Shown: piece after piece, positions 1 to 64,000 of the stretch | Layout of the letters: each line of letters opens with the position of its first letter | Position numbering within the stretch: the first letter of the stretch is position 1 | Virus record (IMG/VR): IMGVR_UViG_3300047157_000186 | DNA length: 64,000 nt | Strand: one strand, 5' to 3' | Source of the DNA: a virus | Taxonomy: Duplodnaviria; Caudoviricetes | Translations under genes and position numbers: made by a program | Notes under the pieces: model-generated | What the model was told of the DNA's origin: nothing | Seen by the model: the letters and a program-made list of their open reading frames with translations, nothing else | Database searches by the model: none

Positions 1-276
1 GATCCTGTTATTTCTTTAAGGGGTCATGAATTAAATGCACTTTATCAAGCACTTCTTAATGTAGAAGGAACTGGAATTGAAAATGCACGTAGATTTATTA
101 CTATGTTAACCCAAATAGGTGAAGCTGTAGGAACAGCGATGCAAGATTTAAGTACTATGAATACTACGTTAAATGATTTGCATGCTGAACTAGCAGAAAT
201 TGATGCTCAGTTAGATGCTGATGCTAACGTGGAAGTAGTTTCACCAGAATTAGAAACTGTTAAATCTACAAAGTAA
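1..276 (+). CDS. hypothetical protein, 5'-truncated
   Basis: Frame 1 is open from the window edge (DPVISLRGHELNAL...KSTK) to TAA at 274-276. Confidence 0.7.
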   Translation, partial: DPVISLRGHELNALYQALLNVEGTGIENARRFITMLTQIGEAVGTAMQDLSTMNTTLNDLHAELAEIDAQLDADANVEVVSPELETVKSTK

Positions 277-367
277 GATTTAACCATTAATAAAACAATA
301 AAGCGATAGGTCAAAGTATCTATTGTTTTATTGTTATTTTACAAGTAAAAAACTATAATAACCTCAT

Positions 368-883
368 ATGAAAATATTTGTAACATCTAATTTACAGTTA
401 GGTAGACCAGCTGCCATAAAGCAATATAAAAGATCATACACTGATGTAGATCAAATGACTGATGATCTTATATTAAAATGGAATGAAACTGTAAAAGCAG
501 AAGATACTGTGTTTTATCTTGGTAATTTTGCGCATGATCCTAAAACGGCTCAAGATGCATTACAAAGATTAAATGGTAATATTAAATTTATTGAAGGCGA
601 TTATGATAGCTCTATTTCTTTATTACATGATAAGGGCATGTTACCTACTAGATGTTCTATTCTTAGATGTGTAGATAAAATTGAAGGATTTAATGTAGCA
701 GTGTCTTATTGGCCGTTAGGAGCATGGCCTGAAAAAGCAAAAAAAGCTTGGTCCATTATAGGTTATCCAAATAAAAAATATAAATCAGATCCTAAAAAGA
801 GAATCATTAATGTCTCTACTGATTTATGGGCAAATAGACCACAAGAGCTAGAAAAGCTACTTGGCATCTTCTCAGATTTTTAA
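368..883 (+). CDS. calcineurin-like metallophosphoesterase homolog, metal ligands substituted
   Basis: Matches the scaffold (TSD.H.GH...M...LI..WN..V...D.V..LGDF...LNG...I.GNHD) but reads SNLQLGR / GNF / GDYD. Confidence 0.75.
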   Translation: MKIFVTSNLQLGRPAAIKQYKRSYTDVDQMTDDLILKWNETVKAEDTVFYLGNFAHDPKTAQDALQRLNGNIKFIEGDYDSSISLLHDKGMLPTRCSILRCVDKIEGFNVAVSYWPLGAWPEKAKKAWSIIGYPNKKYKSDPKKRIINVSTDLWANRPQELEKLLGIFSDF

Positions 884-916
884 TTTACAACTTTTCCGAA
901 AATAAACGCTTAAATA

Positions 917-955
917 TTTTTTTATGTCGTTTATTTGTGGTATATTAGTAGTATA
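917..955 (+). promoter_or_regulatory. class-1 (putative early) phage promoter repeat
   Basis: TTTTTTTATGTC-N-TGTGGTATATTAGTAGTATA; TATATTAG at 941. Confidence 0.7.
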
Positions 956-975
956 ATTAAAACAGAGAGAGTCAT

Positions 976-1332
976 ATGCAAATAAAAATTAACAAACAAC
1001 AAGAAGAAGTTTTAAAGTCAGCCTTAGAAGATTACATTCAAAATCTTGTAGGTAAAGGTCGCAAATACAATAATGCTGTTGAAATCATAAACACCATTAA
1101 CAATGCGGGACTAGTTAAGTTAGAACGTACACCAAGAGTCTTTATTAAAAAACAATACATGTTCACCTTTGAAGAAGGAGGTTGGAATACTGTTTGGGCT
1201 AAGACATTGCCAGGTGCAAAAAGACAAGCTATCAAAGAATATAAGGATTTGGAAAATCTAACAGTACGTTTAGATTCAGTACACTTAGCAACTAAAAAAG
1301 GATTAGAATCAGCAATGAGTTTATTTTACTAA
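976..1332 (+). CDS. hypothetical protein
   Basis: 118 aa ORF directly after a class-1 promoter. Confidence 0.7.
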   Translation: MQIKINKQQEEVLKSALEDYIQNLVGKGRKYNNAVEIINTINNAGLVKLERTPRVFIKKQYMFTFEEGGWNTVWAKTLPGAKRQAIKEYKDLENLTVRLDSVHLATKKGLESAMSLFY

Positions 1333-1365
1333 TTGTTCGTAACTTTTGAAAATAAATCTAAAAAA

Positions 1366-1405
1366 GCTTTCCCGTTTAAATAAAAAGTGTTATATTAGCC
1401 CTATA
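1366..1405 (+). promoter_or_regulatory. class-1 promoter repeat (variant)
   Basis: TATATTAG at 1391, preceded by the shared TTGTTCGTAACTTTT..AAAATAAA block. Confidence 0.6.
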
Positions 1406-1430
1406 ATTAAAAACTAAAAAAAATAATAAT

Positions 1431-2036
1431 ATGCCAAAACAACTCAGTTACCGCGAACTATCAGAAAATTTTATCAAGTCAAAATCAGAAAAAGATTACA
1501 ATGCGTTATATCAACGTGTAAAACCAGGACTTAGAAATTATATTTCAAATGTAGTCAAAGATGTGAATGCCACAGAAGATGTTCTAACAAACACACTAAC
1601 TAAAATGTGGACTAAGATTGATCAATATAATCCATCATATCAAATCACAACGTGGTTATACAGAATTGCATTCAACGAATGTTTAGGTTGGATACGCCAA
1701 CGTAATTCTAAATATAGTATTGAAACTATGAAAGAATACGGTATTGAAATTTCTGATCAATATGCTCACACATCAGCTCGTGATTTATTGATTGAGAACG
1801 AAACAAAAACAGAATCAGATTGGTATGAAGAAGATGATTATTTACAAGCACGTTATGAACTAGCTCTTGCAAATATAGAGTCACTAAAACCAATGTATAA
1901 AGAGATTATTGAAGATCGTCTTCTTAATAATATGAAATATGAAGATATTGCTGCTAAGCATAATCTACCACTTCAAACTATTAAAAACAGAATTCGTAGA
2001 GGTAAATCTATTATTGCAGAAAGTATGGATTATTAA
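1431..2036 (+). CDS. ECF-type sigma-70 family RNA polymerase sigma factor
   Basis: Region 2 (EDVLTNTLTKMW...ITTWLYRIAFNECL) and region 4 HTH (MKYEDIAAKHNLPLQTIKNRIRRGK). Confidence 0.9.
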   Translation: MPKQLSYRELSENFIKSKSEKDYNALYQRVKPGLRNYISNVVKDVNATEDVLTNTLTKMWTKIDQYNPSYQITTWLYRIAFNECLGWIRQRNSKYSIETMKEYGIEISDQYAHTSARDLLIENETKTESDWYEEDDYLQARYELALANIESLKPMYKEIIEDRLLNNMKYEDIAAKHNLPLQTIKNRIRRGKSIIAESMDY

Positions 2037-2040
2037 TATC

Positions 2041-2199
2041 ATGAAGAAGTATAAATCAATAGTAGATCACATATGGAATTGTGGGTGTGGTTCAATGAAT
2101 TCACCTTACAGAACTGTATGCGGATTTTGTGGAGCTGAAAATAAAAATTCAGATAATCAAGAAATAGAAAAAACAATAAAAAATTCACAAATACCATAA
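2041..2199 (+). CDS. small zinc-ribbon protein (RanBP2-like motif)
   Basis: WNCGCGSMNSPYRTVCGFCG fits W-x-C-x-C-x3-N-x6-C-x2-C. Confidence 0.6.
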   Translation: MKKYKSIVDHIWNCGCGSMNSPYRTVCGFCGAENKNSDNQEIEKTIKNSQIP

Positions 2200-2283
2200 A
2201 CAAAATAAAACACATTGGTATAATATAAGTGAACAACAAAAAAAAAGGTTCTTTGATTTATTGGTAGAGAAAATACGTTAGAT

Positions 2284-2365
2284 GCTCGGGTGATGAAATC
2301 GGTAAACATGTTCGACTTAAAATCGAATGGCCACAGCCTTGCGGGTTCGAGTCCCGCCCCGAGCA
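2284..2365 (+). tRNA. tRNA-Leu(TAA)
   Basis: GCTCGGG/CCCGAGC acceptor, TTCGA-CTTAAAA-TCGAA anticodon arm, long variable arm, GGTTCGAGTCCC T-arm; no encoded CCA. Confidence 0.93.
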
Positions 2366-2425
2366 CCCAAATATTTTTGGTAGACGTGTCTGTTAATTTT
2401 CTTAAGTACCATAGATATATAATCT

Positions 2426-2860
2426 ATGAAAGATAAAGTAACAAAAGATGAATTAGTAGAAGCTATTAATTCTTCAATAACAATGGCACAAGCAGCAGAC
2501 AAAGTTGATTTAGCATTTACAACATTTAAAAGATACGCTAAAAAACATGGTCTATATAATGCTAATCAAGGTGGCAAAGGAACACGTCGACCACTTAAAA
2601 AACTTCAAGATGTTTTTTCAGGTAAAGAACATTTAGTAACAAACCATCTTAAATATCGTTTGATACTAGAAGGCTTTAAGACCGAACAATGTGAGGAATG
2701 TGGTATAACAGAATGGAATGGTAAAAATATTTCTTTTGAACTTGATCATGTAAATGGAAAAAGAATGGACAACTCATTAGAAAATCTAAAAATTCTATGT
2801 CCAAACTGTCATTCACAAACACCAACATTTAGAGGTAGAAATATTCGTATGGACCAGTAG
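2426..2860 (+). CDS. HNH endonuclease (free-standing, homing-type)
   Basis: CEEC...ELDHVNG...DNSLENLKILCPNCH; lies inside the tRNA cluster. Confidence 0.9.
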   Translation: MKDKVTKDELVEAINSSITMAQAADKVDLAFTTFKRYAKKHGLYNANQGGKGTRRPLKKLQDVFSGKEHLVTNHLKYRLILEGFKTEQCEECGITEWNGKNISFELDHVNGKRMDNSLENLKILCPNCHSQTPTFRGRNIRMDQ

Positions 2861-2927
2861 CTCAGCTGGATAGAGCATCTGCCTTCTAAGCAGACGGTCA
2901 CAGGTTCGAATCCTGTCTGGTTCACCA
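2851..2927 (+). tRNA. tRNA-Arg(TCT)
   Basis: Full cloverleaf GGACCAG/CTGGTTC, anticodon loop CTTCTAA, encoded CCA. Confidence 0.95.
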
Positions 2928-2950
2928 ATATCGACTGTCAGTCAAGCTTT

Positions 2951-3071
2951 AGAGAGGTAGTGAAGCTGTAGTTAAGAAGTAGAGTGTATTAATTGTCGAA
3001 AAAGGGTTTATAGTAGACAGGCGTTACTCATTGCACTTAACCAGAAACCCCGAAAGACCCGAAGCCTCTCT
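2951..3071 (+). ncRNA. structured ncRNA, 6S-like rod with central bubble
   Basis: Nested pairings AGAGAGG/CCTCTCT, GTTAAG/CTTAAC, GAGT/ACTC, TGTC/GACA; no ORF; lies between tRNAs. Confidence 0.55.
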
Positions 3072-3076
3072 TATTT

Positions 3077-3148
3077 GCTCCGTTCGTCTAACGGTTAGGA
3101 CATTAGGTTTTCATCCTAAAAATAGGAGTTCGATTCTCCTACGGAGTA
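3077..3148 (+). tRNA. tRNA-Glu(TTC)
   Basis: GCTCCGT/ACGGAGT acceptor, TTAGG-TTTTCAT-CCTAA arm; no CCA. Confidence 0.93.
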
Positions 3149-3157
3149 CAACAGATT

Positions 3158-3234
3158 GATCTCTTAGCTCAGTTGGCTAGAGCATCTCACTTTTAATGAG
3201 AGGGTCCAGGGTTCGAGTCCCTGAGGGATCACCA
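3158..3234 (+). tRNA. tRNA-Lys(TTT)
   Basis: GATCTCT/AGGGATC acceptor, TCTCA-CTTTTAA-TGAGA arm, encoded CCA. Confidence 0.95.
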
Positions 3235-3237
3235 TAT

Positions 3238-3314
3238 AGTCAAGTATCTCCTCAAGCTTATACCTTGTAGAAAGAGTAATTGGTTACATGAGAGTTCAAA
3301 TCTCTCCTTGACTA
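3238..3314 (+). tRNA. atypical D-armless tRNA-like gene, anticodon TAT (Ile)
   Basis: AGTCAAG/CTTGACT acceptor, GAGAG-TTCAAAT-CTCTC T-arm, CAAG-CTTATAC-CTTG arm; only 8 nt where the D-arm should be. Confidence 0.6.
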
Positions 3315-3376
3315 CCTGTGGAAGAAATTTAATTATATTAATGATATATAGTTTTCAACTAAAAAAATAATAAGTA

Positions 3377-3520
3377 ATGAATTCTGAACAATCAAACAAT
3401 GGAAACACTCAGATAAACCATGAGAGAGCAAGTCTCAACAGTAGAGTTTCTAAATTTATGATGCTTGGTAAATCCAAGAAAGTACAATGGGACGGTAGAA
3501 GAAGAAACCGCACCATTTAA
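3377..3520 (+). CDS. small basic hypothetical protein (47 aa)
   Basis: MNSEQSNN...WDGRRRNRTI, downstream of a GATATATA motif; below the ORF-track cutoff. Confidence 0.45.
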   Translation: MNSEQSNNGNTQINHERASLNSRVSKFMMLGKSKKVQWDGRRRNRTI

Positions 3521-3526
3521 AAGGCC

Positions 3527-3600
3527 GCCTTTGTAGCTCAGCTGGCTAGAGCAGCGCATTTGTAATGCGCAGGTCGTGGGTTCGAGTCCCTCCAAAGGCT
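3527..3600 (+). tRNA. tRNA-Thr(TGT)
   Basis: GCCTTTG/CAAAGGC acceptor, GCGCA-TTTGTAA-TGCGC arm. Confidence 0.95.
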
Positions 3601-3606
3601 CATTAA

Positions 3607-3679
3607 GCGAAAGTAGCTCAGTTGGTAGAGCGAAAGCCTTCCAAGCTTTAGGTCGCCAGTTCGAACCTGGTCTTTCGCT
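3607..3679 (+). tRNA. tRNA-Gly(TCC)
   Basis: GCGAAAG/CTTTCGC acceptor, AAAGC-CTTCCAA-GCTTT arm. Confidence 0.95.
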
Positions 3680-3913
3680 CATAATCGAGAAATAAAGACA
3701 ACTCGGGACAAGCATAAGAGTCCTTAAACAATGCAGGCCACTACCTCGCGAGCCTACAATAACATAAAACGTGGGGTCTGGGATTCTAAAGGACATAACA
3801 AACCTACCCAGTAGTTTGACTAATTTTCATGTGGTAAGACACTAATGCGTTTTATTGAAGAGAAAGAAAAACCGTTAAAATCCAGTCTAACAAGTCTTAG
3901 TTAGGCGCAATAT

Positions 3914-3990
3914 AGTCTGGTAGCTCAGTTGGTTAGAGTGTCGCCCTGTCACGGCGAAGGTCGCGGGTTCGAGTCCCGTCCAGACTGCCA
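3914..3990 (+). tRNA. tRNA-Asp(GTC)
   Basis: AGTCTGG/CCAGACT acceptor, TCGCC-CTGTCAC-GGCGA arm, encoded CCA. Confidence 0.95.
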
Positions 3991-4143
3991 TTTTTACAAT
4001 AGATATATAATCTAAATCATTATCATGACAGATCCTAAAAACGAACCAGACGTAGACTTAGAAAATTCAGAATACGATTCTTTTTCAATACCAAATAAAT
4101 CGGAGTATATTGATGATGATTACGATTATTAAATCAAGGTAAT

Positions 4144-4854
4144 ATGCAAACACGAGTAGTTTATATGAGTGGTAATGAATTTTCAGTAAACATTACTAAA
4201 GAAACCACTAAATCCTTAGAAGATTTCGGTATTGAATATGAATTATTTGATGGTGTAAAAGGAAGAGATGGAATTAAAATTCTAAACAATCTTAATATAG
4301 TTCCATCTGCTTATGTAGAACAAAGAGATTGGACCGATGGTACAATTGGATGCTTAGCAAGTCATGTATTACTTTGGGAAGAATGTTCTCGTCAAGAAGA
4401 ATCATATCTTATAATAGAACAAGATGGTGTTTTAATAAAAGATCCCAGATCACTTCTACCACTAATAGACACTGTTTGTCACTTAGATGCATATTTGCCA
4501 TTTGATAATTCAAAAACAGCTTCAACTGCATTAGAATATTTTCAACTATATAATGAAAGAGTTGCTTTAGAAGAACCCGGTGTAAAGAACTATCCAAAGA
4601 ATAAATTTTATGATGATAATAATATAACAGGTTCATGTTTTAGAGGAACTTATGGATATATTATAACACCAAAGGGTGCAAAAGAAGTTTTAGATTTTAT
4701 TAAAACTAAAGGTGCATTTCCTTCAGATAGATGTCTGTGTTCAAAGGCAACACATTTACAAAGATCTAATAGTACTTATGTTAGATTAAATCCATTTTTT
4801 AATTCACTTGATGTTCAACGAAAGTGGTCGCTTAGAATTCCGGGTGCCATTTAA
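4144..4854 (+). CDS. glycosyltransferase family 25
   Basis: FDGVKG, GCLASH, LIIEQDG and GTYGYIITPKGA motifs. Confidence 0.8.
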   Translation: MQTRVVYMSGNEFSVNITKETTKSLEDFGIEYELFDGVKGRDGIKILNNLNIVPSAYVEQRDWTDGTIGCLASHVLLWEECSRQEESYLIIEQDGVLIKDPRSLLPLIDTVCHLDAYLPFDNSKTASTALEYFQLYNERVALEEPGVKNYPKNKFYDDNNITGSCFRGTYGYIITPKGAKEVLDFIKTKGAFPSDRCLCSKATHLQRSNSTYVRLNPFFNSLDVQRKWSLRIPGAI

Positions 4855-4913
4855 TTAATCATTTAAGATATATAATAAGTACGAAAGTACATTAAAAAAA
4901 TATATCTTATAAT

Positions 4914-5159
4914 ATGAAAAAGATAATTGGATGGGTATCAGGATTACTAAGAGATGAAAAGGGAACTCCGTCATCTAAAAGATTTATTGGAATTTTAGCA
5001 GGTATCACATTATGTGCCGCTTTATTTATTAATCTTTACACAGAATATCCAGTAGAACCTACAATCGTAAACGCAGTCGCAGCAATATGTATTGGTGGAC
5101 TTGGACTAGCTTCAGCTGATAAAATATTCGGCAAGAAAAAAGAAGAAACAAAGGAATAA
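4914..5159 (+). CDS. small two-TM membrane protein, holin-like
   Basis: PSSKR followed by two hydrophobic helices and a basic C-terminus; near a lysin-like gene. Confidence 0.5.
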   Translation: MKKIIGWVSGLLRDEKGTPSSKRFIGILAGITLCAALFINLYTEYPVEPTIVNAVAAICIGGLGLASADKIFGKKKEETKE

Positions 5160-5169
5160 ATTTAATTAA

Positions 5170-5709
5170 ATGGAATTTAGTTTAGACAAAGTTATATCTG
5201 AAGAATATCGGGCTATGATTCAGGAAAATACTAAAGATATGCCATGGGGTGGAGCTGTAATAAGCTCTGTTCCTAAGATATATGAATATGCTTTAGAATA
5301 TGACTGTAAATCAATTTTAGATTATGGTTCAGGAAAATCAGATTTTTTTAACACATTAAACGAATCATATCCTGATCATCAATTTAAGGTAAATCAATAT
5401 GAACCCGCTAGGCCTGAATTCGAAATGGATCCAGAAGCAAGTGACATGACAGTTTGTGTTGATGTAATGGAACACATAGAACCAGAAAAATTAGAAGCAG
5501 TTTTAGATCACATTGCAGATAAAACTAATAAGATCTTATATTTTAAAGTATGTATGTTGCCTTCTCATAATAAATTTAAAAATGGGCAGAATCTACATTT
5601 AATAATAGAAAATAAAGATTTTTGGTTAGATAAATTATCAAAATATTATAACTTAGATAATATTATTGTTGCACCTGGACATGTTTGGGGATTAGCAATA
5701 AAAAAATAA
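5170..5709 (+). CDS. class I SAM-dependent methyltransferase
   Basis: ILDYGSGK, CVDVMEHI; paralogous to 18940..19512. Confidence 0.8.
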   Translation: MEFSLDKVISEEYRAMIQENTKDMPWGGAVISSVPKIYEYALEYDCKSILDYGSGKSDFFNTLNESYPDHQFKVNQYEPARPEFEMDPEASDMTVCVDVMEHIEPEKLEAVLDHIADKTNKILYFKVCMLPSHNKFKNGQNLHLIIENKDFWLDKLSKYYNLDNIIVAPGHVWGLAIKK

Positions 5710-5720
5710 ATATACTTAAT

Positions 5721-6329
5721 ATGAGTTGTTACACTAGAGAACAAATAGAAGAAGTAATGAAAGCCAAAGGCTACAAATACTTCACAGGAGGAGACTACGA
5801 TGTTAATATCATTGGAGTAAGAAACTCAGAAACTAAAAATAAGGTAACAAATAAATTTGATGACTGTTTAACATTATCTTATAAAATAGATGGTGAATGG
5901 CAGTTTCATTGCTTTCCATGTACTACCGATCCTGGAACACATTGGGTAGAGAATGTACTAAATAAAAATGGAGTAGCGATACTTAAACCGGGTCAATATA
6001 GAGGTTCTCATAAATTAAGATTACATGCTGGTAAATATTTAGCTTTAGGGCAACAAAAACCAGTTAAAGTATATCGAGACAATAATAGAGATGACAAATA
6101 TGATTTGTTAGAAGAAAATGTACATGAAGGTATTTATGGAATTAACATTCATAGAGCTACAAGCAGAGCAGGTGGAAAATCTACACAAGTAGATAAATGG
6201 TCTGCAGGATGTCAAGTTATTGCCGATAATGATGATTGGCATGAATTCTTAGATATTTGCCAAATCGCTAGAGAAAAATGGGGTAACTCTTTTACTTATA
6301 CTTTAATTGATTCAAGCGATATTTCTTAA
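5721..6329 (+). CDS. YkuD/L,D-transpeptidase-like peptidoglycan enzyme (putative lysin)
   Basis: TTDPG, GINIHRA-x13-WSAGCQV resembles the His...S-x-G-C catalytic motif. Confidence 0.55.
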   Translation: MSCYTREQIEEVMKAKGYKYFTGGDYDVNIIGVRNSETKNKVTNKFDDCLTLSYKIDGEWQFHCFPCTTDPGTHWVENVLNKNGVAILKPGQYRGSHKLRLHAGKYLALGQQKPVKVYRDNNRDDKYDLLEENVHEGIYGINIHRATSRAGGKSTQVDKWSAGCQVIADNDDWHEFLDICQIAREKWGNSFTYTLIDSSDIS

Positions 6330-6354
6330 ACTTTTTTGAAAATAAATCACCAGG

Positions 6355-6390
6355 ATTTTTTTATATCAATTATTTTTGGTATATTAGTAC
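6355..6390 (+). promoter_or_regulatory. class-1 promoter repeat driving an ncRNA
   Basis: TATATTAG at 6380, immediately before a structured non-coding stretch. Confidence 0.65.
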
Positions 6391-6645
6391 TGTAATTGTG
6401 GCTGAGAGCTTGATCACTCTCTCGAACATTAAGGGCCTGATGGCAACGCGACCACCCTTAATGACAGTTACATCGGACAGACGCCAGGTGAAAAAGTAAA
6501 TTTATGGCAATGTGGGAACTCAGTTCGCTGAGGTCGGTCAATCATAGGGAATACCGTTTAAAACAAAAATAGAGCCTGGTACCTACGCAACTTAAGAACG
6601 TGGGAATTGGTTAATTGAAGGTTCGACTCCTTCTCTGTTCGCAAA
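6391..6645 (+). ncRNA. structured ncRNA: 5' three-way junction plus 3' tRNA-like domain
   Basis: Stems TGTAATTGT/ACAGTTACA, CATTAAGGG/CCCTTAATG, CGGACAGA/TCTGTTCG and T-arm GAAGG-TTCGACT-CCTTC. Confidence 0.7.
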
Positions 6646-6685
6646 ATATAAATCCGGAAACTAATTTGAAAATAATTAGCTCCGG

Positions 6686-6746
6686 ATTTTTTTATGTCAA
6701 ATATTTGTGGTATATTAGTAGTATACTAATGGAGGTTACTACCTCA
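6686..6746 (+). promoter_or_regulatory. class-1 promoter repeat with GAGGT/ACCTC leader hairpin
   Basis: TATATTAG at 6711; leader nearly identical to 14351-14412. Confidence 0.7.
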
Positions 6747-6762
6747 CTAAAACCAATAAAAA

Positions 6763-6987
6763 ATGATCAGATCAAAAAAACCTAAATCAGAAATCGTTAT
6801 CGACTTAACAGGTCCACAAGGAAATGCATTTAATTTAATAGCACTTGCTAAGAATTTTGGAAAACAAATCGGCATGAGTGATTCTTATATTAAAGAGATC
6901 CAAGAAAAAATGATGTCAGGTGATTATGAAAATCTAATTCAGGTATTTGATAATGAATTTGGTTCAGTTGTAATTTTAGAAAGATAA
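6763..6987 (+). CDS. conserved phage hypothetical protein (GPxGNAF motif)
   Basis: IDLTGPQGNAFNLIA motif; follows a promoter. Confidence 0.7.
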   Translation: MIRSKKPKSEIVIDLTGPQGNAFNLIALAKNFGKQIGMSDSYIKEIQEKMMSGDYENLIQVFDNEFGSVVILER

Positions 6988-6988
6988 T

Positions 6989-7102
6989 ATGAAAGCACAA
7001 GATCTTAGACACCATTTAGCCAGATTAGAAATGATGATGGCAGAAGAAAGAGGAATTAACTTAAGCTACGAAGAAGCTTTAAATATAATAGACAAATCAT
7101 AA
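6989..7102 (+). CDS. small hypothetical protein (37 aa)
   Basis: Fills the gap with coupled stop/start. Confidence 0.5.
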   Translation: MKAQDLRHHLARLEMMMAEERGINLSYEEALNIIDKS

Positions 7103-7617
7103 TGAGAAAAGCACCAAACACAGTTGATCATCAAGAATGGAACGAACAGTTCTTACCAATTATGTGGGCTTTTGTTCAGAGTTATCAAGCATCTAAAAAT
7201 GATTTCTTAAAGAAGAAAATCAAAGAAGCTCTTAAGCGTACTATTTATAAGTGGACAGATTTACCACCTAAATATGTTTCTACAGAGATTATAAGACTTT
7301 TTGAAGAGAACGGTATTGAAGAAGATCCATTTAATCTTATATACACTGACCGTAAAATGTTGGGTAGAGATGAGGATGGTAAAACTATTATGTTATGGGA
7401 ACACACAACAACAAATCACGAAACTTATCAAACATTTGTTAAGTGTCAATCTCAAGAAGAATTAAAAGAAGCAATGTCAAACCACACTGGAGTTTGTTGG
7501 ATTACTCGCGAAGAGGACAACATACTTAATAAGAGTGGATTTAGATCAAACAGAGAAGAAGGTTGGGAAGCGGTTTATGAAAAATGCGGTATAAACGTAA
7601 TTGTTCGTAACTTTTAA
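7102..7617 (+). CDS. hypothetical protein, possible His-Me finger-like fold
   Basis: LWEH...CWITREED..L...G...YEKCGI pattern. Confidence 0.4.
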   Translation: MRKAPNTVDHQEWNEQFLPIMWAFVQSYQASKNDFLKKKIKEALKRTIYKWTDLPPKYVSTEIIRLFEENGIEEDPFNLIYTDRKMLGRDEDGKTIMLWEHTTTNHETYQTFVKCQSQEELKEAMSNHTGVCWITREEDNILNKSGFRSNREEGWEAVYEKCGINVIVRNF

Positions 7618-7633
7618 AAATAAACAGCAAAAA

Positions 7634-7675
7634 GCTTTCCCCGTTAAAATAAAAGTGGTATATTAGTACTGTAAT
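7634..7675 (+). promoter_or_regulatory. class-1 promoter repeat (variant)
   Basis: TATATTAG at 7659; shares the GCTTTCCCG variant with 1366-1405. Confidence 0.65.
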
Positions 7676-7697
7676 TAAAAAGCTAAAAATAAAAAAC

Positions 7698-8090
7698 ATG
7701 TCAAAAATTCCAAAAATTTACAAGCACGGCATCGAGATCACTAAACCTTGGTCAAGAGAGATGTATAAATATAATCAAGAAGTTTCTTCTCATATGATTA
7801 AAGAAATTGAATTTGCTATTAATGCGCTTAGCGATTTAGATACAGCTAAAACACTAGGTAAGATTATCATGTCATCAGGATATGGTTATGGTTTTACTTT
7901 AGAATCTATCAAAGAAGATCTTCTAAAAAATATCGATGGCATCGAAACATGGTGGTTAAACGAAATTTGGGATGATTTAATCATATCTAATTTTGTACAG
8001 CCTAATTTTGGTGAAGGCAATGAAGTATTTCACATCATTGGATTTGAATCAAAAGAAGAGATTAAAGAATTAAGAGCTAAATTTGCATAA
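7698..8090 (+). CDS. hypothetical protein
   Basis: 130 aa ORF after a promoter. Confidence 0.7.
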   Translation: MSKIPKIYKHGIEITKPWSREMYKYNQEVSSHMIKEIEFAINALSDLDTAKTLGKIIMSSGYGYGFTLESIKEDLLKNIDGIETWWLNEIWDDLIISNFVQPNFGEGNEVFHIIGFESKEEIKELRAKFA

Positions 8091-8265
8091 TATGAAAAAG
8101 CTAAAATCAAGATTGCTGACTTACCTATTTACAGATTGGGTAAAAACTGAAGAAGATGTTGAAACTTTGATCATGACAAGAAATATGATTGAGCAACGTA
8201 AAAATAAAATTGTTGGCCACACGCCTGTTATGGGTTTTAGAAGCCACTTAAATAACGATTTATAA
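8083..8265 (+). CDS. hypothetical protein
   Basis: Short ORF in the operon. Confidence 0.55.
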   Translation: MHNMKKLKSRLLTYLFTDWVKTEEDVETLIMTRNMIEQRKNKIVGHTPVMGFRSHLNNDL

Positions 8266-8382
8266 TATGAGAAAAATAAAATCAATTGTACAAAATATAG
8301 ATAGCGTAGATATTGTATTAACCGTAGCCTTTGGATTATACATGATTCTACTAGTTAGTAATCTTTTAAAAATGATATAATT

Positions 8383-9678
8383 ATGAGAACAGATTTCCAA
8401 TTAATACATGATTTCGTTGAAGTTTCAAATTCAACTAATTCAAACACAGACAAAATAAATGTCTTAAAAGAATATAGTCAATATGAATCGGTTAGAAATG
8501 CGCTGTACTACACATATAATACATATCTTCAATATGGTGTAACTTCAGCAAACTGTAAAAAGAATTCAGATTTGTTAGGTCATCCTAATACTTATGGTGA
8601 TTTCTTTCTTTTACTTAATGATCTGAATGACAGAGTAGTCACTGGTCACAACGCAATTGCTAATGTTAATCGATATGTTAGAGAAAATCCACTATTCGAG
8701 GATTTAATCTGGAACATTCTGGATCGTAATCTTAAGACAAGATCAACTGCATCTACTATTAATAAGGCAATTCCTAATCTTATCCCAACATTTGATGTTG
8801 CATTAGCAAAAGCATTTGATGAAAAAACTCAAAAGAAAGTTGATTGGAATGATGGATGGCAAGTTAGTCGTAAATTAGATGGATGTCGATGTATTTGTAT
8901 TATTGATGGTGATGGAGAACCTAAGTTTTTCTCAAGATCAGGAAAAGAATTCTTAACACTTGATAATTTAAAACCAGAGTTGAGAGCATTGAATCTTTCC
9001 AATATGGTTTTTGATGGAGAGATTTGTATGTTAGATGAAAACGGAGATGAGGATTTCCAAAATATTATTAAAGAAATTAAACGTAAAGATCACACTATTG
9101 AAAATCCATATTATTGGATGTTTGATTTTCTAACTCTTAAAGAATTTCAAGATAAAACTAGTTTGACTACATTTAATGAGCGTATTAATAATCTATATAA
9201 TATTGTTGAAGATGGACATCAATTTATTGGAGTTCTTGAGCAATTAGATTGTGATGATGAAGTATTCTCTAGAATGATGGATATGTCAAAAGAAGGTGGA
9301 TGGGAAGGACTTATGTTACGTAAGAACACTGCATATAAAGGTAAAAGATCTGATGAGGTTCTTAAAGTAAAACAAATGCACGATGAAGAATATATTGTAG
9401 TTGGTGTAGAAAACGACATTCAAAGAGTTATTGTTGATGGCGCAGAAGTTTCTGAATTAATGTTAAAGAATATTATTATAGAACATAAAGGAAATCCTGT
9501 TCAAGTTGGAAGTGGTTTTAATCATGATCAAAGACGTCATTATTTTCAGAATCCAAATGAAATAGTTGGGAAACAAGTTACTATCCAATACTTTGAAGAA
9601 ACAACAAATATGAATGGTACTAATTCACTAAGATTTCCTGTAATTAAAGCTATTTATGAAACTACTAGAGACTTTTAA
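8383..9678 (+). CDS. lig: ATP-dependent DNA ligase
   Basis: Motif I RKLDG, FDGE, EGLMLR, LLKVK-like VLKVK, GSG and LRFPV. Confidence 0.95.
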   Translation: MRTDFQLIHDFVEVSNSTNSNTDKINVLKEYSQYESVRNALYYTYNTYLQYGVTSANCKKNSDLLGHPNTYGDFFLLLNDLNDRVVTGHNAIANVNRYVRENPLFEDLIWNILDRNLKTRSTASTINKAIPNLIPTFDVALAKAFDEKTQKKVDWNDGWQVSRKLDGCRCICIIDGDGEPKFFSRSGKEFLTLDNLKPELRALNLSNMVFDGEICMLDENGDEDFQNIIKEIKRKDHTIENPYYWMFDFLTLKEFQDKTSLTTFNERINNLYNIVEDGHQFIGVLEQLDCDDEVFSRMMDMSKEGGWEGLMLRKNTAYKGKRSDEVLKVKQMHDEEYIVVGVENDIQRVIVDGAEVSELMLKNIIIEHKGNPVQVGSGFNHDQRRHYFQNPNEIVGKQVTIQYFEETTNMNGTNSLRFPVIKAIYETTRDF

Positions 9679-9722
9679 AAAATGAATAGATACTATTAGA
9701 GTATTGAAAAACATTTAATATT

Positions 9723-10328
9723 TTGAAGATATTTGTAGCGCCACCTAAAGGCCTAAAAGAAAAGGAAATGTATATTAATTGGATTAAATCTGAAGGATTC
9801 GATCCAATCATTCTGGATCTTAGGTACAAAAATCTTGATGCACCACTACTTTTATGTGGAGGAGCAGATATTGGCAAAAATATAGAAAGAGATCAAAAAG
9901 AATTACATTGGATAGAATTAGCCATAGAATGTGAACAGCCAATAATTGGAATTTGTAAAGGTATGCAAATTTTAAATTATTATTTTGGAGGAAAGGTTGA
10001 AGATTTATTAGAAAGAGTTGTTGAATTTCACCAAAGCGATGTTTTCTCTGAAGATGTTGATCATAGTGGAAAACAATCACAATATCATTACGTAAAAGAT
10101 CTAGAAGATGGTATGTTTGAAGTTAATTCAAGACATCACCAATGGTGTTCAAAGATAGCACCTAATTTTAAAATAACATGTATGTCATTTGATGGATATT
10201 ATATTCCTGAGGCAATAGAGGACGAAGAAAAGAAAATCCTTGCAGTTCAATGGCACCCAGAACGAGAAGAGTGTGCTGTGAATTACAATCTGTTTAAATA
10301 TGTGAAACAATATAGATTTAAACGATAA
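9723..10328 (+). CDS. class I glutamine amidotransferase / peptidase C26 family
   Basis: LLLCGGADI, GICKGMQ, VNSRHHQ, QWHPE. Confidence 0.85.
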   Translation: MKIFVAPPKGLKEKEMYINWIKSEGFDPIILDLRYKNLDAPLLLCGGADIGKNIERDQKELHWIELAIECEQPIIGICKGMQILNYYFGGKVEDLLERVVEFHQSDVFSEDVDHSGKQSQYHYVKDLEDGMFEVNSRHHQWCSKIAPNFKITCMSFDGYYIPEAIEDEEKKILAVQWHPEREECAVNYNLFKYVKQYRFKR

Positions 10329-10355
10329 AATAAATATAAAAAATAGTTATAATTT

Positions 10356-10994
10356 ATGAAAATACCTAAGAAAATTCATCAAGTTTGGATTGGAGAAAAA
10401 GAGCCACCAGCATGGTGTGTGAAATTTGGAGAAGAGATGCAAGCCATGCATCCTGATTGGGAATATACATTATGGACACATGATATGGTCTTTAATGATG
10501 TCTATAAAAATGATAAGTTTTTACAAAATTATATAACAGAGCCAGAAGTTTATAAATGGGCTTTTATTGCAGATAGAGTTAGAATACTTATACTTAGAGA
10601 TTATGGTGGAGTTTACTGTGATTTAGATGCAAAACCTATCAGACCATTTGATGAATGTTTAGCACACCTTTCACCACAACACACATTCTTTGCAGGTATG
10701 AAACCTACACAAGAAAATAACACATTAATAGATTGTACAGTTTATGGTTCTGCACCAAATAGTAGAGTTATTAATGAATGTTTAGAATGTTATGGAGATA
10801 ATATTTATTGGGCACATGGATGTAAGACATTTAATAATCAGATTATCAAAACAATGGACACTGATGTTGCATTATTTGGATATGAATGGTTTTACGATGA
10901 TAAAGTAACTGATAAAACAATAGTATTACATGACGTCGAAGAAACAAGATTGTTCTCTTGGGTGGATGGCGATAAATATAAGAAAAACTGGTAA
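10356..10994 (+). CDS. glycosyltransferase family 32 (DXD)
   Basis: IPKKIHQVW, DRVRILIL..YGGVYCDLD. Confidence 0.85.
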   Translation: MKIPKKIHQVWIGEKEPPAWCVKFGEEMQAMHPDWEYTLWTHDMVFNDVYKNDKFLQNYITEPEVYKWAFIADRVRILILRDYGGVYCDLDAKPIRPFDECLAHLSPQHTFFAGMKPTQENNTLIDCTVYGSAPNSRVINECLECYGDNIYWAHGCKTFNNQIIKTMDTDVALFGYEWFYDDKVTDKTIVLHDVEETRLFSWVDGDKYKKNW

Positions 10995-10997
10995 AGA

Positions 10998-11252
10998 ATG
11001 TACGGACAATCAATAGAAAATTCATATCAATTATTATCTGGAGGTGCAACACTTGAACAATTATTAGTGTATTTGTCCTTTATAATTGTTGAAGAAGGTC
11101 AAGAATTTCCTGATGATATGATGCCAGTATTTTTTATAGAACCCGATGCAACACCAACTGAAGATGATTTAGATGAAATGATTTCATATTTTGAGAAACA
11201 AGAAGAATATGAAAAGTGTTTATATCTAAAGGAATTCAAACATAAATTATAG
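10998..11252 (+). CDS. hypothetical protein
   Basis: Acidic 84 aa ORF, C-terminal FEKQEEYEKC. Confidence 0.6.
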   Translation: MYGQSIENSYQLLSGGATLEQLLVYLSFIIVEEGQEFPDDMMPVFFIEPDATPTEDDLDEMISYFEKQEEYEKCLYLKEFKHKL

Positions 11253-11269
11253 TATTTGATATATAATAC

Positions 11270-12439
11270 ATGAGATTAGTAGAATCATTTAAAAATTTTA
11301 AGCTTTTATTAGAAGCCAACAATTCTCTTAAATTAAATGTTCCAAAGGATATTTTAGAATTGCATAAACTATTTAAACAAAATGGCAAGGAATTGTTTAT
11401 TGTGGGTGGTGCAGTGAGAGATGCATTGCTAGGTAAAAAGCCAAAGGATTTTGATTTGGCAACTGATGCGTTTCCTGCAGAAGTTATAGATATTGTTACT
11501 AACGCTGGTTACTCAACTACTGGAGAAGTTGGTCATCAATTTGGAGTAGTTATTGTAAATGTACCTTCGGATCCAGCGGGTGTTGAGATTGCAACATTTA
11601 GAGAAGATGTTGGAAAGGGAAGAAGACCAGATGCAGTGGAATATTCTACAATTGATAAAGATGTATTAAGAAGAGATCTAACAATTAATGCACTATTTTA
11701 TGATATGGGCAGAAAAGAGATTGTAGATTTAGTTGGAGGTTTAGATGATATAAAAAACTCAAAAATTAGAACAGTTGGTGTCGCCGCAGATAGATTTGCA
11801 GAAGATCCACTTAGAAAATTAAGGGCGTTGCGATTTGCAGGTAGAACAGGATCAAAATTAGAAAAAGAAACTGCAGATGCTATTTTAATCGATAATAGTT
11901 TAGAAGGTATTAGTTCTGAAAGAATTAGAGATGAATTTAAGAAATCTATTGTTTCTGCAAAATCAGCAAAGAGTTATTTAAACATGGTATCAGAATTTAA
12001 TTTGTGGTCAATCATGTTTCCATCTTTACAAATTAACGAAAAGTTTATTAACACTAACAATTGGATAGTACAGATTGCAATTCTATTTAGTAATAATGAT
12101 AATGATACAATACAGAAGGAATTAAATAAAGCATCGTTTACAAACGGTGAAATTGATTCAATATTATTCCTAAAGAGTTTAATGACGTTTGATATAAATG
12201 ATGTATTTAATTTACATAAACAATATATGAAGATTCAAATATCTTCTAAATTAGACACCAAAACTATTCTAGAATTTGCAAAAATTAATAAACTCGACAC
12301 TAAAACTTTAAAAGTGTTCTTTAAATATAAACCATCAACCAAAGGTGGAGATGTCATGAAAAAGTTTGGCTTAAAAGGATCTGCAATATCCGATAAGATC
12401 AATCAAATAGAAGCAGAGAAGTTCAGAAGTCTTATTTAG
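11270..12439 (+). CDS. cca: tRNA CCA-adding enzyme (class II nucleotidyltransferase)
   Basis: VGGAVRD.LLG..PKDFDLAT, RRDLTINAL, EDPLR.LRALRFA. Confidence 0.9.
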   Translation: MRLVESFKNFKLLLEANNSLKLNVPKDILELHKLFKQNGKELFIVGGAVRDALLGKKPKDFDLATDAFPAEVIDIVTNAGYSTTGEVGHQFGVVIVNVPSDPAGVEIATFREDVGKGRRPDAVEYSTIDKDVLRRDLTINALFYDMGRKEIVDLVGGLDDIKNSKIRTVGVAADRFAEDPLRKLRALRFAGRTGSKLEKETADAILIDNSLEGISSERIRDEFKKSIVSAKSAKSYLNMVSEFNLWSIMFPSLQINEKFINTNNWIVQIAILFSNNDNDTIQKELNKASFTNGEIDSILFLKSLMTFDINDVFNLHKQYMKIQISSKLDTKTILEFAKINKLDTKTLKVFFKYKPSTKGGDVMKKFGLKGSAISDKINQIEAEKFRSLI

Positions 12440-12505
12440 ATCAAATAAGTATTTTACAAGATATATACATTGTAGCATTATGCATAAAAAATACATTGTT
12501 ATACA

Positions 12506-12799
12506 ATGGCAAAAGAATTAAATGAAGACAGCGGAATTAAAGTTAGTGTAAAAACACTAATCGCAATAGCTGTGGCAATCACAACAGTGGTAAGTTTTTG
12601 GTTCGCATTCCAAGCTCAACTCGATGATATGAGAGATGAGATAGAAGCAGCTAAAACTCTACCAGCTCCTAACATTTCTAGAACTGAATATGAACTCAAA
12701 GATGAGTTAGTACGTTCTACAATATTAAATACACAAGAAGATGTAGAAGAAATGAAAGAGGATTTAAAGGCAATTGAAAAACATCTTCGTAACAGATAA
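12506..12799 (+). CDS. single-TM coiled-coil protein
   Basis: N-terminal hydrophobic helix followed by heptad-like region. Confidence 0.6.
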   Translation: MAKELNEDSGIKVSVKTLIAIAVAITTVVSFWFAFQAQLDDMRDEIEAAKTLPAPNISRTEYELKDELVRSTILNTQEDVEEMKEDLKAIEKHLRNR

Positions 12800-12800
12800 C

Positions 12801-13910
12801 ATGAAAAAACTATTATTACTTATTATCGCGTTGGTATCATTTAGTACTGCGGACGCACAGATTACAAAGAAGGTTAAGAAATTCTTTAAATACTCTACTA
12901 TTTATGGAGTTGCTGGAGAAGCACAACCACAAACTAGCACACAAAAAACTTATTTCGTAGATCAAGGTGGAGAACTATTTGATGTTACACCAGATGCTGA
13001 AACTAATTATTCTTATGGTTTTGGTATTAGAAAGGTTGCAAGATTTGATTATGAGAATAAACCTAATGCGTTCTATGATGGTACAGAAATCCAAACAGGA
13101 TTAAGTTCTAATATAGGTGCTGTTAAAGGTTGGGAATATAAATTCCAATGGGAATGGGCAAGACAGTTTGGTAATGAATACACAAGAGAAGATATATTTC
13201 TTAGATATTTAGGAGATAACTTTATCTTTAAACTAGAACAAATGCAAGATGGTCTTGCAGATTTGGATTACAGGGCAGTAGATCTTAGATGGAGAAAACC
13301 AATAGGTAAAAAACTTAACCTTTCTATCGGTGCTGCATTTAGAACACATAGACCTTATGGTTACTTACCAATTGCAGATTACTTAGATGATAATCCATGG
13401 TGGCAATTAGCATACGACAATGGTTACAATGATAACTATTATGGTATCGATTATGATAACGATGGAGAATTAGATAACTTTGATTTCTTTTGGAATGATG
13501 AAAATGGTGAGAGAGTTTCAGATACAGATTTAGATTTTAGAACTAATGTATTCGGTGGTATTGTAAATGACTTTAATAGAGAAAGACTTATACAAATTGA
13601 AGATCTTGGTACAATATCTCCAGTAATTGGATTAGATTTTTATCATTATTCACAAGATGGAAATAACTGGGCACACATTTACACTTCAGTTATGCCATAT
13701 CACCAACAGGTTATGGGTAACAAAGACTTTTCTTATGGTAAGTTTATTAGTGAAGGAGAAGATGCGCAATGGACTGATTTTACAATCGGTGCAATGACAG
13801 GATGGAAAATAACAAAGAAGTTAGGTGTTTTTGCAGAAATGAATTATCTACAATATTGGGATAGACAAGTATTTACTGCTAAAGCTGGCTTAAACTTCCA
13901 ATTTAGATAA
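12801..13910 (+). CDS. secreted protein, probable outer-membrane beta-barrel
   Basis: Signal peptide MKKLLLLIIALVSFSTADA, alternating aromatic strands, C-terminal AGLNFQFR. Confidence 0.6.
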   Translation: MKKLLLLIIALVSFSTADAQITKKVKKFFKYSTIYGVAGEAQPQTSTQKTYFVDQGGELFDVTPDAETNYSYGFGIRKVARFDYENKPNAFYDGTEIQTGLSSNIGAVKGWEYKFQWEWARQFGNEYTREDIFLRYLGDNFIFKLEQMQDGLADLDYRAVDLRWRKPIGKKLNLSIGAAFRTHRPYGYLPIADYLDDNPWWQLAYDNGYNDNYYGIDYDNDGELDNFDFFWNDENGERVSDTDLDFRTNVFGGIVNDFNRERLIQIEDLGTISPVIGLDFYHYSQDGNNWAHIYTSVMPYHQQVMGNKDFSYGKFISEGEDAQWTDFTIGAMTGWKITKKLGVFAEMNYLQYWDRQVFTAKAGLNFQFR

Positions 13911-13912
13911 TT

Positions 13913-14320
13913 ATGAAAAAGATAGTAATTGTATTTTTATTAGCATTTGGATTAATGGCATCGTCTACGATAGCAGATTCAACTAATGCAGGAATAACTG
14001 AGGGAGAACCAAAGTATTTAACTTCTGACACATTTAGCAAGTCTATTAATACAGGTATAGTTATTGTAGAATTTGTAGCCTCTTTTGTTGAGCCATTTTC
14101 AGAATGGGAAGCAATAGAAGATGGAACATATTACAGAGTAGATATTGAAAAATACCCAGATCTTAAAAAGAAATACAAGGTAAGATCTATTCCAACTATT
14201 TTAGTATTCAATAACGGAAGTAAAGAATTAACATATCGTGCAAACATTATGTTAGAATTAGATGTAACTGCTGAAGAAATTCACGAAGACATAGAAGATA
14301 TATTCTCCGATAAATTTTAA
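13913..14320 (+). CDS. exported thioredoxin-fold protein lacking CxxC
   Basis: Signal peptide; IVEFVASFVEP replaces VDFWAxWCGP; retains VRSIPTILVF. Confidence 0.65.
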   Translation: MKKIVIVFLLAFGLMASSTIADSTNAGITEGEPKYLTSDTFSKSINTGIVIVEFVASFVEPFSEWEAIEDGTYYRVDIEKYPDLKKKYKVRSIPTILVFNNGSKELTYRANIMLELDVTAEEIHEDIEDIFSDKF

Positions 14321-14350
14321 TTGAAACTTTTTTAAAAATAAATCACCCAG

Positions 14351-14412
14351 ATTTTTTTATGTCATTTATTTGTGGTATATTAGTAGTATACTAATGGAGG
14401 TTAATACCTCAC
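14351..14412 (+). promoter_or_regulatory. class-1 promoter repeat with GAGGT/ACCTC leader hairpin
   Basis: TATATTAG at 14376. Confidence 0.7.
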
Positions 14413-14424
14413 CAAACACAAATT

Positions 14425-14787
14425 ATGTCAAACACTTCTACTTTTACATTCCCTTACGATAATTGTTATGGCGACGTATTTGCTATAGTAAATACAGTTG
14501 ATGCTACTTATGTATGTCCAGGTTGGCACCCGGTTCCTAAAGGAACTACTAGAGATCAGATTAAGTTTGACAAAAGTACTAAAATAGAAAAACCAAAACC
14601 TGTGTCAGTGATCACTAAAACTAAAACTGAAAACAGATCATGGAAAGTAGAGTCTTCTAAGCCTGGAAAATTCTATGATGTTACTGAAACAAACGGTGTT
14701 TGGGGATGTAATTGTCCAGCAATGAATTTCTTTAGAGGAGATTGTAAACACATTAAGGCTAAAAAAAGTGAAAAAATATTAGCATAG
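14425..14787 (+). CDS. SWIM zinc-finger protein
   Basis: CNCPAMNFFRGDCKH fits CxCx(n)CxH. Confidence 0.75.
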   Translation: MSNTSTFTFPYDNCYGDVFAIVNTVDATYVCPGWHPVPKGTTRDQIKFDKSTKIEKPKPVSVITKTKTENRSWKVESSKPGKFYDVTETNGVWGCNCPAMNFFRGDCKHIKAKKSEKILA

Positions 14788-14825
14788 ATTTTTTTATGTC
14801 AATATTTTTTGGTATATTAGTAGAG
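14788..14825 (+). promoter_or_regulatory. class-1 promoter repeat
   Basis: TATATTAG at 14813. Confidence 0.65.
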
Positions 14826-14846
14826 TATTAATCAAAACAAATAAAA

Positions 14847-15215
14847 ATGAACAAATTACAATCTCTTAAATGTGTTGAAGTAACTTCACAACGACAAGCT
14901 GACAATGGTACAATATGTTATCATGACCCAATTACAAATTGTGACTATCTTTCTTATGAAAGTGGTTATATTCGCAGAAGTTACAAAACTAAGTTACTAT
15001 CATCTGCTGCCAGGTCTTATTATGGTGGTAAATTTCATGAAACCATCTATCAATTAAATCCACAGCGCAAAGGTTACTACAAATCATCTTACAATGGTAA
15101 AATTTACGAAACCACAGCACGTGTGATGATTCAAGATCCTAAAGAACGCATGGATCGCCTTGCAAAAGCAGTTGTTAATTATCGTAATACCAAAAAAAAT
15201 AATCAATCAAATTAA
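14847..15215 (+). CDS. hypothetical protein
   Basis: ORF after a promoter. Confidence 0.7.
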   Translation: MNKLQSLKCVEVTSQRQADNGTICYHDPITNCDYLSYESGYIRRSYKTKLLSSAARSYYGGKFHETIYQLNPQRKGYYKSSYNGKIYETTARVMIQDPKERMDRLAKAVVNYRNTKKNNQSN

Positions 15216-15225
15216 TTCATATAAC

Positions 15226-15468
15226 ATGTCAGAAAACGAAAAATACATTACCCCTAGAGAAAAAGAACTTTTAAAAGGTTTAAACACCAAAGCTACTTTA
15301 CTTTTAGAATTTGAAGAAATCTGTAAAGAGCAAAAAATGCCATTCAATCCAGTATATATGGACACTCTAAATGAACAAGATCTCAGAGAGTTAATATATA
15401 ACTTTTCACCAGAAGGTCAAGCTGAATTGAAAAAAAGAATCAAATATGAAACCAAATTTAAAAAGTAG
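15226..15468 (+). CDS. hypothetical protein
   Basis: Probable start MSENEK at 15226. Confidence 0.6.
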   Translation: MSENEKYITPREKELLKGLNTKATLLLEFEEICKEQKMPFNPVYMDTLNEQDLRELIYNFSPEGQAELKKRIKYETKFKK

Positions 15469-15509
15469 CATATAAAAAATGTCTCTAAACCAAAGAACAG
15501 TATAGATTT

Positions 15510-15785
15510 ATGAAAAAACCAACTGTAATATATTATTTACATTATTATGACGAAGATCATAGAGAACGAGCATTTAATAAGTTCCAAGATTTTACGATTT
15601 GCGTGATGGCTGAAAATAACGCCGAAGCTATTGAAAAAGCTAAACTTATTTCAGGTAATGATAATATTAAAATTATGGGAATCTCAACTGGAAAAGAAGA
15701 ATGGGTAAATGAGAAAGCGCCAATGGGAACAGGTGAAGAAATAATGCCACTTGGAGGATGGGAAAGAAATAAATATGGAAAGTAA
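15510..15785 (+). CDS. hypothetical protein
   Basis: 91 aa ORF. Confidence 0.6.
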   Translation: MKKPTVIYYLHYYDEDHRERAFNKFQDFTICVMAENNAEAIEKAKLISGNDNIKIMGISTGKEEWVNEKAPMGTGEEIMPLGGWERNKYGK

Positions 15786-16022
15786 AGAGTATCACGAAAC
15801 GTGTAATATATGCGGAGACAATATACCAAGTGGTTTATTATTAACTAACATTTGTGTTAATTGTTTAGTTAGACCAAAAAATAATGACAATCATGGAAAA
15901 TAAAGGCAAAAAATTAAAAGAAGTAAATCTAACACTACAAGAGTGGTTGGATGCTCTTCGTATGCCTACTCCAGTTAGAAATAAGAAAAAGTATAGACGC
16001 ACAAAAAAACACAAGAACAGAG

Positions 16023-16205
16023 ATGACTAAACATCGCCACGCTCGAAGAGAAGACGAATCAGTTACAAGTTGGATAGAAAGAATATCCTATAAAGATGAG
16101 AGTTGGCTCAAAAAAGCAAAAAGGCGAAGAAAGTTTAGATGGTATTATGATCTTAAGTTTTATATTCAATTAAAATTAATTATTTTTAAAAAGAAATTCA
16201 AATGA
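16023..16205 (+). CDS. small basic hypothetical protein
   Basis: Probable start MTKHRH at 16023. Confidence 0.45.
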   Translation: MTKHRHARREDESVTSWIERISYKDESWLKKAKRRRKFRWYYDLKFYIQLKLIIFKKKFK

Positions 16206-16879
16206 ACAAAATAGTAGTAATAGGAGACATTCACGGACACGATAGTTGGAAGAAACTTATCGAGTTAAATCCTGATGCTACAGAGTTTGTATTTATTGGA
16301 GACTACTTTGATTCATTCTCAATTCCACATGTAGAACAAATCTATAATTACAAAGAGATTATTGCATGGAAGGAATCTACTGATGTTAAAGTAACTATGC
16401 TGATCGGTAATCATGACTTTCACTATATGTCAGATTGTGGTGGAAGATATGGTGGATATAATGTATGGCACGCACCAGAAATTGGTGAACTCTTAAAAGA
16501 AACTAAAGAACATTTACAAGTAGCATATCAGGTAGATAAGTTTTTATTTACACATGCTGGCGTTTCGAAAGAATGGTATGACACCAATTTCCCAGAAGGT
16601 GGTAATATCCCAGAACAAATTAATGATCTTTGGTCTTATGATAAGAGATCGTTTAATCACAGTGGCATGGAAATGTATGGTAATTATGATGGTGAAGGTC
16701 CAATGTGGATTAGACCTCAAGCCCTAAGACGTAATCCTCTTAACGATACTATTGTACAAATCGTTGGACATACTAATATGTCATTAATTGACTATGATGA
16801 TAATCATTATTTTGTTGACGCACTCCCATATGAGTACATGACAATTAAAAATGGTGTTCCATTCATCCACAAATTATAG
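16202..16879 (+). CDS. calcineurin-like metallophosphoesterase (intact motifs)
   Basis: GDIHG, GDYFD, GNHD, THAG, GHT all present. Confidence 0.9.
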   Translation: MNKIVVIGDIHGHDSWKKLIELNPDATEFVFIGDYFDSFSIPHVEQIYNYKEIIAWKESTDVKVTMLIGNHDFHYMSDCGGRYGGYNVWHAPEIGELLKETKEHLQVAYQVDKFLFTHAGVSKEWYDTNFPEGGNIPEQINDLWSYDKRSFNHSGMEMYGNYDGEGPMWIRPQALRRNPLNDTIVQIVGHTNMSLIDYDDNHYFVDALPYEYMTIKNGVPFIHKL

Positions 16880-16880
16880 T

Positions 16881-16907
16881 GAAACAAATTAAATAATCTT
16901 AATATAA
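16881..16907 (+). promoter_or_regulatory. class-2 promoter motif (G/T)AAAC-N17/18-TATAA, representative copy
   Basis: Same spacing also at 17997, 23676, 29738, 43592, 46463, 48715 and 49823, each just upstream of a gene. Confidence 0.6.
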
Positions 16908-17103
16908 ATATAAACAATCAACAAAACATGAGTAAGACAAAACCAAATATCTTTAAATCAAGAACTAAAGAATGGGATCCTAACGAGTGGCAAGGAAGAT
17001 CTAAAAGACAAGTTGAAAATAATTATAAAGTAAATGATTATGTTATTAAAACAGGATTAGTTGCATTTTTATTATGGGCATTAACACAGATAATTTTATA
17101 AAT

Positions 17104-17304
17104 ATGACTAATTTAATAGAGTACGCAAACGAAGTTATTAAAAAATATCCAGTTCTAGAAAGTGATATACAAGGTTTATTAGATCTGTGTATTATGGAAA
17201 TTGAAGAAGGAAGTCCAGAAACACATGAGATAGAATTATGTTGGACAGATATAGATCAATTAGTGAAAGAAGAAGACGCTAAAATCTTATCTAGAAATAT
17301 ATGA
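17104..17304 (+). CDS. hypothetical protein
   Basis: Short acidic ORF. Confidence 0.55.
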   Translation: MTNLIEYANEVIKKYPVLESDIQGLLDLCIMEIEEGSPETHEIELCWTDIDQLVKEEDAKILSRNI

Positions 17305-17504
17305 GCCAAAAACCTAAATTAGATCAGTTTCATTATCATGAAATGTTGGATAGATTACATGTAATTATGTCTATGATAGATGATCATTTACAACAACATC
17401 CAGTAGCTAAAATAGAAACAGAAATAAAAGATCTAGTTAGTGCAGCTCAAGATAAGCTACATGAAGCATATCAAATAACAGGAACTCAAAATAAAACACA
17501 ATGA
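17301..17504 (+). CDS. hypothetical protein
   Basis: Overlapping start/stop in the operon. Confidence 0.6.
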   Translation: MSQKPKLDQFHYHEMLDRLHVIMSMIDDHLQQHPVAKIETEIKDLVSAAQDKLHEAYQITGTQNKTQ

Positions 17505-17612
17505 GCATGACAATAGCAGGAATTATATTCGGTTTAGTATGGGTTTGGATATTTAAAGAAATCAAAAATGCTCCACTTATGGATGATTACGGTAATATAA
17601 TAGAAGACAAAA

Positions 17613-17780
17613 ATGACAACAATAAAAAGAAATAAAAACAATAGGTATTTAGGAGGAGTTTGTGGAGGAATCGCAAGATGGTCAGATACATCAGCACTCG
17701 CATGGAGAATCATATTCTTATTAGTTCCATCAAGCTCACTAGTATATTTATTTTTATGGATCTTATTAAAAAAACAATAA
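17613..17780 (+). CDS. PspC-domain small membrane protein (55 aa)
   Basis: RNKNNRYLGGVCGGIARW...WRIIFLL...VYLFLWIL; missed by the ORF track. Confidence 0.75.
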   Translation: MTTIKRNKNNRYLGGVCGGIARWSDTSALAWRIIFLLVPSSSLVYLFLWILLKKQ

Positions 17781-17781
17781 T

Positions 17782-17988
17782 ATGGAAGGATATTATATAA
17801 GTGATGAGTATAGAACTAATTCAAAAAGTCTTGTTCCAGGAGGATGGGACGTTGAAGTAGAATATAAAACTCTAGAAAAGAGAATTTATTCCAATATTAA
17901 AAACACAGAAGCATACGCTAATCATATATTAGCATCTGATGAAAATGTAAAATCAGTAACAGTAATCGGAGAAAGTAAAAAAGATTAA
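17782..17988 (+). CDS. hypothetical protein
   Basis: 68 aa ORF. Confidence 0.6.
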   Translation: MEGYYISDEYRTNSKSLVPGGWDVEVEYKTLEKRIYSNIKNTEAYANHILASDENVKSVTVIGESKKD

Positions 17989-18050
17989 AAAAAGTTGAAA
18001 CAAATCAATTTAGCAGAGTATAACAGGTATAAATTTAAAAAACAAATATT

Positions 18051-18227
18051 ATGACAGAATTATTAAATCAAATCCAAGAAGAATTGACTAACATCCAAGA
18101 GGATGCAGCAAAATTCTCAGAAAAAGGAAACAAAGCAGCAGGTACAAGAGTACGTAAGGCTATGCAAGTAATCAAAGGATTAGCACAAGACGTAAGAGTT
18201 GCAGTAAGTGCAGCAAACAAAGCATAG
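18051..18227 (+). CDS. Bacteroidota-type histone H1-like (Hc1-family) protein (58 aa)
   Basis: DAAKFSEKGNKAAGTRVRKAMQVIKGLAQDVR; missed by the ORF track. Confidence 0.8.
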   Translation: MTELLNQIQEELTNIQEDAAKFSEKGNKAAGTRVRKAMQVIKGLAQDVRVAVSAANKA

Positions 18228-18282
18228 TACCAAATATTAATTGGTATATATAAAGTACCAAGGAAACGTTCTTTAAAATATT

Positions 18283-18681
18283 GGAAGGCACATTAGATAT
18301 TGATCATTGATAATGTGAGTGTATTGCCGAAAAAATCCTGACGGAAAGAGGGATTAAGGCACACTAGACATCGGACAAGTTCCGGCTTAGTTGCAAAAGT
18401 GCGTAACTAAGACTCGACAGAGTAGAAGGTGGTAGATCGGGAAAGATATCTAAACTAATCTTTCTAAGAGCATTGCAAGTACCCGAGAGGAAGCCTTGCC
18501 TAAGTGACTGAACATCCTGTCTTATTAGGGGATAAAGTACAATCAAAGCCGTTGTGGCACTACAACGAGATTTAACCATCTTGAGTAGAACTTGAAATAA
18601 TAGTAAAGTTGATTGGTATGCAGTAATCAACACAATAAGTCGATCTTCTAAGGCTAGTATACCTTAGTACACGATCCTTCC
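18283..18681 (+). ncRNA. large (~400 nt) structured ncRNA of unknown family
   Basis: Closed by GGAAGG/CCTTCC; about ten internal hairpins; GC above background; followed by a U-run. Confidence 0.75.
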
Positions 18682-18691
18682 TTTTTTTATT

Positions 18692-18799
<108 letters not shown>

Positions 18800-18806
18800 C
18801 GAAATT

Positions 18807-18832
18807 AGCCTCTCAAACGAGAGGCTTTTTTA
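18807..18832 (+). terminator. intrinsic terminator
   Basis: AGCCTCTC-AAAC-GAGAGGCT followed by T-run. Confidence 0.85.
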
Positions 18833-18939
18833 TGAAATAAAACCATGATAAATATATTATTGGAGCAGGTTCTATATCTAACCACTGTTATGGGCCCCCG
18901 TCCTGTGGTAGAATCTGTTCCATTTTTTAACTTTAAACA

Positions 18940-19512
18940 ATGAGTAAATATCTAAAATATTACAAAGACATTTTTGAAGGTAAACCATTTTTAAGAAATG
19001 GTAAAATGGTCACGTTAAAAGAAAAAACAGTTTTTGATGGGGGCGGAATTCAAAAGATATATGGCGAATTAGAATATGAATTAGATAAAAGAGGTAGCGG
19101 TACTATCTTAGATTTTGGATCTGGAACTGGAGTACATTGGACAAAAAAAGTGCCAATTCCAGGAGTTAAAGAACGTAAAACTGCTAGTGAACACTTTGGT
19201 TCTAGATTAAGAGGATTTTATAGATATGATCCTGCCCACCCAGAATATTGTAAAAAACCAACAGGAACATTCGATATTATAATGTGTACAGAAGTTTTAG
19301 AACATGTGCCATTAGAAGAGTTACCGGAATTATTATCTGAAATGAAATCTTATTTAGCAGATGACGGTGTAGTTATATTCACCATTCCAAAGGGATTATC
19401 AAGTAATGCATTTCCAGATGGTAAAAATCTACATATTACATTAATGGAAACTAAAGAATGGAACAAAATGTTTGATCAATATTTCGATGATCATATATTA
19501 ATTCACCATTAG
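18940..19512 (+). CDS. class I SAM-dependent methyltransferase
   Basis: ILDFGSGTG, CTEVLEHVP; shares the NLHI motif with 5170..5709. Confidence 0.8.
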   Translation: MSKYLKYYKDIFEGKPFLRNGKMVTLKEKTVFDGGGIQKIYGELEYELDKRGSGTILDFGSGTGVHWTKKVPIPGVKERKTASEHFGSRLRGFYRYDPAHPEYCKKPTGTFDIIMCTEVLEHVPLEELPELLSEMKSYLADDGVVIFTIPKGLSSNAFPDGKNLHITLMETKEWNKMFDQYFDDHILIHH

Positions 19513-19532
19513 TAGTAAAATAATTCACCCAG

Positions 19533-19572
19533 ATTTTTTTATGTCATAAACTTTTTGTATATTAGTAGTATA
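19533..19572 (+). promoter_or_regulatory. class-1 promoter repeat
   Basis: TATATTAG at 19558. Confidence 0.65.
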
Positions 19573-19588
19573 ATATTAAAGCAGAACT

Positions 19589-19813
19589 ATGAGATATACA
19601 GTAACTTATGAAGTTTACATTGAAGGTGACAATGATAAACATGCTTTTTCTAAAGCAGAACTGATCGCCAAAAACCAGAATGCGTTGCACCCAAATCAAC
19701 AGTGGGATGTACATAAATTGCATATTACACCGTTCGCATCATTAAACGTAAAGGAAGTTGATATTGATGCAATCAAGACAGAAAAATTGTTGAACCAAGA
19801 CTTACCATTTTAA
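19589..19813 (+). CDS. hypothetical protein
   Basis: ORF after a promoter. Confidence 0.65.
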   Translation: MRYTVTYEVYIEGDNDKHAFSKAELIAKNQNALHPNQQWDVHKLHITPFASLNVKEVDIDAIKTEKLLNQDLPF

Positions 19814-19815
19814 TT

Positions 19816-20667
19816 ATGCCAGAACTAGCCGAACTTAAATTAACATCAGACTATGTAAATCAAGCATCAAGTGGAATGATTTACACAAATGTAAAAAAGA
19901 ATCCTCAACACAAAGGGGCAGAATTAGATATTCCATTTAAATATTTTACACTAACTTCAGAAAGTAAAGGTAAAGAGATCATATTAACTATCAAAGATGA
20001 TGATAGTGAAGCAACTATTCCTATACGTATTACTATGGGTATGAGTGGTCATTTTAGAACTACTAACACTGGACAAGAAGACAAACACGCACATCTTAAA
20101 TTTTATAGAAAAGATGGAACAACATTGTCATTTGTAGATGTTAGACGTTTTGGTAAATGGACACAAGGTTTGAGTTGGAATGAAGGAAGAGGTCCAGATC
20201 CAACAACAGAACCACGTGAATTCTTTTTGAATATCATGACAAATCTAACTAAAAAAACATTTCGTAAACCATTATATGAGGTTCTTATGGATCAAAAATG
20301 GTTTAATGGTATTGGTAATTATCTAAGAGCTGAAATTATTTTTAGAGCAGGTGATGTTGATCCATTTCTTCCGGCAGCACAACAAATTGCAAAGTACCCA
20401 AAAATACTAGAATTATGTACAGATATTCCAATGTTGGCATACGCAAAGGGCGGTGGAAGCATCAAAGATTGGGATAATCCATTTGGCGAAAACGCAATTC
20501 AAGAAAAATTTATGTTGTGTTATGGAAACAAAATGATGGATACTCGTATAGATTCTAAGAACCGTAGATTTTGGTATGATCCTAAATGGAATGTACCTAT
20601 CCACAGAGATGATTTAAAAGATTGGGATTATTACAGTGGATTACCTAACCCTAAAGCATATGAATAA
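19816..20667 (+). CDS. Fpg/Nei family DNA glycosylase/AP lyase (NEIL1-like, no zinc finger)
   Basis: N-terminal MPELAE, MGMSG, FVDVRRFG, H2TH LMDQKWFNGIGNYLRAEI. Confidence 0.9.
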   Translation: MPELAELKLTSDYVNQASSGMIYTNVKKNPQHKGAELDIPFKYFTLTSESKGKEIILTIKDDDSEATIPIRITMGMSGHFRTTNTGQEDKHAHLKFYRKDGTTLSFVDVRRFGKWTQGLSWNEGRGPDPTTEPREFFLNIMTNLTKKTFRKPLYEVLMDQKWFNGIGNYLRAEIIFRAGDVDPFLPAAQQIAKYPKILELCTDIPMLAYAKGGGSIKDWDNPFGENAIQEKFMLCYGNKMMDTRIDSKNRRFWYDPKWNVPIHRDDLKDWDYYSGLPNPKAYE

Positions 20668-20683
20668 CTATAAATTAAATATT

Positions 20684-20872
20684 ATGAACAAGATTAACAA
20701 ATTCAAAAAATTCTTTAATAACTGGTACCCAGTAATTTTAGCATTTGCATGCCTTCTATATTCCGTAACTTATGGAGTATTAGGTTACACAGAAGAAGCT
20801 CAGTATTCGGCACACTGGCCAGGAACTATCCTCCTTTTTGCGATAGCGATCAGACAAAGAAGAAACTCATGA
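20684..20872 (+). CDS. small membrane protein
   Basis: Two hydrophobic segments. Confidence 0.55.
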   Translation: MNKINKFKKFFNNWYPVILAFACLLYSVTYGVLGYTEEAQYSAHWPGTILLFAIAIRQRRNS

Positions 20873-21144
20873 ATCTAGGATTTTTTATTATGGGTGGACT
20901 GATATTTTCAGTTTACATCTATTTTACAATATGGAACATCTTCTATGGTGCTAAAAAACAAAGAGAAGAAAACTATCCAAACTATTATGATAGACATGGA
21001 TCGATGAGCGATGATGTGGATATGGATGGTATGGGAAACTTTAGTAGATTTCCAGTTAATAAAGAACGCGAAGCTCTTAAAAATGCTAGAAAGAATAGAA
21101 TGGATAGAGATTGGAAAGGCCGTAAAAAAGAAAAAGTTGATTAG
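20869..21144 (+). CDS. single-TM hypothetical protein
   Basis: Probable start MNLGFF at 20869. Confidence 0.55.
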   Translation: MNLGFFIMGGLIFSVYIYFTIWNIFYGAKKQREENYPNYYDRHGSMSDDVDMDGMGNFSRFPVNKEREALKNARKNRMDRDWKGRKKEKVD

Positions 21145-21145
21145 A

Positions 21146-21391
21146 ATGAGAAACACAGTTAAATTACCACAGCCACAAAGGGATATTATTGTAAAAGCAT
21201 TACAAGTTTATCAAACTGCATTAAGAACGCTAGAAGATAAAACTGAAGATCAAGAATATACTGACTTTGATATTACTGCTTTAACTGGAATGTTTAAGGA
21301 CAGTGATGTTGATGTAAGAATTGAATTAGATGAAGAGGTACACAACTCATTTGTACACCGACATGGTGTAGATTTTCCAATGTATGTTTAA
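21146..21391 (+). CDS. hypothetical protein
   Basis: Probable start MRNTVK at 21146. Confidence 0.55.
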   Translation: MRNTVKLPQPQRDIIVKALQVYQTALRTLEDKTEDQEYTDFDITALTGMFKDSDVDVRIELDEEVHNSFVHRHGVDFPMYV

Positions 21392-21402
21392 CACCAAAGA
21401 CA

Positions 21403-21552
21403 ATGGGTAAATACTTAAAGCAAGGATTTGTAAGAGAGTTGGAATGGCAACTTAATAGAGAAGAAATCTCGTACTCAAAATGGGTTGACCTAATGGAGGA
21501 GGAATGTATTAAGAACTACAAGGAAGAAACCTTTAACACCAAAGAGAAATGA
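21403..21552 (+). CDS. cassette mini-gene (49 aa, ends ETFNTKEK)
   Basis: Bounded by junction repeats; missed by the ORF track. Confidence 0.65.
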   Translation: MGKYLKQGFVRELEWQLNREEISYSKWVDLMEEECIKNYKEETFNTKEK

Positions 21553-21833
21553 GTGAAGTAAATCCAAATTACAATCCACAAGCAGATTTTGACAACTTTG
21601 GTGAAGAGATGGAACACATCGTTAAGACAACACCTAAAGAGGTGCTAAAAAAGGAGTGGGATAAAGTATTAGCAGAATATGGTACTGATACACACGACAA
21701 GATTCTATCTATGACTGATGACTTTGTTCAGTCTAATCGTAGTGAAGGACAAACCTATGCTCATTATCACTATGATATGATGGCAGACTTTGCTCTACAT
21801 ATATTAGAAACCTTTAACACCAAAGAGAGATGA
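21549..21833 (+). CDS. cassette mini-gene (ends ETFNTKER)
   Basis: Bounded by junction repeats. Confidence 0.7.
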   Translation: MSEVNPNYNPQADFDNFGEEMEHIVKTTPKEVLKKEWDKVLAEYGTDTHDKILSMTDDFVQSNRSEGQTYAHYHYDMMADFALHILETFNTKER

Positions 21834-21988
21834 AACCATTAGACAATGTTCAAATGATTGAAGTCAAAGAAGGAGTAGTAACTATCACTTATAAAGATGG
21901 TACAACGCTTACCACTAAAGAGGATATTACACTTGGACTTGGGTATAAGAATGAGAATGATATACCATTAAATGACCATTGTCTTTAA
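21830..21988 (+). CDS. cassette mini-gene (52 aa)
   Basis: Bounded by junction repeats; stop TAA lies inside the repeat. Confidence 0.6.
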   Translation: MKPLDNVQMIEVKEGVVTITYKDGTTLTTKEDITLGLGYKNENDIPLNDHCL

Positions 21989-22000
21989 CACCAAAGAGAG

Positions 22001-22255
22001 ATGACAGAAAAGCAACTAATAGAATTAGACTTCACTCGCAATGACGAGACAGCTGAGAATAGTGGAGCACCAAATGACTTCCACTACTACACATACGACG
22101 TAGGTAACTTCAGCTTAATCTCACCAGCAAGTGATGAGGTTGAAGAAGATGGATGGTATGTTGAGGCATTTGAAACTCCGGAGATTAGATTTACTAATCC
22201 TACAGAGGTGAATATTCTATTGACGTTACTAACGAACAATTATACAGAGAAATGA
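22001..22255 (+). CDS. hypothetical protein (last cassette)
   Basis: Starts at the fourth repeat. Confidence 0.65.
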   Translation: MTEKQLIELDFTRNDETAENSGAPNDFHYYTYDVGNFSLISPASDEVEEDGWYVEAFETPEIRFTNPTEVNILLTLLTNNYTEK

Positions 22256-22331
22256 AAGAAGAAAGAATTTATACAATAATTAATATTCTTACAGTGATTG
22301 GGTTTTTTACTCTAATGATACTAGGATCAAA

Positions 22332-22571
22332 ATGACAGAAGAACAAATTGATAGAATTATAGAAATGGCTTGGGAGGATAGAACTCCATTTGAGGCCATT
22401 GAATTCCAATTCGGACTTAAAGAGAATGATGTTAGGAAGTTAATGAGGAAGCACATGAAAGAATCCTCATTTAAAATGTGGAGAGAGCGAGTTAAAGGCA
22501 GAAAGACAAAGCATGCCAAAAATAATGATGGTATCAGATTTAAATCAAAAAACCAAAGAGCAAACCGATGA
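22332..22571 (+). CDS. TIGR03643/DUF2805-like protein
   Basis: IDRIIEMAWEDRTPFEAIEFQFGL...SFKMWRERV. Confidence 0.8.
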   Translation: MTEEQIDRIIEMAWEDRTPFEAIEFQFGLKENDVRKLMRKHMKESSFKMWRERVKGRKTKHAKNNDGIRFKSKNQRANR

Positions 22572-22897
22572 GACATTTCTTTTTAATAATTCTATTTATG
22601 TTAACAACAAACATGGTTGGGCAGAATTTTATTTTACAAGAGAAAGACAAACAAATACATTTTATAGCAGGCGCAGCAGCTAGCACAGTAGGTTATTATT
22701 GGTCATATAAAAAACATAATAATAAAACAAGAGCTCAAATAACGGGAATGTTAGCATCAATTTCAGCAGGTATATTAAAAGAATTGTATGATAGTAGAAC
22801 TGGTGGTACGGTAGAGCGCAGAGATGTGTTAGCTACTATGATGGGAGGAGCCACAGTTACATTGACTATACCATTATTTCAAAAGAAAAGAAAATGA
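22568..22897 (+). CDS. membrane protein, YfiM/DUF2279-like
   Basis: DKQIHF..GA, KELYD...D..AT..G. Confidence 0.5.
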   Translation: MRHFFLIILFMLTTNMVGQNFILQEKDKQIHFIAGAAASTVGYYWSYKKHNNKTRAQITGMLASISAGILKELYDSRTGGTVERRDVLATMMGGATVTLTIPLFQKKRK

Positions 22898-23069
22898 CAG
22901 CAAAAGAATGGTTAGATAAAAATGAATGGCCAAATAAAAATATAGATAGTGATGCATTTTCTCATTACACAACAATGAGCAAGATCATGGAACAATATGC
23001 CAGAGAATATCATGTAAAAAAACTAGAAGAATCTAGAAAAAAAGAAGAAACACAATTTAAACAATTTTT

Positions 23070-23702
23070 ATGAAAAAGCTAGAAAGAATGCAGAACTTGA
23101 TTGTAGTAGGTCATCCAGATCAGGAATCTTTCTGTTACAATGGTATTTTTAAGACAATTCAGAAAACTCTATTAGATAGTGATTACCTAAATGAGGTAGA
23201 AGTTATTGATTTATATAGAGATGATTTCTCTAGACCAAGAACAGATCTTATTAAAAAATATCAAGAGTTAGTAACTTGGGCAGACAGAATCTATTTCGTA
23301 TCTCCAGTTTGGTGGTTTAGATTAACACCAAGAACAGAGATATTCTTTGACGAAGTATTTACTCCAGGTTTTGCATACAAGTTTGTCCCAGTGATTGGAC
23401 CATACGCATATCCAAAACCATTTTTGAGTGATAAAAAGGTAAGAACATACATCACACATGGAGCACCTTCATTGCCAGTAAAAACACTTTATTTGAATTC
23501 GGTTAAATTACGTTTAGTGATGGGTGTATTTACATTTGTGTTTGGATGGAATATTTCAAGATGGTTAAAGACAAAACAATTTTGGTCAGTACCATTTGCA
23601 AGTGATAAAAAACGAGCAAAGTATTTAGAAATAGTTAAAAAAGATGTTCTTAAAGATTTGAAGAAACATCAAATTGAAACAATATCAAATAAGAGTATAT
23701 AA
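23070..23702 (+). CDS. flavodoxin-2 family NAD(P)H-dependent oxidoreductase
   Basis: VGHPD..SF, WAD.IYFVSPVWW, FFDEVFTPGFAY. Confidence 0.85.
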   Translation: MKKLERMQNLIVVGHPDQESFCYNGIFKTIQKTLLDSDYLNEVEVIDLYRDDFSRPRTDLIKKYQELVTWADRIYFVSPVWWFRLTPRTEIFFDEVFTPGFAYKFVPVIGPYAYPKPFLSDKKVRTYITHGAPSLPVKTLYLNSVKLRLVMGVFTFVFGWNISRWLKTKQFWSVPFASDKKRAKYLEIVKKDVLKDLKKHQIETISNKSI

Positions 23703-23718
23703 TACTTAAACAATAATT

Positions 23719-23934
23719 ATGACTATAGAAGTTTGGATTCAAGAGGAATCAATTGAAAATCTAATTAAAATTAGTGATGAACTTTATAATGGAGATGCAG
23801 ATGAAAGATTTGAAGATTCTGTAGAATTCACCAAAGTTCTTACATTAGAGGGTCAAGTAGCAATTCACATGTCACTTGATACTTATATTAGACTTACAGA
23901 TAATGAATTATTAACTGAATGGGAAATATATTAA
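23719..23934 (+). CDS. hypothetical protein
   Basis: After a class-2 promoter. Confidence 0.6.
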   Translation: MTIEVWIQEESIENLIKISDELYNGDADERFEDSVEFTKVLTLEGQVAIHMSLDTYIRLTDNELLTEWEIY

Positions 23935-23943
23935 AATTAAAAT

Positions 23944-24228
23944 ATGGATTTTAAAGAAGAAATTAAAACAGGAAGAGTATTAGTAGATTTTTGGGCTGCA
24001 TGGTGTGGACCATGTAAAATGCTTATTAAAACATTAGACAAATACTCAGAAGAAGTTAGTGAAGTTAAAGTACTAAAAATTAACGTAGATGAAGAATCAG
24101 ACATTGCTGCAGAATATGGCATTAGATCGATACCTACATTATTGTATTTTGAAGACGGCGAAATTGTAGAAAGACAAACAGGTAATGTTCCGTTAGCAAC
24201 TATAAAAGAATTAACAAAAATAAATTAA
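23944..24228 (+). CDS. trxA: thioredoxin
   Basis: VDFWAAWCGPCK, IRSIPT. Confidence 0.95.
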   Translation: MDFKEEIKTGRVLVDFWAAWCGPCKMLIKTLDKYSEEVSEVKVLKINVDEESDIAAEYGIRSIPTLLYFEDGEIVERQTGNVPLATIKELTKIN

Positions 24229-24229
24229 T

Positions 24230-24715
24230 ATGTGGAACTGGATCAAAAACACTTTTGTATATTGGGTAGAATTAGCTAGAGATATTAGAGTTTGGTGGAT
24301 TTTTCGTAAAACTGCAAAACAAAATCAAGATCAATTAAATCAAGACTTTCAATTAAGAGTTGATTGGTTGGGTAGAATTTATGGTGTAGTTAATTTACCA
24401 GAAGAGGTTCAAACTGCATCTGGTGAAATTCAACAGGCATTTGTTCTTAATAAGATTTCAGGTTTTGGAAACTACATGTTACAAATAGGTTTGGCAGATA
24501 TGGTTTATCCTCAAATACAAAAGGTATCGCCTGTTTCTTATTTAATAATTTTATGGCCAGTATTTGATGATTTGTCTCTGCTGCCTATTATTGGTAATAT
24601 TATTAGATCTACATTTGTAGGTTTTATCATTTTTATTATAACTAAATTTATCATCAATAATGCACACATATGGAATGCATTATGGGATAAGTTTACTATA
24701 TTCTTAACACAATAG
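24230..24715 (+). CDS. membrane hypothetical protein
   Basis: C-terminal hydrophobic helices. Confidence 0.6.
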   Translation: MWNWIKNTFVYWVELARDIRVWWIFRKTAKQNQDQLNQDFQLRVDWLGRIYGVVNLPEEVQTASGEIQQAFVLNKISGFGNYMLQIGLADMVYPQIQKVSPVSYLIILWPVFDDLSLLPIIGNIIRSTFVGFIIFIITKFIINNAHIWNALWDKFTIFLTQ

Positions 24716-24718
24716 AAT

Positions 24719-25486
24719 TTGAAAACAGAAGAAGTATCAATAAACAGAGTTCATGAAGATGGACTTAGGTTTTATCAAGTAACTGAAGGTGACAAAGTAA
24801 TAGCTAAGTTGCCTTCAGTTACTACTATCTTGGGTAATACCAAAGATATGTCAGGTTTAGAGAAATGGAAAAAAAGAGTAGGTGAAGCCGAAGCTAAACG
24901 TATATCTGAACTTTCAATGAACAGGGGAACTATTATGCACAGACTCATAGAACTGTATAAGAGCACTTCTGGGTCAGCCACTGAAAGGCTAAAGATTCTT
25001 AAAGATTTAGCAAAAGAAGATGAGGAGGTTAACCAATTCAGCGAAGAAGACAATGGACCTCTTTATTTAGAAGAAGCATGGAAATTCTTTTATAAATTCT
25101 ATTTTAATAGTTCTGATTATTTTGATAGAGTTGTTAAAGTATTAGAAGCAGAAACATTCTTATGGACTGTAAAAGGTGGAGGATGGGCTGGAACAGTAGA
25201 TAATATTTCTAAAATGGTTGATGATAAAGTTGTTATTATTGATTATAAAAACAGTAGAAGACCAAAAAGAGAAGATTGGATTCAAGATTATTTCATACAA
25301 TGTGGTGCATACTTTATTGCATATTGGGATATGACAGGAATTAAAGCAGATGGTGGAGAAATATGGATTGCAAATGAAGAAGATAACATACCACAATGTT
25401 TCACATTAACACAATCAGATTTAGAATTTTATTCTAAGCAATTTATAAGAAGAAGAAAAACATTTAAAGAATTAAAAGGTATATGA
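24719..25486 (+). CDS. PD-(D/E)XK exonuclease (Cas4/lambda-exo-like)
   Basis: PSVTTIL, RGTIMH, GTVD...IIDYKNS, QCGAY. Confidence 0.85.
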   Translation: MKTEEVSINRVHEDGLRFYQVTEGDKVIAKLPSVTTILGNTKDMSGLEKWKKRVGEAEAKRISELSMNRGTIMHRLIELYKSTSGSATERLKILKDLAKEDEEVNQFSEEDNGPLYLEEAWKFFYKFYFNSSDYFDRVVKVLEAETFLWTVKGGGWAGTVDNISKMVDDKVVIIDYKNSRRPKREDWIQDYFIQCGAYFIAYWDMTGIKADGGEIWIANEEDNIPQCFTLTQSDLEFYSKQFIRRRKTFKELKGI

Positions 25487-26565
25487 AAAAGAACAAACAA
25501 TTTTTATATGATTACTTAAATGCTTATGCTCCAGTAGCACAGGAAACTGAAGGTCAAAAAATATGGACTGATTACATTAAACCGTTTTCTGATTTTTTGT
25601 ATACAGATGCATATGGAACTTCATACGGAGTTAGAAAATCTAAAACCAAATTTAATACTCAATTTCCAAAAGTAGTAATTGAAGCCCACTGTGATGAAAT
25701 TGCATGGATTATTACTAATATTGAAAAAGATGGTATGATTAGAGTTAGAAAACATGGAGGATCAGATAATATGATTGCACCTTCTAAGGCAGTAACTATT
25801 CATACACATGATGGAGAACAAGTTAAAGGTGTTTTTGGTTGGCCAGCAATTCATACGAGAGTTAAAAGAAAAGATTTAGGTTATGCTGATCATGAATTAT
25901 GGGTAGACACTGGATTAGATAGTTTAGAAAAAGTAAATGAAGCTGGTGTTGAAGTAGGATGTTTAATTACATTTGATGATCAATTACAAGAAATGGGCGA
26001 TTATTATGTAGGTAGAGCATTAGATAATAAGATAGGAGGTTATATTATAGCAGAGGTTCTTAGAAAAATACACAAAGAAGGTGTAGATTTGCCATTTGAT
26101 CTATATGTAGTTAATTCAGTACAAGAAGAAGTTGGATTATTTGGCGCTAAAAAAATTGCAAAAGAATTACAAGCTGATTTAGCATTAGTCACAGATGTTT
26201 GCCATAATACAGCAACACCAAAAATGGATAATGCAAAACATGGGCCAGTTGAAGGTGGTAAAGGACCATCATTAGAGTATGCATCTCAAAATCATAGAGG
26301 TATTTTAAACATGATCAAGAAAGTTGCAGAGAACAATAATATTCCACTTCAACATCATGTTGGTAGTTATGGAAATGATACTGTTGCATTCTTTTTAGAG
26401 AATACACCAACTGCTATTTTAGGTATGCCACTTAAATATATGCACTCAACTGTAGAAATGGCACATAAGAAAGATGTTAAGAATTGCATTGAATTATACG
26501 TTCATTTTCTTAAAAACTTGACACCTGAAAAAATAAATAAGATAAATAATAAGATAGATAATTAA
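25483..26565 (+). CDS. M42 family metallo-aminopeptidase
   Basis: EAHCDE, ALDNKIG, QEEVGL, YMHS. Confidence 0.9.
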   Translation: MKKNKQFLYDYLNAYAPVAQETEGQKIWTDYIKPFSDFLYTDAYGTSYGVRKSKTKFNTQFPKVVIEAHCDEIAWIITNIEKDGMIRVRKHGGSDNMIAPSKAVTIHTHDGEQVKGVFGWPAIHTRVKRKDLGYADHELWVDTGLDSLEKVNEAGVEVGCLITFDDQLQEMGDYYVGRALDNKIGGYIIAEVLRKIHKEGVDLPFDLYVVNSVQEEVGLFGAKKIAKELQADLALVTDVCHNTATPKMDNAKHGPVEGGKGPSLEYASQNHRGILNMIKKVAENNNIPLQHHVGSYGNDTVAFFLENTPTAILGMPLKYMHSTVEMAHKKDVKNCIELYVHFLKNLTPEKINKINNKIDN

Positions 26566-26577
26566 AATACACACATT

Positions 26578-26877
26578 ATGAGCAAATTTAATACATTTTT
26601 AGCAGATCATGGTACAAAGATAGTAATTGCACTTTTAGTGCTTACTTATTTCAAATCATGTGGAATTGATTCTGACGTTGAAAAAATCAAAAAAGATTTA
26701 AGAGTAACCAATGCGGAAGTTGATTCTTTAACAAATAGATTAGAAACAAAAATCATTTCTGAACAAGATATGATTAGATTAATTAAAGAAGTTCCGGCTT
26801 GGAAAACTCTAAGAATTGAAGAGATATCAGACAAGGAAAGAATTTCAATTAACGCACTAGAAGAAAAAGAAGACTAA
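26578..26877 (+). CDS. membrane-anchored coiled-coil protein (possibly spanin-like)
   Basis: Hydrophobic helix plus FKSC, then coiled coil. Confidence 0.4.
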   Translation: MSKFNTFLADHGTKIVIALLVLTYFKSCGIDSDVEKIKKDLRVTNAEVDSLTNRLETKIISEQDMIRLIKEVPAWKTLRIEEISDKERISINALEEKED

Positions 26878-26878
26878 A

Positions 26879-27280
26879 ATGGCATCTGAGGATAAATCAC
26901 AAAATTATAACTCTGATATTGAGAGAATGGCTGAAAAATTAAATGTTCAACCACCTCAACCTATTGAAACACCAAAAGAAGAGACTGCTTCACAGTTAAG
27001 TCAAATTCTTTCAGGATGGGGCAATAGAGTTAAAGATGCATTCGGCATGTTAGATGACGAGACTAAAGCAATGAGTGAAGCTAGATTAAAACATTGTGAC
27101 GGATGTTATATGAGAACTAGTAATACATGTGATCCAAGAAAGTCTATGAAAAATAACGTTACTGGTCAAGTAGTAACAGGGTGTGGATGTAATATTTCTG
27201 CAAAATCAATGTCACGTATGTCTAGATGTCCTTTAGATAAATGGGATAAAATTGAACCCAAAATTTGGAAAAAACAATAA
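26879..27280 (+). CDS. Cys-rich hypothetical protein
   Basis: CDGC...C...CGC...CPLDKW. Confidence 0.6.
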   Translation: MASEDKSQNYNSDIERMAEKLNVQPPQPIETPKEETASQLSQILSGWGNRVKDAFGMLDDETKAMSEARLKHCDGCYMRTSNTCDPRKSMKNNVTGQVVTGCGCNISAKSMSRMSRCPLDKWDKIEPKIWKKQ

Positions 27281-27284
27281 TATT

Positions 27285-28364
27285 ATGAAAGATAAATTAG
27301 TAAAACGGTTTGTAATAGGAACGTTCGTATCTTTATACGCATTAGTTTCTGTTATATCAACAATACACGTAATAGATTTCTTTGAATTATCAAATCCATA
27401 TTGGTTAGCAGTAACTTTAGCAATTGGTTTTGAAATAGGTGCAGCAGCATCTCTAGCATCTCTAGTTATTTTAAAGAAAATGAATAAAACTATTGTATGG
27501 TCCTTATTCATAGCAATTACTTTGATGCAAATGCAAGGTAACATGTATTATGCATTTATTAATTTAGAAAATTTTACAGGATGGTCAGAATTATTTGATT
27601 TAATAGAAGAAGATCTTATTGACCAAAAAAGAATTTTAGCATTTGTATCAGGTGCTATTTTACCACTTATTGCTTTAGGATTTATTAAATCTTTAGTAGA
27701 CTATATAAAACCAGAAGATGAGGATGAGATTATATCAGAAGGTATTTTAGGAGATTTGAATAAAGAAGAAGATGTAACAGGATTTGATACTGTACCTTCT
27801 GAAGAATTCTTTGAAGATATTCTTGATAAACCAGGTGATAATATAATGCCAAGTGTCGATGTAGATGAAGAACTTGACGCATGGAGAGATATTTCAGATG
27901 AATTAACTGAATCCTACGGCCCTGATGAATACGATGCATATATTGATCGTCATGAGCCTGGTAGTTGGTTAAAGAATCCACCAGAAGATAATGAAGAATC
28001 ACATAGCGATCACTTGTATGAAGAACCAAATCTATCTAAAATAAAAGAATCTGTAGAAGAATGGGACGAAGATCATGCTCTTGATTTAGTAATGAATGAC
28101 ATGGTAAAAGATATGGATCTTGAGGATTTTGAAGAAGTTCAGCAAGAAGAACTTGATGGAGCTTCAGAAGAAAGTTCTACAGAATTTCAAGAACCTAATC
28201 CAACATCAGTTGGTGCTATAGTTCAAAAAATAGAAACACCACATTTACCGACAAACGAAGAATTAAAATCTAAAACTCAAGACGAACTTTGGAATGAAGC
28301 AATGGCTAAAAAAGCCAAAAAAGAGATGGAAGATTTTATAAAAAATAAGAATGCAAATAAGTAG
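27285..28364 (+). CDS. multi-TM protein with long acidic C-terminal tail
   Basis: Four hydrophobic helices, then a D/E-rich region. Confidence 0.65.
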   Translation: MKDKLVKRFVIGTFVSLYALVSVISTIHVIDFFELSNPYWLAVTLAIGFEIGAAASLASLVILKKMNKTIVWSLFIAITLMQMQGNMYYAFINLENFTGWSELFDLIEEDLIDQKRILAFVSGAILPLIALGFIKSLVDYIKPEDEDEIISEGILGDLNKEEDVTGFDTVPSEEFFEDILDKPGDNIMPSVDVDEELDAWRDISDELTESYGPDEYDAYIDRHEPGSWLKNPPEDNEESHSDHLYEEPNLSKIKESVEEWDEDHALDLVMNDMVKDMDLEDFEEVQQEELDGASEESSTEFQEPNPTSVGAIVQKIETPHLPTNEELKSKTQDELWNEAMAKKAKKEMEDFIKNKNANK

Positions 28365-28785
28365 ATTAAAGATTAACATAGAAGACGTTTACATTTCTAA
28401 GCCTTTAGAAAAAGAAACGTATATAAAGGTTATGTCTGAAAATCCAAATACAATTCATTCTCTATATCTAATAGCAAATGAATTGAAAGCAATGCATTAC
28501 TTTCTTTCTTTAGATGATCATCCAGATCATATAATATCTGCATATATACAAGTTCATCATGGATATTGTAATAAAGCTCGACAACAAATAGGTGCTATTA
28601 AAAGCATGTCTCACAAATTAAAAATCAGACCATATTATGTTATCAGATACAAGATTACTGATAAAAAAACTATGAAAGAGACATTTTCTTTTAGACATAA
28701 GAGTACCAGTAAAAATGAAATATATAAATTAATCAAAGTGTTTCATGATAAAACAGAAGAATTATGCAAAGTAAATACGTTTTAA
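28351..28785 (+). CDS. hypothetical protein
   Basis: 144 aa ORF. Confidence 0.55.
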   Translation: MQISRLKINIEDVYISKPLEKETYIKVMSENPNTIHSLYLIANELKAMHYFLSLDDHPDHIISAYIQVHHGYCNKARQQIGAIKSMSHKLKIRPYYVIRYKITDKKTMKETFSFRHKSTSKNEIYKLIKVFHDKTEELCKVNTF

Positions 28786-29735
28786 AAATAGGCCAAAGTG
28801 GAGATTTAGTTAGAATTCTTCAAGAACTTTTAGATTTAAAACCAGATGGCGTTTTTGGAAATAAAACTAAAACAAAAGTAATTGAGTTTCAAAAACAAAA
28901 TAAATTAACATCCGATGGAATTGTTGGACCAATGACATGGATGAAATTAGAATACAATCCACTGGAACTAGAAGCAGATACTGATTTAACAACCGGTGCA
29001 ACTTGGATCCAACAATATCCTTTACCAGAAGGTGAATACGTTTTACAAAAAACACACAAAGAATGGATATTCTTACATCACACTGCAGGAAGACACAATC
29101 CTAAAGCAGTAATTGATCAATGGTCAAGAGACCAAAGAGGTAGAGTAGGAACACATTATGTGATTGGAGGAATTGCTTCAGATAAAGATACTAATAATTT
29201 GACAGAAGAAGATTCTGAATGGGATGGTAAAATATTACAAGCAATCAAAGACGAATACTGGGGATATCATTTAGGATCTGTTAAATCTTCTAAAATGCAT
29301 AAAGGAAGTATTAGCATAGAAATATGTTCAGCAGGATTTTTAACAGAAAAAAATGGCAAGTTCTACACATGGTATGGTGCAGAAGTACATGAATCTCAGG
29401 TTTGTAGATTAGACACAGAATACAAAGGACATAGATATTATCACAAATATTCTAACTCACAAATAGAAGCTACTAAAGCACTTTTATTATTACTTTCAGA
29501 TAAACATGGAATCGATATTAATAAAGGTGTAAAAGAAATGTTAATGAAAAGTGTTGGACAATACGATAGACAAGCAGTATCTTATTTAGTTAATGGAAAT
29601 TCAAATGTTTTTGATTATAGTGAAGACTTGAGTTATGGTAAAACAAAAGGTATATTAACACATGGTCAAGTTAGAAAGGATAAATCAGATGTTTTTCCAC
29701 AAAGAGAATTAATGAATATGTTACTTAATTTGTAA
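28764..29735 (+). CDS. N-acetylmuramoyl-L-alanine amidase with N-terminal PG-binding domain (endolysin)
   Basis: DGVFG..T...V..FQ.....DGIVG..T; IFLHHTAG, HYVIG, SIEIC, THGQVRKDKSD. Confidence 0.88.
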   Translation: MQSKYVLKIGQSGDLVRILQELLDLKPDGVFGNKTKTKVIEFQKQNKLTSDGIVGPMTWMKLEYNPLELEADTDLTTGATWIQQYPLPEGEYVLQKTHKEWIFLHHTAGRHNPKAVIDQWSRDQRGRVGTHYVIGGIASDKDTNNLTEEDSEWDGKILQAIKDEYWGYHLGSVKSSKMHKGSISIEICSAGFLTEKNGKFYTWYGAEVHESQVCRLDTEYKGHRYYHKYSNSQIEATKALLLLLSDKHGIDINKGVKEMLMKSVGQYDRQAVSYLVNGNSNVFDYSEDLSYGKTKGILTHGQVRKDKSDVFPQRELMNMLLNL

Positions 29736-29783
29736 TTGAAACAAATAAGTGATAAAATCATATAACTAGTAAATAATCACAAT

Positions 29784-29993
29784 ATGCAAAAAGTAAAAGA
29801 CGCTGAGGTAGAACAACCACAAATTTCACCATTTGAAGAGGTGAAAACAATGACAGACATACAAGCACTTAATATTTTAATACAAGCTGCAAACGCTGCA
29901 CAAGGAGCAGGAGCATTAAGTGTTAGAGATTCAGTATTTGTGGCTGCAGCTGCAGAATTATTAACTAAACCATTCGGTCAAAAACAAAAATAA
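29784..29993 (+). CDS. hypothetical protein
   Basis: After a class-2 promoter. Confidence 0.6.
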   Translation: MQKVKDAEVEQPQISPFEEVKTMTDIQALNILIQAANAAQGAGALSVRDSVFVAAAAELLTKPFGQKQK

Positions 29994-30386
29994 ATGAAAA
30001 TAGAAGTATCTAACGGAGAAATAATCGACAAGTACACAATCTTAGAGATTAAATTAGAACAAATTAAAGAACCATCAAAACTAGTTAACGTACAAAACGA
30101 GTTTGATTCTTTGAAACCAGTTGTAGATCAGATCTATAACGAAACACATGCACAAGAAGTTTTAGCAGAATTGAAACTAGATTTGCTTAATATCAATAAA
30201 ACACTTTGGAATATTGAAGATATAATTAGAGATCACGAACGTGAAGAGAGATTTGATTCTGATTTTATAGAATTAGCAAGATCTGTTTATTATACCAATG
30301 ATGAGAGAGCAGAAGTAAAAAAGCAAATCAATGAATTAACTGGTTCAGCGTTAGTAGAAGAAAAGTCTTATCAAGAATATAACTAG
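29994..30386 (+). CDS. DUF6165-like protein
   Basis: SNGEIIDKYTILEIK...LARSVYYTNDERA.VKKQIN; family usually found beside glycosyltransferases. Confidence 0.7.
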   Translation: MKIEVSNGEIIDKYTILEIKLEQIKEPSKLVNVQNEFDSLKPVVDQIYNETHAQEVLAELKLDLLNINKTLWNIEDIIRDHEREERFDSDFIELARSVYYTNDERAEVKKQINELTGSALVEEKSYQEYN

Positions 30387-30389
30387 CTT

Positions 30390-33300
30390 ATGTCAAAACA
30401 GGTTGCAATATGTATTGACACACCAGCGTTAGGTGATACTTTAGCCGCAATTCCTACTCTTAGGAAATTGTCAAAGGCATACGAGTCGCAACTTATAGTT
30501 TTCTCTAGTAAACCATTTTTATTTGAAAATCATCCACTAGTTTCTAAAGCACTAAAATTAGATGATCCTCTTAGAAACGATCCATCAATTAAAGTGTATC
30601 GTACATTTATGCCAATTGTTGGTAAAGCATATGATTTAAGGGGTGAGAAAGTAGAATTTAGATCATCGAACACAGACATTAGACAATTCCATGCCATATC
30701 TTTAGGGTTTAGTTTAACTCAAGAAGAAATGGAAATGGATTTGTATATTGAAAGAGAAAGAGAATTAGGACATGAAGATTATGTTATAATTCACCCTACA
30801 CATACTTGGCCAACTAGAACATGGGACCAACATAAATGGCAAGAATTAGTTGATAGATTAAATTCAAAAGGAATTCCTGTAGTTGCAGTAGGACGAGATT
30901 CAAAAGAAGTAGGAACATTTTCAGTAGATAAACCAGTAATGGATTTAAATATTAATTTAGGTGTTAATTTACTTAATGATCCTACTAATGATCCAGCAGA
31001 ATTACGATGGATGATGAATCATAAAGCTCGAGCTATAATTACAATGGATTCGGGCTTACTTCACATTGCAGGAACAACTGATGTTAATATTATTCAATTA
31101 GGCAGTTCTATAGATCCTAAATTAAGAGCACCATATAGAAAGGGTACACAAGATTATAAATATAAATATATTGCAGGTGGATGTGATATATTTTGTTCTA
31201 GTAACATGAAATATAATGTTAAGGAACATAATACTATTCAAGCCATTCCACCTCAAATTTATTGTTTAGAAAATAAACCTACATTTGAATGTCATCCATC
31301 AGTAGATAAAACATATAATGCTGTTTTAGATTTATATGATGATCTACCAATAAATCAAAAAACAGAAAGCATGGAAACTAAAAAGAAACTATTATTCTTA
31401 GCACCACATTTAAGTACAGGTGGAATGCCACAGTTTGTATTGAAAAGAGTAGAAGCGATGCTCGATGTTTCAGAATATGAAGTTCACTTAATAGAGTATA
31501 CACAATATAGTAATATCTATAATGTACAAAGAGATCAATTAATAGAAAAACTAGGCAATAACTTTCATACTATTGGATTCTTACAATCTATAGATATTAC
31601 AGAAAGAGGTCAAAAACTAATGGATAAAATATCTGAAATAGATCCAGATATTATTCACATAGATGAGTGTCCAGAATCTTTTGATAGTTTTAATAAATTA
31701 GATCAATCTGCAATGGATTGGTTATACAATAAAAAATGGAAAGTAGTAGAAACTTGCCACAATATTTGGTTTAATCCAGATAATAAAATAAATGATCCAG
31801 ATATGTACGCTTTATGTACACCATATCATTTAGAGACTTTCGCAAATAGAAATGGTTTAAAGCCAGTTATTGAATATCCTATTATCGATACCAAACCCTC
31901 AACTTTAGAAAGAGCAAAAGCAAGAGGTAAACTAGGATTGTCAATAGACAAGAAGCATATTTTAAATGTGGGTTTATGGACTTCTGGTAAAAACCAAAAA
32001 GAAGGTGTTGATATTGCTAGAGTTGTAGAAGCACAATGTCCAGGAGAATTTGAATTCCACTTTGTAGGTAATCAAGCTGAAAACTTTCAGAAATATTGGG
32101 GACCAATTATGGAAAATCTACCCAGTAATGTCAAAGTTTGGGGTGAACAATCAAACGTAGAAACATTTATGAGTGCATGTGACGCATTTATGTTTAACTC
32201 AACATGGGAGTGTAGTCCATTAGCATTGCGTGAAGCAATTGGGAGTGGATTAATTACATTCTCTAGGGACTTAGAACAATATAAGGACATGTTTACACCT
32301 TACATAGTTCCATTCTCTAACGACCTCCATGAAAATGTTGATCAATTAATCAAAACACTCAAATCATCAAAGGATCAAGGAAAAAATATCCCAGATGATG
32401 ATCTAGAACGCTTCAAGCAACAACATATAGAGTGGTACCAAACCTGTTTAGAGACCCCGAGAGCCAAACCAATAGCCAAAGCTCCTCGATGGAGATTAGA
32501 GTACATTGATGGCCCACGCATAACATGTGAAGAAGTAGGTGACGAGCCACTGAGAGCCGAATTCTGGGACGGAGAGGATCTGATCTACAGTGTAGATAAC
32601 ATGAAACGCGGCCATTGGTATCAGCCATCAAGACACTGGTGGACAGAGTGGACTGTAAAGATTTTGAGTAACGATCGACTGATTTACGAAGAGACACTAA
32701 CACTTGAAGACCAAGAGCTGACCATAGAAATGGCGAGCTCATCACTCGGAGACACCATATCGTTTATGGGACAGTTACACGCAGTGATGTATACACACAA
32801 GCCAACACGATTATATGTGAAGACACACAAACCCTGGCTGTTTGATCATGCATGGTACTTGGAAAGAGGTGTTGAATTCTTAGACTGGTCAGAGCCTACA
32901 AAGGGAGCGCTAATGACCGTTGGAGTCTTTTATACCATGGAAGAGCCTTGGAAAAGACACGAGCACAAATACGATTGGAGAACTATAAGTCTGGGTAAAA
33001 TCGCTGCTGATAGAATTGGAGTTGAGTATCAAGAACAGAGACCTAAGTTGGCATCTGAATTCTTGAAAAAGACCTCAAACAGCGCGCGAAATCCAAGTTT
33101 AGTTATAGCAACTCAATCAACAGCACAAGCCAAGTATTGGAATAATCCAACTGGTTGGCAAGAGGTTATAGATTGGGCAAATAAAAATAATATTTCCGTT
33201 TCCCATGCTTCGAGCGAAGGTAGTGAATTGACTGGCATCGAACAGTTGCCAGAATCTTTAGAAGAGGTTGCTAAAGCAATTAATAACGCGGACATGTTTA

Positions 33301-33593
33301 TTGGAATTTCCTCTGGCTTGTCTTGGTTCGCTTGGGCACTTGGAACTAAAACCTGCATTATAAGTGGTTTTACTGATCCTTATGTGGAATTTAAAGATGC
33401 TATCTATATTAACAATCATCAAGTATGTCATGGTTGCTGGGGATGGGATACATTTGATAAAGGTGATTGGAATTGGTGTCCAGCATGGAAAGGAACTAAA
33501 AGACAATTTGAATGTACAAAACAAATTGGATCAGATAGAGTAATAGATGTAATAAATAATCACCTTCACGGTGTATTAATAGAAAATAAATAG
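30390..33593 (+). CDS. three-domain glycosyltransferase: GT9-like + GT4 + Aah/TibC-like O-heptosyltransferase
   Basis: LGDT...DSGLLHIA (GT9); PHLSTGGMPQ, KNQ, WECSPL (GT4); SSSLGDTI, STAQAKYWN, SGLSW.AWA, CHGCW, WCP..FECTK. Confidence 0.8.
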   Translation: MSKQVAICIDTPALGDTLAAIPTLRKLSKAYESQLIVFSSKPFLFENHPLVSKALKLDDPLRNDPSIKVYRTFMPIVGKAYDLRGEKVEFRSSNTDIRQFHAISLGFSLTQEEMEMDLYIERERELGHEDYVIIHPTHTWPTRTWDQHKWQELVDRLNSKGIPVVAVGRDSKEVGTFSVDKPVMDLNINLGVNLLNDPTNDPAELRWMMNHKARAIITMDSGLLHIAGTTDVNIIQLGSSIDPKLRAPYRKGTQDYKYKYIAGGCDIFCSSNMKYNVKEHNTIQAIPPQIYCLENKPTFECHPSVDKTYNAVLDLYDDLPINQKTESMETKKKLLFLAPHLSTGGMPQFVLKRVEAMLDVSEYEVHLIEYTQYSNIYNVQRDQLIEKLGNNFHTIGFLQSIDITERGQKLMDKISEIDPDIIHIDECPESFDSFNKLDQSAMDWLYNKKWKVVETCHNIWFNPDNKINDPDMYALCTPYHLETFANRNGLKPVIEYPIIDTKPSTLERAKARGKLGLSIDKKHILNVGLWTSGKNQKEGVDIARVVEAQCPGEFEFHFVGNQAENFQKYWGPIMENLPSNVKVWGEQSNVETFMSACDAFMFNSTWECSPLALREAIGSGLITFSRDLEQYKDMFTPYIVPFSNDLHENVDQLIKTLKSSKDQGKNIPDDDLERFKQQHIEWYQTCLETPRAKPIAKAPRWRLEYIDGPRITCEEVGDEPLRAEFWDGEDLIYSVDNMKRGHWYQPSRHWWTEWTVKILSNDRLIYEETLTLEDQELTIEMASSSLGDTISFMGQLHAVMYTHKPTRLYVKTHKPWLFDHAWYLERGVEFLDWSEPTKGALMTVGVFYTMEEPWKRHEHKYDWRTISLGKIAADRIGVEYQEQRPKLASEFLKKTSNSARNPSLVIATQSTAQAKYWNNPTGWQEVIDWANKNNISVSHASSEGSELTGIEQLPESLEEVAKAINNADMFIGISSGLSWFAWALGTKTCIISGFTDPYVEFKDAIYINNHQVCHGCWGWDTFDKGDWNWCPAWKGTKRQFECTKQIGSDRVIDVINNHLHGVLIENK

Positions 33594-33594
33594 A

Positions 33595-34485
33595 ATGAGT
33601 AAAAGAGCAATAGTAACAGGAGGTGCAGGTTTTATTGGCACACATTTAGTAAAAAGACTTTTAAATCTAGGATGGCAAGTAACTGTTATAGATAATTTTA
33701 GTACTGGATCTATAGACAACATTAAAGATTTAGGGTGTGACTTTATAGAAGAACACATACATAATCCAATTATTCAAACATGGGAAATACAACATGATGC
33801 ATTATTTCATCTTGCGGCTCCTGTTTCTGTTGAAGAAAGTTTGAGTAATCCTAGTAAATACTATGAAGAAATTGTTGGAGGTACAACTAATATGGTTGAG
33901 TGGTCTTTAAAACAAGGTAACAAAAATATTATTATCGCATCTACTGCTGCAATTTATGGAGACTCAGATAATTTACCATATAAAGAATCTGGTGCAATTA
34001 ATCCTATTAGTCCATACGCAAGAGCAAAAAGAATGACTGAATTACTATTAGAAGATGAATTTAAAACTAATCCCTTTAAAGGCACTGCATTAAGATTCTT
34101 TAATGTTTATGGAGAAGGTCAAAGAAATGAAGGTGGTTATTTAAGTGCTGTTCCTATTTTCTTAAATCAATTTGAATCTTTTAAACCAATTACTGTTACT
34201 GGTGATGGCCAACAAACCAGAGATTGGGTTTATGTTGGTGATGTGGTTTCTGCGTGTATTGATGCCTATAATAGTACTGATAATGACGGAATTAAAATAA
34301 TGAATGTTGCATCAGGTCAGGAAACTAGTGTTATGGATTTAGCCGAAGCTTTTGGTGGAATTATTACACATATAGAAGAAAGATTAGAACCTAAAAGATC
34401 AGTAGCAGATATTAGTAAAATAAAAGAGACATTAAATTGGAAACCCGAAACCAACCTACTATCATGGGTAAAACAAATAAAATAA
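33595..34485 (+). CDS. NAD-dependent epimerase/dehydratase (extended SDR)
   Basis: TGGAGFIG, HLAA, YARAK, LRFFNVYG, RDWVYV. Confidence 0.92.
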   Translation: MSKRAIVTGGAGFIGTHLVKRLLNLGWQVTVIDNFSTGSIDNIKDLGCDFIEEHIHNPIIQTWEIQHDALFHLAAPVSVEESLSNPSKYYEEIVGGTTNMVEWSLKQGNKNIIIASTAAIYGDSDNLPYKESGAINPISPYARAKRMTELLLEDEFKTNPFKGTALRFFNVYGEGQRNEGGYLSAVPIFLNQFESFKPITVTGDGQQTRDWVYVGDVVSACIDAYNSTDNDGIKIMNVASGQETSVMDLAEAFGGIITHIEERLEPKRSVADISKIKETLNWKPETNLLSWVKQIK

Positions 34486-35129
34486 TGAACTACAAGATTT
34501 TTTTTATTGCAGCATTTGTTGCATTTAGCACATTAATTAGTGCACAAGAAGATGAATTAAATATCATAGATGTAAAAACAGATATCTACGAAATTACATA
34601 TTCACAAACATATCAACAACCATTAATGGTAAAATATACTGTTATTTGTGATGCAACTGCACCATCATATCCTAGACATGGCATAAGCTTTACAAAAGTA
34701 GAAGGTATTAAAACATCATCTTCTTCAGATTATAGTGATAATGTATGGGATAAAGGTCACATGGCGCCAGCAAATACATTCTCATGTAAAAAGGAATGGT
34801 TAGAAACTACATTTACTTATACTAATTGTGCATTACAACATCAGAATTTAAATAGAGGAGCGTGGGCTGCATTAGAAGGATTTGAAAGAGATTTAGCTGC
34901 AATATACGATGACATTGAAGTTGATATTACTATTTATTTTTCAGAAGAATGGACTACTAATTCAGATCCAGCAAGAATACCTTCTAATTTTATTAAGACT
35001 CTATCTTGGATAGAAGATGGTGGAAAACATAGATCAATCTCCTTTGATTTTCCAAATGAAAACACTAAAGGTAAATCCTTCTGGTCATTTAAATTAAAAG
35101 ATGGAGATTGGAACGGTAAAGAAGAATAA
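34485..35129 (+). CDS. secreted DNA/RNA non-specific endonuclease (NucA-like)
   Basis: Signal peptide; DKGHMAPA, QHQNLNRGAW..LE. Confidence 0.85.
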   Translation: MNYKIFFIAAFVAFSTLISAQEDELNIIDVKTDIYEITYSQTYQQPLMVKYTVICDATAPSYPRHGISFTKVEGIKTSSSSDYSDNVWDKGHMAPANTFSCKKEWLETTFTYTNCALQHQNLNRGAWAALEGFERDLAAIYDDIEVDITIYFSEEWTTNSDPARIPSNFIKTLSWIEDGGKHRSISFDFPNENTKGKSFWSFKLKDGDWNGKEE

Positions 35130-35130
35130 T

Positions 35131-35367
35131 ATGAGAAAACTATTAATAGCATTTGGTAATCTATTCGACATAGGTTGGTGGGCAAATAAAATCAATACTA
35201 AATTAGGTCTATATAAATGGGCTAAAAAGTCTAGATTTCGTAAATGGCAAGAAGGTCTAACAGGATGGAAATTCTGGGCATGGCAAATAGTAGGTGGAAT
35301 TACATTTATAATCATTTTTGAATTTATATTTAATAAAATAGGCATAACAATGTTACCATGGAAATAA
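35131..35367 (+). CDS. small membrane protein
   Basis: Trp-rich, C-terminal TM helix. Confidence 0.55.
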   Translation: MRKLLIAFGNLFDIGWWANKINTKLGLYKWAKKSRFRKWQEGLTGWKFWAWQIVGGITFIIIFEFIFNKIGITMLPWK

Positions 35368-35765
35368 TGAAAAAAGGAGTAATTTGTGGAAATTTTGATG
35401 TAATACACCCAGGATATATTAAAATGTTTAAAGAGTGTGCTGCTAATTGTGATTGTTTAATAGTTTTATTACATACTGATCCATCAATTGAAAGACCCCA
35501 TAAACTGAAGCCAATATTATCTGTAGAAGAAAGAACAGAAATGTTACTAGAATTAAAATCAGTTTGTGGCGTACATATTTATACATACGAAGCACAGTTA
35601 TTAGATCTACTTAAAATGGGTGAATTTAATGTAAGATTTCTGGGAGATGATTATATTGATAAACCATTTACTGGTGATAATTTAAATATACCAATTCATT
35701 ATTTAAACAGAGATCACGGTTGGTCTACAACAAAATTCAAGAAACTTATAGCTAAAACAGTTTAG
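35367..35765 (+). CDS. CTP_transf_like nucleotidyltransferase (TagD/HldE-C-like)
   Basis: GNFDVIHPGY, ER..ML, STT. Confidence 0.85.
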   Translation: MKKGVICGNFDVIHPGYIKMFKECAANCDCLIVLLHTDPSIERPHKLKPILSVEERTEMLLELKSVCGVHIYTYEAQLLDLLKMGEFNVRFLGDDYIDKPFTGDNLNIPIHYLNRDHGWSTTKFKKLIAKTV

Positions 35766-36121
35766 TTACACTCTCCGTAGTTTGATAAAAAGGTAAGCAG
35801 ATCCTCTGCTCCTACAATTCCATCTCCATCAAAATCACCTTCACATTCTGTTTGAACACACGAAGCATAATTAGGATGTTCTGTTAATAGAGGAAATACA
35901 TAACCATCTCCATTTAAAACGAAAGCAGTACCGATATCTGCACAGAAGATTATAGTATAACCTCCAGCTGGCAAGCCAAAATAATGTGCACCACCATCAC
36001 AATCTTGATATTGAAAGTTAGTCCATTTTTCAGCACCAACAGAGGTAAAGACATGTTGATTGCATTGTGCTACCGTATAAAAAGGTAGAAGAAATAGTAG
36101 GGAAATAATTAATGATTTCAT
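35762..36121 (-). CDS. secreted protein with C-terminal dockerin/EF-hand-like motif
   Basis: Signal peptide; CEGDFDGDGIVGAEDLLTFLSNYG. Confidence 0.7.
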   Translation of the reverse strand: MKSLIISLLFLLPFYTVAQCNQHVFTSVGAEKWTNFQYQDCDGGAHYFGLPAGGYTIIFCADIGTAFVLNGDGYVFPLLTEHPNYASCVQTECEGDFDGDGIVGAEDLLTFLSNYGECN

Positions 36122-36122
36122 G

Positions 36123-37401
36123 TTATCTAAATATTGTTATGTGTCCGTGTCTTTGGAATACTTCTGTAGATCCAAATTTCTTAGCGTAAAATGTATATGT
36201 GTAAACTCCATCAGATAGCATAGTGATCACCACCATTGACACTACCATCCCAATAAGGATATGAATCATAATAATCACCCTTACCAGAGTAGATCATGTC
36301 TCCCCATCTATTAAATATTTTAAATTCCACATCTACCCAACAATCTAAATCATAAACCATTTTCCATGTATCATTTAAGCCATCATTATTTGGTGTAAAT
36401 GTATTTGGAAGATAAACTGAAGTCCAATCTGGGCAAACTAAACCAGGATCATCAATACATTCTAATCCAGTTTCACAATCAATAGTAATATACTCATAAA
36501 TAGTATCTGTTAAGAATTCATATACAATCACTTCAACAGTATCGACAGTTGTGATAAAAAGAGTGTCAGTAACATATTCTGTAATGTACTCAATTTCAGT
36601 AACAGTATCAGTAATAAAGACTTCAACAAAAACCTCGACATCAACATATACAGTATCAATAGTTTCTACATAAAGAGTATCAGTAATAAAATTGTCTACA
36701 TATTCAATAATAGTATCAGTTACATAAAGAGTATCAATAGTTTCTATGTAAATCGTATCAGTAATGTATTCGATTATAGTGTCAGGTACACAAGGATCAT
36801 AGCAAACAGCTATTCTATTATCATCTATATTAATATCAGGATATGTCTGTGTCTGATTAAAACTATTACCAACAGTCCATCCGTTATCTGGAAAATCATC
36901 ATAACCTGCAGTTTGAGAAAGATTAATCTGCCATATTACTACTTCCCAACAATATCCCTCAAGGGGCGTGGCTAAAATACACTCCCAGGCAAATGGTGGA
37001 TTTATATTAATAGTAACGACATCTCCAGTTTCCCAACCACCCCAATTTGTAACATTAGTATATGACCAACCTGGATGAAATGTTGTAGAAGTACAATCTG
37101 TGTTTTCTCCTAAGTCTTCTCCAGTGATTTCATTTACATAATGAATACCAAAAACAAGATGAGATACATTTTCATTATTATTTACGGAACTAGATCCATT
37201 GCCATCGCAAGTATTTTCATCCCACTGAGTAAATTCATTACATCCACAGTTTTCTGCATTAACAAATTCAATTACAAAAGAATGGTCATCTTCTGTTGTG
37301 ACAGGTGGTGTTTGACTTATGAGTGTTAAATCACAGGTTTGCGCATATGCGCTAGTAACTAGAAAAAGCCCCAGAAAGGCTATCATTGAGTATTTCAGCA
37401 T
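36123..37401 (-). CDS. T9SS type-B (gliding-motility CTD) secreted protein with DT-rich repeats; 1-nt frameshift near 36218
   Basis: Signal MLKYSMIAF..AYAQ; NTFTPNNDGLNDTW, IFNRWG; shifted frame continues SDGVYTYTFYA...GHITIFR* to 36123. Confidence 0.75.
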
Positions 37402-37473
37402 TTGTAAAAAAAAAAAGTGTTTAAGAGTTCTAGGCCGAGAAGTTAAGTGTCGCCGTTGCGACTGGCCTAATGT

Positions 37474-37501
37474 TATATATCTTCTAGAATATAGATATAT
37501 A
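37474..37501. promoter_or_regulatory. back-to-back class-3 (putative late) GATATATA motifs between divergent genes
   Basis: Minus-strand copy at 37474-37481, plus-strand copy at 37494-37501; other copies at 2414, 3343, 4002, 4867, 11258, 12460, 49549, 53385 and 57896. Confidence 0.55.
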
Positions 37502-37573
37502 ATATAATAATAAAAAAAATATGTTAGTCTAGCCTCTTCCGATAAATGTATTGTGCCTGACTTGATGTAGTAT

Positions 37574-38767
37574 ATGAGATACTTCAAATTATTGCTCTTA
37601 TGTTTTATCCTGGCGACACCTATCGTCCATGCACAAACTACTACAGTAAACTTAAGGTCACTTAAGACTCATTATGGTGGGAATCAATCAGGTCAATATT
37701 ATACAGGTAATGCTAACTCGCACTCAGAATTTGACGCTATGGTTAATCTTGCCGATGGCGGTACTACACTCTATACATGGGGACCTATAGATATAACAAG
37801 TTACCAAGGCCCAAGAGGTGGTAATCATACTCCTTATCAACTATGGAATCCACCAAGATGGGGCAGTCAAAGATATGCAATTATCTATTCCGGTTGGTTT
37901 AAACCTAACAAATCAGGTACATATCGATTTAGAACTTTCACAGATGACTCACATGAGTTTATGATTAAAGGTATTGGTAAGACTAATGATATAGTTACTA
38001 AACATTATGGTTGGAATACATGGGCTTATGGTACGGCAACCTTAGATAAAGATACATGGTATGAGTTTGAATATAGAATTCAAAATTTTGGTGGTATAGG
38101 TGCTGCAAATTTTCAATATGAAATACCTGCTAACTATAATACAGGTCAATTTAATCAACTCAGTCCCAGTCATCCATTTGCAGAATGGTCTACTACTGAA
38201 CCTATTGACCCTATCACAGCATCTGGTTATATTAAAGGAGCAGAAGAACAAGGTATTGCAGGACAAACAGTTTACCTAAAGACACAGAATAAAAACCAAG
38301 TAGGTTTCTCATATACAACACAAGAAACTACAACAACAGATTCAAATGGATATTATTCATTTAATACTACGTTAGATTACAACGATTACGATTTTACAAT
38401 AGACATCGCTCCGACAATAGGAACGCTTACAACTTCAGATATTAACTGGTTTCAAGACAGATTACTATCAGATACAGTTAGTTCTAAAGATTATTGGAGA
38501 CTTGATGTAAATAATACAGGTTCATTTTCTGCCTCTGACATTTATCTAATGCACCAGAAGAGACAAGGTAACATTTCCAGTTACCCTGGTGGAGGACAAG
38601 AAATATGGAACACAAATTCCTGGCAAAACCCGACCATTTGGCCGGCAGTTGCTGCGGATTCAGACGACAAATCACAACTCTCCGGATACGGAGCATGGTC
38701 CCTCTTTGATTTAGCCAATGGAAATCAAACAACTTTCTATGTAATAAGAGCGGGTCATAAAAACTAA
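37574..38767 (+). CDS. secreted PA14-domain protein with Cna-B-like and dockerin-like modules
   Basis: Signal peptide; YSGWFKP..SGTYRFRTFTDDS; TTTDSNGYYSF; DVNNTGSFSASD. Confidence 0.7.
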   Translation: MRYFKLLLLCFILATPIVHAQTTTVNLRSLKTHYGGNQSGQYYTGNANSHSEFDAMVNLADGGTTLYTWGPIDITSYQGPRGGNHTPYQLWNPPRWGSQRYAIIYSGWFKPNKSGTYRFRTFTDDSHEFMIKGIGKTNDIVTKHYGWNTWAYGTATLDKDTWYEFEYRIQNFGGIGAANFQYEIPANYNTGQFNQLSPSHPFAEWSTTEPIDPITASGYIKGAEEQGIAGQTVYLKTQNKNQVGFSYTTQETTTTDSNGYYSFNTTLDYNDYDFTIDIAPTIGTLTTSDINWFQDRLLSDTVSSKDYWRLDVNNTGSFSASDIYLMHQKRQGNISSYPGGGQEIWNTNSWQNPTIWPAVAADSDDKSQLSGYGAWSLFDLANGNQTTFYVIRAGHKN

Positions 38768-38783
38768 AAATAATTAAAAACAA

Positions 38784-39878
38784 ATGAAATTAAAAAACAT
38801 TCTTCTAACACTGGCTTTAGCTATCAGTACAATGACTGTCTTCGGGCAGACGACTGCGCCTGATGCAACAAAGCCCTATGTTATTTTTGATTCAACGTAC
38901 ACTTTAGAATCTACTGGTTCGAGCTCAAACACTGAGTTTGATATTTACTATGATAACACGTCTGGTAATGCAGTTAAAGGTATTCAGTTTTCGTTTAATT
39001 ATGATAACACAGTATTTGATGAACCAACAGTAGCATATAACAATACATCTGGCCCAGCTGGATATTTGTCGTATGATGTTGATTCAACAAACGGAGTAGT
39101 AAAAGTAGTATGGGTTTATACTGGAGCATCTACCACTTTCGATATGATTGCTGGTAATATGTTTACAGTAAACGCACCTTTTCTATCAAATTACACAAAC
39201 GGAGCAGTTGCTGACGTAGATTTTACTACTGATCTTACTGCTTATTATGTAAAGGCTGATGGAACAGATGGAGCTCTAGGTACACAAGATAATGGTGGTA
39301 ACTTTATAGAACCTGCATTTGATTATGTAGCAACTATCTTAAATAGTGGAACAAATCCAGCTGAATCTATTCCTGTGATTTTACAGAAATCATCAGATGG
39401 AAATACTTGGACAGATGTAACTACAGTAACAACGGCAGCAGACGGAACAGCAACATTCTCAGAAAGCTTAGACCAATCTTACTGGCAAATTAGACTTAAG
39501 ATTGCAAGTGGACTAGATGCAAGTACGGCACTATCAACTGCAGATGCTAATATGATCGCACAAATTGCTGCGGGAGTACAATCAGCCTCTGGTATTCAGT
39601 TCTATACTGCAAATCCAAATCAAGCTACTGGAATTACAGCATCGGATTCTTACTTAGTATTCTCTAGATTAGCACAAGGTAACTCAAGTTACGCTTCTAA
39701 TCCAGATGTATTATTCTTTACTGAAGCACAATATAATACTATTAATGCTTCAAGTTCAGATCAGTCAAGTTCAATTCCAGGACTATCAGTATTTTTATCT
39801 CCACAAATTAATGGAACTACCACTGGTAATTTCTACCTATTAATATTAGGTGATGCCAACGGTACAGGTTTAAATTAA
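38784..39878 (+). CDS. secreted cohesin-domain protein with Cna-B and dockerin-like modules
   Basis: VKGIQFSFNYDNTVF, TTAADGTATF, GITASD, GDANG. Confidence 0.65.
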   Translation: MKLKNILLTLALAISTMTVFGQTTAPDATKPYVIFDSTYTLESTGSSSNTEFDIYYDNTSGNAVKGIQFSFNYDNTVFDEPTVAYNNTSGPAGYLSYDVDSTNGVVKVVWVYTGASTTFDMIAGNMFTVNAPFLSNYTNGAVADVDFTTDLTAYYVKADGTDGALGTQDNGGNFIEPAFDYVATILNSGTNPAESIPVILQKSSDGNTWTDVTTVTTAADGTATFSESLDQSYWQIRLKIASGLDASTALSTADANMIAQIAAGVQSASGIQFYTANPNQATGITASDSYLVFSRLAQGNSSYASNPDVLFFTEAQYNTINASSSDQSSSIPGLSVFLSPQINGTTTGNFYLLILGDANGTGLN

Positions 39879-39879
39879 T

Positions 39880-40617
39880 ATGAGGAATATACTACTAACA
39901 ATATTAGTATTGTTCACCACATGTGCACAATCTCAGGTCGTATTTAACGTACCTGAGATTGATGTGCCTGTTAGTGAGTATATTAATCTGCCTGTAGAAA
40001 TTGAAACTTCAGGCGAAGATGTTGGTAGTTTAGAATTTGCATTGAAATATGATCCAGACTATTTAGAGTTTGTATCGATTACTGTGACACCTAAAGCTCA
40101 AGAGTGGTTAACATATACTATGGACTGGGAAGGTGAAACTGTTAGATGGGGCGGTTATGACGCTTCCTTCGGTAATTTTACTATAATTAATACAACAGAA
40201 TTATTTACGGTAAGATTTAGGGTTACTAATCAAGATTGGGACACAATTCCAATTACGATTGGTAGAAAAACAGCTGGCACAGAATTAGGATGGGACATTG
40301 ATGTTGAAAACACAGATGGTTACGTGAATAAACGATCAATGCCATTTGATACTAGGCCAACTGATGGTATTTATGGAATTGTTTATCCAGTTCCAACAAA
40401 AGGTCCAATTACATTTGACCTGACAGTACCAGACAATGGCGATTATATTGTCAGAGTATTAAACTATGGTGGTTCAGAATTTTTAAAAGAAAGTAAAAGA
40501 TTCTTTGCAGGATGGGTACAATTTCAAATGGATCTATCTTCATTACCACAAGGTGTTTATCTCTTACAAGTTACTAATGGCCAATTTGTTAAAACATTTA
40601 AAACCATAAAAAAATAA
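39880..40617 (+). CDS. cohesin-domain protein with T9SS type-A CTD
   Basis: VGSLEFALKYDPDYLEF; VYPVPT...DLSSLPQGVYLLQV...KTFKTIKK. Confidence 0.75.
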   Translation: MRNILLTILVLFTTCAQSQVVFNVPEIDVPVSEYINLPVEIETSGEDVGSLEFALKYDPDYLEFVSITVTPKAQEWLTYTMDWEGETVRWGGYDASFGNFTIINTTELFTVRFRVTNQDWDTIPITIGRKTAGTELGWDIDVENTDGYVNKRSMPFDTRPTDGIYGIVYPVPTKGPITFDLTVPDNGDYIVRVLNYGGSEFLKESKRFFAGWVQFQMDLSSLPQGVYLLQVTNGQFVKTFKTIKK

Positions 40618-40624
40618 CTTAATA

Positions 40625-40816
40625 ATGAGAAAGAAGATGATTGCACTGTCGTTAAGTTCAATACTACTATTTGGATGTGGAGCTACAAAGCCTACTTCAG
40701 ATGGATGTTGCGAGAAAAAAGTACTAACACAAAAAGAAGCTGATGAGAAGATCATGAATGGTCTACTATTTACATTAGTAACTTATATAATACTTAGTAC
40801 ATTAAAAATAAACTAA
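40625..40816 (+). CDS. small lipoprotein / membrane protein
   Basis: LLFGC lipobox plus C-terminal TM. Confidence 0.55.
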   Translation: MRKKMIALSLSSILLFGCGATKPTSDGCCEKKVLTQKEADEKIMNGLLFTLVTYIILSTLKIN

Positions 40817-40821
40817 GAAGA

Positions 40822-41085
40822 ATGTCAGATAAAAAAGAAAACAAATTCTTTTCTGAAATTAAAAATCAAATCATTGCCGGCGTTGGCTTAGTCATCGCCG
40901 CTGGGTTTGGTATCTTTATTACTAACATGGAAGGTTGGTTATCTCCAAAAAAGGAACCTACTCCAGTTGTAGTACAAGATAGTATTCCGGCTCAACCACA
41001 AATTATTATTAATAATATAGTGGAAAAGAAGGAAGCACCAAAAGTGATTGTTAAAGAAAAGAAAGAAGACGAAATAACATGGTAA
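40822..41085 (+). CDS. single-TM hypothetical protein
   Basis: N-terminal TM helix. Confidence 0.55.
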   Translation: MSDKKENKFFSEIKNQIIAGVGLVIAAGFGIFITNMEGWLSPKKEPTPVVVQDSIPAQPQIIINNIVEKKEAPKVIVKEKKEDEITW

Positions 41086-41783
41086 GATTATTTACACTGG
41101 TCTTTTTGTTAGTTACCTTTACAGTTAATGCTCAAATAGGTAAAACTGAGACTGAAGACTATAAAGCTAGTTTTGAACAAAAAGCAGACATCGATGAGGT
41201 ATCTGACTATATGTTAGATTATCAATTGCCTATTCAAGTATTAAATATAGGCTTTACACCAGAACTATATGAATTCTATCCAGAATTGAGAGAGAATAGA
41301 GTTGGTTTAGGTGTTAGTAATATTACTCTGTCTTATTTAGAATGGACAGATAGATTTCTATTTACAGAAGATAAAGAAGAAATCAAACAGAGAATGGTTA
41401 AGCAACATAAAGCTGCAGCAAAAGGTATATCGGCAAATGATATTAAAGTTGTAGGTAATGTTGTGTTAGCAGAGTATTTTGTATATGTAGAAATATATGA
41501 CTATTCAGTATCTGAGGAAGAAGAAGTTACAGTTGATGGAGTAAAGACTGTACTAAAAACTATTATTGGTATGCAAGTAAGATTTGTTAATGCTGAAACT
41601 GGAACTATTTTCACAGGCAGTGGAAGTGGTGAAGCAGTCACGATTAAAAGATCAAAGATTGGTGAAGACAATGTTGTCAAATTCAATCAATCAACAATTG
41701 GTATTGCAACTAAGAAAGCCCTAGAATCTGGAACTGCTCGTATCGTAAAAAGAATGATAAAGCGTGGGATATTTGAAGAATAA
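41079..41783 (+). CDS. CsgG/HfaB-like protein
   Basis: GLGVSNI..S.LE.T.RF, GMQVRFVNAETG.I..GSGSG. Confidence 0.65.
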   Translation: MVRLFTLVFLLVTFTVNAQIGKTETEDYKASFEQKADIDEVSDYMLDYQLPIQVLNIGFTPELYEFYPELRENRVGLGVSNITLSYLEWTDRFLFTEDKEEIKQRMVKQHKAAAKGISANDIKVVGNVVLAEYFVYVEIYDYSVSEEEEVTVDGVKTVLKTIIGMQVRFVNAETGTIFTGSGSGEAVTIKRSKIGEDNVVKFNQSTIGIATKKALESGTARIVKRMIKRGIFEE

Positions 41784-43137
41784 AATAATAACAGTTCTGT
41801 TATTCTTAGCACCACTAGTCAGTTATGGCCAGTGGTCTTATACGTTTACAGATCCATGTACTCTGAATCAACAAACAATTCAAATGGGTTCAAGTGATGA
41901 GATTGCCTTAAATTATTTTGGCAATGTTCAGACATTTACACAACCAGATTTTACAGATGGTACTTTTGATGCATGGATGAATTTAGTTACTCAGGCTAAT
42001 TCTGCGAATCCATGTCAAGCGTGTAACTCAAGTTATTACAAATAATACAAATGCTATAATAGTTCAAAATACTATTACAGTAATTACAAATATAATGAAT
42101 GTGTTAGGTGGAGATATGTTACCACAAGCACTTTCATCATCAGGTGTTCCAGTAGCAGAGGCTATTGATAATGCAAACTAAAAAAGAAGAAAAAAAAGAA
42201 AAAGAAGAAATCAGACGAACAAAGTTCTAACTCTAATAAAGAATCTGAAGATTCTAATAGTGAATCTAATAGTTCTGATAATAAAAATAATGAGAATAGT
42301 AATTCAGAGACTAGTTCGGAACAATCCAATGGCTCTGGTTCTAATCAAACTAGTGGTGGACAAGGTAATACAGGTGGAAGTGGCACTTCAACAGGTAGCG
42401 CTGAAACAAAAACTGAAGATGAATCAAAAGAAGGCGCTTTATCTATGTCTTTAGCTAATTCTGTTTCAAATGCAGTAGATGGTGGAGAATCAGATAATAA
42501 AAACAGAGGTTCTTTAATTGCATCAGGTGATATTGTAGTTATTGACAACCAAGATAACTCAAATGGACGTCAAGTAAAAGTAGTAGGTTCTATTACTAGT
42601 GCTAATACAAAAAAGAGCAGAGTTCAAGGAGCACTATTTACATATACAACTGTAACTAATGATTTTAGTTTAACTTTCTATAAATCATGGATTAATCCGA
42701 ATAGAACATTTAATCTAGTAGGTGCAAATACTACAATGACAGATTTTAATCAAAATCATTTAAACACAACTACTGTTTTAGAATCATTTAAGTTTGGTAA
42801 GAAGAAATTCACTGGAATGGCTGGTTTAAATTTTACTATAGGTAAATTAGGTAAAAGAGAACTACAAAATCTATCAGCAGTTACTGGAGTTCATAGAAAC
42901 TTTAGAGTTAGTCCAAAGATTACAACATCGGCTTTAATTCTAGGAGTCTATTCTCCATTCACACAATACTATGAAGGTCAATGGTGGGATCCAGGTGTTC
43001 TTATAGTTCCATTTAGTTCTTGGGATATACAAATTACAAAAACATTTAAATACAATATCAGTTTTACTGGAGTTTGGCAATCAGGTGGAAATGCCCTCAA
43101 CTATCAAATACTAACTGGTGGTAAAATTAGATTCTAA
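41764..43137 (+). pseudogene. large secreted/outer-membrane protein split by frameshifts (real or sequencing error)
   Basis: Frame 1 to ~42021, frame 2 from 42023 to 42178, A-rich stretch, frame 1 from 42211 to 43137 ending in a barrel-like GGKIRF. Confidence 0.6.
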
Positions 43138-43138
43138 T

Positions 43139-43579
43139 ATGAAAAAGCTATTAATACTCCTATTCTTAATTCCAACTATGTTATTCGCACAAGATTGTTA
43201 TACTGTTAAGAATGTAACAACAGAAGTTGAAATGGAAGAGATCAGCCAAAGAAGAATTACATTTGGTATTAAACAAATGATGGAAGATGTTATTTCAGAC
43301 AAGTATGATTTATGTTTAGATGGTAAGCCAGTTGAAGTTAAAGTAACTTCAATAGAAGCACCAACGACTGGAATATCGATAGGACCGTGGACTAAAGTGA
43401 GTAAAAAAACAATAGTCACTTTACTAATCTATATGGATGATAATGTAATTGAAGTTGAAGGAATGGCTAAATCTACAGTTAAAGCTACATTCATCGATTT
43501 ACAAGATGAGAACTTACCTTTTAATAAGACAGTATTTGCGTCTGCAATCAAGAAAGCTATCGAGAAATCTCTAAAATAG
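43139..43579 (+). CDS. secreted hypothetical protein
   Basis: Signal MKKLLILLFLIPTMLFA; last gene of the island. Confidence 0.65.
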   Translation: MKKLLILLFLIPTMLFAQDCYTVKNVTTEVEMEEISQRRITFGIKQMMEDVISDKYDLCLDGKPVEVKVTSIEAPTTGISIGPWTKVSKKTIVTLLIYMDDNVIEVEGMAKSTVKATFIDLQDENLPFNKTVFASAIKKAIEKSLK

Positions 43580-43639
43580 GGTTTACCTGTTGAAACTATT
43601 TATATTTAATGTCGTATAAGTATTATAAAAAATATAAAT

Positions 43640-43921
43640 ATGAAATTTACAGTTAAAGAAACACCTTACATTAGGTATCAAATGACAACTCATCAAGGTA
43701 CTGTTTTATTTGATGAAGAAGAAGTTACATTTAGATTTTCTGAAGATGATAATGGTTCTGAATTCTATATTTTAGGTGAAACAGGCTTTGAACAAAGTCC
43801 TTTAGAAGATCCAAAACATATTGCTATTTACGCGGCTATCATGGAATGGGGTAATCCTGAGGAATTAGAACAAGGTGAAGAAATCGAATTGGATCAAGAA
43901 ACACTTGATCTATATCAATAA
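43640..43921 (+). CDS. acidic hypothetical protein
   Basis: After a class-2 promoter. Confidence 0.65.
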   Translation: MKFTVKETPYIRYQMTTHQGTVLFDEEEVTFRFSEDDNGSEFYILGETGFEQSPLEDPKHIAIYAAIMEWGNPEELEQGEEIELDQETLDLYQ

Positions 43922-43932
43922 ATTAACCCCAA

Positions 43933-44244
43933 ATGGCAAATCTTAAAAAGAAATACAATAGAACTAAATCTGAATTAGTTAGGGCTTTAAATAAGTCTGA
44001 TAGAAGAACAGTAGTACTTAGTATTAAAGTGGTAGAAACTTCTAAAATTAAAGAACATCTTATTTATGAATGTTTATATTTAGATAATGGTAAAGAAAAG
44101 AATGTTACTATTATAGCCCAAGATATTACTAATGCAATGTTAAAACTTGAGCCTTATCTTGGTGCAGGTATTCCTGACACAACAACTAATTTAATTCTGG
44201 GAAGTGAAAGATATCCTAATGTACCTTTAGATCCGCCAGTATAA
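43933..44244 (+). CDS. hypothetical protein
   Basis: 103 aa ORF. Confidence 0.6.
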   Translation: MANLKKKYNRTKSELVRALNKSDRRTVVLSIKVVETSKIKEHLIYECLYLDNGKEKNVTIIAQDITNAMLKLEPYLGAGIPDTTTNLILGSERYPNVPLDPPV

Positions 44245-44252
44245 AAAAAATT

Positions 44253-44543
44253 ATGAAAAAAGCAATATACTTTATATCTTTATTAATATTAACCTCATGT
44301 TCTGAAGATTCTATTACACAACAAGAAACTAAAGAAGAAAATGGTTACAAAGTCACAATAGTAGAATTTGATGGATGTGAATATGTAAGTTTTAAAAAGA
44401 ATTGGAGTACCAGTTCAAGTATTACCCATAAAGGTAATTGTAAAAATCACAATTATTTAGATGGAAGATCATTTAATGATAAAGTCGAAGCTCTTAGAGA
44501 AGAAAGTGGGCTTATCGACAATCTACTAAACAATATAAAATAG
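44253..44543 (+). CDS. lipoprotein
   Basis: LILTSC lipobox; DGCEY...ITHKGNCKN. Confidence 0.65.
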   Translation: MKKAIYFISLLILTSCSEDSITQQETKEENGYKVTIVEFDGCEYVSFKKNWSTSSSITHKGNCKNHNYLDGRSFNDKVEALREESGLIDNLLNNIK

Positions 44544-44936
44544 ATGGAGTTAATAAGTACGCATCCGGTCAAGAAGTCCGACTTGGGATTTCATGGCAAT
44601 CTTTTTGGTGGAAAATTATTAGCATGGGTTGACGCAGCGGGAGCTGCATATGCTTCCCAAGTATGCGATACACCAAGAATGGTAACAGTTCTCATAGATA
44701 AATGTGTTTTTAAAAAACCAGCAAAAGAAGGACATCTCCTTAAAATATACGGTGAAGTAGAAACAATAGGAAACTCATCTGTCACCCTAAAAGTTGAAGC
44801 AAGATCACATAATGTATACAACGGTAAACAAGGCATTATACTTGCAACACATATTAAATTTGTAAGAGTAGACGAACAAGGTGAAGCAATTTCTGTCAGT
44901 AGTAGAGTTAGAGATAAATATATGGGTGATATATAA
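44544..44936 (+). CDS. HotDog-fold acyl-CoA thioesterase (YciA-like)
   Basis: DLGFHGNLFGGKLLAWVD..G. Confidence 0.88.
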   Translation: MELISTHPVKKSDLGFHGNLFGGKLLAWVDAAGAAYASQVCDTPRMVTVLIDKCVFKKPAKEGHLLKIYGEVETIGNSSVTLKVEARSHNVYNGKQGIILATHIKFVRVDEQGEAISVSSRVRDKYMGDI

Positions 44937-44969
44937 AATGGGTGTTTAATTAAAAAACATTAAAAAATC

Positions 44970-45263
44970 ATGAGCAATACAGAAAAGTTTCTACAACTAT
45001 TTTCAGATTTTGATATGGTAGTAGTAGAAAAAACAGTAAACAAGCCAAAAAAGACGATTAAGGCAACGTCCAGTATTAACGCTAATCAAACGAGAAGCGA
45101 ACTAAAAAAAGCTTTAAAAAGATTGACAGAGGAATATAGCAGAGCTAGAAAATCCTTTAAACAAAATAAATTAAGCCGTCAAGAATTATTTGATTTTGAA
45201 TGGAGATTATTTGAAATTCAAGAAGAAATCAATAGATTAGATGACGAGGCAACGACAGAATGA
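44970..45263 (+). CDS. coiled-coil hypothetical protein
   Basis: 97 aa ORF. Confidence 0.55.
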   Translation: MSNTEKFLQLFSDFDMVVVEKTVNKPKKTIKATSSINANQTRSELKKALKRLTEEYSRARKSFKQNKLSRQELFDFEWRLFEIQEEINRLDDEATTE

Positions 45264-45922
45264 GATTAGAATCACTTAGTACATTTATTATAGATAGATT
45301 GGTTTTTAGAAAAGAACCAAAAGATAAACATGTAATAAGATTAAGTGCAACACAAGATAAAGAATGGTTTAAATCATATTCAGAAGATGCACCCATAGAA
45401 TTACCACCTTCAAATTCATCTGAATTAGTAAAACTAGAATTATTAGATATGGCAATAGAATGTGCCAGTACAAAAAAGCCAGCAAAATTAGAACATAAAT
45501 ATGACGATGATTTTATGTGGGCATTTAAAGAATTAGTTAAATCTAATGATTTACAATGGTCAAATAAATATTTTAAATATTTGATCAAAGCAGCTGGTGA
45601 TAGAATAATTAGATTAAAATATAAATACAATAGACCAAGACCATACCAATTAGCACCATATCATGGTGTAGATATAAAGGTATTCGGTTCTGATACAGCA
45701 AAAACTCCATCATTTCCATCAGGTCACACTGCCCAAAGTATATTAGTGGCAAAAATAATAGGTGATGTATACCCCCAATTAAAAGAAGATGCTATGAAAA
45801 TAGCGGATGATGTTTCTAAATCAAGAATAGTAGGAGGTCATCACTTTAAATCAGATATTGAATTTGGTGAAAAGATAGGAATGTGGTTGTATAATAACTT
45901 AGTTAAAGAATGGAAGAAATAG
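45260..45922 (+). CDS. PAP2 / vanadium haloperoxidase-like acid phosphatase
   Basis: KYKYNRPRP, PSFPSGH, SRIVGGHHFKSD. Confidence 0.85.
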   Translation: MRLESLSTFIIDRLVFRKEPKDKHVIRLSATQDKEWFKSYSEDAPIELPPSNSSELVKLELLDMAIECASTKKPAKLEHKYDDDFMWAFKELVKSNDLQWSNKYFKYLIKAAGDRIIRLKYKYNRPRPYQLAPYHGVDIKVFGSDTAKTPSFPSGHTAQSILVAKIIGDVYPQLKEDAMKIADDVSKSRIVGGHHFKSDIEFGEKIGMWLYNNLVKEWKK

Positions 45923-46215
45923 TATCTAAATTTGTAGGAGAATGGGGATGGTTGACGGCTGTTGCGATAATAACATTTGCATTTAAAGATCTTGTTTCTA
46001 ATTTTGTAATAGGAGCACAGTTTTTATATGGCAATGATTACAATATAGATGATATAGTTTACATTAGAGGAGCTAAAAAGGCCAGAATAGTAAGACAAAA
46101 TATATGGAAAACTGTTTTTTATGTATATGGTCACGATAGAAAATTTATAGTTCCAAATAATATGTTATGGAGATTAGAAATAGAAAAAGACATACCAAAA
46201 AATGAAACACATTAA
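45910..46215 (+). CDS. small membrane protein, MscS beta-domain-like
   Basis: TM then NFVIG....YNIDDIVYI...ARIV..NIWKT. Confidence 0.45.
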   Translation: MEEIVSKFVGEWGWLTAVAIITFAFKDLVSNFVIGAQFLYGNDYNIDDIVYIRGAKKARIVRQNIWKTVFYVYGHDRKFIVPNNMLWRLEIEKDIPKNETH

Positions 46216-46465
46216 AACACAAAAGATTTACGAAGATGCACAAAAAGTTGCTGACTTAAATCAAAAGATTAGAGATTTAGATAAAAAGAAAACCGATATC
46301 AAGATAAAGGCCGCTGATACTGCTAAAAAGCAAAGAGAAGAAGAGGATCCATTGAAATCCGAGTTACATGCGATCGCTGCACAAAAACTTTCTTTACAAG
46401 CACAAATAGTAAAATTAGATATTAAAACTGCTGCCATTAAAATAAGACAAGAAAATAATAAATAA
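46202..46465 (+). CDS. coiled-coil protein with CTS-like leader
   Basis: MKHIKTQKIYE. Confidence 0.55.
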   Translation: MKHIKTQKIYEDAQKVADLNQKIRDLDKKKTDIKIKAADTAKKQREEEDPLKSELHAIAAQKLSLQAQIVKLDIKTAAIKIRQENNK

Positions 46466-46495
46466 ACTTTTTTAAAAGGGTTTATATAACTTAAG

Positions 46496-47095
46496 ATGAA
46501 ATACGTTAAAAGATATGAAGCTTATTTAAATGAAGCAAGAAGGCCAGGTAAACCATATCATGGGTCTAAAATTCTTGTATTTGATCTTGATGATACATTA
46601 GTTATATCTTCTGCAAAAATCAAGGTGTGTAATAAAAAAACAGGTGAATGTTATTCTCTAACACCTGAAGAATTCAATACATATGAAAAAGGTGAACATG
46701 AAGAATTAAACTTTGACGAGTTTAAATCTTTAGAGATTATGAAAGCCGGTAAATTAATAGAATATTATCTTAAAATATTCAAAGAAGCTTATAAGTCAAA
46801 ATTAGCAGTAGGAATTGTTACGGCAAGAGATGATCGTAAAATGATTCATAAATGGCTAAGAGAACACGTAGGATATAGAATTGATTATGAATTAATATTT
46901 GCAGTTAATGATCCTATTCACAAATTCAAAGGTAATATATCTGATCGTAAAAAAGCAGCATTCAAAGAACTTATAGAAATGGGTTACAATGATATGCAGT
47001 TTTATGATGATGACGATGCTAACCTAAAATTAGTAAAATCATTAGAAGACGAATACGATGGGATAAATATATCAACAATAAAAGCAATAAAATAA
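46496..47095 (+). CDS. HAD-family phosphatase (Pnkp-phosphatase-like) with CTS-like leader
   Basis: FDLDDTL, TAR, FYDDD; N-terminus MKYVKRYEAYLNE. Confidence 0.75.
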   Translation: MKYVKRYEAYLNEARRPGKPYHGSKILVFDLDDTLVISSAKIKVCNKKTGECYSLTPEEFNTYEKGEHEELNFDEFKSLEIMKAGKLIEYYLKIFKEAYKSKLAVGIVTARDDRKMIHKWLREHVGYRIDYELIFAVNDPIHKFKGNISDRKKAAFKELIEMGYNDMQFYDDDDANLKLVKSLEDEYDGINISTIKAIK

Positions 47096-47096
47096 T

Positions 47097-48710
47097 ATGA
47101 GTACATTCGGAGATATTAGAAATAACTTTCAGATTGCAATGAACAGAAAACAAGCTGAAATAAATGAGAAAGTCAAATATAATTACAAAAGAGAATTTTT
47201 TAACTCAGCATATACTGATTGGATGAAATCTGCTTCTTATCCAGGTGCGATCACTAAATTTGGTACAGGTGAACAATTAAGAGCAGATTTAGGGGTAGAA
47301 CCAACTGACAATACAACTCAAATGTTAATAGCATCTGGTTTACCTAAAGATTATTTTGAAATTGAAATACAATATCCTGGAGATGACAAATCACTTTCCG
47401 GAACATTTCCAACCGTAGTTGTTACGATACTAAAAGATATTAATATTGGAACTGAAACTTTTTTAAAAGGTGAAGAATATCTTATTGTAAGTAATGTGGC
47501 TAAAACAAAAACCGGAGAAAAAGCAATAATAGGAAGAGGTAAATTAACACCTAAGGCTCTAGGACTAGATGGAAAGGGAGCTACTTATGGAACAATAGAT
47601 ATTATATGTAAAGCAGCTATTGATGCAGTTGAAAAAAAATACGGTAACACCTTTCCTAAACCATACATAGACTATATTAAAGATCTAGTAGAGTATACTA
47701 GAAATCAAGATACATATAAAATTCCCGGGAATTTAAAAACATTTCTTAAAGAAGCAGGTCAAAGTTTTGAATTGGATTTTGGTAAAAATATACAAGAAGA
47801 ATATGGAATAGACTCGGTTTCATTAGCAAAAATAGCAAATGATTTTGGAGAAATATTAGGAGGTATATTTTTATTCAGTGCAGTTAGCGATCCTGGGACG
47901 GGCTTAAGTTTTCCACAAGGAGCAAATGCTGCGTTAGTAGATTTTCATTTTGATGGATGGGACATATCTTCAAAAGCTGGTAAAAAAGGAGGAACTCCAT
48001 CTATCGTCACGATGTGTGAAATAATACATAATAGAGTTTCTGATAAGAATTCCGAACAGAATTTTGTTTTAGACAAGTCTGAAAGAAAAACATATGATGA
48101 TATAATCAAAGTGATTGCTGATCCTAAAACAAATGGAGGATATACTAAAGAGCCTAATCAAGGAAGACAATCAAATGTATGGCTAACAAATATTGTTTTA
48201 GCAAATAGTCTTTTATATAACAATAAAACTTCCGGATATAGGTCTATTTTAGATAAATTAGGAATAAACAATATGGAAGTTTCTAGGCATATACTTCATG
48301 AAAAAGTAGATGAACTATTTAATAGAGATCAAGGAGAATGGTATAAAATAATGGATGAATTTTGGAGCAAAACAGGTTCCAGGCCTGATGGTTGTAAGAA
48401 TGAACAATCAGCAGTAACATATTATGCTAAAAGACTTAAGAAAAACGACCAATATAGGTTTGGTGTTATTTTTTATCCTATTTCTCAGGAACTAGTAAAA
48501 ACTATAAATAGCAATAAAGTATATGTTGACGGTTTATCTTCTATGGTAAACAGAGTCAGTTCAGTTCAACAGTTGTATTTATTAATAGGTGTAAAATCAA
48601 CAGGCATTCAATTTAAAATTAAAGATTTTGCAGCCGCAAGGTTTCAGTTTAGCGCAGGAACTGGGGCAAATGAGCCATTTAATAAAAACATAGGGCTTGA
48701 ATCTAGATAA
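47097..48710 (+). CDS. large hypothetical protein, possible PD-(D/E)XK nuclease core
   Basis: FGEILG...FP..AN.ALVDF...DISSKAG pattern. Confidence 0.4.
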   Translation: MSTFGDIRNNFQIAMNRKQAEINEKVKYNYKREFFNSAYTDWMKSASYPGAITKFGTGEQLRADLGVEPTDNTTQMLIASGLPKDYFEIEIQYPGDDKSLSGTFPTVVVTILKDINIGTETFLKGEEYLIVSNVAKTKTGEKAIIGRGKLTPKALGLDGKGATYGTIDIICKAAIDAVEKKYGNTFPKPYIDYIKDLVEYTRNQDTYKIPGNLKTFLKEAGQSFELDFGKNIQEEYGIDSVSLAKIANDFGEILGGIFLFSAVSDPGTGLSFPQGANAALVDFHFDGWDISSKAGKKGGTPSIVTMCEIIHNRVSDKNSEQNFVLDKSERKTYDDIIKVIADPKTNGGYTKEPNQGRQSNVWLTNIVLANSLLYNNKTSGYRSILDKLGINNMEVSRHILHEKVDELFNRDQGEWYKIMDEFWSKTGSRPDGCKNEQSAVTYYAKRLKKNDQYRFGVIFYPISQELVKTINSNKVYVDGLSSMVNRVSSVQQLYLLIGVKSTGIQFKIKDFAAARFQFSAGTGANEPFNKNIGLESR

Positions 48711-48762
48711 AAAATAAACCATTCTAAATTTATTCGTATAACATCTATAAACGAATATAAAA

Positions 48763-49509
48763 ATGCAAGATTACACATACATACTAGGTCCTTGTAGTAT
48801 TGAGAACGAGGACAACTTCATGTTAGTTGCTGAAACACTTTATCCATTAATGAATGGAAAAGATTGGTATCTTAAAGGCAGTTTCGATAAAGCTAATAGA
48901 ACTTCAATTCACTCTAATAGAGGTCCAGGTTTGGACGAAGGTATTAATATTATGAGAAATGTCAAAGATAGATTTCCTGATATTAAAATAGTTACTGACA
49001 TTCATGAAACAAGTCAAGCATTACCATTATCTGATGTGGTAGATGTAATTCAAATTCCAGCATTCTTATGTAGACAAACAGATCTATTAGTAGAGTGTGC
49101 AAAACATTTCAATACTATTAATGTTAAGAAAGGACAGTGGTTATCGGCAGATGCTATGAAACATGCTGTTACTAAAATTAAAGAAGTAAATCCTAATTGT
49201 CAAGTTTGGCTTACTGAAAGAGGTTCTAACTTTGGATATGATAGATTAATTGTAGATTTTAGAGGTGTTGATGTAATGAAAGAATTTGCAGACAAAGTTA
49301 TCTTTGATTGTACACACTCTACTCAAATGGCAGGTGACGGTATTACAGGAGGAAGTCGTAAATTGGCAAAGCAATATTCTCAAGCAGCTCGTATATTTGA
49401 ATATGATGGAGTGTTCGTTGAAACACACCCAGATCCTGAAAATGCCATCTCAGATTCAGGTAGTCAAGTAGAATTAGACTGGCTTGTAAATAATTTAAAA
49501 AATATTTAA
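48763..49509 (+). CDS. kdsA: 3-deoxy-8-phosphooctulonate (KDO8P) synthase
   Basis: GPCSIE, KGSFDKANRTS, QIPAFLCRQTDLL, NVKKGQW, TERG, DCTHS, ETHPDP. Confidence 0.93.
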   Translation: MQDYTYILGPCSIENEDNFMLVAETLYPLMNGKDWYLKGSFDKANRTSIHSNRGPGLDEGINIMRNVKDRFPDIKIVTDIHETSQALPLSDVVDVIQIPAFLCRQTDLLVECAKHFNTINVKKGQWLSADAMKHAVTKIKEVNPNCQVWLTERGSNFGYDRLIVDFRGVDVMKEFADKVIFDCTHSTQMAGDGITGGSRKLAKQYSQAARIFEYDGVFVETHPDPENAISDSGSQVELDWLVNNLKNI

Positions 49510-49605
49510 AAAAATAGTATTATATTAAGAAACTATATTATAAAACGTGATATATAATATAAGAGAACGATAAAGTTCTTGTCTCTAAAAATAACGTGTT
49601 TTATA

Positions 49606-49776
49606 ATGGCTGAATTAATTCCAGGAGCTGCGTCGGTTCCTGAGAGTGATTCAACAACCGTAGAAGTTACAAGTGTTAAGAATGATCAAGTATTCGAAGT
49701 AAACGTAGAAGATCTTCAAAACACTGCGGATGATTACGCAAATTGGGTCCATTTCGGGGTCGGTGGTCCAGCTTAA
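49606..49776 (+). CDS. small hypothetical protein
   Basis: After GATATATA, followed by a terminator. Confidence 0.5.
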   Translation: MAELIPGAASVPESDSTTVEVTSVKNDQVFEVNVEDLQNTADDYANWVHFGVGGPA

Positions 49777-49790
49777 ACAAACTCAATGAA

Positions 49791-49820
49791 AAAGCAGCCA
49801 AAAGGCTGCTTTCTTCTTTT
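49791..49820 (+). terminator. intrinsic terminator
   Basis: AAAGCAGCC-AAAA-GGCTGCTTT followed by CTTCTTTT. Confidence 0.8.
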
Positions 49821-49884
49821 ATGAAACAAAAGACGGATAAATAGTATAAGTAATAAGAATTTAATTAAATAAAAAACAAAAATT

Positions 49885-50358
49885 ATGAGCACAACATTAA
49901 TTGTATTGGCATTATTAGCGGTAGCCGCTGGTGCCTATTTCCTTTTGATCAAAAAGGGTAAAATCGAAGATAAAGACGGTGACTTTATTGCAGACGTAGT
50001 AGAAGACAAAGTAGATTCTATTAAGAAAGAAGTAAAGCGTAGAGCTAAAAACGTTAAAGCTGAAATTGGTGATGTTAAAAAAGCATCTAAAGAATTATTG
50101 GATCAAGCATCTGATGTTGCAGAAGCAGCAGCAGGTAAAACTAGAAAAGGTAGAAAACCAGCTGCTAAAAAAGCGCCAGCTAAAAAGAAACCAGCTAAAA
50201 GAAAAGCTAAAACTGGAAAAAATGTATCTAGTGGATCAGGTTCTGGTGCAGGTGAAATTATAGGAGGATCAGGAAAGGGTAGTTCTAGTGGATCAGGTTC
50301 TGGAAAAGGTTCTGGAAAAGGTTCTGGAAAAGGAAAAGGTGGTTCTGGAAAGAAATAA
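49885..50358 (+). CDS. membrane-anchored protein with K/A-rich (histone-like) and GSGK-repeat tail
   Basis: N-terminal TM, KPAAKKAPAKKK, repeated GGTTCTGGAAAA-type units. Confidence 0.7.
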   Translation: MSTTLIVLALLAVAAGAYFLLIKKGKIEDKDGDFIADVVEDKVDSIKKEVKRRAKNVKAEIGDVKKASKELLDQASDVAEAAAGKTRKGRKPAAKKAPAKKKPAKRKAKTGKNVSSGSGSGAGEIIGGSGKGSSSGSGSGKGSGKGSGKGKGGSGKK

Positions 50359-50390
50359 GAATATATAAATAAAAATATACAATCAAAAAT

Positions 50391-52406
50391 ATGTCATCAT
50401 TTATAAATTTCAATAATAAAAATGACTCTGCAATAAATTTATATTCTGCAGAAGTAATTAAAGAAGCTTTATTGATATCTGAAACTAAAAGTCCTATTAA
50501 AGCTACTAAAATTGTAGAGGATATTAAAGAACCTGTTGTATTAAACGAGGCTTTAAATCTTTTTACAGATAAATTAACAGCGGTTAAATCACTATCTAGT
50601 GCTATAATTACAGTAAATGAAGGTAGAGTTAAGCAATTTGAAATGGATTTCAAAGATATGGTTAATGATATTAAAAAAGGTTATGGTTGGATAGATCCTG
50701 AATATGTTGCCCAAACTTGGGACAATTCTAGTGATTCTATTGACTTCAGTTTAGTAAGAGATGAAATATTTGATAGATTAATTGATGCTGGTTTATTAGC
50801 ACATCCAGATCCTAGTAATCCTGAAAAAGCAGGTAAGAAACTTAAATCAGCCAAAGAATTATATGCATTCGAAAATAATGAAACTAAGTTAGAAGAAGGC
50901 AAATCAATTACTAAAATTCAAAAAGAGTATGGCCAAGTTGTAAAAGACATGGTAACTACTGTTGAAGAATGGAAAGCAGCTGAAGGTGACAGAAAGACTG
51001 AACTATTAGAAAAACTAAGAGCATTAACTGCACAGAAAAAAGATTTACTATCTCAATTAGACGATGCTGTAGGTTTAAAAGATGTTCATGCAGAATTAGC
51101 TGAATCAGTAGTTATTACTGAAGGTTCTAGTAAAGAATTTGAAAAAGCTCTTGCACATTATGCGGAAATTGGTGGACATTCAGACAATGGTCGCGGAGAC
51201 TTAGTTGATGCTTATTGGAAATTGTTAAATAAAAAGCAACGTGATGAATATTTTATGCCATTGGCACATGCGCAATATGCTAAAAATCATAAAGTTGGTT
51301 GGGCAAAAGAAGTTACTGAACATCACAGCGAAAATCCAAATGACAAATATGAAGTAAGACATTGTGATAAACCAGAAACACCATATGGTGTTTGGGAAGG
51401 CGATACATTAGTTAAATGTTTTGAACTTGAAGAAGATGCATTTGCTTTTGCTAAAGAACAAAATAAAGAACAAGGCTTAAGTGAAAATAGAGAATTAATG
51501 GCAATAGATTCTTATTTAAATACAAAAGACGAAGAAGTTTTAATCGATTTCTTAGACGATGCATATGGAAATTCCGATGATAGAAAAACTAGAAAAGAAT
51601 GGGAAGATGCAAGAAAAGATCTTGGTTATAGTGAATTAGTTGATTATGCAGTAGCTCATGCTGAAAACTTTGGTATGGACTTACAAGATATAGAAGATGC
51701 TATAGAAGTTTATGAAGCAAAAACAATCAATGAAAAAGATGATGCTGGAACACACTTAGACAATTTAGCTGATTTAGTAGGAAATGCTAAATCATTTATG
51801 AATGTTGGTAAAGAATTAAAAGCTGGTAATTACAAATATGACTTTAGTACTGGTATGATGCCAATGTATATGATAAAAGCAGACGGTTTTAAATTCGCAA
51901 TACTAAACAAGAAGTATGTTGATGGTGGTGATAGAGAAGTTGGAGATATTGCAATTGGTTTAATGGAATCAGTGAATGAAAGAAGTTATGGTCAGAATTC
52001 AGATGATGCTTTAATACTTATTCAACAAGCACTTAAAGGAATGAAAAACATGAAGGCTGAAATCAAAGGCGATACTGTAATTATTTCTAATAAAGCTAAA
52101 GATGAATTTACATACTCATTAAATGACGGCGGTGATGTTCAAGAATTTATTGACGAATTAGAAGAATCAGTAGTTGAAGTAACATTAGATTCACTAGTTG
52201 AAAAATTTGCATTAGACACTGAAGTAAATGAAGATATTAGAGGTGATGTAAAAAAATTCATTAGAGATAATAAAGAAGTATTAAATGATTTAGCAGATCA
52301 AGATTTATGGGATGAAATGTATCAAAAACTATATGATGAGTTTGGTGTAGATGCAGATTCTATTAAAGCTAAAGATCTATTAAAGACTTTTCAATTCGTA
52401 TTTTAA
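50391..52406 (+). CDS. large acidic multi-module protein (putative internal head polyprotein)
   Basis: Modules separated by (I/L/V)xE sites: LNE, VNE, LEE, ITE, LSE, INE, VNE, VNE. Confidence 0.6.
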   Translation: MSSFINFNNKNDSAINLYSAEVIKEALLISETKSPIKATKIVEDIKEPVVLNEALNLFTDKLTAVKSLSSAIITVNEGRVKQFEMDFKDMVNDIKKGYGWIDPEYVAQTWDNSSDSIDFSLVRDEIFDRLIDAGLLAHPDPSNPEKAGKKLKSAKELYAFENNETKLEEGKSITKIQKEYGQVVKDMVTTVEEWKAAEGDRKTELLEKLRALTAQKKDLLSQLDDAVGLKDVHAELAESVVITEGSSKEFEKALAHYAEIGGHSDNGRGDLVDAYWKLLNKKQRDEYFMPLAHAQYAKNHKVGWAKEVTEHHSENPNDKYEVRHCDKPETPYGVWEGDTLVKCFELEEDAFAFAKEQNKEQGLSENRELMAIDSYLNTKDEEVLIDFLDDAYGNSDDRKTRKEWEDARKDLGYSELVDYAVAHAENFGMDLQDIEDAIEVYEAKTINEKDDAGTHLDNLADLVGNAKSFMNVGKELKAGNYKYDFSTGMMPMYMIKADGFKFAILNKKYVDGGDREVGDIAIGLMESVNERSYGQNSDDALILIQQALKGMKNMKAEIKGDTVIISNKAKDEFTYSLNDGGDVQEFIDELEESVVEVTLDSLVEKFALDTEVNEDIRGDVKKFIRDNKEVLNDLADQDLWDEMYQKLYDEFGVDADSIKAKDLLKTFQFVF

Positions 52407-52440
52407 ATTGTTCGTAACTTTTTAAAAATAAAAAGCCAAA

Positions 52441-52482
52441 TATTTTTTTATTTGGCTTTTTTTTGGTATATTAGTAGTATAA
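52441..52482 (+). promoter_or_regulatory. class-1 promoter repeat
   Basis: TATATTAG at 52467, with upstream TTGTTCGTAACTTTTT block. Confidence 0.65.
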
Positions 52483-52499
52483 TTAAAAAACAAATAGAG

Positions 52500-52874
52500 A
52501 TGGACACAATTTTAACATTCGTACTAAGAAATTCACTAGGTGATTGTACAAACAATGGTTTAACTTCTAGAGAAGATAGCATTATTCTTCACTATGGACA
52601 AAATTTACAAACTGACTTAATTCCAGATGATGAGTTGATACTCGTTGAAAGAACAATATTTGGAAAACAATCTAATTACGCAGTTCCTGCAGGATTATTT
52701 AAAAGTGGAAGACACTCTATGGCTGGTGGTAATTTTATCTACACATCAGATTCAAGATTCCCATCAGATGCTCCTATTTCAGTTCATGATAGAGTTGAAA
52801 CTAGTAAATGGGAAAAACAAGAAGAGAAAGAATTTAATGATAGTTTAAATATACAGAGTTTTAGTTTATCTTAA
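52500..52874 (+). CDS. conserved phage hypothetical protein
   Basis: GDCTNNGLTS...GGNFIYTSDSRF...VHDRVE. Confidence 0.65.
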   Translation: MDTILTFVLRNSLGDCTNNGLTSREDSIILHYGQNLQTDLIPDDELILVERTIFGKQSNYAVPAGLFKSGRHSMAGGNFIYTSDSRFPSDAPISVHDRVETSKWEKQEEKEFNDSLNIQSFSLS

Positions 52875-52883
52875 AAAAACATT

Positions 52884-53384
52884 ATGCGTAGTAATTTAAG
52901 AAATGCAGTGTTAATTACATTTTTACCTTTTATGATATCGCCTAGTTATAGAGCAGATCATTCTAGAAAAATTATTGAACATGTAGAGAGAATTGAACCT
53001 AAGCCTATAGAAGAAATAGTAATTGAGCCAAAAATTGATAAATTAATTATGGCATTAATTCAAGTAGAATCAATGGGCAATGATTCTGCAATAGGTGATA
53101 CACATCTAAAAGAGCCTTCAATTGGAGTTTTACAACTTAGACCCATTATGGTAAGAGAAGTTAATAGAATTCTAAAAAAACAGAAAATCAAAAAGAAGTT
53201 TAAATTAAAGGACAGATTTAGTAAAGATAAATCTATAGAAATGTTTTTGATTTGGAAAAACTATCATCATCCAGAAGGAGGTTTTGAAACTATTGCAAGA
53301 AACTGGAATGGTGGACCAAGAGGATATAAAAATCCAAGAACAGAACACTATTGGGCTAAAGTACAATTAGAGTTAAATAAATAG
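52884..53384 (+). CDS. lytic transglycosylase (SLT/lysozyme-like) with N-terminal anchor
   Basis: ALIQVES.GN..A, GVLQL, ARNWNGGP. Confidence 0.75.
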   Translation: MRSNLRNAVLITFLPFMISPSYRADHSRKIIEHVERIEPKPIEEIVIEPKIDKLIMALIQVESMGNDSAIGDTHLKEPSIGVLQLRPIMVREVNRILKKQKIKKKFKLKDRFSKDKSIEMFLIWKNYHHPEGGFETIARNWNGGPRGYKNPRTEHYWAKVQLELNK

Positions 53385-53415
53385 GATATATAGATTATAA
53401 AAAATATATTTTATT

Positions 53416-53718
53416 ATGAAACACACAAAAATGTTTGAAGACTTTATAAACGAATGTGAATGCGGAGGTAATTGCTCATGTGAATCTTCTAAAAAACAAC
53501 CTATTGTAGAAGCGAACGCTGATGGTACTATTTCAGATGACGAAGATGAGAGAAGAGAAGAACTAGAAATGGAAGTATATAATGAAGCAAAATCATTTGC
53601 AGAATCTGTAAAAGAAAGAGCTTATGAAATAGGTGGAAGCTTTAGAGGACCAGGTATTCAATCTGACGTAACTAAGCAAATCAAAAAAGCGTTTAAGGAT
53701 GCTAAATTTAAATTATAA
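53416..53718 (+). CDS. CTS-leader protein
   Basis: MKHTKMFEDFINE. Confidence 0.65.
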   Translation: MKHTKMFEDFINECECGGNCSCESSKKQPIVEANADGTISDDEDERREELEMEVYNEAKSFAESVKERAYEIGGSFRGPGIQSDVTKQIKKAFKDAKFKL

Positions 53719-53723
53719 TTATT

Positions 53724-54074
53724 ATGAAACACGTAAAACTATTCGAAGATTTTACTAATGAAACTTCTCATTTAACTAAAAAAAGCAGAGCTGGTCTTTC
53801 TAAAAAAGAAACTTTAAAGGTTGCACAGAAATTTGCAGATGCTCTTACAAAATTAGACGGTAAAGAATACACTGTTAGTGATGATTATGAAGAGGACTCA
53901 TTCGACCTAGATATTGACGGAGACGAATATGCAGGTGGTTCATATAACATTAATTCTGATGGTACTGTAGTTAATATGGCAGTTTGGAATAGTTCTAATG
54001 AATCTCCAGTATATGGTGATAAAGATGATGATGTTAAAACCATTATTAAAAAAATAAAAAAATTAAACTTTTAA
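53724..54074 (+). CDS. CTS-leader protein
   Basis: MKHVKLFEDFTNE. Confidence 0.65.
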   Translation: MKHVKLFEDFTNETSHLTKKSRAGLSKKETLKVAQKFADALTKLDGKEYTVSDDYEEDSFDLDIDGDEYAGGSYNINSDGTVVNMAVWNSSNESPVYGDKDDDVKTIIKKIKKLNF

Positions 54075-54076
54075 TT

Positions 54077-54385
54077 ATGAAAAAAGTAAAATTGTTTGAA
54101 GAGTACGTGAGCGAGTCAAGAGGTGATTTTCAAATATATCACAGAACATACTCTTCAACTATAGACGAAATTGAAAGATACGCAGCAGTAAAGGGTTATC
54201 ATCTTGATAGTGAGGAATATGGTAATGCATATGTTGATGCATTCTTTAAACCAAAAGAAGGTGCAACTAAAAAAGATACATTAAGTTTATATAAAAACGA
54301 CAAAGAACAAAAGAAAGCTTTACATGTTCAAATATACGGTAGAAGTGGAACAGCTGGATATGAATTAAATATGTACATTAATTAA
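54077..54385 (+). CDS. CTS-leader protein
   Basis: MKKVKLFEEYVSE. Confidence 0.65.
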   Translation: MKKVKLFEEYVSESRGDFQIYHRTYSSTIDEIERYAAVKGYHLDSEEYGNAYVDAFFKPKEGATKKDTLSLYKNDKEQKKALHVQIYGRSGTAGYELNMYIN

Positions 54386-54396
54386 ATTATAATAAC

Positions 54397-55425
54397 ATGG
54401 CAAAAGTATACACAGTATGGGGATCTAACCCAGAAAAAGGTAACCGTTTTGATAAAGCTGAAGAATGGATAGCAGCTTTATTTGAATCTGAAGAAGAAGC
54501 AAACGACTTTAAAGAAGCTGAAAGCAAAAATTACAAATTTATAGAACAGACTATTTATGATACTAATAAGGGTATACGTGTAGCTAGTGGTTTTCATAGT
54601 GCTAGAATTTTTTGTGAAGATATGACTAAAAACAAGGCTAAAAAAGAATTACTAAATTTAAACACTAGGTGTTCAGCATACTTTAATAATCCTATAGAAG
54701 CCGGAAGTTACGTTAAATTCGATAAAAATGGATTTGTTGATGGTAAAGGATATGATTTTTATTCCAATGAGGATAATAAAATCCAAGAATCTAAAAGGAC
54801 ATTAAAATCCTTTGTAGAGGTAAAGTTATTTGAAGAGTTTATAAACGAAGCAAGACAAGCACCTGCTAAGAAACTATTTAAAATGATAGTTAATGGTAGT
54901 ACTTCTGAAATTGAAGGAGTTAAAATATCTAAAGATATGGCTCAAGCGGCATTAGATTGGTTTGATAGATCTACTTACGCTAGAAAATATGAAAAGCAAG
55001 TTAAGACTGCTGGTATGGGCGCTGTAGCTCCACTAATCTTTGGAGATAATTGGGGTATTAAGAAAACTATTTCCTCTAAACTTAAAACTGAATTTAAAGA
55101 ATTACAAACACAGTATAAAAGAGCGGTAACTGAAAGTGTTAATGAATCAGCAACTGATTTATTAGCCGATGAAATTGATGATGCAAAAGTATATGATGCT
55201 TTTTCAGACGGTCAATCAGTAAATGCTAGATCAACTGCTAAAACATGGGACGATGGAGTTCCTGTATTAAAGTATATTGCTAGAGCTTCTAAAAAAAGTG
55301 TTAAATTACCCAAAGAATTTAAAGTAGTAGATGATACTAAATATGGATGGTGGTATTTTTTTAGTGCAGGAAAATGGCATGGCATCCAACAAAAAGATTA
55401 TGGAACACCTCCATTTGAATACTAA
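54397..55425 (+). CDS. multi-module protein with internal CTS-like motif
   Basis: Internal VKLFEEFINEA. Confidence 0.65.
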   Translation: MAKVYTVWGSNPEKGNRFDKAEEWIAALFESEEEANDFKEAESKNYKFIEQTIYDTNKGIRVASGFHSARIFCEDMTKNKAKKELLNLNTRCSAYFNNPIEAGSYVKFDKNGFVDGKGYDFYSNEDNKIQESKRTLKSFVEVKLFEEFINEARQAPAKKLFKMIVNGSTSEIEGVKISKDMAQAALDWFDRSTYARKYEKQVKTAGMGAVAPLIFGDNWGIKKTISSKLKTEFKELQTQYKRAVTESVNESATDLLADEIDDAKVYDAFSDGQSVNARSTAKTWDDGVPVLKYIARASKKSVKLPKEFKVVDDTKYGWWYFFSAGKWHGIQQKDYGTPPFEY

Positions 55426-55466
55426 TAATAGTAAATCGTATTTTAAAATAATGGAAGGAGACAGTA

Positions 55467-55703
55467 GTGGACATATCGAAAAACTTAACAAGCCGCCTAG
55501 CGAATTGGAGCATGATGATAGCTCTATTTTTCAACCCTCTTGGGTTCGACGTAATCCAATATTGGCTAACGACAATCACTGGAAGTCTTTGGTACGCCAA
55601 TTTAGTTATGTATGTTATGGCGGGATTATTCTTTGGATTGGCTATCTTATTTCGGTGGCGGTCTCGTAAAAAGATTGAAACTTCTAATACTTCAGACGTA
55701 TAA
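55467..55703 (+). CDS. small membrane protein
   Basis: Two TM helices (LFFNPLGFDVIQY...); competing overlapping ORFs exist. Confidence 0.45.
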   Translation: MDISKNLTSRLANWSMMIALFFNPLGFDVIQYWLTTITGSLWYANLVMYVMAGLFFGLAILFRWRSRKKIETSNTSDV

Positions 55704-55715
55704 ATAATAAACATC

Positions 55716-56507
55716 ATGTTATTAATTTCTAACAGAGGTAATATTAATGGTCCTAATTCACTTTTAGAAAATACACCAGATTATATAGACTCAACGATAG
55801 ATCAAGGGTATAACGTAAAAATAGATTTATGGTATATTCATGATAAATGTTTTTTAGGACAAGATGGTCCTAAAAATGAAGTTTCATGGGAATGGATTAT
55901 TAAAAATGCAGATTATTTATGGGTAAATTGCATGAATACATCAACATTTTCATTTCTACTAGAAAATGCCAAACCACTAAATTTTTTTTATAATAAATTA
56001 GATTCAATAGCAATGACTTCTCAAGGATTTGCATGGTCTAATAACAATGATTTTTCAAAAGGCACAATAGTCTATAATACAGATGCAATTGAAGGTGTAT
56101 TAGGTGTATGTTCAGATACTGTATCTAAATGGTCAAAACAGATAGCCATATGTTTTTATGGTGAAGCTGGTCTGCCTAACAAGAAAACCATAAAGAATCA
56201 TAAGGATAATATGATAACTCCTCTAACAGAGTTGGGATATCATCTGGAATACTATGGCTCTAAACGATTAAATCACAAAGAGAATGATCTTAAATTTAAT
56301 AAGATATATAATTTTAAAGGATTACGTTCTCATTTAGCTGATAACGAGAAAGAATCTGATGACTTGGATAAAACTCACATTGCTTCAATATATGAAATGA
56401 TAGGTTCTCATCCATATGAAACAGCATTCTTTATACGTTGGGACCAAAAGTTAACAAGCACAGAGATAATTGATCATATAAAAACATACGATAAAAATGA
56501 AAATTAA
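55716..56507 (+). CDS. GDPD/PLC-like phosphodiesterase homolog, catalytic residues substituted, plus C-terminal extension
   Basis: ISNRGN..GP...ENTP, VKIDLW, LGQD, WVNC in place of ISHRG, VEIDVW, LGHD, WIHC. Confidence 0.6.
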   Translation: MLLISNRGNINGPNSLLENTPDYIDSTIDQGYNVKIDLWYIHDKCFLGQDGPKNEVSWEWIIKNADYLWVNCMNTSTFSFLLENAKPLNFFYNKLDSIAMTSQGFAWSNNNDFSKGTIVYNTDAIEGVLGVCSDTVSKWSKQIAICFYGEAGLPNKKTIKNHKDNMITPLTELGYHLEYYGSKRLNHKENDLKFNKIYNFKGLRSHLADNEKESDDLDKTHIASIYEMIGSHPYETAFFIRWDQKLTSTEIIDHIKTYDKNEN

Positions 56508-57834
56508 AAAAACATTTAAACAATTTAATTTAGAATCAATCAATGAAGGTCAATTCTCATGGATTACTTATGATACTGATGTACAAATAGGTTCTGAAAG
56601 AGAAAACACTATTGATGTATACATGTTTGATAACGAAGGTAATCAATGGCATGAAAAGAAATATGAAGGTTATGGCGTATTTGGTAACATGGACTATTAT
56701 GAGTTATTAGCCAAAATGAATGGTTATACAGAAGAAGACTTAGAAAATAAAGCAGTACTTAAAGCTATTAGAGCAATGGGTAAAGCAGAAATGAGAGATA
56801 TTGGTATTACTTTAGCTTTCGAACCTAAGAAATTAAAAACTAAAGCAAAAGGTAATAAAGTCCTATTCCCTGCATTAGTTGAAAATCCAAAGTTTCCATG
56901 GAAAAGACATGACTTTACTGAAGAAGCAGAAACTGATCCAAATCAATCATGGTATCAAGAACCTGAGTATGATGATTATGAAGATGATGACGATTACGAA
57001 CAAGGTTGGTATGAATCTAATAATTTATTTCCTACATTTGATGATTATACAAATATCAACGAAAATAAATTTGACGGTATTGCAGATTTAGTAAAATCTT
57101 TACATTTCGAAATCGATCCTAAAACTGCTGAAGAAAAAAAGATTGAAATAGGTTACAGACAAGGAGAAGTTACAAAGCGTAAACAAATCGAAGGTGGTGA
57201 ATATTCTTTAAAAAGATTTAGAAAAGAAGTTAAATATGGTGATGGAACTTATTTAGGTGTATTTATACCTGGTTCTTATGATGCTGCAGTCTCTTCATTA
57301 GGAGATGGACCACATGCAAAAAAGGTTAAGAAAGTAAATTGGAACCAAAGAAAATATGACAAATGGATTTCTGATTTAGCATATGATAATGACGGTGGTG
57401 GACAAGATTCAAGTTATGGTTTTGAAATGGCACAAAATGCTAAATTTGAGCCAGGACTTATTGCTTTTGTTAAAAGAAGTAATAGAGGTGAAGATCCATT
57501 ACAAAGAATTCAATGGGACATTGAAGCTGCAATGGAATCAGTAGTCATTAATGTTAATGAAGCTAAAGTAAGTTTAGAAAAACTAAAAGAATTTGTATCT
57601 AAGCATTTGAGATTCGTAAGTACTTCAGATGAATTTGATGGAACAGAAGGCGGATTATGGGCTTCTGCTGAAGATGCTGATATGTATAAAGGAAGAAGAA
57701 TTTACGATTATTACTCTGAAGATCACAAAAATTACACATTCGGTGTACTCAATTCATGGGAAAAAGAACTAAACAAAAGAGGATATTATAGTGAATATTA
57801 TGACGCAGGTACAGTGATGATCTGGGAAGAATAA
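56497..57834 (+). CDS. multi-module protein with CTS-like leader
   Basis: MKIKKTFKQFNLESINE; internal INE and VNE junctions. Confidence 0.65.
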   Translation: MKIKKTFKQFNLESINEGQFSWITYDTDVQIGSERENTIDVYMFDNEGNQWHEKKYEGYGVFGNMDYYELLAKMNGYTEEDLENKAVLKAIRAMGKAEMRDIGITLAFEPKKLKTKAKGNKVLFPALVENPKFPWKRHDFTEEAETDPNQSWYQEPEYDDYEDDDDYEQGWYESNNLFPTFDDYTNINENKFDGIADLVKSLHFEIDPKTAEEKKIEIGYRQGEVTKRKQIEGGEYSLKRFRKEVKYGDGTYLGVFIPGSYDAAVSSLGDGPHAKKVKKVNWNQRKYDKWISDLAYDNDGGGQDSSYGFEMAQNAKFEPGLIAFVKRSNRGEDPLQRIQWDIEAAMESVVINVNEAKVSLEKLKEFVSKHLRFVSTSDEFDGTEGGLWASAEDADMYKGRRIYDYYSEDHKNYTFGVLNSWEKELNKRGYYSEYYDAGTVMIWEE

Positions 57835-57858
57835 TATTTTAGTAAAATTATTTAATCT

Positions 57859-57893
57859 AAAAAGAGGTACTTTTAAAGGTACCTCTTTTTTTT
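57859..57893 (+). terminator. intrinsic (bidirectional-type) terminator
   Basis: AAAAAGAGGTAC-N8-GTACCTCTTTTT plus TTT. Confidence 0.85.
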
Positions 57894-57927
57894 ATGATAT
57901 ATAGATTATAAATCACAGTTAACTATT

Positions 57928-58668
57928 ATGAAGAAAATAAAATTATTTGAACAATTTATTGATGAAGGTGTTCATGATCAAGGAATTCTTAAGGCATTCT
58001 TTATGGCAGGTGGACCAGGTTCTGGTAAATCATATGTTGCTACAGAACTTTTTAATTTTCCAAAAGGAGTAGTAAGTTCGGTGTCATATGCAACAGGATT
58101 GAAACTAGTCAATAATGATAATGCGTTTGAAGCAGGATTAAAAAAAGCAGGTTATAGCCCTGCTGATTTATCTAAATTAGCCAAAGATCCAGAAGAATGG
58201 GAAAAAGTAATGGTAATCAGAGATAAAGCTAAAGGACTTACTAAAAGAATGCAAAATAATTACTTAGGCGGAAAATTAGGTCAAGTAATTGACGGTACTG
58301 GTAAAAACTTTGATAAAATAAAAGGACATAGAAATTTATATCGTGATATGGGATATGATTGTTATATGGTATTTGTAAATACATCATTAGATATTGCATT
58401 AGAGAGAAACAGAATGAGAGAACGTAAACTTGAAGACAAGATGGTTGAAAAGATGTGGAAAGAGGTTCAAGATAACTTAGGTAAATTTCAAAAATTATTC
58501 GGAGCAGGTAATATGTTAATTGTAGATAATTCTGAATATGGAGGTGATATTTTAGCTCAAATAGAAAAACAAATTGCTAAACAAATTTCTAAACCAATTA
58601 AAAATCCACTAGGAAAACTTTGGATTAAAGGACAATTAGAAAATAAAGATAAAAATAAACCATTCTAA
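57928..58668 (+). CDS. P-loop kinase (Pnk/zeta-toxin/AAA_33-like) with CTS-like leader
   Basis: GGPGSGKS, VIDGT, ALERNRMRER lid; N-terminus MKKIKLFEQFIDE. Confidence 0.78.
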   Translation: MKKIKLFEQFIDEGVHDQGILKAFFMAGGPGSGKSYVATELFNFPKGVVSSVSYATGLKLVNNDNAFEAGLKKAGYSPADLSKLAKDPEEWEKVMVIRDKAKGLTKRMQNNYLGGKLGQVIDGTGKNFDKIKGHRNLYRDMGYDCYMVFVNTSLDIALERNRMRERKLEDKMVEKMWKEVQDNLGKFQKLFGAGNMLIVDNSEYGGDILAQIEKQIAKQISKPIKNPLGKLWIKGQLENKDKNKPF

Positions 58669-58669
58669 T

Positions 58670-59056
58670 ATGGCAAACGATAAATCAAACAGCGAATTAG
58701 TAAGAGAATTATTAGAAGCATTTACAAGTCTTAAGGCTAAAATGGAAGATCCTAATTATGTTCAATTGGAAGCTTCAATCAAACAAGTGATTGATAACCA
58801 AAGCGACATGAAAGAGGATGTATCAGAACTTAAGAAAAGGCTCCTTAATCCATATGACGGTGCAATTGTTGAAATTTCTAAAAATACACAATGGAGAAAA
58901 CAACAAGAAAAAGACGAAAGAGATTACGAAAGATTAGTTGATCAACACAAAGATCTAGTAAAATGGAAGTCTACTTTTACAAAAGTATTTTGGACACTAT
59001 TTACCACAACAGTTGGTGTAATAGCTTATATGATAACAAATTTAACTAGCCAATAA
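58670..59056 (+). CDS. coiled-coil protein with C-terminal TM
   Basis: Heptad region then VFWTLFTTTVGVIAYMI. Confidence 0.6.
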   Translation: MANDKSNSELVRELLEAFTSLKAKMEDPNYVQLEASIKQVIDNQSDMKEDVSELKKRLLNPYDGAIVEISKNTQWRKQQEKDERDYERLVDQHKDLVKWKSTFTKVFWTLFTTTVGVIAYMITNLTSQ

Positions 59057-59610
59057 TGATATTTGACAGAATTTCTTTAGTTAGTGCATATAGAGCACTT
59101 AGATTCGTAAATGATAATGACGGAACAGTTTCTGACATATTATTTAACAGAGATGCTTTTTATGGTACTAAAACTAATTTAAGATATAAAACTTTAGCAG
59201 ATCTTAAGAGACATATAGATGAAGATCTTGCATATTATCATTTTAATCCAGAATGTGATTGTGGAACTAATCAAGAAAGCATTCAAAGATTATTATCTTT
59301 TCAAATTAGAAAAAAAGATTTAAAAACACAGAAAGAAGCTAAATATGCTATATTTGTAAATAATATGCGTAAGATATTTGAATCTGGCCAAAAAGCTGAA
59401 TTAAATCAACTAAGTATTAAAAAAATTCAAGAAGTATTTACAGGAAATAAAAGATTAGAATTTCTTAAAGAAAACTATGAGTGTGAAGCATATATTCAAA
59501 AACAAGGTAATTATGTTAACCCATGTGACTATACAGAGATAGTTTCTAATGATTTTTACACAGAATTAATAACTAAACATTACTATCTAACTCAAAACTA
59601 CGATATTTAA
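59056..59610 (+). CDS. hypothetical protein
   Basis: 184 aa ORF. Confidence 0.65.
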   Translation: MIFDRISLVSAYRALRFVNDNDGTVSDILFNRDAFYGTKTNLRYKTLADLKRHIDEDLAYYHFNPECDCGTNQESIQRLLSFQIRKKDLKTQKEAKYAIFVNNMRKIFESGQKAELNQLSIKKIQEVFTGNKRLEFLKENYECEAYIQKQGNYVNPCDYTEIVSNDFYTELITKHYYLTQNYDI

Positions 59611-59659
59611 TTCGAGAAGATTAAAAAATTGAATATATAAAAAAAAGAAAAGTGTTAAC

Positions 59660-60886
59660 ATGCATAGCGGCAACATAGAAAATTACAATTTTATACACGG
59701 TCTTCATAGAAATTTAATTAATGGGAAATGGTTTCCATTACATCCACATACATTAGGTAGAGCACTCACACATGATGAGATGGATTATAATTTACTTTAT
59801 AATCAACAAACAGTTGCAGGGTGGAGAATCTTTGGACTTAACGAAGATCTTTCATTAAGTGATGATGAGATAGGAAAATCATTAATTTTTCACAAGATTA
59901 AAATTACAGATACTGATTATGACAGATATGTAGCTGCAGGTTATAGTGCAGGTCATTATATATGGATAACTCCTATATATGATTGTTCAGAGTTTTATGT
60001 AAGTGGTACAAGTAATACAAACTCTACAGTAAGAGACTGTAGTGCATTTATAATTACTTTATCAGAAACTAGCCCTAGTATTGATAGTTGTGATATATTT
60101 GGTGTAAATAGCACAGGAACATCGAATTCAAACACTGATGCGCCAAGTTCAGGTTCAGGTGGAGGTTCAGGACCATCTCCAACTACACCACCAAATAGTG
60201 GCTCAGGCTCAGGTTCAGGTTCAGGCGGAGGTTCAGGTCCAACTCCAACGGCAACACCAAATAGTGGCTCAGGATCAGGTTCAGGATCAGGTTCAGGATC
60301 AGGTTCAGGATCAGGTTCAGGATCAGGTTCAGGTGGAGGTTCAGGTCCAACTCCAACGGCAACACCAGTTCCAACTTCGGTTCCAACGGCAACACCAGTT
60401 CCAACTTCGGTTCCAACTGCAACGCCAGTTCCGACTGCAATACCAACTGCAACACCGTCTCCAGTAGCTTCAAGAATATATTATTTCCACTTAGGAACTA
60501 ATCAATATCCATGGGGAAGAGATTTAATTAACGATCAATTATTTAAAGCTGATGATTCAATTGCAGCTAATTATAGTGAATCATTTGAAGATATGTTAGC
60601 TAATCCTGCATCATATGAAACTGTTGGTGAATTGGCAGAATTAGTTGACGGAACAACTTTTACAATGCCAGCAAGTATTACAGCAAACTTCTACTGGATA
60701 GCTATTCCTATATCAGCAGGAATTCCTGATTTAACGGTTAATCCTAAAATAGAAATCAGTGGAGCACCAGCAGATATATGTTCAGATAAATTAAACTTCG
60801 TTAGAGACAATGGAGAAGAATATACATTATATAAATTAAATACAGTGCCAACTGCGGGATCAGTTGACATAAAATATGTAAATTAA
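59660..60886 (+). CDS. probable virion structural protein with GS- and PT-rich linker
   Basis: GRALTHDEMDYN motif; (SG)n and (PTATPVPTSV)n linker. Confidence 0.6.
   Translation: MHSGNIENYNFIHGLHRNLINGKWFPLHPHTLGRALTHDEMDYNLLYNQQTVAGWRIFGLNEDLSLSDDEIGKSLIFHKIKITDTDYDRYVAAGYSAGHYIWITPIYDCSEFYVSGTSNTNSTVRDCSAFIITLSETSPSIDSCDIFGVNSTGTSNSNTDAPSSGSGGGSGPSPTTPPNSGSGSGSGSGGGSGPTPTATPNSGSGSGSGSGSGSGSGSGSGSGSGGGSGPTPTATPVPTSVPTATPVPTSVPTATPVPTAIPTATPSPVASRIYYFHLGTNQYPWGRDLINDQLFKADDSIAANYSESFEDMLANPASYETVGELAELVDGTTFTMPASITANFYWIAIPISAGIPDLTVNPKIEISGAPADICSDKLNFVRDNGEEYTLYKLNTVPTAGSVDIKYVN
60269..60463 (+). repeat. coding tandem repeats: 5x TCAGGATCAGGT, then ~3.5x 30-bp PTATPVPTSV unit
   Basis: 12-mer at 60269-60328; 30-mer at 60353-60412 (exact pair), degenerate to 60463. 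Confidence 0.9.
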
Positions 60887-60903
60887 AAATAGTTAATACA
60901 AGC

Positions 60904-63900
60904 ATGAGCCTATTACCACAAGGAATATCTAGATCGGGTTTTTTCTCACCAGCAGAAACTACTGATGGAATTTTACATTCTATTACATTAAAGGGTGGAT
61001 ATCAAGAAATGTTAACCAAGGAAGATAGAAATAATATTAAATCATTCTTAAATATAACCGGTGCCGTTTATGATGGATTTACACAATCTAATGATGTGTG
61101 GTCAACTGGTAGAAGAAGAGTAGGAATGATGATATATGTCGTTGAAGATAGAAAATTATACAACTTAATTCCTATTGGTTTCTTTGGAAATGAAGGTGAT
61201 TTAGGAAAAGAAGAATGGTTGGCATTACCAGAATGGGAAAGAGCATTAAGAATGGATCCTTCTGGAGCATTCACTTCAGAGTCTGCAAGTCCTTTAAATG
61301 GATTTACCGCTGTGATAAAAACAGCAGCTGATTTAGGAATTGCTCCGGATGCTAATTCTTCTTGGGTTGAATTGCCAGTAGGTGTTAATGGTTTAGATGG
61401 TTCACCAGGAGTAGATGGTCTTAATTCATATATACATATAGCATACGCAAATGATATAAATGGTTCTGGTTTTTCTAAAACAGAATCTAACGATAAATTG
61501 TATATCGGCCAATACACTGATTTTAATCCTAATGGATCTTTAGATCATACTAAATATACATGGTCACAGATAAAGGGTGAAAAAGGTGACACAGGTGATT
61601 CAGGTTTAGATGGTTTACAAGGTAATGATGGTGCTGATGGAATTCAAGGTCCAAAAGGTGATGATGGATTACCAACTTATTTTCATATAGCTTATGCTAA
61701 TGATTCATCAGGTGGAGGTTTTAGTCAAGATGCTGCCGGAAAAGAGTATATAGGTACTTATGTCGATGGTATAGAAGATGATGCTTTACCAAATTCATCT
61801 TTATGGAAATGGGCATTGATTAAAGGTATCGATGGAGCAGATGGCGAAAACGGTATACCAGGAATAGATGGTGAAAATGGACAAACTTCATACTTACACT
61901 TAGCATATGCAAACGATTCAAACGGCCAGAGCGGTTTTAGTGTAACTGATTCAGATAATAAATTATACATTGGACAATATACTGATTTTAATTTAGCAGA
62001 TTCTACAGATCCAAATGTATATTTATGGACAAAAATCAAGGGTGATAAAGGTGATAAAGGTGATCAAGGTCTTGCCGGTTTACAAGGTGATAAAGGTGAA
62101 GATGGTATTCCAGGTCCTAAAGGTCTTGATGGTGTACAAACTTATTTCCATATAGGTTACGCTGATGATGCATCAGGTGGAGGATTTAGCCAACAAGCTG
62201 CCGGAAAAGATTATATAGGTACTTATGTTGATGATGTGTCTGACGATGCAGGTTTCAATTCTCCATTATGGAAATGGCAATTAGTTAAAGGTGTAGACGG
62301 AGTAGATGGTGAAAACGGTATACCAGGAATAGATGGTGAAAATGGACAAACTACATACTTACACATAGCTTATGCTAATAATACAACAGGTTTAGACTTT
62401 GATATTAGCGATTCTGCAGGTAAAGATTATATTGGTCAATATACTGATTATGTTCTAGAAGATTCAAACAACCATACAAACTATACATGGTCATTAATTA
62501 AAGGAGCTGACGGTCAGGATGGTGCTGATGGATATATTCCTGTTAAGGGCGTAGATTATTTTGATGGTGTAGATGGTCAAGATGGTGCTGATGGAGATAG
62601 TGCATATAATGCATGGTTAGCCTCTGGAAATACAGGAACTACTACTGATTTCCTTAATTCATTAGTTGGACAAGATGGTGCCGATGGTGCTGATGGTATT
62701 AGAGGTGCAGATGGAGTAAACGGTGAACCAACATATACTTGGATTAGATATGCTGATTCTGGAGATGGTTCTACTGGCTTTAGTAATTCACCTACAAATA
62801 AAAAATATATTGGTTTTGCTTTTAACAAAACAACAAGTACAGAATCTAACAACCATTCTGATTATACATGGTCATTAATTAAGGGTGATCAAGGTGAAAA
62901 AGGTGATCAAGGTGAAAAAGGTAGTAATGGTGCACAAGGTTTACAAGGAATTCAAGGAGCAGGTGGAGCTCAGGGTATTGCTGGACCAACTGGTGGAAAA
63001 GGTGATGCCGGACCAAGAGGTTTAGAAGGTCTTAAAGGTGAAACTGGTGGTAAAGGTGATGCTGGAATAAGTTCATATTTCCATATAGCGTATGCTGATA
63101 ATGAAAATGGTGGTGGATTTAGCCAATCACCTGCTGGAAAAGATTATATAGGAACTTATGTTGACTATGATCCAAATGATGCTGGAGCTGGAGATTCAAA
63201 ATGGAAATGGGCACTAGTTAAAGGTGCAAATGGTGCAAATGGTGCAGATGGTATTGCAGGAACAAACGGTCAAAATGGTCTAACTTCATATTTACACATA
63301 GCTTATGCTAACAGTTCAAATGGAGCTTCAAATTTTAGTGTAGACGATTCTACAAATAGAGATTATATCGGTCAATATACTGATCAAACACTAGAAGATT
63401 CAAACGACCATACAAAATATACATGGTCACTTATAAAGGGTGCAACAGGTGCTCAAGGTAGTGCAGGTGCTAAAGGTGATGCTGGACCAAAAGGTGATAA
63501 AGGAGCAACTGGTCCTGCCCCAGATACTAGTCAATATTTAACTACATCTACTACTATTGATGGTAGTAAAATAACTACAGGTGTCCTAAAAAGTGGAGAC
63601 TTCAATTTAGCGGGTGCTGATTGGACAACATATTCGCCTAACGGAATGGCCATTAATTTAGATAATGATGCTATCAACGCTCCAACTTTTTATATCTCAC
63701 CTGCTGGTGATGCTAAATTTAAAGGTGATATTGATATTGCAGGTGATGCAAAGATTGGTGGAGTTTTAGCTAGTGGATTCTTTCAAACCAAAGTTGTAGA
63801 TGGTGTATCTAAACTTGCATTGTACGAGGATGTTATTATTGGTGAAGAAACATTTTCAAAATATAAAGAAGATGCAAGAACCGATAGTGAACTAAGTGAA

Positions 63901-64000
63901 GAAACCGATGAAGGCCGTGGAGGCCAATTGGCGACACTTTCTCACGCATACGTTAAAAGAAATGATGTTTCTATCGAAAGTGGAGATTTAGTTAAATTAG
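60904..64000 (+). CDS. collagen-like tail fibre / receptor-binding protein, 3'-truncated
   Basis: Open frame 1 from ATG 60904 to the window end (absent from the ORF track); Gly-X-Y tracts alternate with 8 YxHIAYA(N/D)...YIG.Y.D...W..(I/V)KG repeats. Confidence 0.85.
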   Translation, partial: MSLLPQGISRSGFFSPAETTDGILHSITLKGGYQEMLTKEDRNNIKSFLNITGAVYDGFTQSNDVWSTGRRRVGMMIYVVEDRKLYNLIPIGFFGNEGDLGKEEWLALPEWERALRMDPSGAFTSESASPLNGFTAVIKTAADLGIAPDANSSWVELPVGVNGLDGSPGVDGLNSYIHIAYANDINGSGFSKTESNDKLYIGQYTDFNPNGSLDHTKYTWSQIKGEKGDTGDSGLDGLQGNDGADGIQGPKGDDGLPTYFHIAYANDSSGGGFSQDAAGKEYIGTYVDGIEDDALPNSSLWKWALIKGIDGADGENGIPGIDGENGQTSYLHLAYANDSNGQSGFSVTDSDNKLYIGQYTDFNLADSTDPNVYLWTKIKGDKGDKGDQGLAGLQGDKGEDGIPGPKGLDGVQTYFHIGYADDASGGGFSQQAAGKDYIGTYVDDVSDDAGFNSPLWKWQLVKGVDGVDGENGIPGIDGENGQTTYLHIAYANNTTGLDFDISDSAGKDYIGQYTDYVLEDSNNHTNYTWSLIKGADGQDGADGYIPVKGVDYFDGVDGQDGADGDSAYNAWLASGNTGTTTDFLNSLVGQDGADGADGIRGADGVNGEPTYTWIRYADSGDGSTGFSNSPTNKKYIGFAFNKTTSTESNNHSDYTWSLIKGDQGEKGDQGEKGSNGAQGLQGIQGAGGAQGIAGPTGGKGDAGPRGLEGLKGETGGKGDAGISSYFHIAYADNENGGGFSQSPAGKDYIGTYVDYDPNDAGAGDSKWKWALVKGANGANGADGIAGTNGQNGLTSYLHIAYANSSNGASNFSVDDSTNRDYIGQYTDQTLEDSNDHTKYTWSLIKGATGAQGSAGAKGDAGPKGDKGATGPAPDTSQYLTTSTTIDGSKITTGVLKSGDFNLAGADWTTYSPNGMAINLDNDAINAPTFYISPAGDAKFKGDIDIAGDAKIGGVLASGFFQTKVVDGVSKLALYEDVIIGEETFSKYKEDARTDSELSEETDEGRGGQLATLSHAYVKRNDVSIESGDLVKL

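Follow-up and report, generated by a model that had tools for sequence, protein, structure and literature searches.

The capsid targeting sequence (CTS) of phage T4, MKTYQEFIAE, is carried by the internal proteins IPI-III, and this sequence and the propeptide of the packaged Alt protein are both removed by the prohead protease gp21; T4-type prohead proteases cleave after Glu. T4 also encodes Pnkp (pseT), which acts with RNA ligase 1 against the anticodon nuclease PrrC and which, to our knowledge, is not known as a packaged protein. Phages are usually assumed to need early gene expression to counter defences that cleave tRNA, among them PrrC, RloC and PARIS-like nucleases. Sets comprising Pnk, PKN-HAD or 'Swiss-army-knife' HAD, a CCA-adding enzyme and Rnl1, Rnl2 or RtcB have been described in jumbo phages (Iyer, Anantharaman, Krishnan, Burroughs and Aravind, 2021; PMC7824862). 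They represent the same enzyme repertoire as that considered here, with the same proposed role against tRNA-cleaving defences; however, no N-terminal capsid-loading tag or virion delivery was described for those RNA-repair enzymes. The 64,000 nucleotide stretch of DNA analysed in this study (the window) belongs to an abundant, uncultured jumbo phage of marine waters with a genome of about 250 kb and a T4-type head, the host of which is probably a member of the Flavobacteriales. It encodes three enzymes of this repertoire with a shared N-terminal leader that looks like a T4-type CTS in form and location. We propose that a packaged and clipped kinase, HAD 3'-phosphatase and CCA-adding enzyme heal and rebuild tRNA ends at injection, a reading to which we assign a probability of roughly 45%. 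Packaging, cleavage and RNA substrates in this phage are what we infer from the genes, motifs, predicted folds, leader, head-gene context of the lineage and gene linkages set out below.

The leader has the general form M-K-x-[IV]-K-L-F-E-x-F-x-N-E, with a 13-residue consensus of M-K-[HK]-[IV]-K-L-F-E-x-F-[LIV]-N-E, and is present as an add-on at the N-terminus of the CCA-adding enzyme, the HAD protein and the kinase (MRLVESFKNFKLLLE, MKYVKRYEAYLNE and MKKIKLFEQFIDE respectively). A pattern search located it on at least seven genes of the window, these being 11270, 46496 and 57928 and ORFs 53416, 53724, 54077 and 56497; ORF 19589 gave a doubtful match to a loose regular expression and the minus strand of the window gave none in the same type of scan. 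In one relative (G001), 16 strict matches to the leader DNA pattern were found on the coding strand and none in the reversed control. Across 24 distinct leader proteins from the window and its relatives, position 13 was always Glu, position 11 was Leu, Val or Ile (Thr in two), and conservation dropped sharply after E13, while the leader codons differed synonymously. Together, the synonymous variation and the sharp boundary after Glu argue for selection on the leader peptide and not on the DNA. That it is an add-on is indicated by the many HAD and CCA-enzyme homologues without it, and in the predicted model of the kinase the leader forms a low-confidence helix detached from the fold.

The resemblance to the T4 CTS extends to the extreme N-terminal location, the length (10-13 residues), the aromatic-x-E-F-hydrophobic-x-E core, with [FY]-[EQ]-E-F-[LI]-x-E as the common pattern, and the hydrophobic-x-Glu end, which is the prohead protease cut motif, although the peptide is too short for homology statistics. 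As in T4, where the CTS is found on the internal proteins, unrelated cargo including tandem small genes is tagged, and the lineage encodes a gp21-type protease and a gp23-type capsid protein. The leader differs from the T4 CTS in being longer with a distinct consensus (MKxIKLFExFxNE), in its presence on RNA-end enzymes, internally and in polyprotein-like fusions, and in accompanying a protease that is fused to the scaffold. No strict match to the leader was found in three cultured relatives (PTm1, Melnitz and HTVC008M), and this was counted against the proposed reading; the Melnitz orthologue begins MKTFAELQE/G, where the slash marks the end of the leader-like segment.

The head genes were identified in relatives only, as those of this phage lie outside the window. 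All five related contigs encode a gp23-type capsid protein (PF07068), and a gp21-type protease (PF03420, above cut-off) fused to the scaffold was detected in G001 and G002. The protease-scaffold proteins contain 37-39 hydrophobic-x-Glu sites compared with approximately 13 expected (about 2.7-fold enrichment), and [ILV]NE occurs nine times in two of them against an expectation of 0.85. The capsid protein of the lineage itself has the N-terminus MANLINE/S...GINE/S, and in a relative a leader gene adjoins the protease gene. Within the window, canonical leaders MKHTKMFEDFINE, MKHVKLFEDFTNE and MKKVKLFEEYVSE head a plus-strand tandem array (53416..54385) of three genes for small unrelated proteins of 100, 116 and 102 amino acids, which had no Pfam or PHROG matches and which have a layout similar to the T4 internal-protein genes. 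A 342 amino acid ORF (54397..55425, plus strand) carries the leader core internally, as VKLFEEFINE/A at about residues 141-152, between two parts, which from its sequence reads as a fused or polyprotein-like arrangement. Directly 5' of the kinase gene lies a gene for a 445 amino acid protein with leader MKIKKTFKQFNLE (56497..57834, plus strand). A promoter-like 17-mer, GATATATAGATTATAAA, is located 15 nt upstream of the kinase ATG (57896..57912, plus strand) and is immediately preceded by a terminator-like hairpin; an identical second copy (53385..53401, plus strand) precedes the small-protein array. The motif GATATATA is found 12 nt 5' of the CCA-enzyme gene.

The original prediction that three leader genes encode enzymes was borne out by Pfam and motif analysis, which gave a nucleotidyltransferase (11270), a DxDxT HAD protein (46496) and a P-loop kinase (57928). 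The first (11270..12439, plus strand; 389 amino acids) is a class II tRNA nucleotidyltransferase and a probable CCA-adding enzyme from Pfam, NCBIfam and motif evidence. It matched the PolyA_pol head domain (PF01743, 5e-32) and PF12627 (6e-7), contains the class II motifs GGxVRD...DxD, RRD and EDxxR, and has no HD domain. Both NCBIfam scores were below cut-off (182 bits for the PcnB subfamily and 178 bits for the CCA equivalog), but only the Bacillus-type CCA model, NF009814, was aligned over the full length. The N-terminal extension of the enzyme is about 15-19 residues (MRLVESFKNFKLLLE followed by Ala), such that approximately 42 residues precede GGAVRD compared with approximately 22 in the untagged enzyme of Agrobacterium phage Atu_ph07. 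Its leader diverges from the consensus, which was counted against the proposed reading, yet it is kept in close relatives. Possible substrates are encoded by a cluster of eight tRNA genes (2284..3990, plus strand), most without an encoded CCA, and by a tRNA-Ala(UGC) gene that also lacks it (18726..18800, plus strand; Rfam and ARAGORN). Nine tRNAs were found in the window by Rfam and eight by ARAGORN; among the nine, CCA follows Arg, Lys and Asp, five lack it and Leu is ambiguous (A/CCCA), so that the count of six of nine tRNA-like genes without CCA given originally is correct using Rfam boundaries.

The HAD gene (46496..47095, plus strand) encodes a Pnkp-phosphatase-type protein of 199 amino acids with leader MKYVKRYEAYLNE followed by Ala, assigned from motifs, predicted fold and phrog_415, and its stop adjoins the start of a 537 amino acid ORF (47097-48710). 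No Pfam match was above cut-off, while phrog_415, 'polynucleotide kinase', was matched at 2e-11. The motifs are DLDDT, T109-A-R111, K152 and D171-D172; across 50 homologues no variation was seen at D30, D32, R111, K152 or D172 and very little at T34, T109 or D171. A weak profile alignment (E 5e-4) matches motifs II-IV to those of T4-type Pnkp, and the DxDxT, (S/T)-x-R, Lys and DD motifs are common to both. The predicted model (pLDDT 92) had 1ltq as its top Foldseek match, and its best eight VIA matches were all to T4 Pnkp and Capnocytophaga Pnkp1, at Z scores of 15.5-13.6. The best of these was the T4 Pnkp phosphatase domain (Z 15.5, rmsd 2.3 over 131 residues), with Pnkp1 of the Pnkp1-Rnl-Hen1 RNA repair complex the second-best family (Z 13.6) and the next-best HAD after the Pnkp domains at 13.2. 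Unlike T4 Pnkp, the HAD protein has a beta-hairpin insert of approximately 50 residues after motif I.

The P-loop kinase belongs to the Pnk/PSTK clade on the basis of motifs, Pfam, predicted fold and profiles (57928..58668, plus strand; 246 amino acids; leader MKKIKLFEQFIDE followed by Gly). In orthologues GGPGSGKS, D64 and the lid R160-N-x-x-R164-x-R166 are invariant, and the invariant residues K34, S35, D64, R160, N161 and R164 align with those of T4-type Pnkp in a profile comparison (hhalign; 94.6% probability, E 7e-8) that pairs the P-loop Lys and Ser, the Asp base and the R-N-x-x-R lid. Pfam scored the kinase above cut-off as AAA_33 but also as Zeta_toxin-like, and the latter was counted against a Pnk identity. 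The predicted model (pLDDT 84) was closest to archaeal PSTK (VIA Z 14.6) and Clostridium thermocellum Pnk (13.9), with T4 Pnk at 11.5; nucleotide kinases reached 12-13, so that the best folds were just 1-3 Z units higher, which also counted against. No equivalent of T4 Arg38, the residue that contacts the phosphate on the 3' side of the terminal nucleoside, was present in the hhalign alignment, F67 occupying the aligned site, although R98 and K102 are other invariant basic residues that might replace its role. The Glu-Gly preceding the kinase domain is conserved even in homologues in which the domain is internal, where it may be a fold element rather than a cleavage site. The bacterial Pnkp, Pnkp1 and PSTK enzymes all act on RNA or tRNA ends but have metallophosphoesterase, ligase and Hen1 partners, are cellular and lack the leader. 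It had been suggested that the kinase and HAD protein represent a split Pnkp. This stands in so far as each half is nearest to Pnkp domains in predicted fold and motifs, despite identities of 13-20% to T4 Pnkp, and in the linkage of kinase, HAD and CCA genes. Against a working pair of HAD and kinase, the two separate genes are 10.8 kb apart here, they were together in none of five related contigs, all partial, and no HAD-kinase fusion was seen by blastp among 120 long kinase homologues.

Linkage of both proteins to CCA-adding enzymes was recurrent. One homologue (P0243) is a CCA-HD-kinase fusion, five contig groups have the kinase gene approximately 2 kb 5' of CCA-HD ORFs, and in L039 a HAD homologue and a CCA-HD gene overlap at the stop of the latter. 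Two relatives encode an Rnl1-type ligase at a distance of 3-5 kb from their CCA gene, and this Rnl1 lacks the leader. In the window, as originally reported, there is no sign of an RNA ligase: tblastn with the Rnl1 of the relatives gave no match, and ORF 8383-9678 encodes an ATP-dependent DNA ligase. An indirect link to packaging comes from published work on Atu_ph07, whose gp53 (AUZ94865.1) has a kinase domain 39% identical to the kinase described here (P0003). By mass spectrometry gp53 is in the virion proteome (31 unique peptides, 45.5% coverage), and its abundance is highest in a band of approximately 20 kDa although the precursor has 87 kDa, suggesting that it is processed. Its short N-terminus, MKWNDLNE/A, ends in a comparable manner and its kinase domain starts ...VTE/GVNDK; it differs in being a four-part protein of 778 amino acids, and Atu_ph07 is a Rak2-like phage with a 490-kb genome that infects Alphaproteobacteria. 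The CCA enzyme of Atu_ph07, gp18, has no tag and is missing from the virion protein table, so for the CCA enzyme it is the tag that argues for packaging.

By analogy with T4, the leader would most likely dock proteins to the prohead scaffolding core and would most likely be removed after its final Glu by the prohead protease. The T4-like load-and-clip tag on all three enzymes suggests that tRNA-mending enzymes are probably injected with the DNA. Among the tagged cargo, the polynucleotide-kinase-type kinase would convert 5'-OH to 5'-phosphate on broken tRNA ends, the HAD 3'-phosphatase of Pnkp type would remove 3'-phosphate and the CCA-adding enzyme would re-add CCA, all ahead of phage gene expression. 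At a later stage of infection the same enzymes may mature the phage's own CCA-less tRNAs.

Another possibility is that the tag does load the capsid but that the kinase acts on nicotinamide riboside, NAD or nucleotides (zeta/AvrRxo1-like) and the HAD protein is a nucleotidase, serving in the salvage of NAD+ or nucleotides or in takeover of the host, with the CCA enzyme as separate cargo. The domains fused to kinase homologues are PF01467 (HIGH/NMNAT-like), PF01909 and NUDIX, and those fused to HAD homologues are PF01467 and NUDIX; in jumbo phages, fusions of HIGH-NTase and P-loop kinase have been read as NAD salvage (Iyer et al., 2021). Fusions to PF01467 and NUDIX would be consistent with a role in NAD or nucleotide metabolism, or with cargo proteins simply having been joined end to end. 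The absence of Arg38, the closeness in Z score of GMP and UMP kinases, and Zeta_toxin matches that equal the AAA_33 matches in some kinase homologues (Pfam) point the same way. We nevertheless consider a small-molecule role unlikely, given that the top structure and profile matches of the kinase are the RNA-end or tRNA kinases PSTK, CthPnk and T4 Pnk, that the eight best structural matches of the HAD protein are all Pnkp phosphatase domains, and that linkage to CCA-HD genes recurs; PF01467 is also present within CCA-HD proteins, so the fusions may merely reflect shared cargo proteins.

The enzymes could instead be ordinary cytoplasmic tRNA-maturation or RNA-repair proteins, the leader being a tag used in translation or assembly, or else a module for recombination. 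In favour of this are the many jumbo phages with Pnk, HAD, CCA and Rnl sets for which no packaging is claimed, the half or more of the phage tRNAs that need CCA addition, the untagged Rnl1 of relatives and the absence of the CCA enzyme from Atu_ph07 virions. It is made improbable by selection acting on the leader peptide with its sharp boundary after Glu, by the likeness of the leader to the T4 CTS and protease cut motif, by the leader gene adjoining the protease gene, and by Atu_ph07 gp53, an apparently processed virion protein that is homologous to the kinase and has a comparably short N-terminus with LNE at its end. Packaged kinase and phosphatase might instead heal ends or nicks of the phage's own DNA genome at entry; T4-type and bacterial Pnk phosphorylate DNA ends, PDB entries with single-stranded DNA were among the matches, and a DNA ligase is encoded in the window. 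However, this would leave the linkage with CCA-adding and HD enzymes and the Rnl1 neighbourhood unexplained, no precedent was found in the literature searched, and we regard it as very improbable.

Our preferred reading therefore remains delivery of RNA-end enzymes in the capsid. A wider version, which we put forward a little more tentatively, is that an abundant group of ocean jumbo phages pre-load their capsids by means of a portable clip-off tag and tag-linked polyproteins, with a changeable enzyme set that here comprises a complete tRNA end-healing kit neutralizing tRNA-cleaving abortive infection from injection. Re-analysis of the published Atu_ph07 virion proteome can already test the idea, and the leader could be transferred to foreign proteins as a means of loading them into capsids of this kind. 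If RNA-repair enzymes do travel in the capsid, repair capacity would be present at time zero, and they would constitute a new class of injected anti-defence cargo alongside T4 IPI and Alt. The leader would then provide a simple sequence rule that predicts virion-delivered proteins in very abundant uncultured marine phages.

Three enzymes encoded on the plus strand, a CCA enzyme (11270-12439), a HAD phosphatase (46496-47095) and a kinase (57928-58668), were originally predicted to carry a capsid-targeting leader, and the domains and catalytic motifs of all three are indeed present. The leader, M-K-x-[IV]-K-x-F-E-x-F-x-x-E, opens the ORFs at 46496, 53416, 53724, 54077, 56497 and 57928, with a divergent form at the start of the CCA enzyme (11270) and none on the minus-strand ORFs of the window. 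A degenerate DNA pattern for its first ten residues matched the related viral contig G001 16 times on the coding strand, with 0 matches on the opposite strand and 0 in a reversed control. From 24 distinct proteins the consensus M-K-[HK]-[IV]-K-L-F-E-[QED]-F-[LVI]-N-E was derived. Conservation breaks off at position 14, and synonymous changes occur in the codons for Leu, Phe, Lys and Glu, so it is the peptide that is under selection. The proteins carry the leader as an add-on. Many HAD homologues start straight at the catalytic strand and only a subset has it, the CCA enzymes of close relatives begin with a variant (M-x-L-x-x-F-x-x-F-x-L-L-x-E|A, the bar marking the putative cut site) that is absent from others, and in the kinase model it forms a low-confidence helix outside the fold.

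The leader resembles the T4 capsid targeting sequence (CTS), MKTYQEFIAE, and its C-terminal end is hydrophobic-x-Glu; T4-type prohead proteases cleave after Glu. The protease-scaffold proteins of this lineage contain 37-39 hydrophobic-x-Glu sites against ~13 expected, and in two of three of them, those of the related contig G002 and of PTm1, a cultured phage at greater distance, [ILV]-N-E was counted nine times where 0.85 are expected, a figure reached by 0 of 2000 shuffles. The capsid protein has the N-terminus MANLINE|S...GINE|S, and the protease gene is adjoined by a small leader-bearing gene, the position of the core proteins gp67 and gp68 in T4. Tagged units can be strung together, as the 342 aa ORF at 54397-55425 (plus strand) has an internal leader core, VKLFEEFINE|A, mid-protein (residues ~141-152) and one homologue, P0142, has a complete internal MKHIKLFEQFMNE; the ORF at 54397 looks like two cargo units fused in frame. 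Neither the strict leader DNA pattern nor a T4-type CTS pattern was found in Tenacibaculum phage PTm1, Melnitz or HTVC008M, no canonical tag was identified in any cultured phage, and the leader strings had no match in the literature searched. For the remaining tagged proteins and the ORF beside the HAD gene (47097-48710), no function emerged from Pfam, PHROGs or a protein atlas.

A gp23-type capsid protein is encoded in all five related contigs and a gp21-type prohead protease in two of the three searched, inside an open frame of ~640 aa, the arrangement annotated in PTm1 as 'prohead core scaffolding protein and protease'. The nearest GenBank relatives of the capsid protein are from an uncultured 462-kb phage, Lak megaphages and Chryseobacterium, Tenacibaculum and Flavobacterium phages. 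The window accordingly comes from a marine jumbo phage whose head is of the T4 type and whose hosts are probably Flavobacteriales. The related contigs represent 43-76% of genomes with an estimated whole size of ~280 kb. A HAD protein identical to that of the window is present on public contigs, 188 in all and up to 249,819 bp long, and NCBI labels one of two near-identical HAD clusters 'Flavobacteriales bacterium' and the other 'bacterium'. The 64-kb window has a G+C content of 30-38%, genes almost all on the plus strand and a tRNA gene cluster. Many of its genes are small and uncharacterized, and several encode secreted proteins whose signal peptides are of the Bacteroidota style. A plus-strand run (37574-43579) encodes proteins whose Bacteroidota-type signal peptides end in ...AQ or ...GQ, an unusual phage cargo that hints at the host phylum. 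The tRNA cluster is adjoined by a gene for a sigma-70 family (ECF-like) factor with regions 2 and 4 (1431-2036, plus strand).

The octamer GATATATA has 12 copies on the coding strand, including those at 2414, 4867, 11258, 12460, 37494, 44928, 49549, 53385 and 57896, and one on the other. Its usual place is 12-80 nt ahead of a gene start, and copies stand before the CCA gene, the array of small leader genes and the kinase. It probably marks a class of phage promoter; the capsid genes of relatives have no copy in front of them. A terminator-like hairpin at 57860-57895 (plus strand; AAAGAGGTAC...GGTACCTCTTTTTTTT) lies immediately before the promoter-like 17-mer of the kinase, so this gene looks like its own transcription unit. 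Some 2.2 kb downstream of the kinase gene starts a reading frame (60904-63999, plus strand, running off the end) for a protein of >1032 aa with collagen triple-helix repeats (PF01391, 2e-26), probably a fibre.

DLDDT is present in the HAD protein along with the three remaining HAD motifs, and the eight best structural matches of its model (pLDDT 92.4) were all Pnkp phosphatase domains. T4 Pnkp (Z 15.5, rmsd 2.3 Å, 131 of 142 residues), also top-ranked by Foldseek, and Capnocytophaga Pnkp1 (Z 13.6) came ahead of the next HAD enzymes (Z <=13.2). Searches of the PDB yielded nothing useful with the single sequence and nothing significant with the profile; the profile matched T4-type Pnkp weakly (E 5e-4), pairing T-A-R with S-G-R, the Lys, and DDDD with DD. 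Besides GGPGSGKS, the kinase shows an invariant Asp and a lid rich in Arg. Its orthologues in HTVC008M and Melnitz, both T4-like pelagimyophages, are 44-46% identical to it, and the jumbo phages Atu_ph07 and RsoM2USA have weaker ones. The kinase model (pLDDT 83.8) was closest to PSTK (Z 14.6), with Clostridium Pnk at 13.9 and T4 Pnk at 11.5, and guanylate kinases at 12-13 and zeta toxin at 11.7 leave the fold a small margin over nucleotide kinases. A single-sequence PDB search again gave nothing useful; a profile of ten orthologues had PSTK as its best match both in the PDB (6.5e-4) and in NCBIfam, and it matched T4-type Pnkp with 94.6% probability over the entire kinase domain, placing K34/S35, D64 and R160-N-x-x-R164 on catalytic residues and F67 at the position of Arg38. 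On these structural and profile matches 'split Pnkp' is a fair description of the appearance of the two proteins, and their pairing is putative; kinase and HAD were not found together in the relatives, whose contigs are all fragments.

The CCA enzyme has a class II nucleotidyltransferase head and RNA-binding domains and aligns over its full length to a Bacillus-type CCA model. The window has nine tRNA genes by Rfam and eight by ARAGORN; CCA follows three of the nine, is absent from five and ambiguous in one. The tRNA-like gene at 3238-3314 (plus strand), picked up by Rfam (31 bits) but not by ARAGORN, is followed by CCT, not CCA. The prediction that the window lacks an RNA ligase was borne out, its sole ligase being an ATP-dependent DNA ligase and the Rnl1 of relatives having no counterpart there. 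Among the relatives, G001 has an Rnl1-type ligase gene (74 bits) between those for the CCA enzyme and the kinase, and another contig, G006, has one 3 kb from its CCA gene; neither ligase bears a leader. Some 4 kb downstream of the CCA gene is an untagged calcineurin-like metallophosphoesterase (16202-16879, plus strand; PF00149, 1.5e-13). Bacterial Pnkp uses this fold for 2',3'-cyclic phosphodiesterase/phosphatase activity, and the protein could be an extra end-healing enzyme or a protein phosphatase.

Other contigs link these enzymes in several ways. The long kinase homologue P0243 combines CCA (370-574), HD (742-827) and kinase (880-1036) domains, the kinase lies ~2 kb upstream of a CCA-HD multi-domain ORF in five viral contig groups, and in contig L039 a HAD homologue that begins MIKLKDLLLE has its start overlapped by a CCA-HD gene. 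A clean 'Rosetta stone' reading of the kinase-CCA fusions was rejected, as the same long proteins carry NMNAT-like and other domains. Both kinase and HAD are elsewhere fused to NMNAT-like, NUDIX, Pol-beta NTase and further domains, and the CCA-HD proteins also have NMNAT-like domains, so part of the fusion pattern may come from cargo units joined end to end, or from NAD-related chemistry, instead of one shared pathway. Iyer et al. (PMC7824862) describe in jumbo phages both sets of RNA-repair genes and kinase fusions for NAD salvage. ORFs of 1400-1800 aa (L054:1-5346, L050:2575-7020 and in L040, L044, L047 and L048) encode an NMNAT-like HIGH nucleotidyltransferase, HD, a CCA-adding enzyme and unknown parts, with a kinase gene and a GH108 lysozyme gene directly upstream, and may be protease-processed multi-enzyme cargo proteins.

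A relative of the kinase is known from virions. The kinase domain recurs in the 778-aa Atu_ph07 protein AUZ94865.1 (gp53) with 38.9% identity (E 2e-35); computed masses of 14.36, 87.07 and 56.49 kDa correspond to gp50, gp53 and gp54 in Table S5 of the Atu_ph07 paper, gp18 and gp20 being mapped by accession. In purified virions gp53 gave 31 unique peptides (45.5% coverage, bands 2-13) and peaked in band 9, where proteins of ~18-22 kDa peak, a sign that this virion protein is processed. The protein opens with MKWNDLNE|A, the kinase domain begins after VTE|G and two more NL(T/N)E|LFDT junctions split the remainder. The four parts (L079:1754-4090) are separated by VTE|G, NLTE|LFDT and NLNE|LFDT; the two C-terminal ones are repeat-like and the N-terminal one has R...STS-like motifs recalling ADP-ribosyltransferases. 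The Atu_ph07 CCA enzyme, gp18, has no N-terminal extension and is missing from the virion table, so that no CCA enzyme has so far been seen in a virion; an untagged gp18 outside the virion fits tag-dependent loading.

Jumbo-phage RNA-repair sets and the T4 CTS are each already known separately; in the literature searched we found no published account joining the two and no report of packaged CCA or Pnk enzymes. The original prediction was of a split Pnkp and a CCA enzyme pre-loaded in the capsid as an end-healing kit against tRNA-targeting defences. The genes and leaders it described are confirmed and its reading is supported in part: the Pnkp-like kinase and HAD stood up, and packaging in this phage and the RNA substrates are what we infer. 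Most likely, the tag would dock the proteins to the prohead core, the protease would take it off, and the mature enzymes would be ejected with the DNA to repair or complete tRNA ends.

What the first reader, a model, noticed from the sequence alone, without database searches (positions are those of the whole stretch)
18283..18681. Unassigned ~400-nt ornate non-coding RNA upstream of tRNA-Ala
Seen: no credible ORF; ends pair (GGAAGG 18283 / CCTTCC 18676); nested hairpins CACATTA/TAATGTG, AGTGT/ACACT enclosing AATCCT/AGGGATT, CGGA/TCCG, CTTAGTT/AACTAAG, GAAAGAT/ATCTTTC, GCAAG/CTTGC, ATCCT/AGGGGAT, CGTTGT/ACAACG, GTTGATT/AATCAAC and CTAAGG/CCTTAG; long-range TCGAC (18414)/GTCGA (18639); possible pseudoknot CGGCTT (18383)/AAGCCG (18546); followed by a U-run. 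ACAAGTTCCGGCTTA resembles RNase P CR-V and GAGGAAGCC weakly resembles CR-I, but in reversed order. Established: large tRNA-associated phage RNAs of unknown function exist (GOLLD, ROOL). Inference: a new large RNA class, or a permuted/degenerate RNase P-like ribozyme.
Basis: partly seen in the sequence, partly recalled or inferred. Interest (0 to 1): 0.8.

Follow-up and report, generated by a model that had tools for sequence, protein, structure and literature searches.

The report
Two-core manA-like phage RNA gene
The flagged stretch is a real, abundant, about 400-base folded RNA of uncultured marine phages that sits among tRNA genes and is built from two copies of the core of the known "manA" RNA, which a 2026 preprint reports to form RNA-only cages in vitro; what it does in infection is unknown.

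Summary
The element at 18283-18681 (+) is a real non-coding RNA. I collected 89 distinct full-length homologues (393-407 nt, 74-100% identical) from marine viral and metagenome contigs. Of 103 predicted base pairs, 99% are standard pairs and 49 show compensatory double changes, against 35-40% and 4-12 when partners are slid. It is not RNase P, ROOL or GOLLD. The only Rfam relation is a below-threshold, full-length match of the 3' half to manA (RF01745; 24.6-32.7 bits, cut-off 55.2). The 5' half holds a second copy of the manA core: the signature module followed by a four-way junction. Three long-range helices clamp the two cores. The RNA always lies on the tRNA strand, 9-47 nt from tRNA-Ala or tRNA-Gly in many loci, and behind an Hc1 histone-like gene in 98 of 100 loci. 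A conserved leader matches the rRNA BoxA consensus. Contigs from four marine metatranscriptome studies cover it at high depth. It is most likely a free-standing RNA that self-assembles as manA RNAs do in vitro, not a riboswitch. This scan found the same kind of "double-core manA" RNA before on other DNA (e1-5362648, e1-5362657).

The parts
18051..18227 (+). Hc1 histone H1-like gene (58 aa) directly upstream; conserved neighbour
   Evidence: Pfam PF07432, E 6e-21. Present upstream on the same strand in 98 of 100 homologous loci with enough flank.
18241..18261 (+). Hairpin TTGGTA..TACCAA between the Hc1 stop and the leader (boxB-like position)
   Evidence: Read from the sequence. Related loci keep a hairpin with compensatory changes (TTAGTA/TACTAA), or an interleaved two-helix element, at this place.
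18268..18278 (+). Conserved leader GTTCTTTAAAA; matches the BoxA consensus GYTCTTTAANA
   Evidence: Kept in all homologues as GTTC(T/A)TT(A/G)A(A/C)A, displaced or altered in a few, while the sequence further upstream differs completely. Consensus from PMC5725501 and E. coli rrn boxA from PMC2724277. As a bare motif it is not rare: 2 matches in the window, 1.4 expected.
18283..18681 (+). The RNA body, 399 nt, closed by P1 (18283-18288 with 18676-18681)
   Evidence: 89 distinct homologues. 103 pairs, 99.0% standard, 49 with compensatory changes.
18289..18317 (+). P2 hairpin with an apical loop that always shows UGAUC (GAUC 18302-18305 invariant; self-complementary)
   Evidence: The outer stem covaries in more than 6 versions while the loop is kept.
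18319..18323 (+). P3 5' strand GUGUA, paired long-range with UACAC 18668-18672
   Evidence: All cells standard pairs; A-U changes to G-C in 6 sequences.
18324..18361 (+). 5' copy of the manA signature module (UUGCCGAAAAAA - hairpin P4a - UUAAGGC)
   Evidence: The best hit of model R1 in the 5' half, aligned to the module positions 38-71. P4a covaries.
18362..18431 (+). 5' four-way junction: P5 (18362-18365 with 18428-18431) closing hairpins P6 18371-18385, P7 18386-18411 and P8 18412-18423
   Evidence: 18 of 32 pairs of the 5' core show changes on both sides; 99.2% paired; 0 of 500 shuffles reach this.
18434..18439 (+). P9 5' strand AGAUCG, paired long-range with CGAUCU 18641-18646; encloses the 3' domain
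   Evidence: 4 of 6 pairs covary.
18440..18465 (+). P10 hairpin (GGAAAGAU/AUCUUUCU); its 3' shoulder is also complementary to the P4a loop
   Evidence: Hairpin kept through GAAAGAU/AUCUUUC, GAAAUAG/CUAUUUC and GGAAAA/UUUUCC versions. The loop complementarity comes and is unresolved.
18470..18499 (+). P11 5' strand (GCAU, with AUGC 18618-18621) and the P12 hairpin with a GAGA/GAAA tetraloop
   Evidence: Never varies. My search pattern lay on this block, so its invariance is partly by construction.
18504..18539 (+). 3' copy of the manA signature module (GUGACUGAACA - hairpin P13a - GAUAAAGU)
   Evidence: Aligned to the Rfam manA consensus GUGaCUGAAUAA..UAAgGu. P13 covaries.
18540..18615 (+). 3' four-way junction: P14 closing hairpins P15 18548-18558, P16 18560-18588 and P17 18590-18609
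   Evidence: 15 of 39 pairs of the 3' domain show changes on both sides; 99.6% paired; 0 of 500 shuffles reach this. Same layout as the manA junction.
18648..18667 (+). P19 hairpin CUAAGG/CCUUAG with a conserved GUAUA loop
   Evidence: 4 of 6 pairs covary.
18682..18724 (+). U-run after P1, then an A/T-rich terminator-like hairpin AAAAGAGTAGA..TCTACTCTTTTTTTT
   Evidence: Read from the sequence. A U-run follows P1 in most homologues. One RNA-library contig ends at 18687.
18726..18800 (+). tRNA-Ala(UGC), 44 nt downstream, followed by an intrinsic terminator at 18807-18835
   Evidence: ARAGORN and Rfam; terminator scan.

Best explanation
This is a free-standing phage gene for a stable, abundant non-coding RNA of about 400 nt. 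It is not a leader or switch for a neighbouring gene.

Shown:
- The RNA folds into two tandem domains. Each is a copy of the manA-type core: a 'G(A)CYGAA-N-AA / hairpin / UAAGG' module followed by a four-way junction.
- Three long-range helices (P1, P3, P9) clamp the two domains.
- It lies in a conserved Hc1 - RNA - tRNA block, on the tRNA strand, often only 9-26 nt from a tRNA.
- It is preceded by a conserved sequence that matches the rRNA BoxA consensus.

Inferred:
- It is transcribed together with Hc1 and the tRNAs.
- The host Nus-factor (rRNA-type) antitermination and folding complex, loaded at BoxA, probably helps transcription.
- Its ends are set by the P1 helix plus U-run and by tRNA processing (RNase P and RNase Z or E).
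- Like manA RNAs in vitro (60-mer, 10-mer and 8-mer closed assemblies held by kissing loops and GNRA contacts), it forms a homo-oligomeric RNA particle. The contacts would be its invariant apical loops: self-complementary GAUC in P2, GUAUA in P19 and the GAGA/GAAA tetraloop in P12.
- With two cores per chain, each molecule would supply twice the interfaces.

What the particle does in infection is not known. My confidence that it is a real, stand-alone, two-core manA-type RNA is about 0.9. My confidence that it works by self-assembly is about 0.4.
For: Family and structure: 129 nhmmer hits, 117 of them full length and 89 distinct. There are 103 pairs, 99.0% standard, 49 with compensatory changes, against 35-40% and 4-12 when partners are slid. 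The tool counts give 0 of 500 shuffles reaching the observed values for both halves.

Relation to manA: Rfam manA matches the 3' half over the full model at 32.7 bits, and it is the only non-tRNA hit in the window (E 1.1e-4). It scores 27.8 bits in L056 and 24.6-32.6 bits in 10 of 11 other members. My 5'-core model R2 puts its best hit on the true manA RNA, in register, in 5 of 5 cyanophage loci, and it hits the window's own 3' core. R1 finds the module in the 5' half.

Stand-alone gene: what follows the RNA is a tRNA, a terminator or a variable ORF.

Leader: conserved in all homologues and equal to GYTCTTTAANA.

Expression: 10 RNA runs from about 10 studies hold 85-100% of its words. RNA-library contigs carrying it have depths of 430-7300, against 5.5 or less for contigs over the downstream gene.

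Assembly: the manA cages are described in bioRxiv 10.64898/2026.07.01.735769. The apical loops are invariant above covarying stems.
Against: The manA relation is below Rfam's cut-off, and the reciprocal model hits are individually not significant (E 0.06-1.4).

The manA pseudoknot and the two 3' hairpins with complementary loops are absent. The interfaces seen in the preprint therefore cannot simply be carried over.

I found no covarying loop-loop partner.

Oligomerisation of manA is shown only in vitro, in an unreviewed preprint. No tool here can predict RNA assemblies.

Contig depths are one figure per contig and a poor measure of expression, and DNA in RNA libraries cannot be excluded.

BoxA identity rests on an 11-nt match that is not rare as a bare motif.

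All homologues are 74-100% identical. The synteny and part of the covariation count may therefore reflect few independent events.
Confidence: 0.5

Rival explanations
1. It is a monomeric protein-binding RNA, a sponge or scaffold. It would bind, for example, the basic Hc1 histone-like protein encoded just upstream, or a host factor. The conserved loops would then be protein contacts rather than RNA-RNA contacts.
For: The Hc1 gene lies directly upstream in 98 of 100 loci. RNA-library contigs join Hc1 and the RNA. The apical loops are invariant.
Against: Only 9 of the 80 Hc1-bearing viral loci fetched carry the RNA, so Hc1 does not need it. The synteny comes from closely related phages. True manA RNAs have no Hc1 neighbour.
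Confidence: 0.2
2. It has a tRNA-related function. The two cloverleaf-like four-way junctions would mimic tRNAs and act as a decoy or substrate for host tRNA-targeting nucleases, or for the phage's own tRNA repair and modification enzymes.
For: The RNA is always embedded among tRNAs on the same strand. The 3' junction has a closing stem of 5-7 pairs, a 3-bp hairpin, a long hairpin and a hairpin of 4-5 pairs that abuts the closing stem, roughly the tRNA layout. The phage encodes a CCA-adding enzyme and a phosphoesterase. Other phages hold YrlA-like RNAs in the same slot.
Against: There is no T-loop or D-loop consensus, and neither tRNA scan places a tRNA inside the RNA. The RNA has no CCA end. 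tRNA adjacency may only reflect shared transcription and processing, as is also noted for ROOL and GOLLD.
Confidence: 0.1
3. It is a cis-regulatory leader or riboswitch, the role under which manA is catalogued. It would control the downstream gene through the P1 plus U-run terminator.
For: manA is filed as cis-regulatory (PMC2864571). P1 followed by a U-run resembles a terminator. In one sub-clade a 110-aa ORF starts 25-45 nt downstream.
Against: In the window and many relatives the next feature is a terminator hairpin or a tRNA only 9-47 nt away. The downstream ORF is absent from the window. The downstream partners vary. In run X3 the contigs over the RNA have about 20-35 times the depth of the contig over Hc1.
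Confidence: 0.05
4. It is a permuted or degenerate RNase P-like ribozyme that processes the phage tRNAs.
Against: No RNase P model matches at E <= 10. The CR-V-like string is the P6 3' strand plus the P7 5' strand, and both covary as local hairpins. The CR-I-like string is the CC-GAGA-GG tetraloop hairpin. No P4-type long-range pairing exists between them.
Confidence: 0.02

Closest known systems
manA RNA motif (Rfam RF01745; Weinberg et al. 2010, PMC2864571; cage structures in Ren et al. 2026, bioRxiv 10.64898/2026.07.01.735769)
   Same: Both occur in marine T4-like phages. Both have the signature module GaCUGAAUAA - hairpin - UAAgGu, followed after 1-2 nt by a four-way junction. The junction has a closing stem, then A, a 3-bp hairpin, a long hairpin and a 5-bp hairpin with no spacer, then GGU. 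Both have GNRA tetraloops and conserved apical loops. The full Rfam model aligns to the 3' half.
   Different: This RNA is 399 nt with two cores in tandem, against about 190 nt with one. It has outer clamps P1, P3 and P9 and extra hairpins P2, P10 and P19. It lacks the GGGAG/CUCCC pseudoknot and the two 3' hairpins with complementary loops. It scores 24.6-32.7 bits against a cut-off of 55.2. It sits among tRNAs behind Hc1 with a BoxA-like leader. Cyanophage manA instead fills tight gaps after gp23, regA and other genes.
ROOL and GOLLD large ornate RNAs (Kretsch et al. 2025, PMC12286853)
   Same: They are large, ornate RNAs of unknown function that form RNA-only multimers (abstract of PMC12286853, seen).
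   Different: There is no sequence or structure match to their Rfam models at E <= 10. This RNA is smaller. Its habitat is different (marine Flavobacteriales-type phages, against rumen, Lactobacillales and lake sources). Its core is of the manA type.
Stable RNAs in the tRNA gene cluster of phage T4 (species 1 and 2, rnaC and rnaD; my own knowledge, not checked here)
   Same: They are non-tRNA stable RNAs of unknown function, encoded inside a T4-type phage tRNA cluster and released by tRNA-type processing.
   Different: The T4 RNAs are far smaller (about 120-140 nt). I did not test them for any likeness to manA.
rRNA operon leader BoxA and the Nus antitermination complex (PMC5725501, PMC2724277)
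   Same: An 11-nt element equal to GYTCTTTAANA lies just upstream of the closing helix of a large structured RNA and is preceded by a hairpin, as in rrn leaders.
   Different: The element is phage-encoded and stands in front of a 400-nt RNA rather than rRNA. In some loci it lies only 8-10 nt after a tRNA. Its function is untested.

Membership tests
manA RNA (RF01745) | Score at or above Rfam's gathering threshold (55.2 bits) | tested here: not met
   32.7 bits in the window, 27.8 bits in L056 and 24.6-32.6 bits in 10 other members.
manA RNA (RF01745) | Signature module GaCUGAAUAA - hairpin - UAAgGu | tested here: met
   Present twice, at 18504-18539 and 18324-18361. The key positions are invariant across 89 sequences.
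manA RNA (RF01745) | Four-way junction directly after the module (closing stem and three hairpins) | tested here: met
   Junctions closed by P14 and by P5; both are supported by covariation.
manA RNA (RF01745) | Pseudoknot GGGaG with CuCCC at the 3' end | tested here: not met
   In the window CCUAAG could pair with CUUAG. In relatives (CCCAAG with CUCUAG) it cannot. The 3' partner instead covaries as hairpin P19.
manA RNA (RF01745) | Two 3' hairpins whose loops are complementary (UaCUguA and acAguA) | tested here: not met
   That part of the model aligns poorly. The window has P11, P9 and P19 there instead.
manA RNA (RF01745) | Position in the 5' UTR of a protein gene (cis-regulatory) | tested here: not met
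   The RNA is followed by a terminator or a tRNA in the window and many relatives.
manA RNA (RF01745) | Closed homo-oligomers (8-, 10- or 60-mers) in vitro | not testable with these tools
   Known only from the preprint. No RNA assembly predictor is available here.
Bacterial RNase P RNA | Match to the RNase P covariance models | tested here: not met
   No RNase P family at E <= 10 on 18150-18850.
Bacterial RNase P RNA | P4 helix formed by long-range pairing of CR-I and CR-V | tested here: not met
   The look-alike strings lie in local hairpins. P6 and P7 covary. The CC-GAGA-GG hairpin is invariant.
ROOL / GOLLD | Match to the Rfam models | tested here: not met
   No match at E <= 10.
Riboswitch / cis-regulatory leader | Constant downstream gene and an expression platform | tested here: not met
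   The downstream features vary: tRNA-Ala, tRNA-Gly, a terminator or a 110-aa ORF.
rrn-type BoxA leader | Sequence GYTCTTTAANA upstream of a structured RNA | tested here: met
   18268-18278 GTTCTTTAAAA. Conserved in all homologues. Consensus from PMC5725501.
rrn-type BoxA leader | Binding of NusB/NusE and an antitermination effect | not testable with these tools
   Needs a binding or transcription assay.

The most novel reading that the evidence does not exclude
The two-core RNA assembles in infected cells into a phage-encoded, protein-free RNA particle or cage. The host's rRNA antitermination machinery produces it alongside the phage tRNAs. The particle has a role in infection, for example concentrating or shielding tRNAs or other cargo. 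This would be the first natural RNA cage with a biological context.
Probability: 0.25. Interest if true: 0.85.

Novelty: new variant of a known kind. Interest (0 to 1): 0.6.

Why it matters
manA has been an orphan "riboswitch candidate" since 2010. A 2026 preprint now shows that it builds RNA-only cages in vitro, but gives no biological setting.

This family supplies a natural, abundant, enlarged version with two cores per chain. It is clearly a gene of its own. It is wired into a tRNA operon, has an rRNA-style leader, and is common in ocean metagenomes and metatranscriptomes.

That makes three questions directly testable:
- Do manA-type RNAs act as free, self-assembling particles rather than switches?
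- How does doubling the core change the assembly geometry?
- Why do large phage RNAs (ROOL, GOLLD and this one) keep turning up beside tRNAs?

The family is absent from Rfam and would be a straightforward addition.

Tried and rejected
- Searching relatives through the downstream methyltransferase found none.
- Loci fetched through the CCA-adding enzyme are rearranged and did not cover the element. The contig of one of them (L012) holds a copy elsewhere.
- The 16-mer AAGTGACTGAACATCC gave only matches unrelated to the family.
- blastn against 50,697 phage records matched only the tRNA, so no cultured phage carries the RNA at that sensitivity.
- R1 (3' domain model) against true manA loci gave 6-10.6 bits at the right place in 4 of 5 loci. 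This is not significant.
- R1 over 73 other Hc1 loci gave one hit, L126:2952-3105 (15.7 bits). It lies inside an ORF and is a false positive.
- A scan for covarying unpaired columns was swamped by clade structure.
- A possible P15-loop to P17-loop contact rests on one column pair and was dropped.
- The P6 loop CAAGU is complementary to ACUUG of P17, but shows no compensating changes (reading).
- The match in a Bacillota MAG contig (L267) is a 28-nt chance match.
- Stretches of the window without RNA-contig cover are not used as evidence.
- Contig ends near 17960-17969 and at 18687 are only weak hints of transcript ends.
- DNA ligase tblastn gave only matches of 35% identity or less to Bacillus and T4-type phages, so no close isolate exists.
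- The 110-aa ORF after the RNA in one sub-clade has no Pfam family and is absent from the window.

Full report
**What is there.** The window comes from a 31% G+C phage with nearly all genes on the + strand. It carries a tRNA cluster, a CCA-adding enzyme, a DNA ligase and tail-fibre genes. No whole genome is held for it.

Positions 18283-18681 lie between a 58-aa Hc1 histone-like gene (18051-18227; Pfam PF07432) and tRNA-Ala(UGC) (18726-18800). The only long frame in the stretch is an 89-aa minus-strand GTG frame. The single sequence folds at -108 kcal/mol, z = -3.1 against shuffles.

**A family, and strong covariation.** Relatives were first found downstream of Hc1 genes in IMG/VR contigs. A metagenome scan with a 20-base degenerate pattern then gave 114 marine contigs. 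nhmmer gave 129 hits, 117 of them full length and 89 distinct. These are 393-407 nt long and 74-100% identical to the window.

On that alignment the RNAalifold structure has 103 pairs:
- 99.0% of cells are standard pairs, against 35-40% when partners are slid by 1-3 columns.
- 49 pairs show compensatory double changes, against 4-12 when slid.

Structure-fitted alignments of the two halves gave similar figures:
- 5' core: 99.2% paired, 18 of 32 pairs with double changes.
- 3' domain: 99.6% paired, 15 of 39 pairs with double changes.
- In both, 0 of 500 shuffles reached the observed values.

Caveats: the homologues were fished with a pattern lying on P11-P12, so the invariance of that block is partly by construction. 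The sequences fall into a few clades, so cells count sequences, not independent events.

**Architecture (RNA position 1 = window 18283).**
- P1 (1-6 with 394-399) and P3 (37-41 with 386-390) close the whole molecule.
- P2 is a hairpin whose stem covaries in many versions while its loop always shows UGAUC.
- The 5' core follows. It is a module UUGCCGAAAAAA - P4a - UUAAGGC, then a four-way junction (P5 closing P6, P7 and P8).
- P9 (152-157 with 359-364; four covarying pairs) encloses P10, P11, P12 (GAGA/GAAA tetraloop) and the 3' core.
- The 3' core is a module GUGACUGAACA - P13a - GAUAAAGU, then a second four-way junction (P14 closing P15, P16 and P17).
- P19 is a hairpin with a conserved GUAUA loop.

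The others are upheld.

**Relation to known families.** Nothing reaches an Rfam gathering score. At relaxed thresholds the only non-tRNA hit in the whole window is manA (RF01745). It matches over the full model on 18484-18672 at 32.7 bits, E 1.1e-4. The same sub-threshold hit recurs in L056 (27.8 bits) and in 10 of 11 other members (24.6-32.6 bits).

A true manA (P-SSM2, 181.6 bits) and four other cyanophage copies fill tight gaps of about 200-390 nt after regA, gp23 and other genes. They have no 5' extension and no tRNA neighbours.

Shared with manA are the signature module and the following junction, down to the junction spacers. Absent here are the manA pseudoknot and its two 3' hairpins.

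The 5' half is a second manA-type core:
- Model R1 (3' domain) puts its best hit in the 5' half exactly on the module.
- Model R2 (5' core) hits the window's 3' core in full register (E 0.057).
- R2 puts its top hit on the true manA RNA, in register, in 5 of 5 cyanophage loci.

Each of these scores is weak on its own (E 0.1-1.2 for the cyanophage hits). By my estimate, five chance top hits at one place would have odds of about 1e-9.

No RNase P, ROOL, GOLLD, OLE or tmRNA model matches at E <= 10. The RNase P-like strings sit in local hairpins. The CR-V-like one lies in the covarying P6 and P7. The CR-I-like one lies in the invariant CC-GAGA-GG hairpin.

**Context.** In every locus the RNA is on the same strand as the nearby tRNAs:
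- tRNA-Ala ends 20-26 nt upstream, or starts 9-47 nt downstream (or 175-730 nt downstream).
- tRNA-Gly starts 12-14 nt downstream in many loci.

Hc1 lies upstream on the same strand in 98 of 100 loci. However, only 9 of the 80 Hc1-bearing viral loci fetched have the RNA. In some of the others the same slot gives sub-threshold YrlA (Y RNA-like) hits.

What follows the RNA varies: a tRNA, an A/T-rich terminator hairpin, or in one sub-clade a 110-aa ORF that the window lacks. This argues against a cis-regulatory role.

Just 5' of P1, all homologues keep GTTC(T/A)TT(A/G)A(A/C)A, while the sequence further upstream is unrelated (a tRNA end, a hairpin or an interleaved two-helix element). In the window this is GTTCTTTAAAA (18268-18278). 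That is a perfect match to the BoxA consensus GYTCTTTAANA (PMC5725501) and close to E. coli rrn boxA, ugcucuuuaacaa (PMC2724277). As a bare motif it is not rare. Its weight comes from its conservation and position.

P1 is followed by a U-run in most members.

Two Flavobacteriales MAG contigs carry full copies with Hc1 and tRNAs. This is a weak hint at the host.

**Expression.** Ten marine metatranscriptome runs from about ten studies hold 85-100% of the element's sampled words. I laid four of them on 17800-19300:
- X1 has a contig at 17969-18777, depth 570, with no differences from the window.
- X2 has a contig at 17960-18687, depth 432.
- X3 has RNA-body contigs at depth 4100-7300, against 203 over Hc1 and 5.5 over the downstream gene.
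- X4 has 743 over the RNA, against 67 upstream and under 5 downstream.

These are contig depths, one figure per contig, and DNA carry-over cannot be excluded. I read them as consistent with an abundant RNA, not as proof of its ends.

**How it probably works.** The placement, the variable downstream partners, the BoxA-type leader and the depth in RNA libraries point to a free RNA product. It would be made with Hc1 and the tRNAs and released by termination at P1 plus the U-run and by tRNA processing.

For its action the best lead is the preprint by Ren et al. (bioRxiv 10.64898/2026.07.01.735769; I read it). It reports that manA RNAs form a 60-mer icosahedral cage, decamers and octamers in vitro, through kissing loops and a GNRA-receptor contact. 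Different variants use non-identical local pairs. The preprint gives no in vivo data and is not peer reviewed.

The present RNA keeps invariant apical loops above covarying stems: self-complementary GAUC (extended to UGAUCA or CUGAUCAG in some clades), GUAUA and a GNRA tetraloop. That is the pattern expected of interface loops. I could not identify partner loops by covariation, and no tool here predicts RNA assemblies.

I therefore give about 0.9 to "real, stand-alone, two-core manA-type RNA" and about 0.4 to self-assembly as its mode of action.

**Earlier findings.** This scan reported "double-core manA-type" RNAs of about 400 nt beside tRNAs in other genomes (e1-5362648 and e1-5362657; they share 10 of 99 short words with this stretch). 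Those notes gave me the two-core idea and the preprint. A third note (e1-5376160) gave the BoxA lead. I tested all three here.

**Verdict.** The finding is a new, uncatalogued variant of a known but functionally unexplained kind of RNA, not a new class and not RNase P.

Noticed in passing
L103:3179-3295, L079:3001-3131, L080:3155-3282, L076:2890-3002, L083:3155-3295: In other Hc1-bearing phage loci that lack this RNA, the stretch between Hc1 (or a tRNA that follows it) and tRNA-Gly gives sub-threshold YrlA (Y RNA-like, RF02553) hits of 30.6-41.6 bits (cut-off 69). The same slot seems to hold different structured RNAs in different phages.
   Followed up: no
window 18241-18261; other clades, e.g. 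GGGTTAGCGAAACCCTAATTCGC: Between the Hc1 stop and the BoxA-like leader there is a conserved structured element. In the window's clade it is a simple hairpin. In other clades it is two interleaved helices (GGGTT/AACCC and GCGAA/TTCGC, an H-type pseudoknot). The second helix appears in compensated versions: ACGAG/CTCGT and GCTAA/TTAGC.
   Followed up: partly
window 18342-18348 with 18459-18465 (RNA 60-66 with 177-183): The P4a loop is complementary over 6-7 bases to the 3' shoulder of P10 in every clade, in different versions: GGAAAGA/UCUUUCY, GGAAGGA/UCUUUCC, CGUGAGA/UUUCACG and GUGAAA/UUUCAC. This pairing overlaps P10 itself. It may be a pseudoknot or an alternative conformer.
   Followed up: partly
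L073:3162-3494: In one sub-clade (16 loci) a conserved 110-aa ORF with no Pfam family starts 25-45 nt after the RNA and precedes tRNA-Ala. The window has no copy.
   Followed up: partly
L261:758-932 (P-HM2 PHM2_011/012), L262:705-911 (S-SSM5 SSSM5_127): In cyanophage records, short 'hypothetical protein' ORFs are annotated on top of true manA RNAs. They are probably not genes.
   Followed up: no
window 17995-18035: Upstream of Hc1 there is a sigma-70-like pair (TTGAAA, 18 nt, TATAAC) and a T4-late-like TATAAATT at 18028-18035. The RNA-library contigs nevertheless begin further upstream, at 17960-17969.
   Followed up: no
L055:3100-3140: An unrelated 106-kb viral contig holds a manA-like module (GACTGAACATCC...TTTTTAAGGT) that does not reach the Rfam cut-off. 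It may be another divergent manA-type RNA.
   Followed up: no
L265, L266: Contigs that look like phage DNA (Hc1, this RNA and tRNAs) are binned into Flavobacteriales and Flavobacteriaceae MAGs in GTDB genomes. This is either a host hint or a binning artefact.
   Followed up: partly
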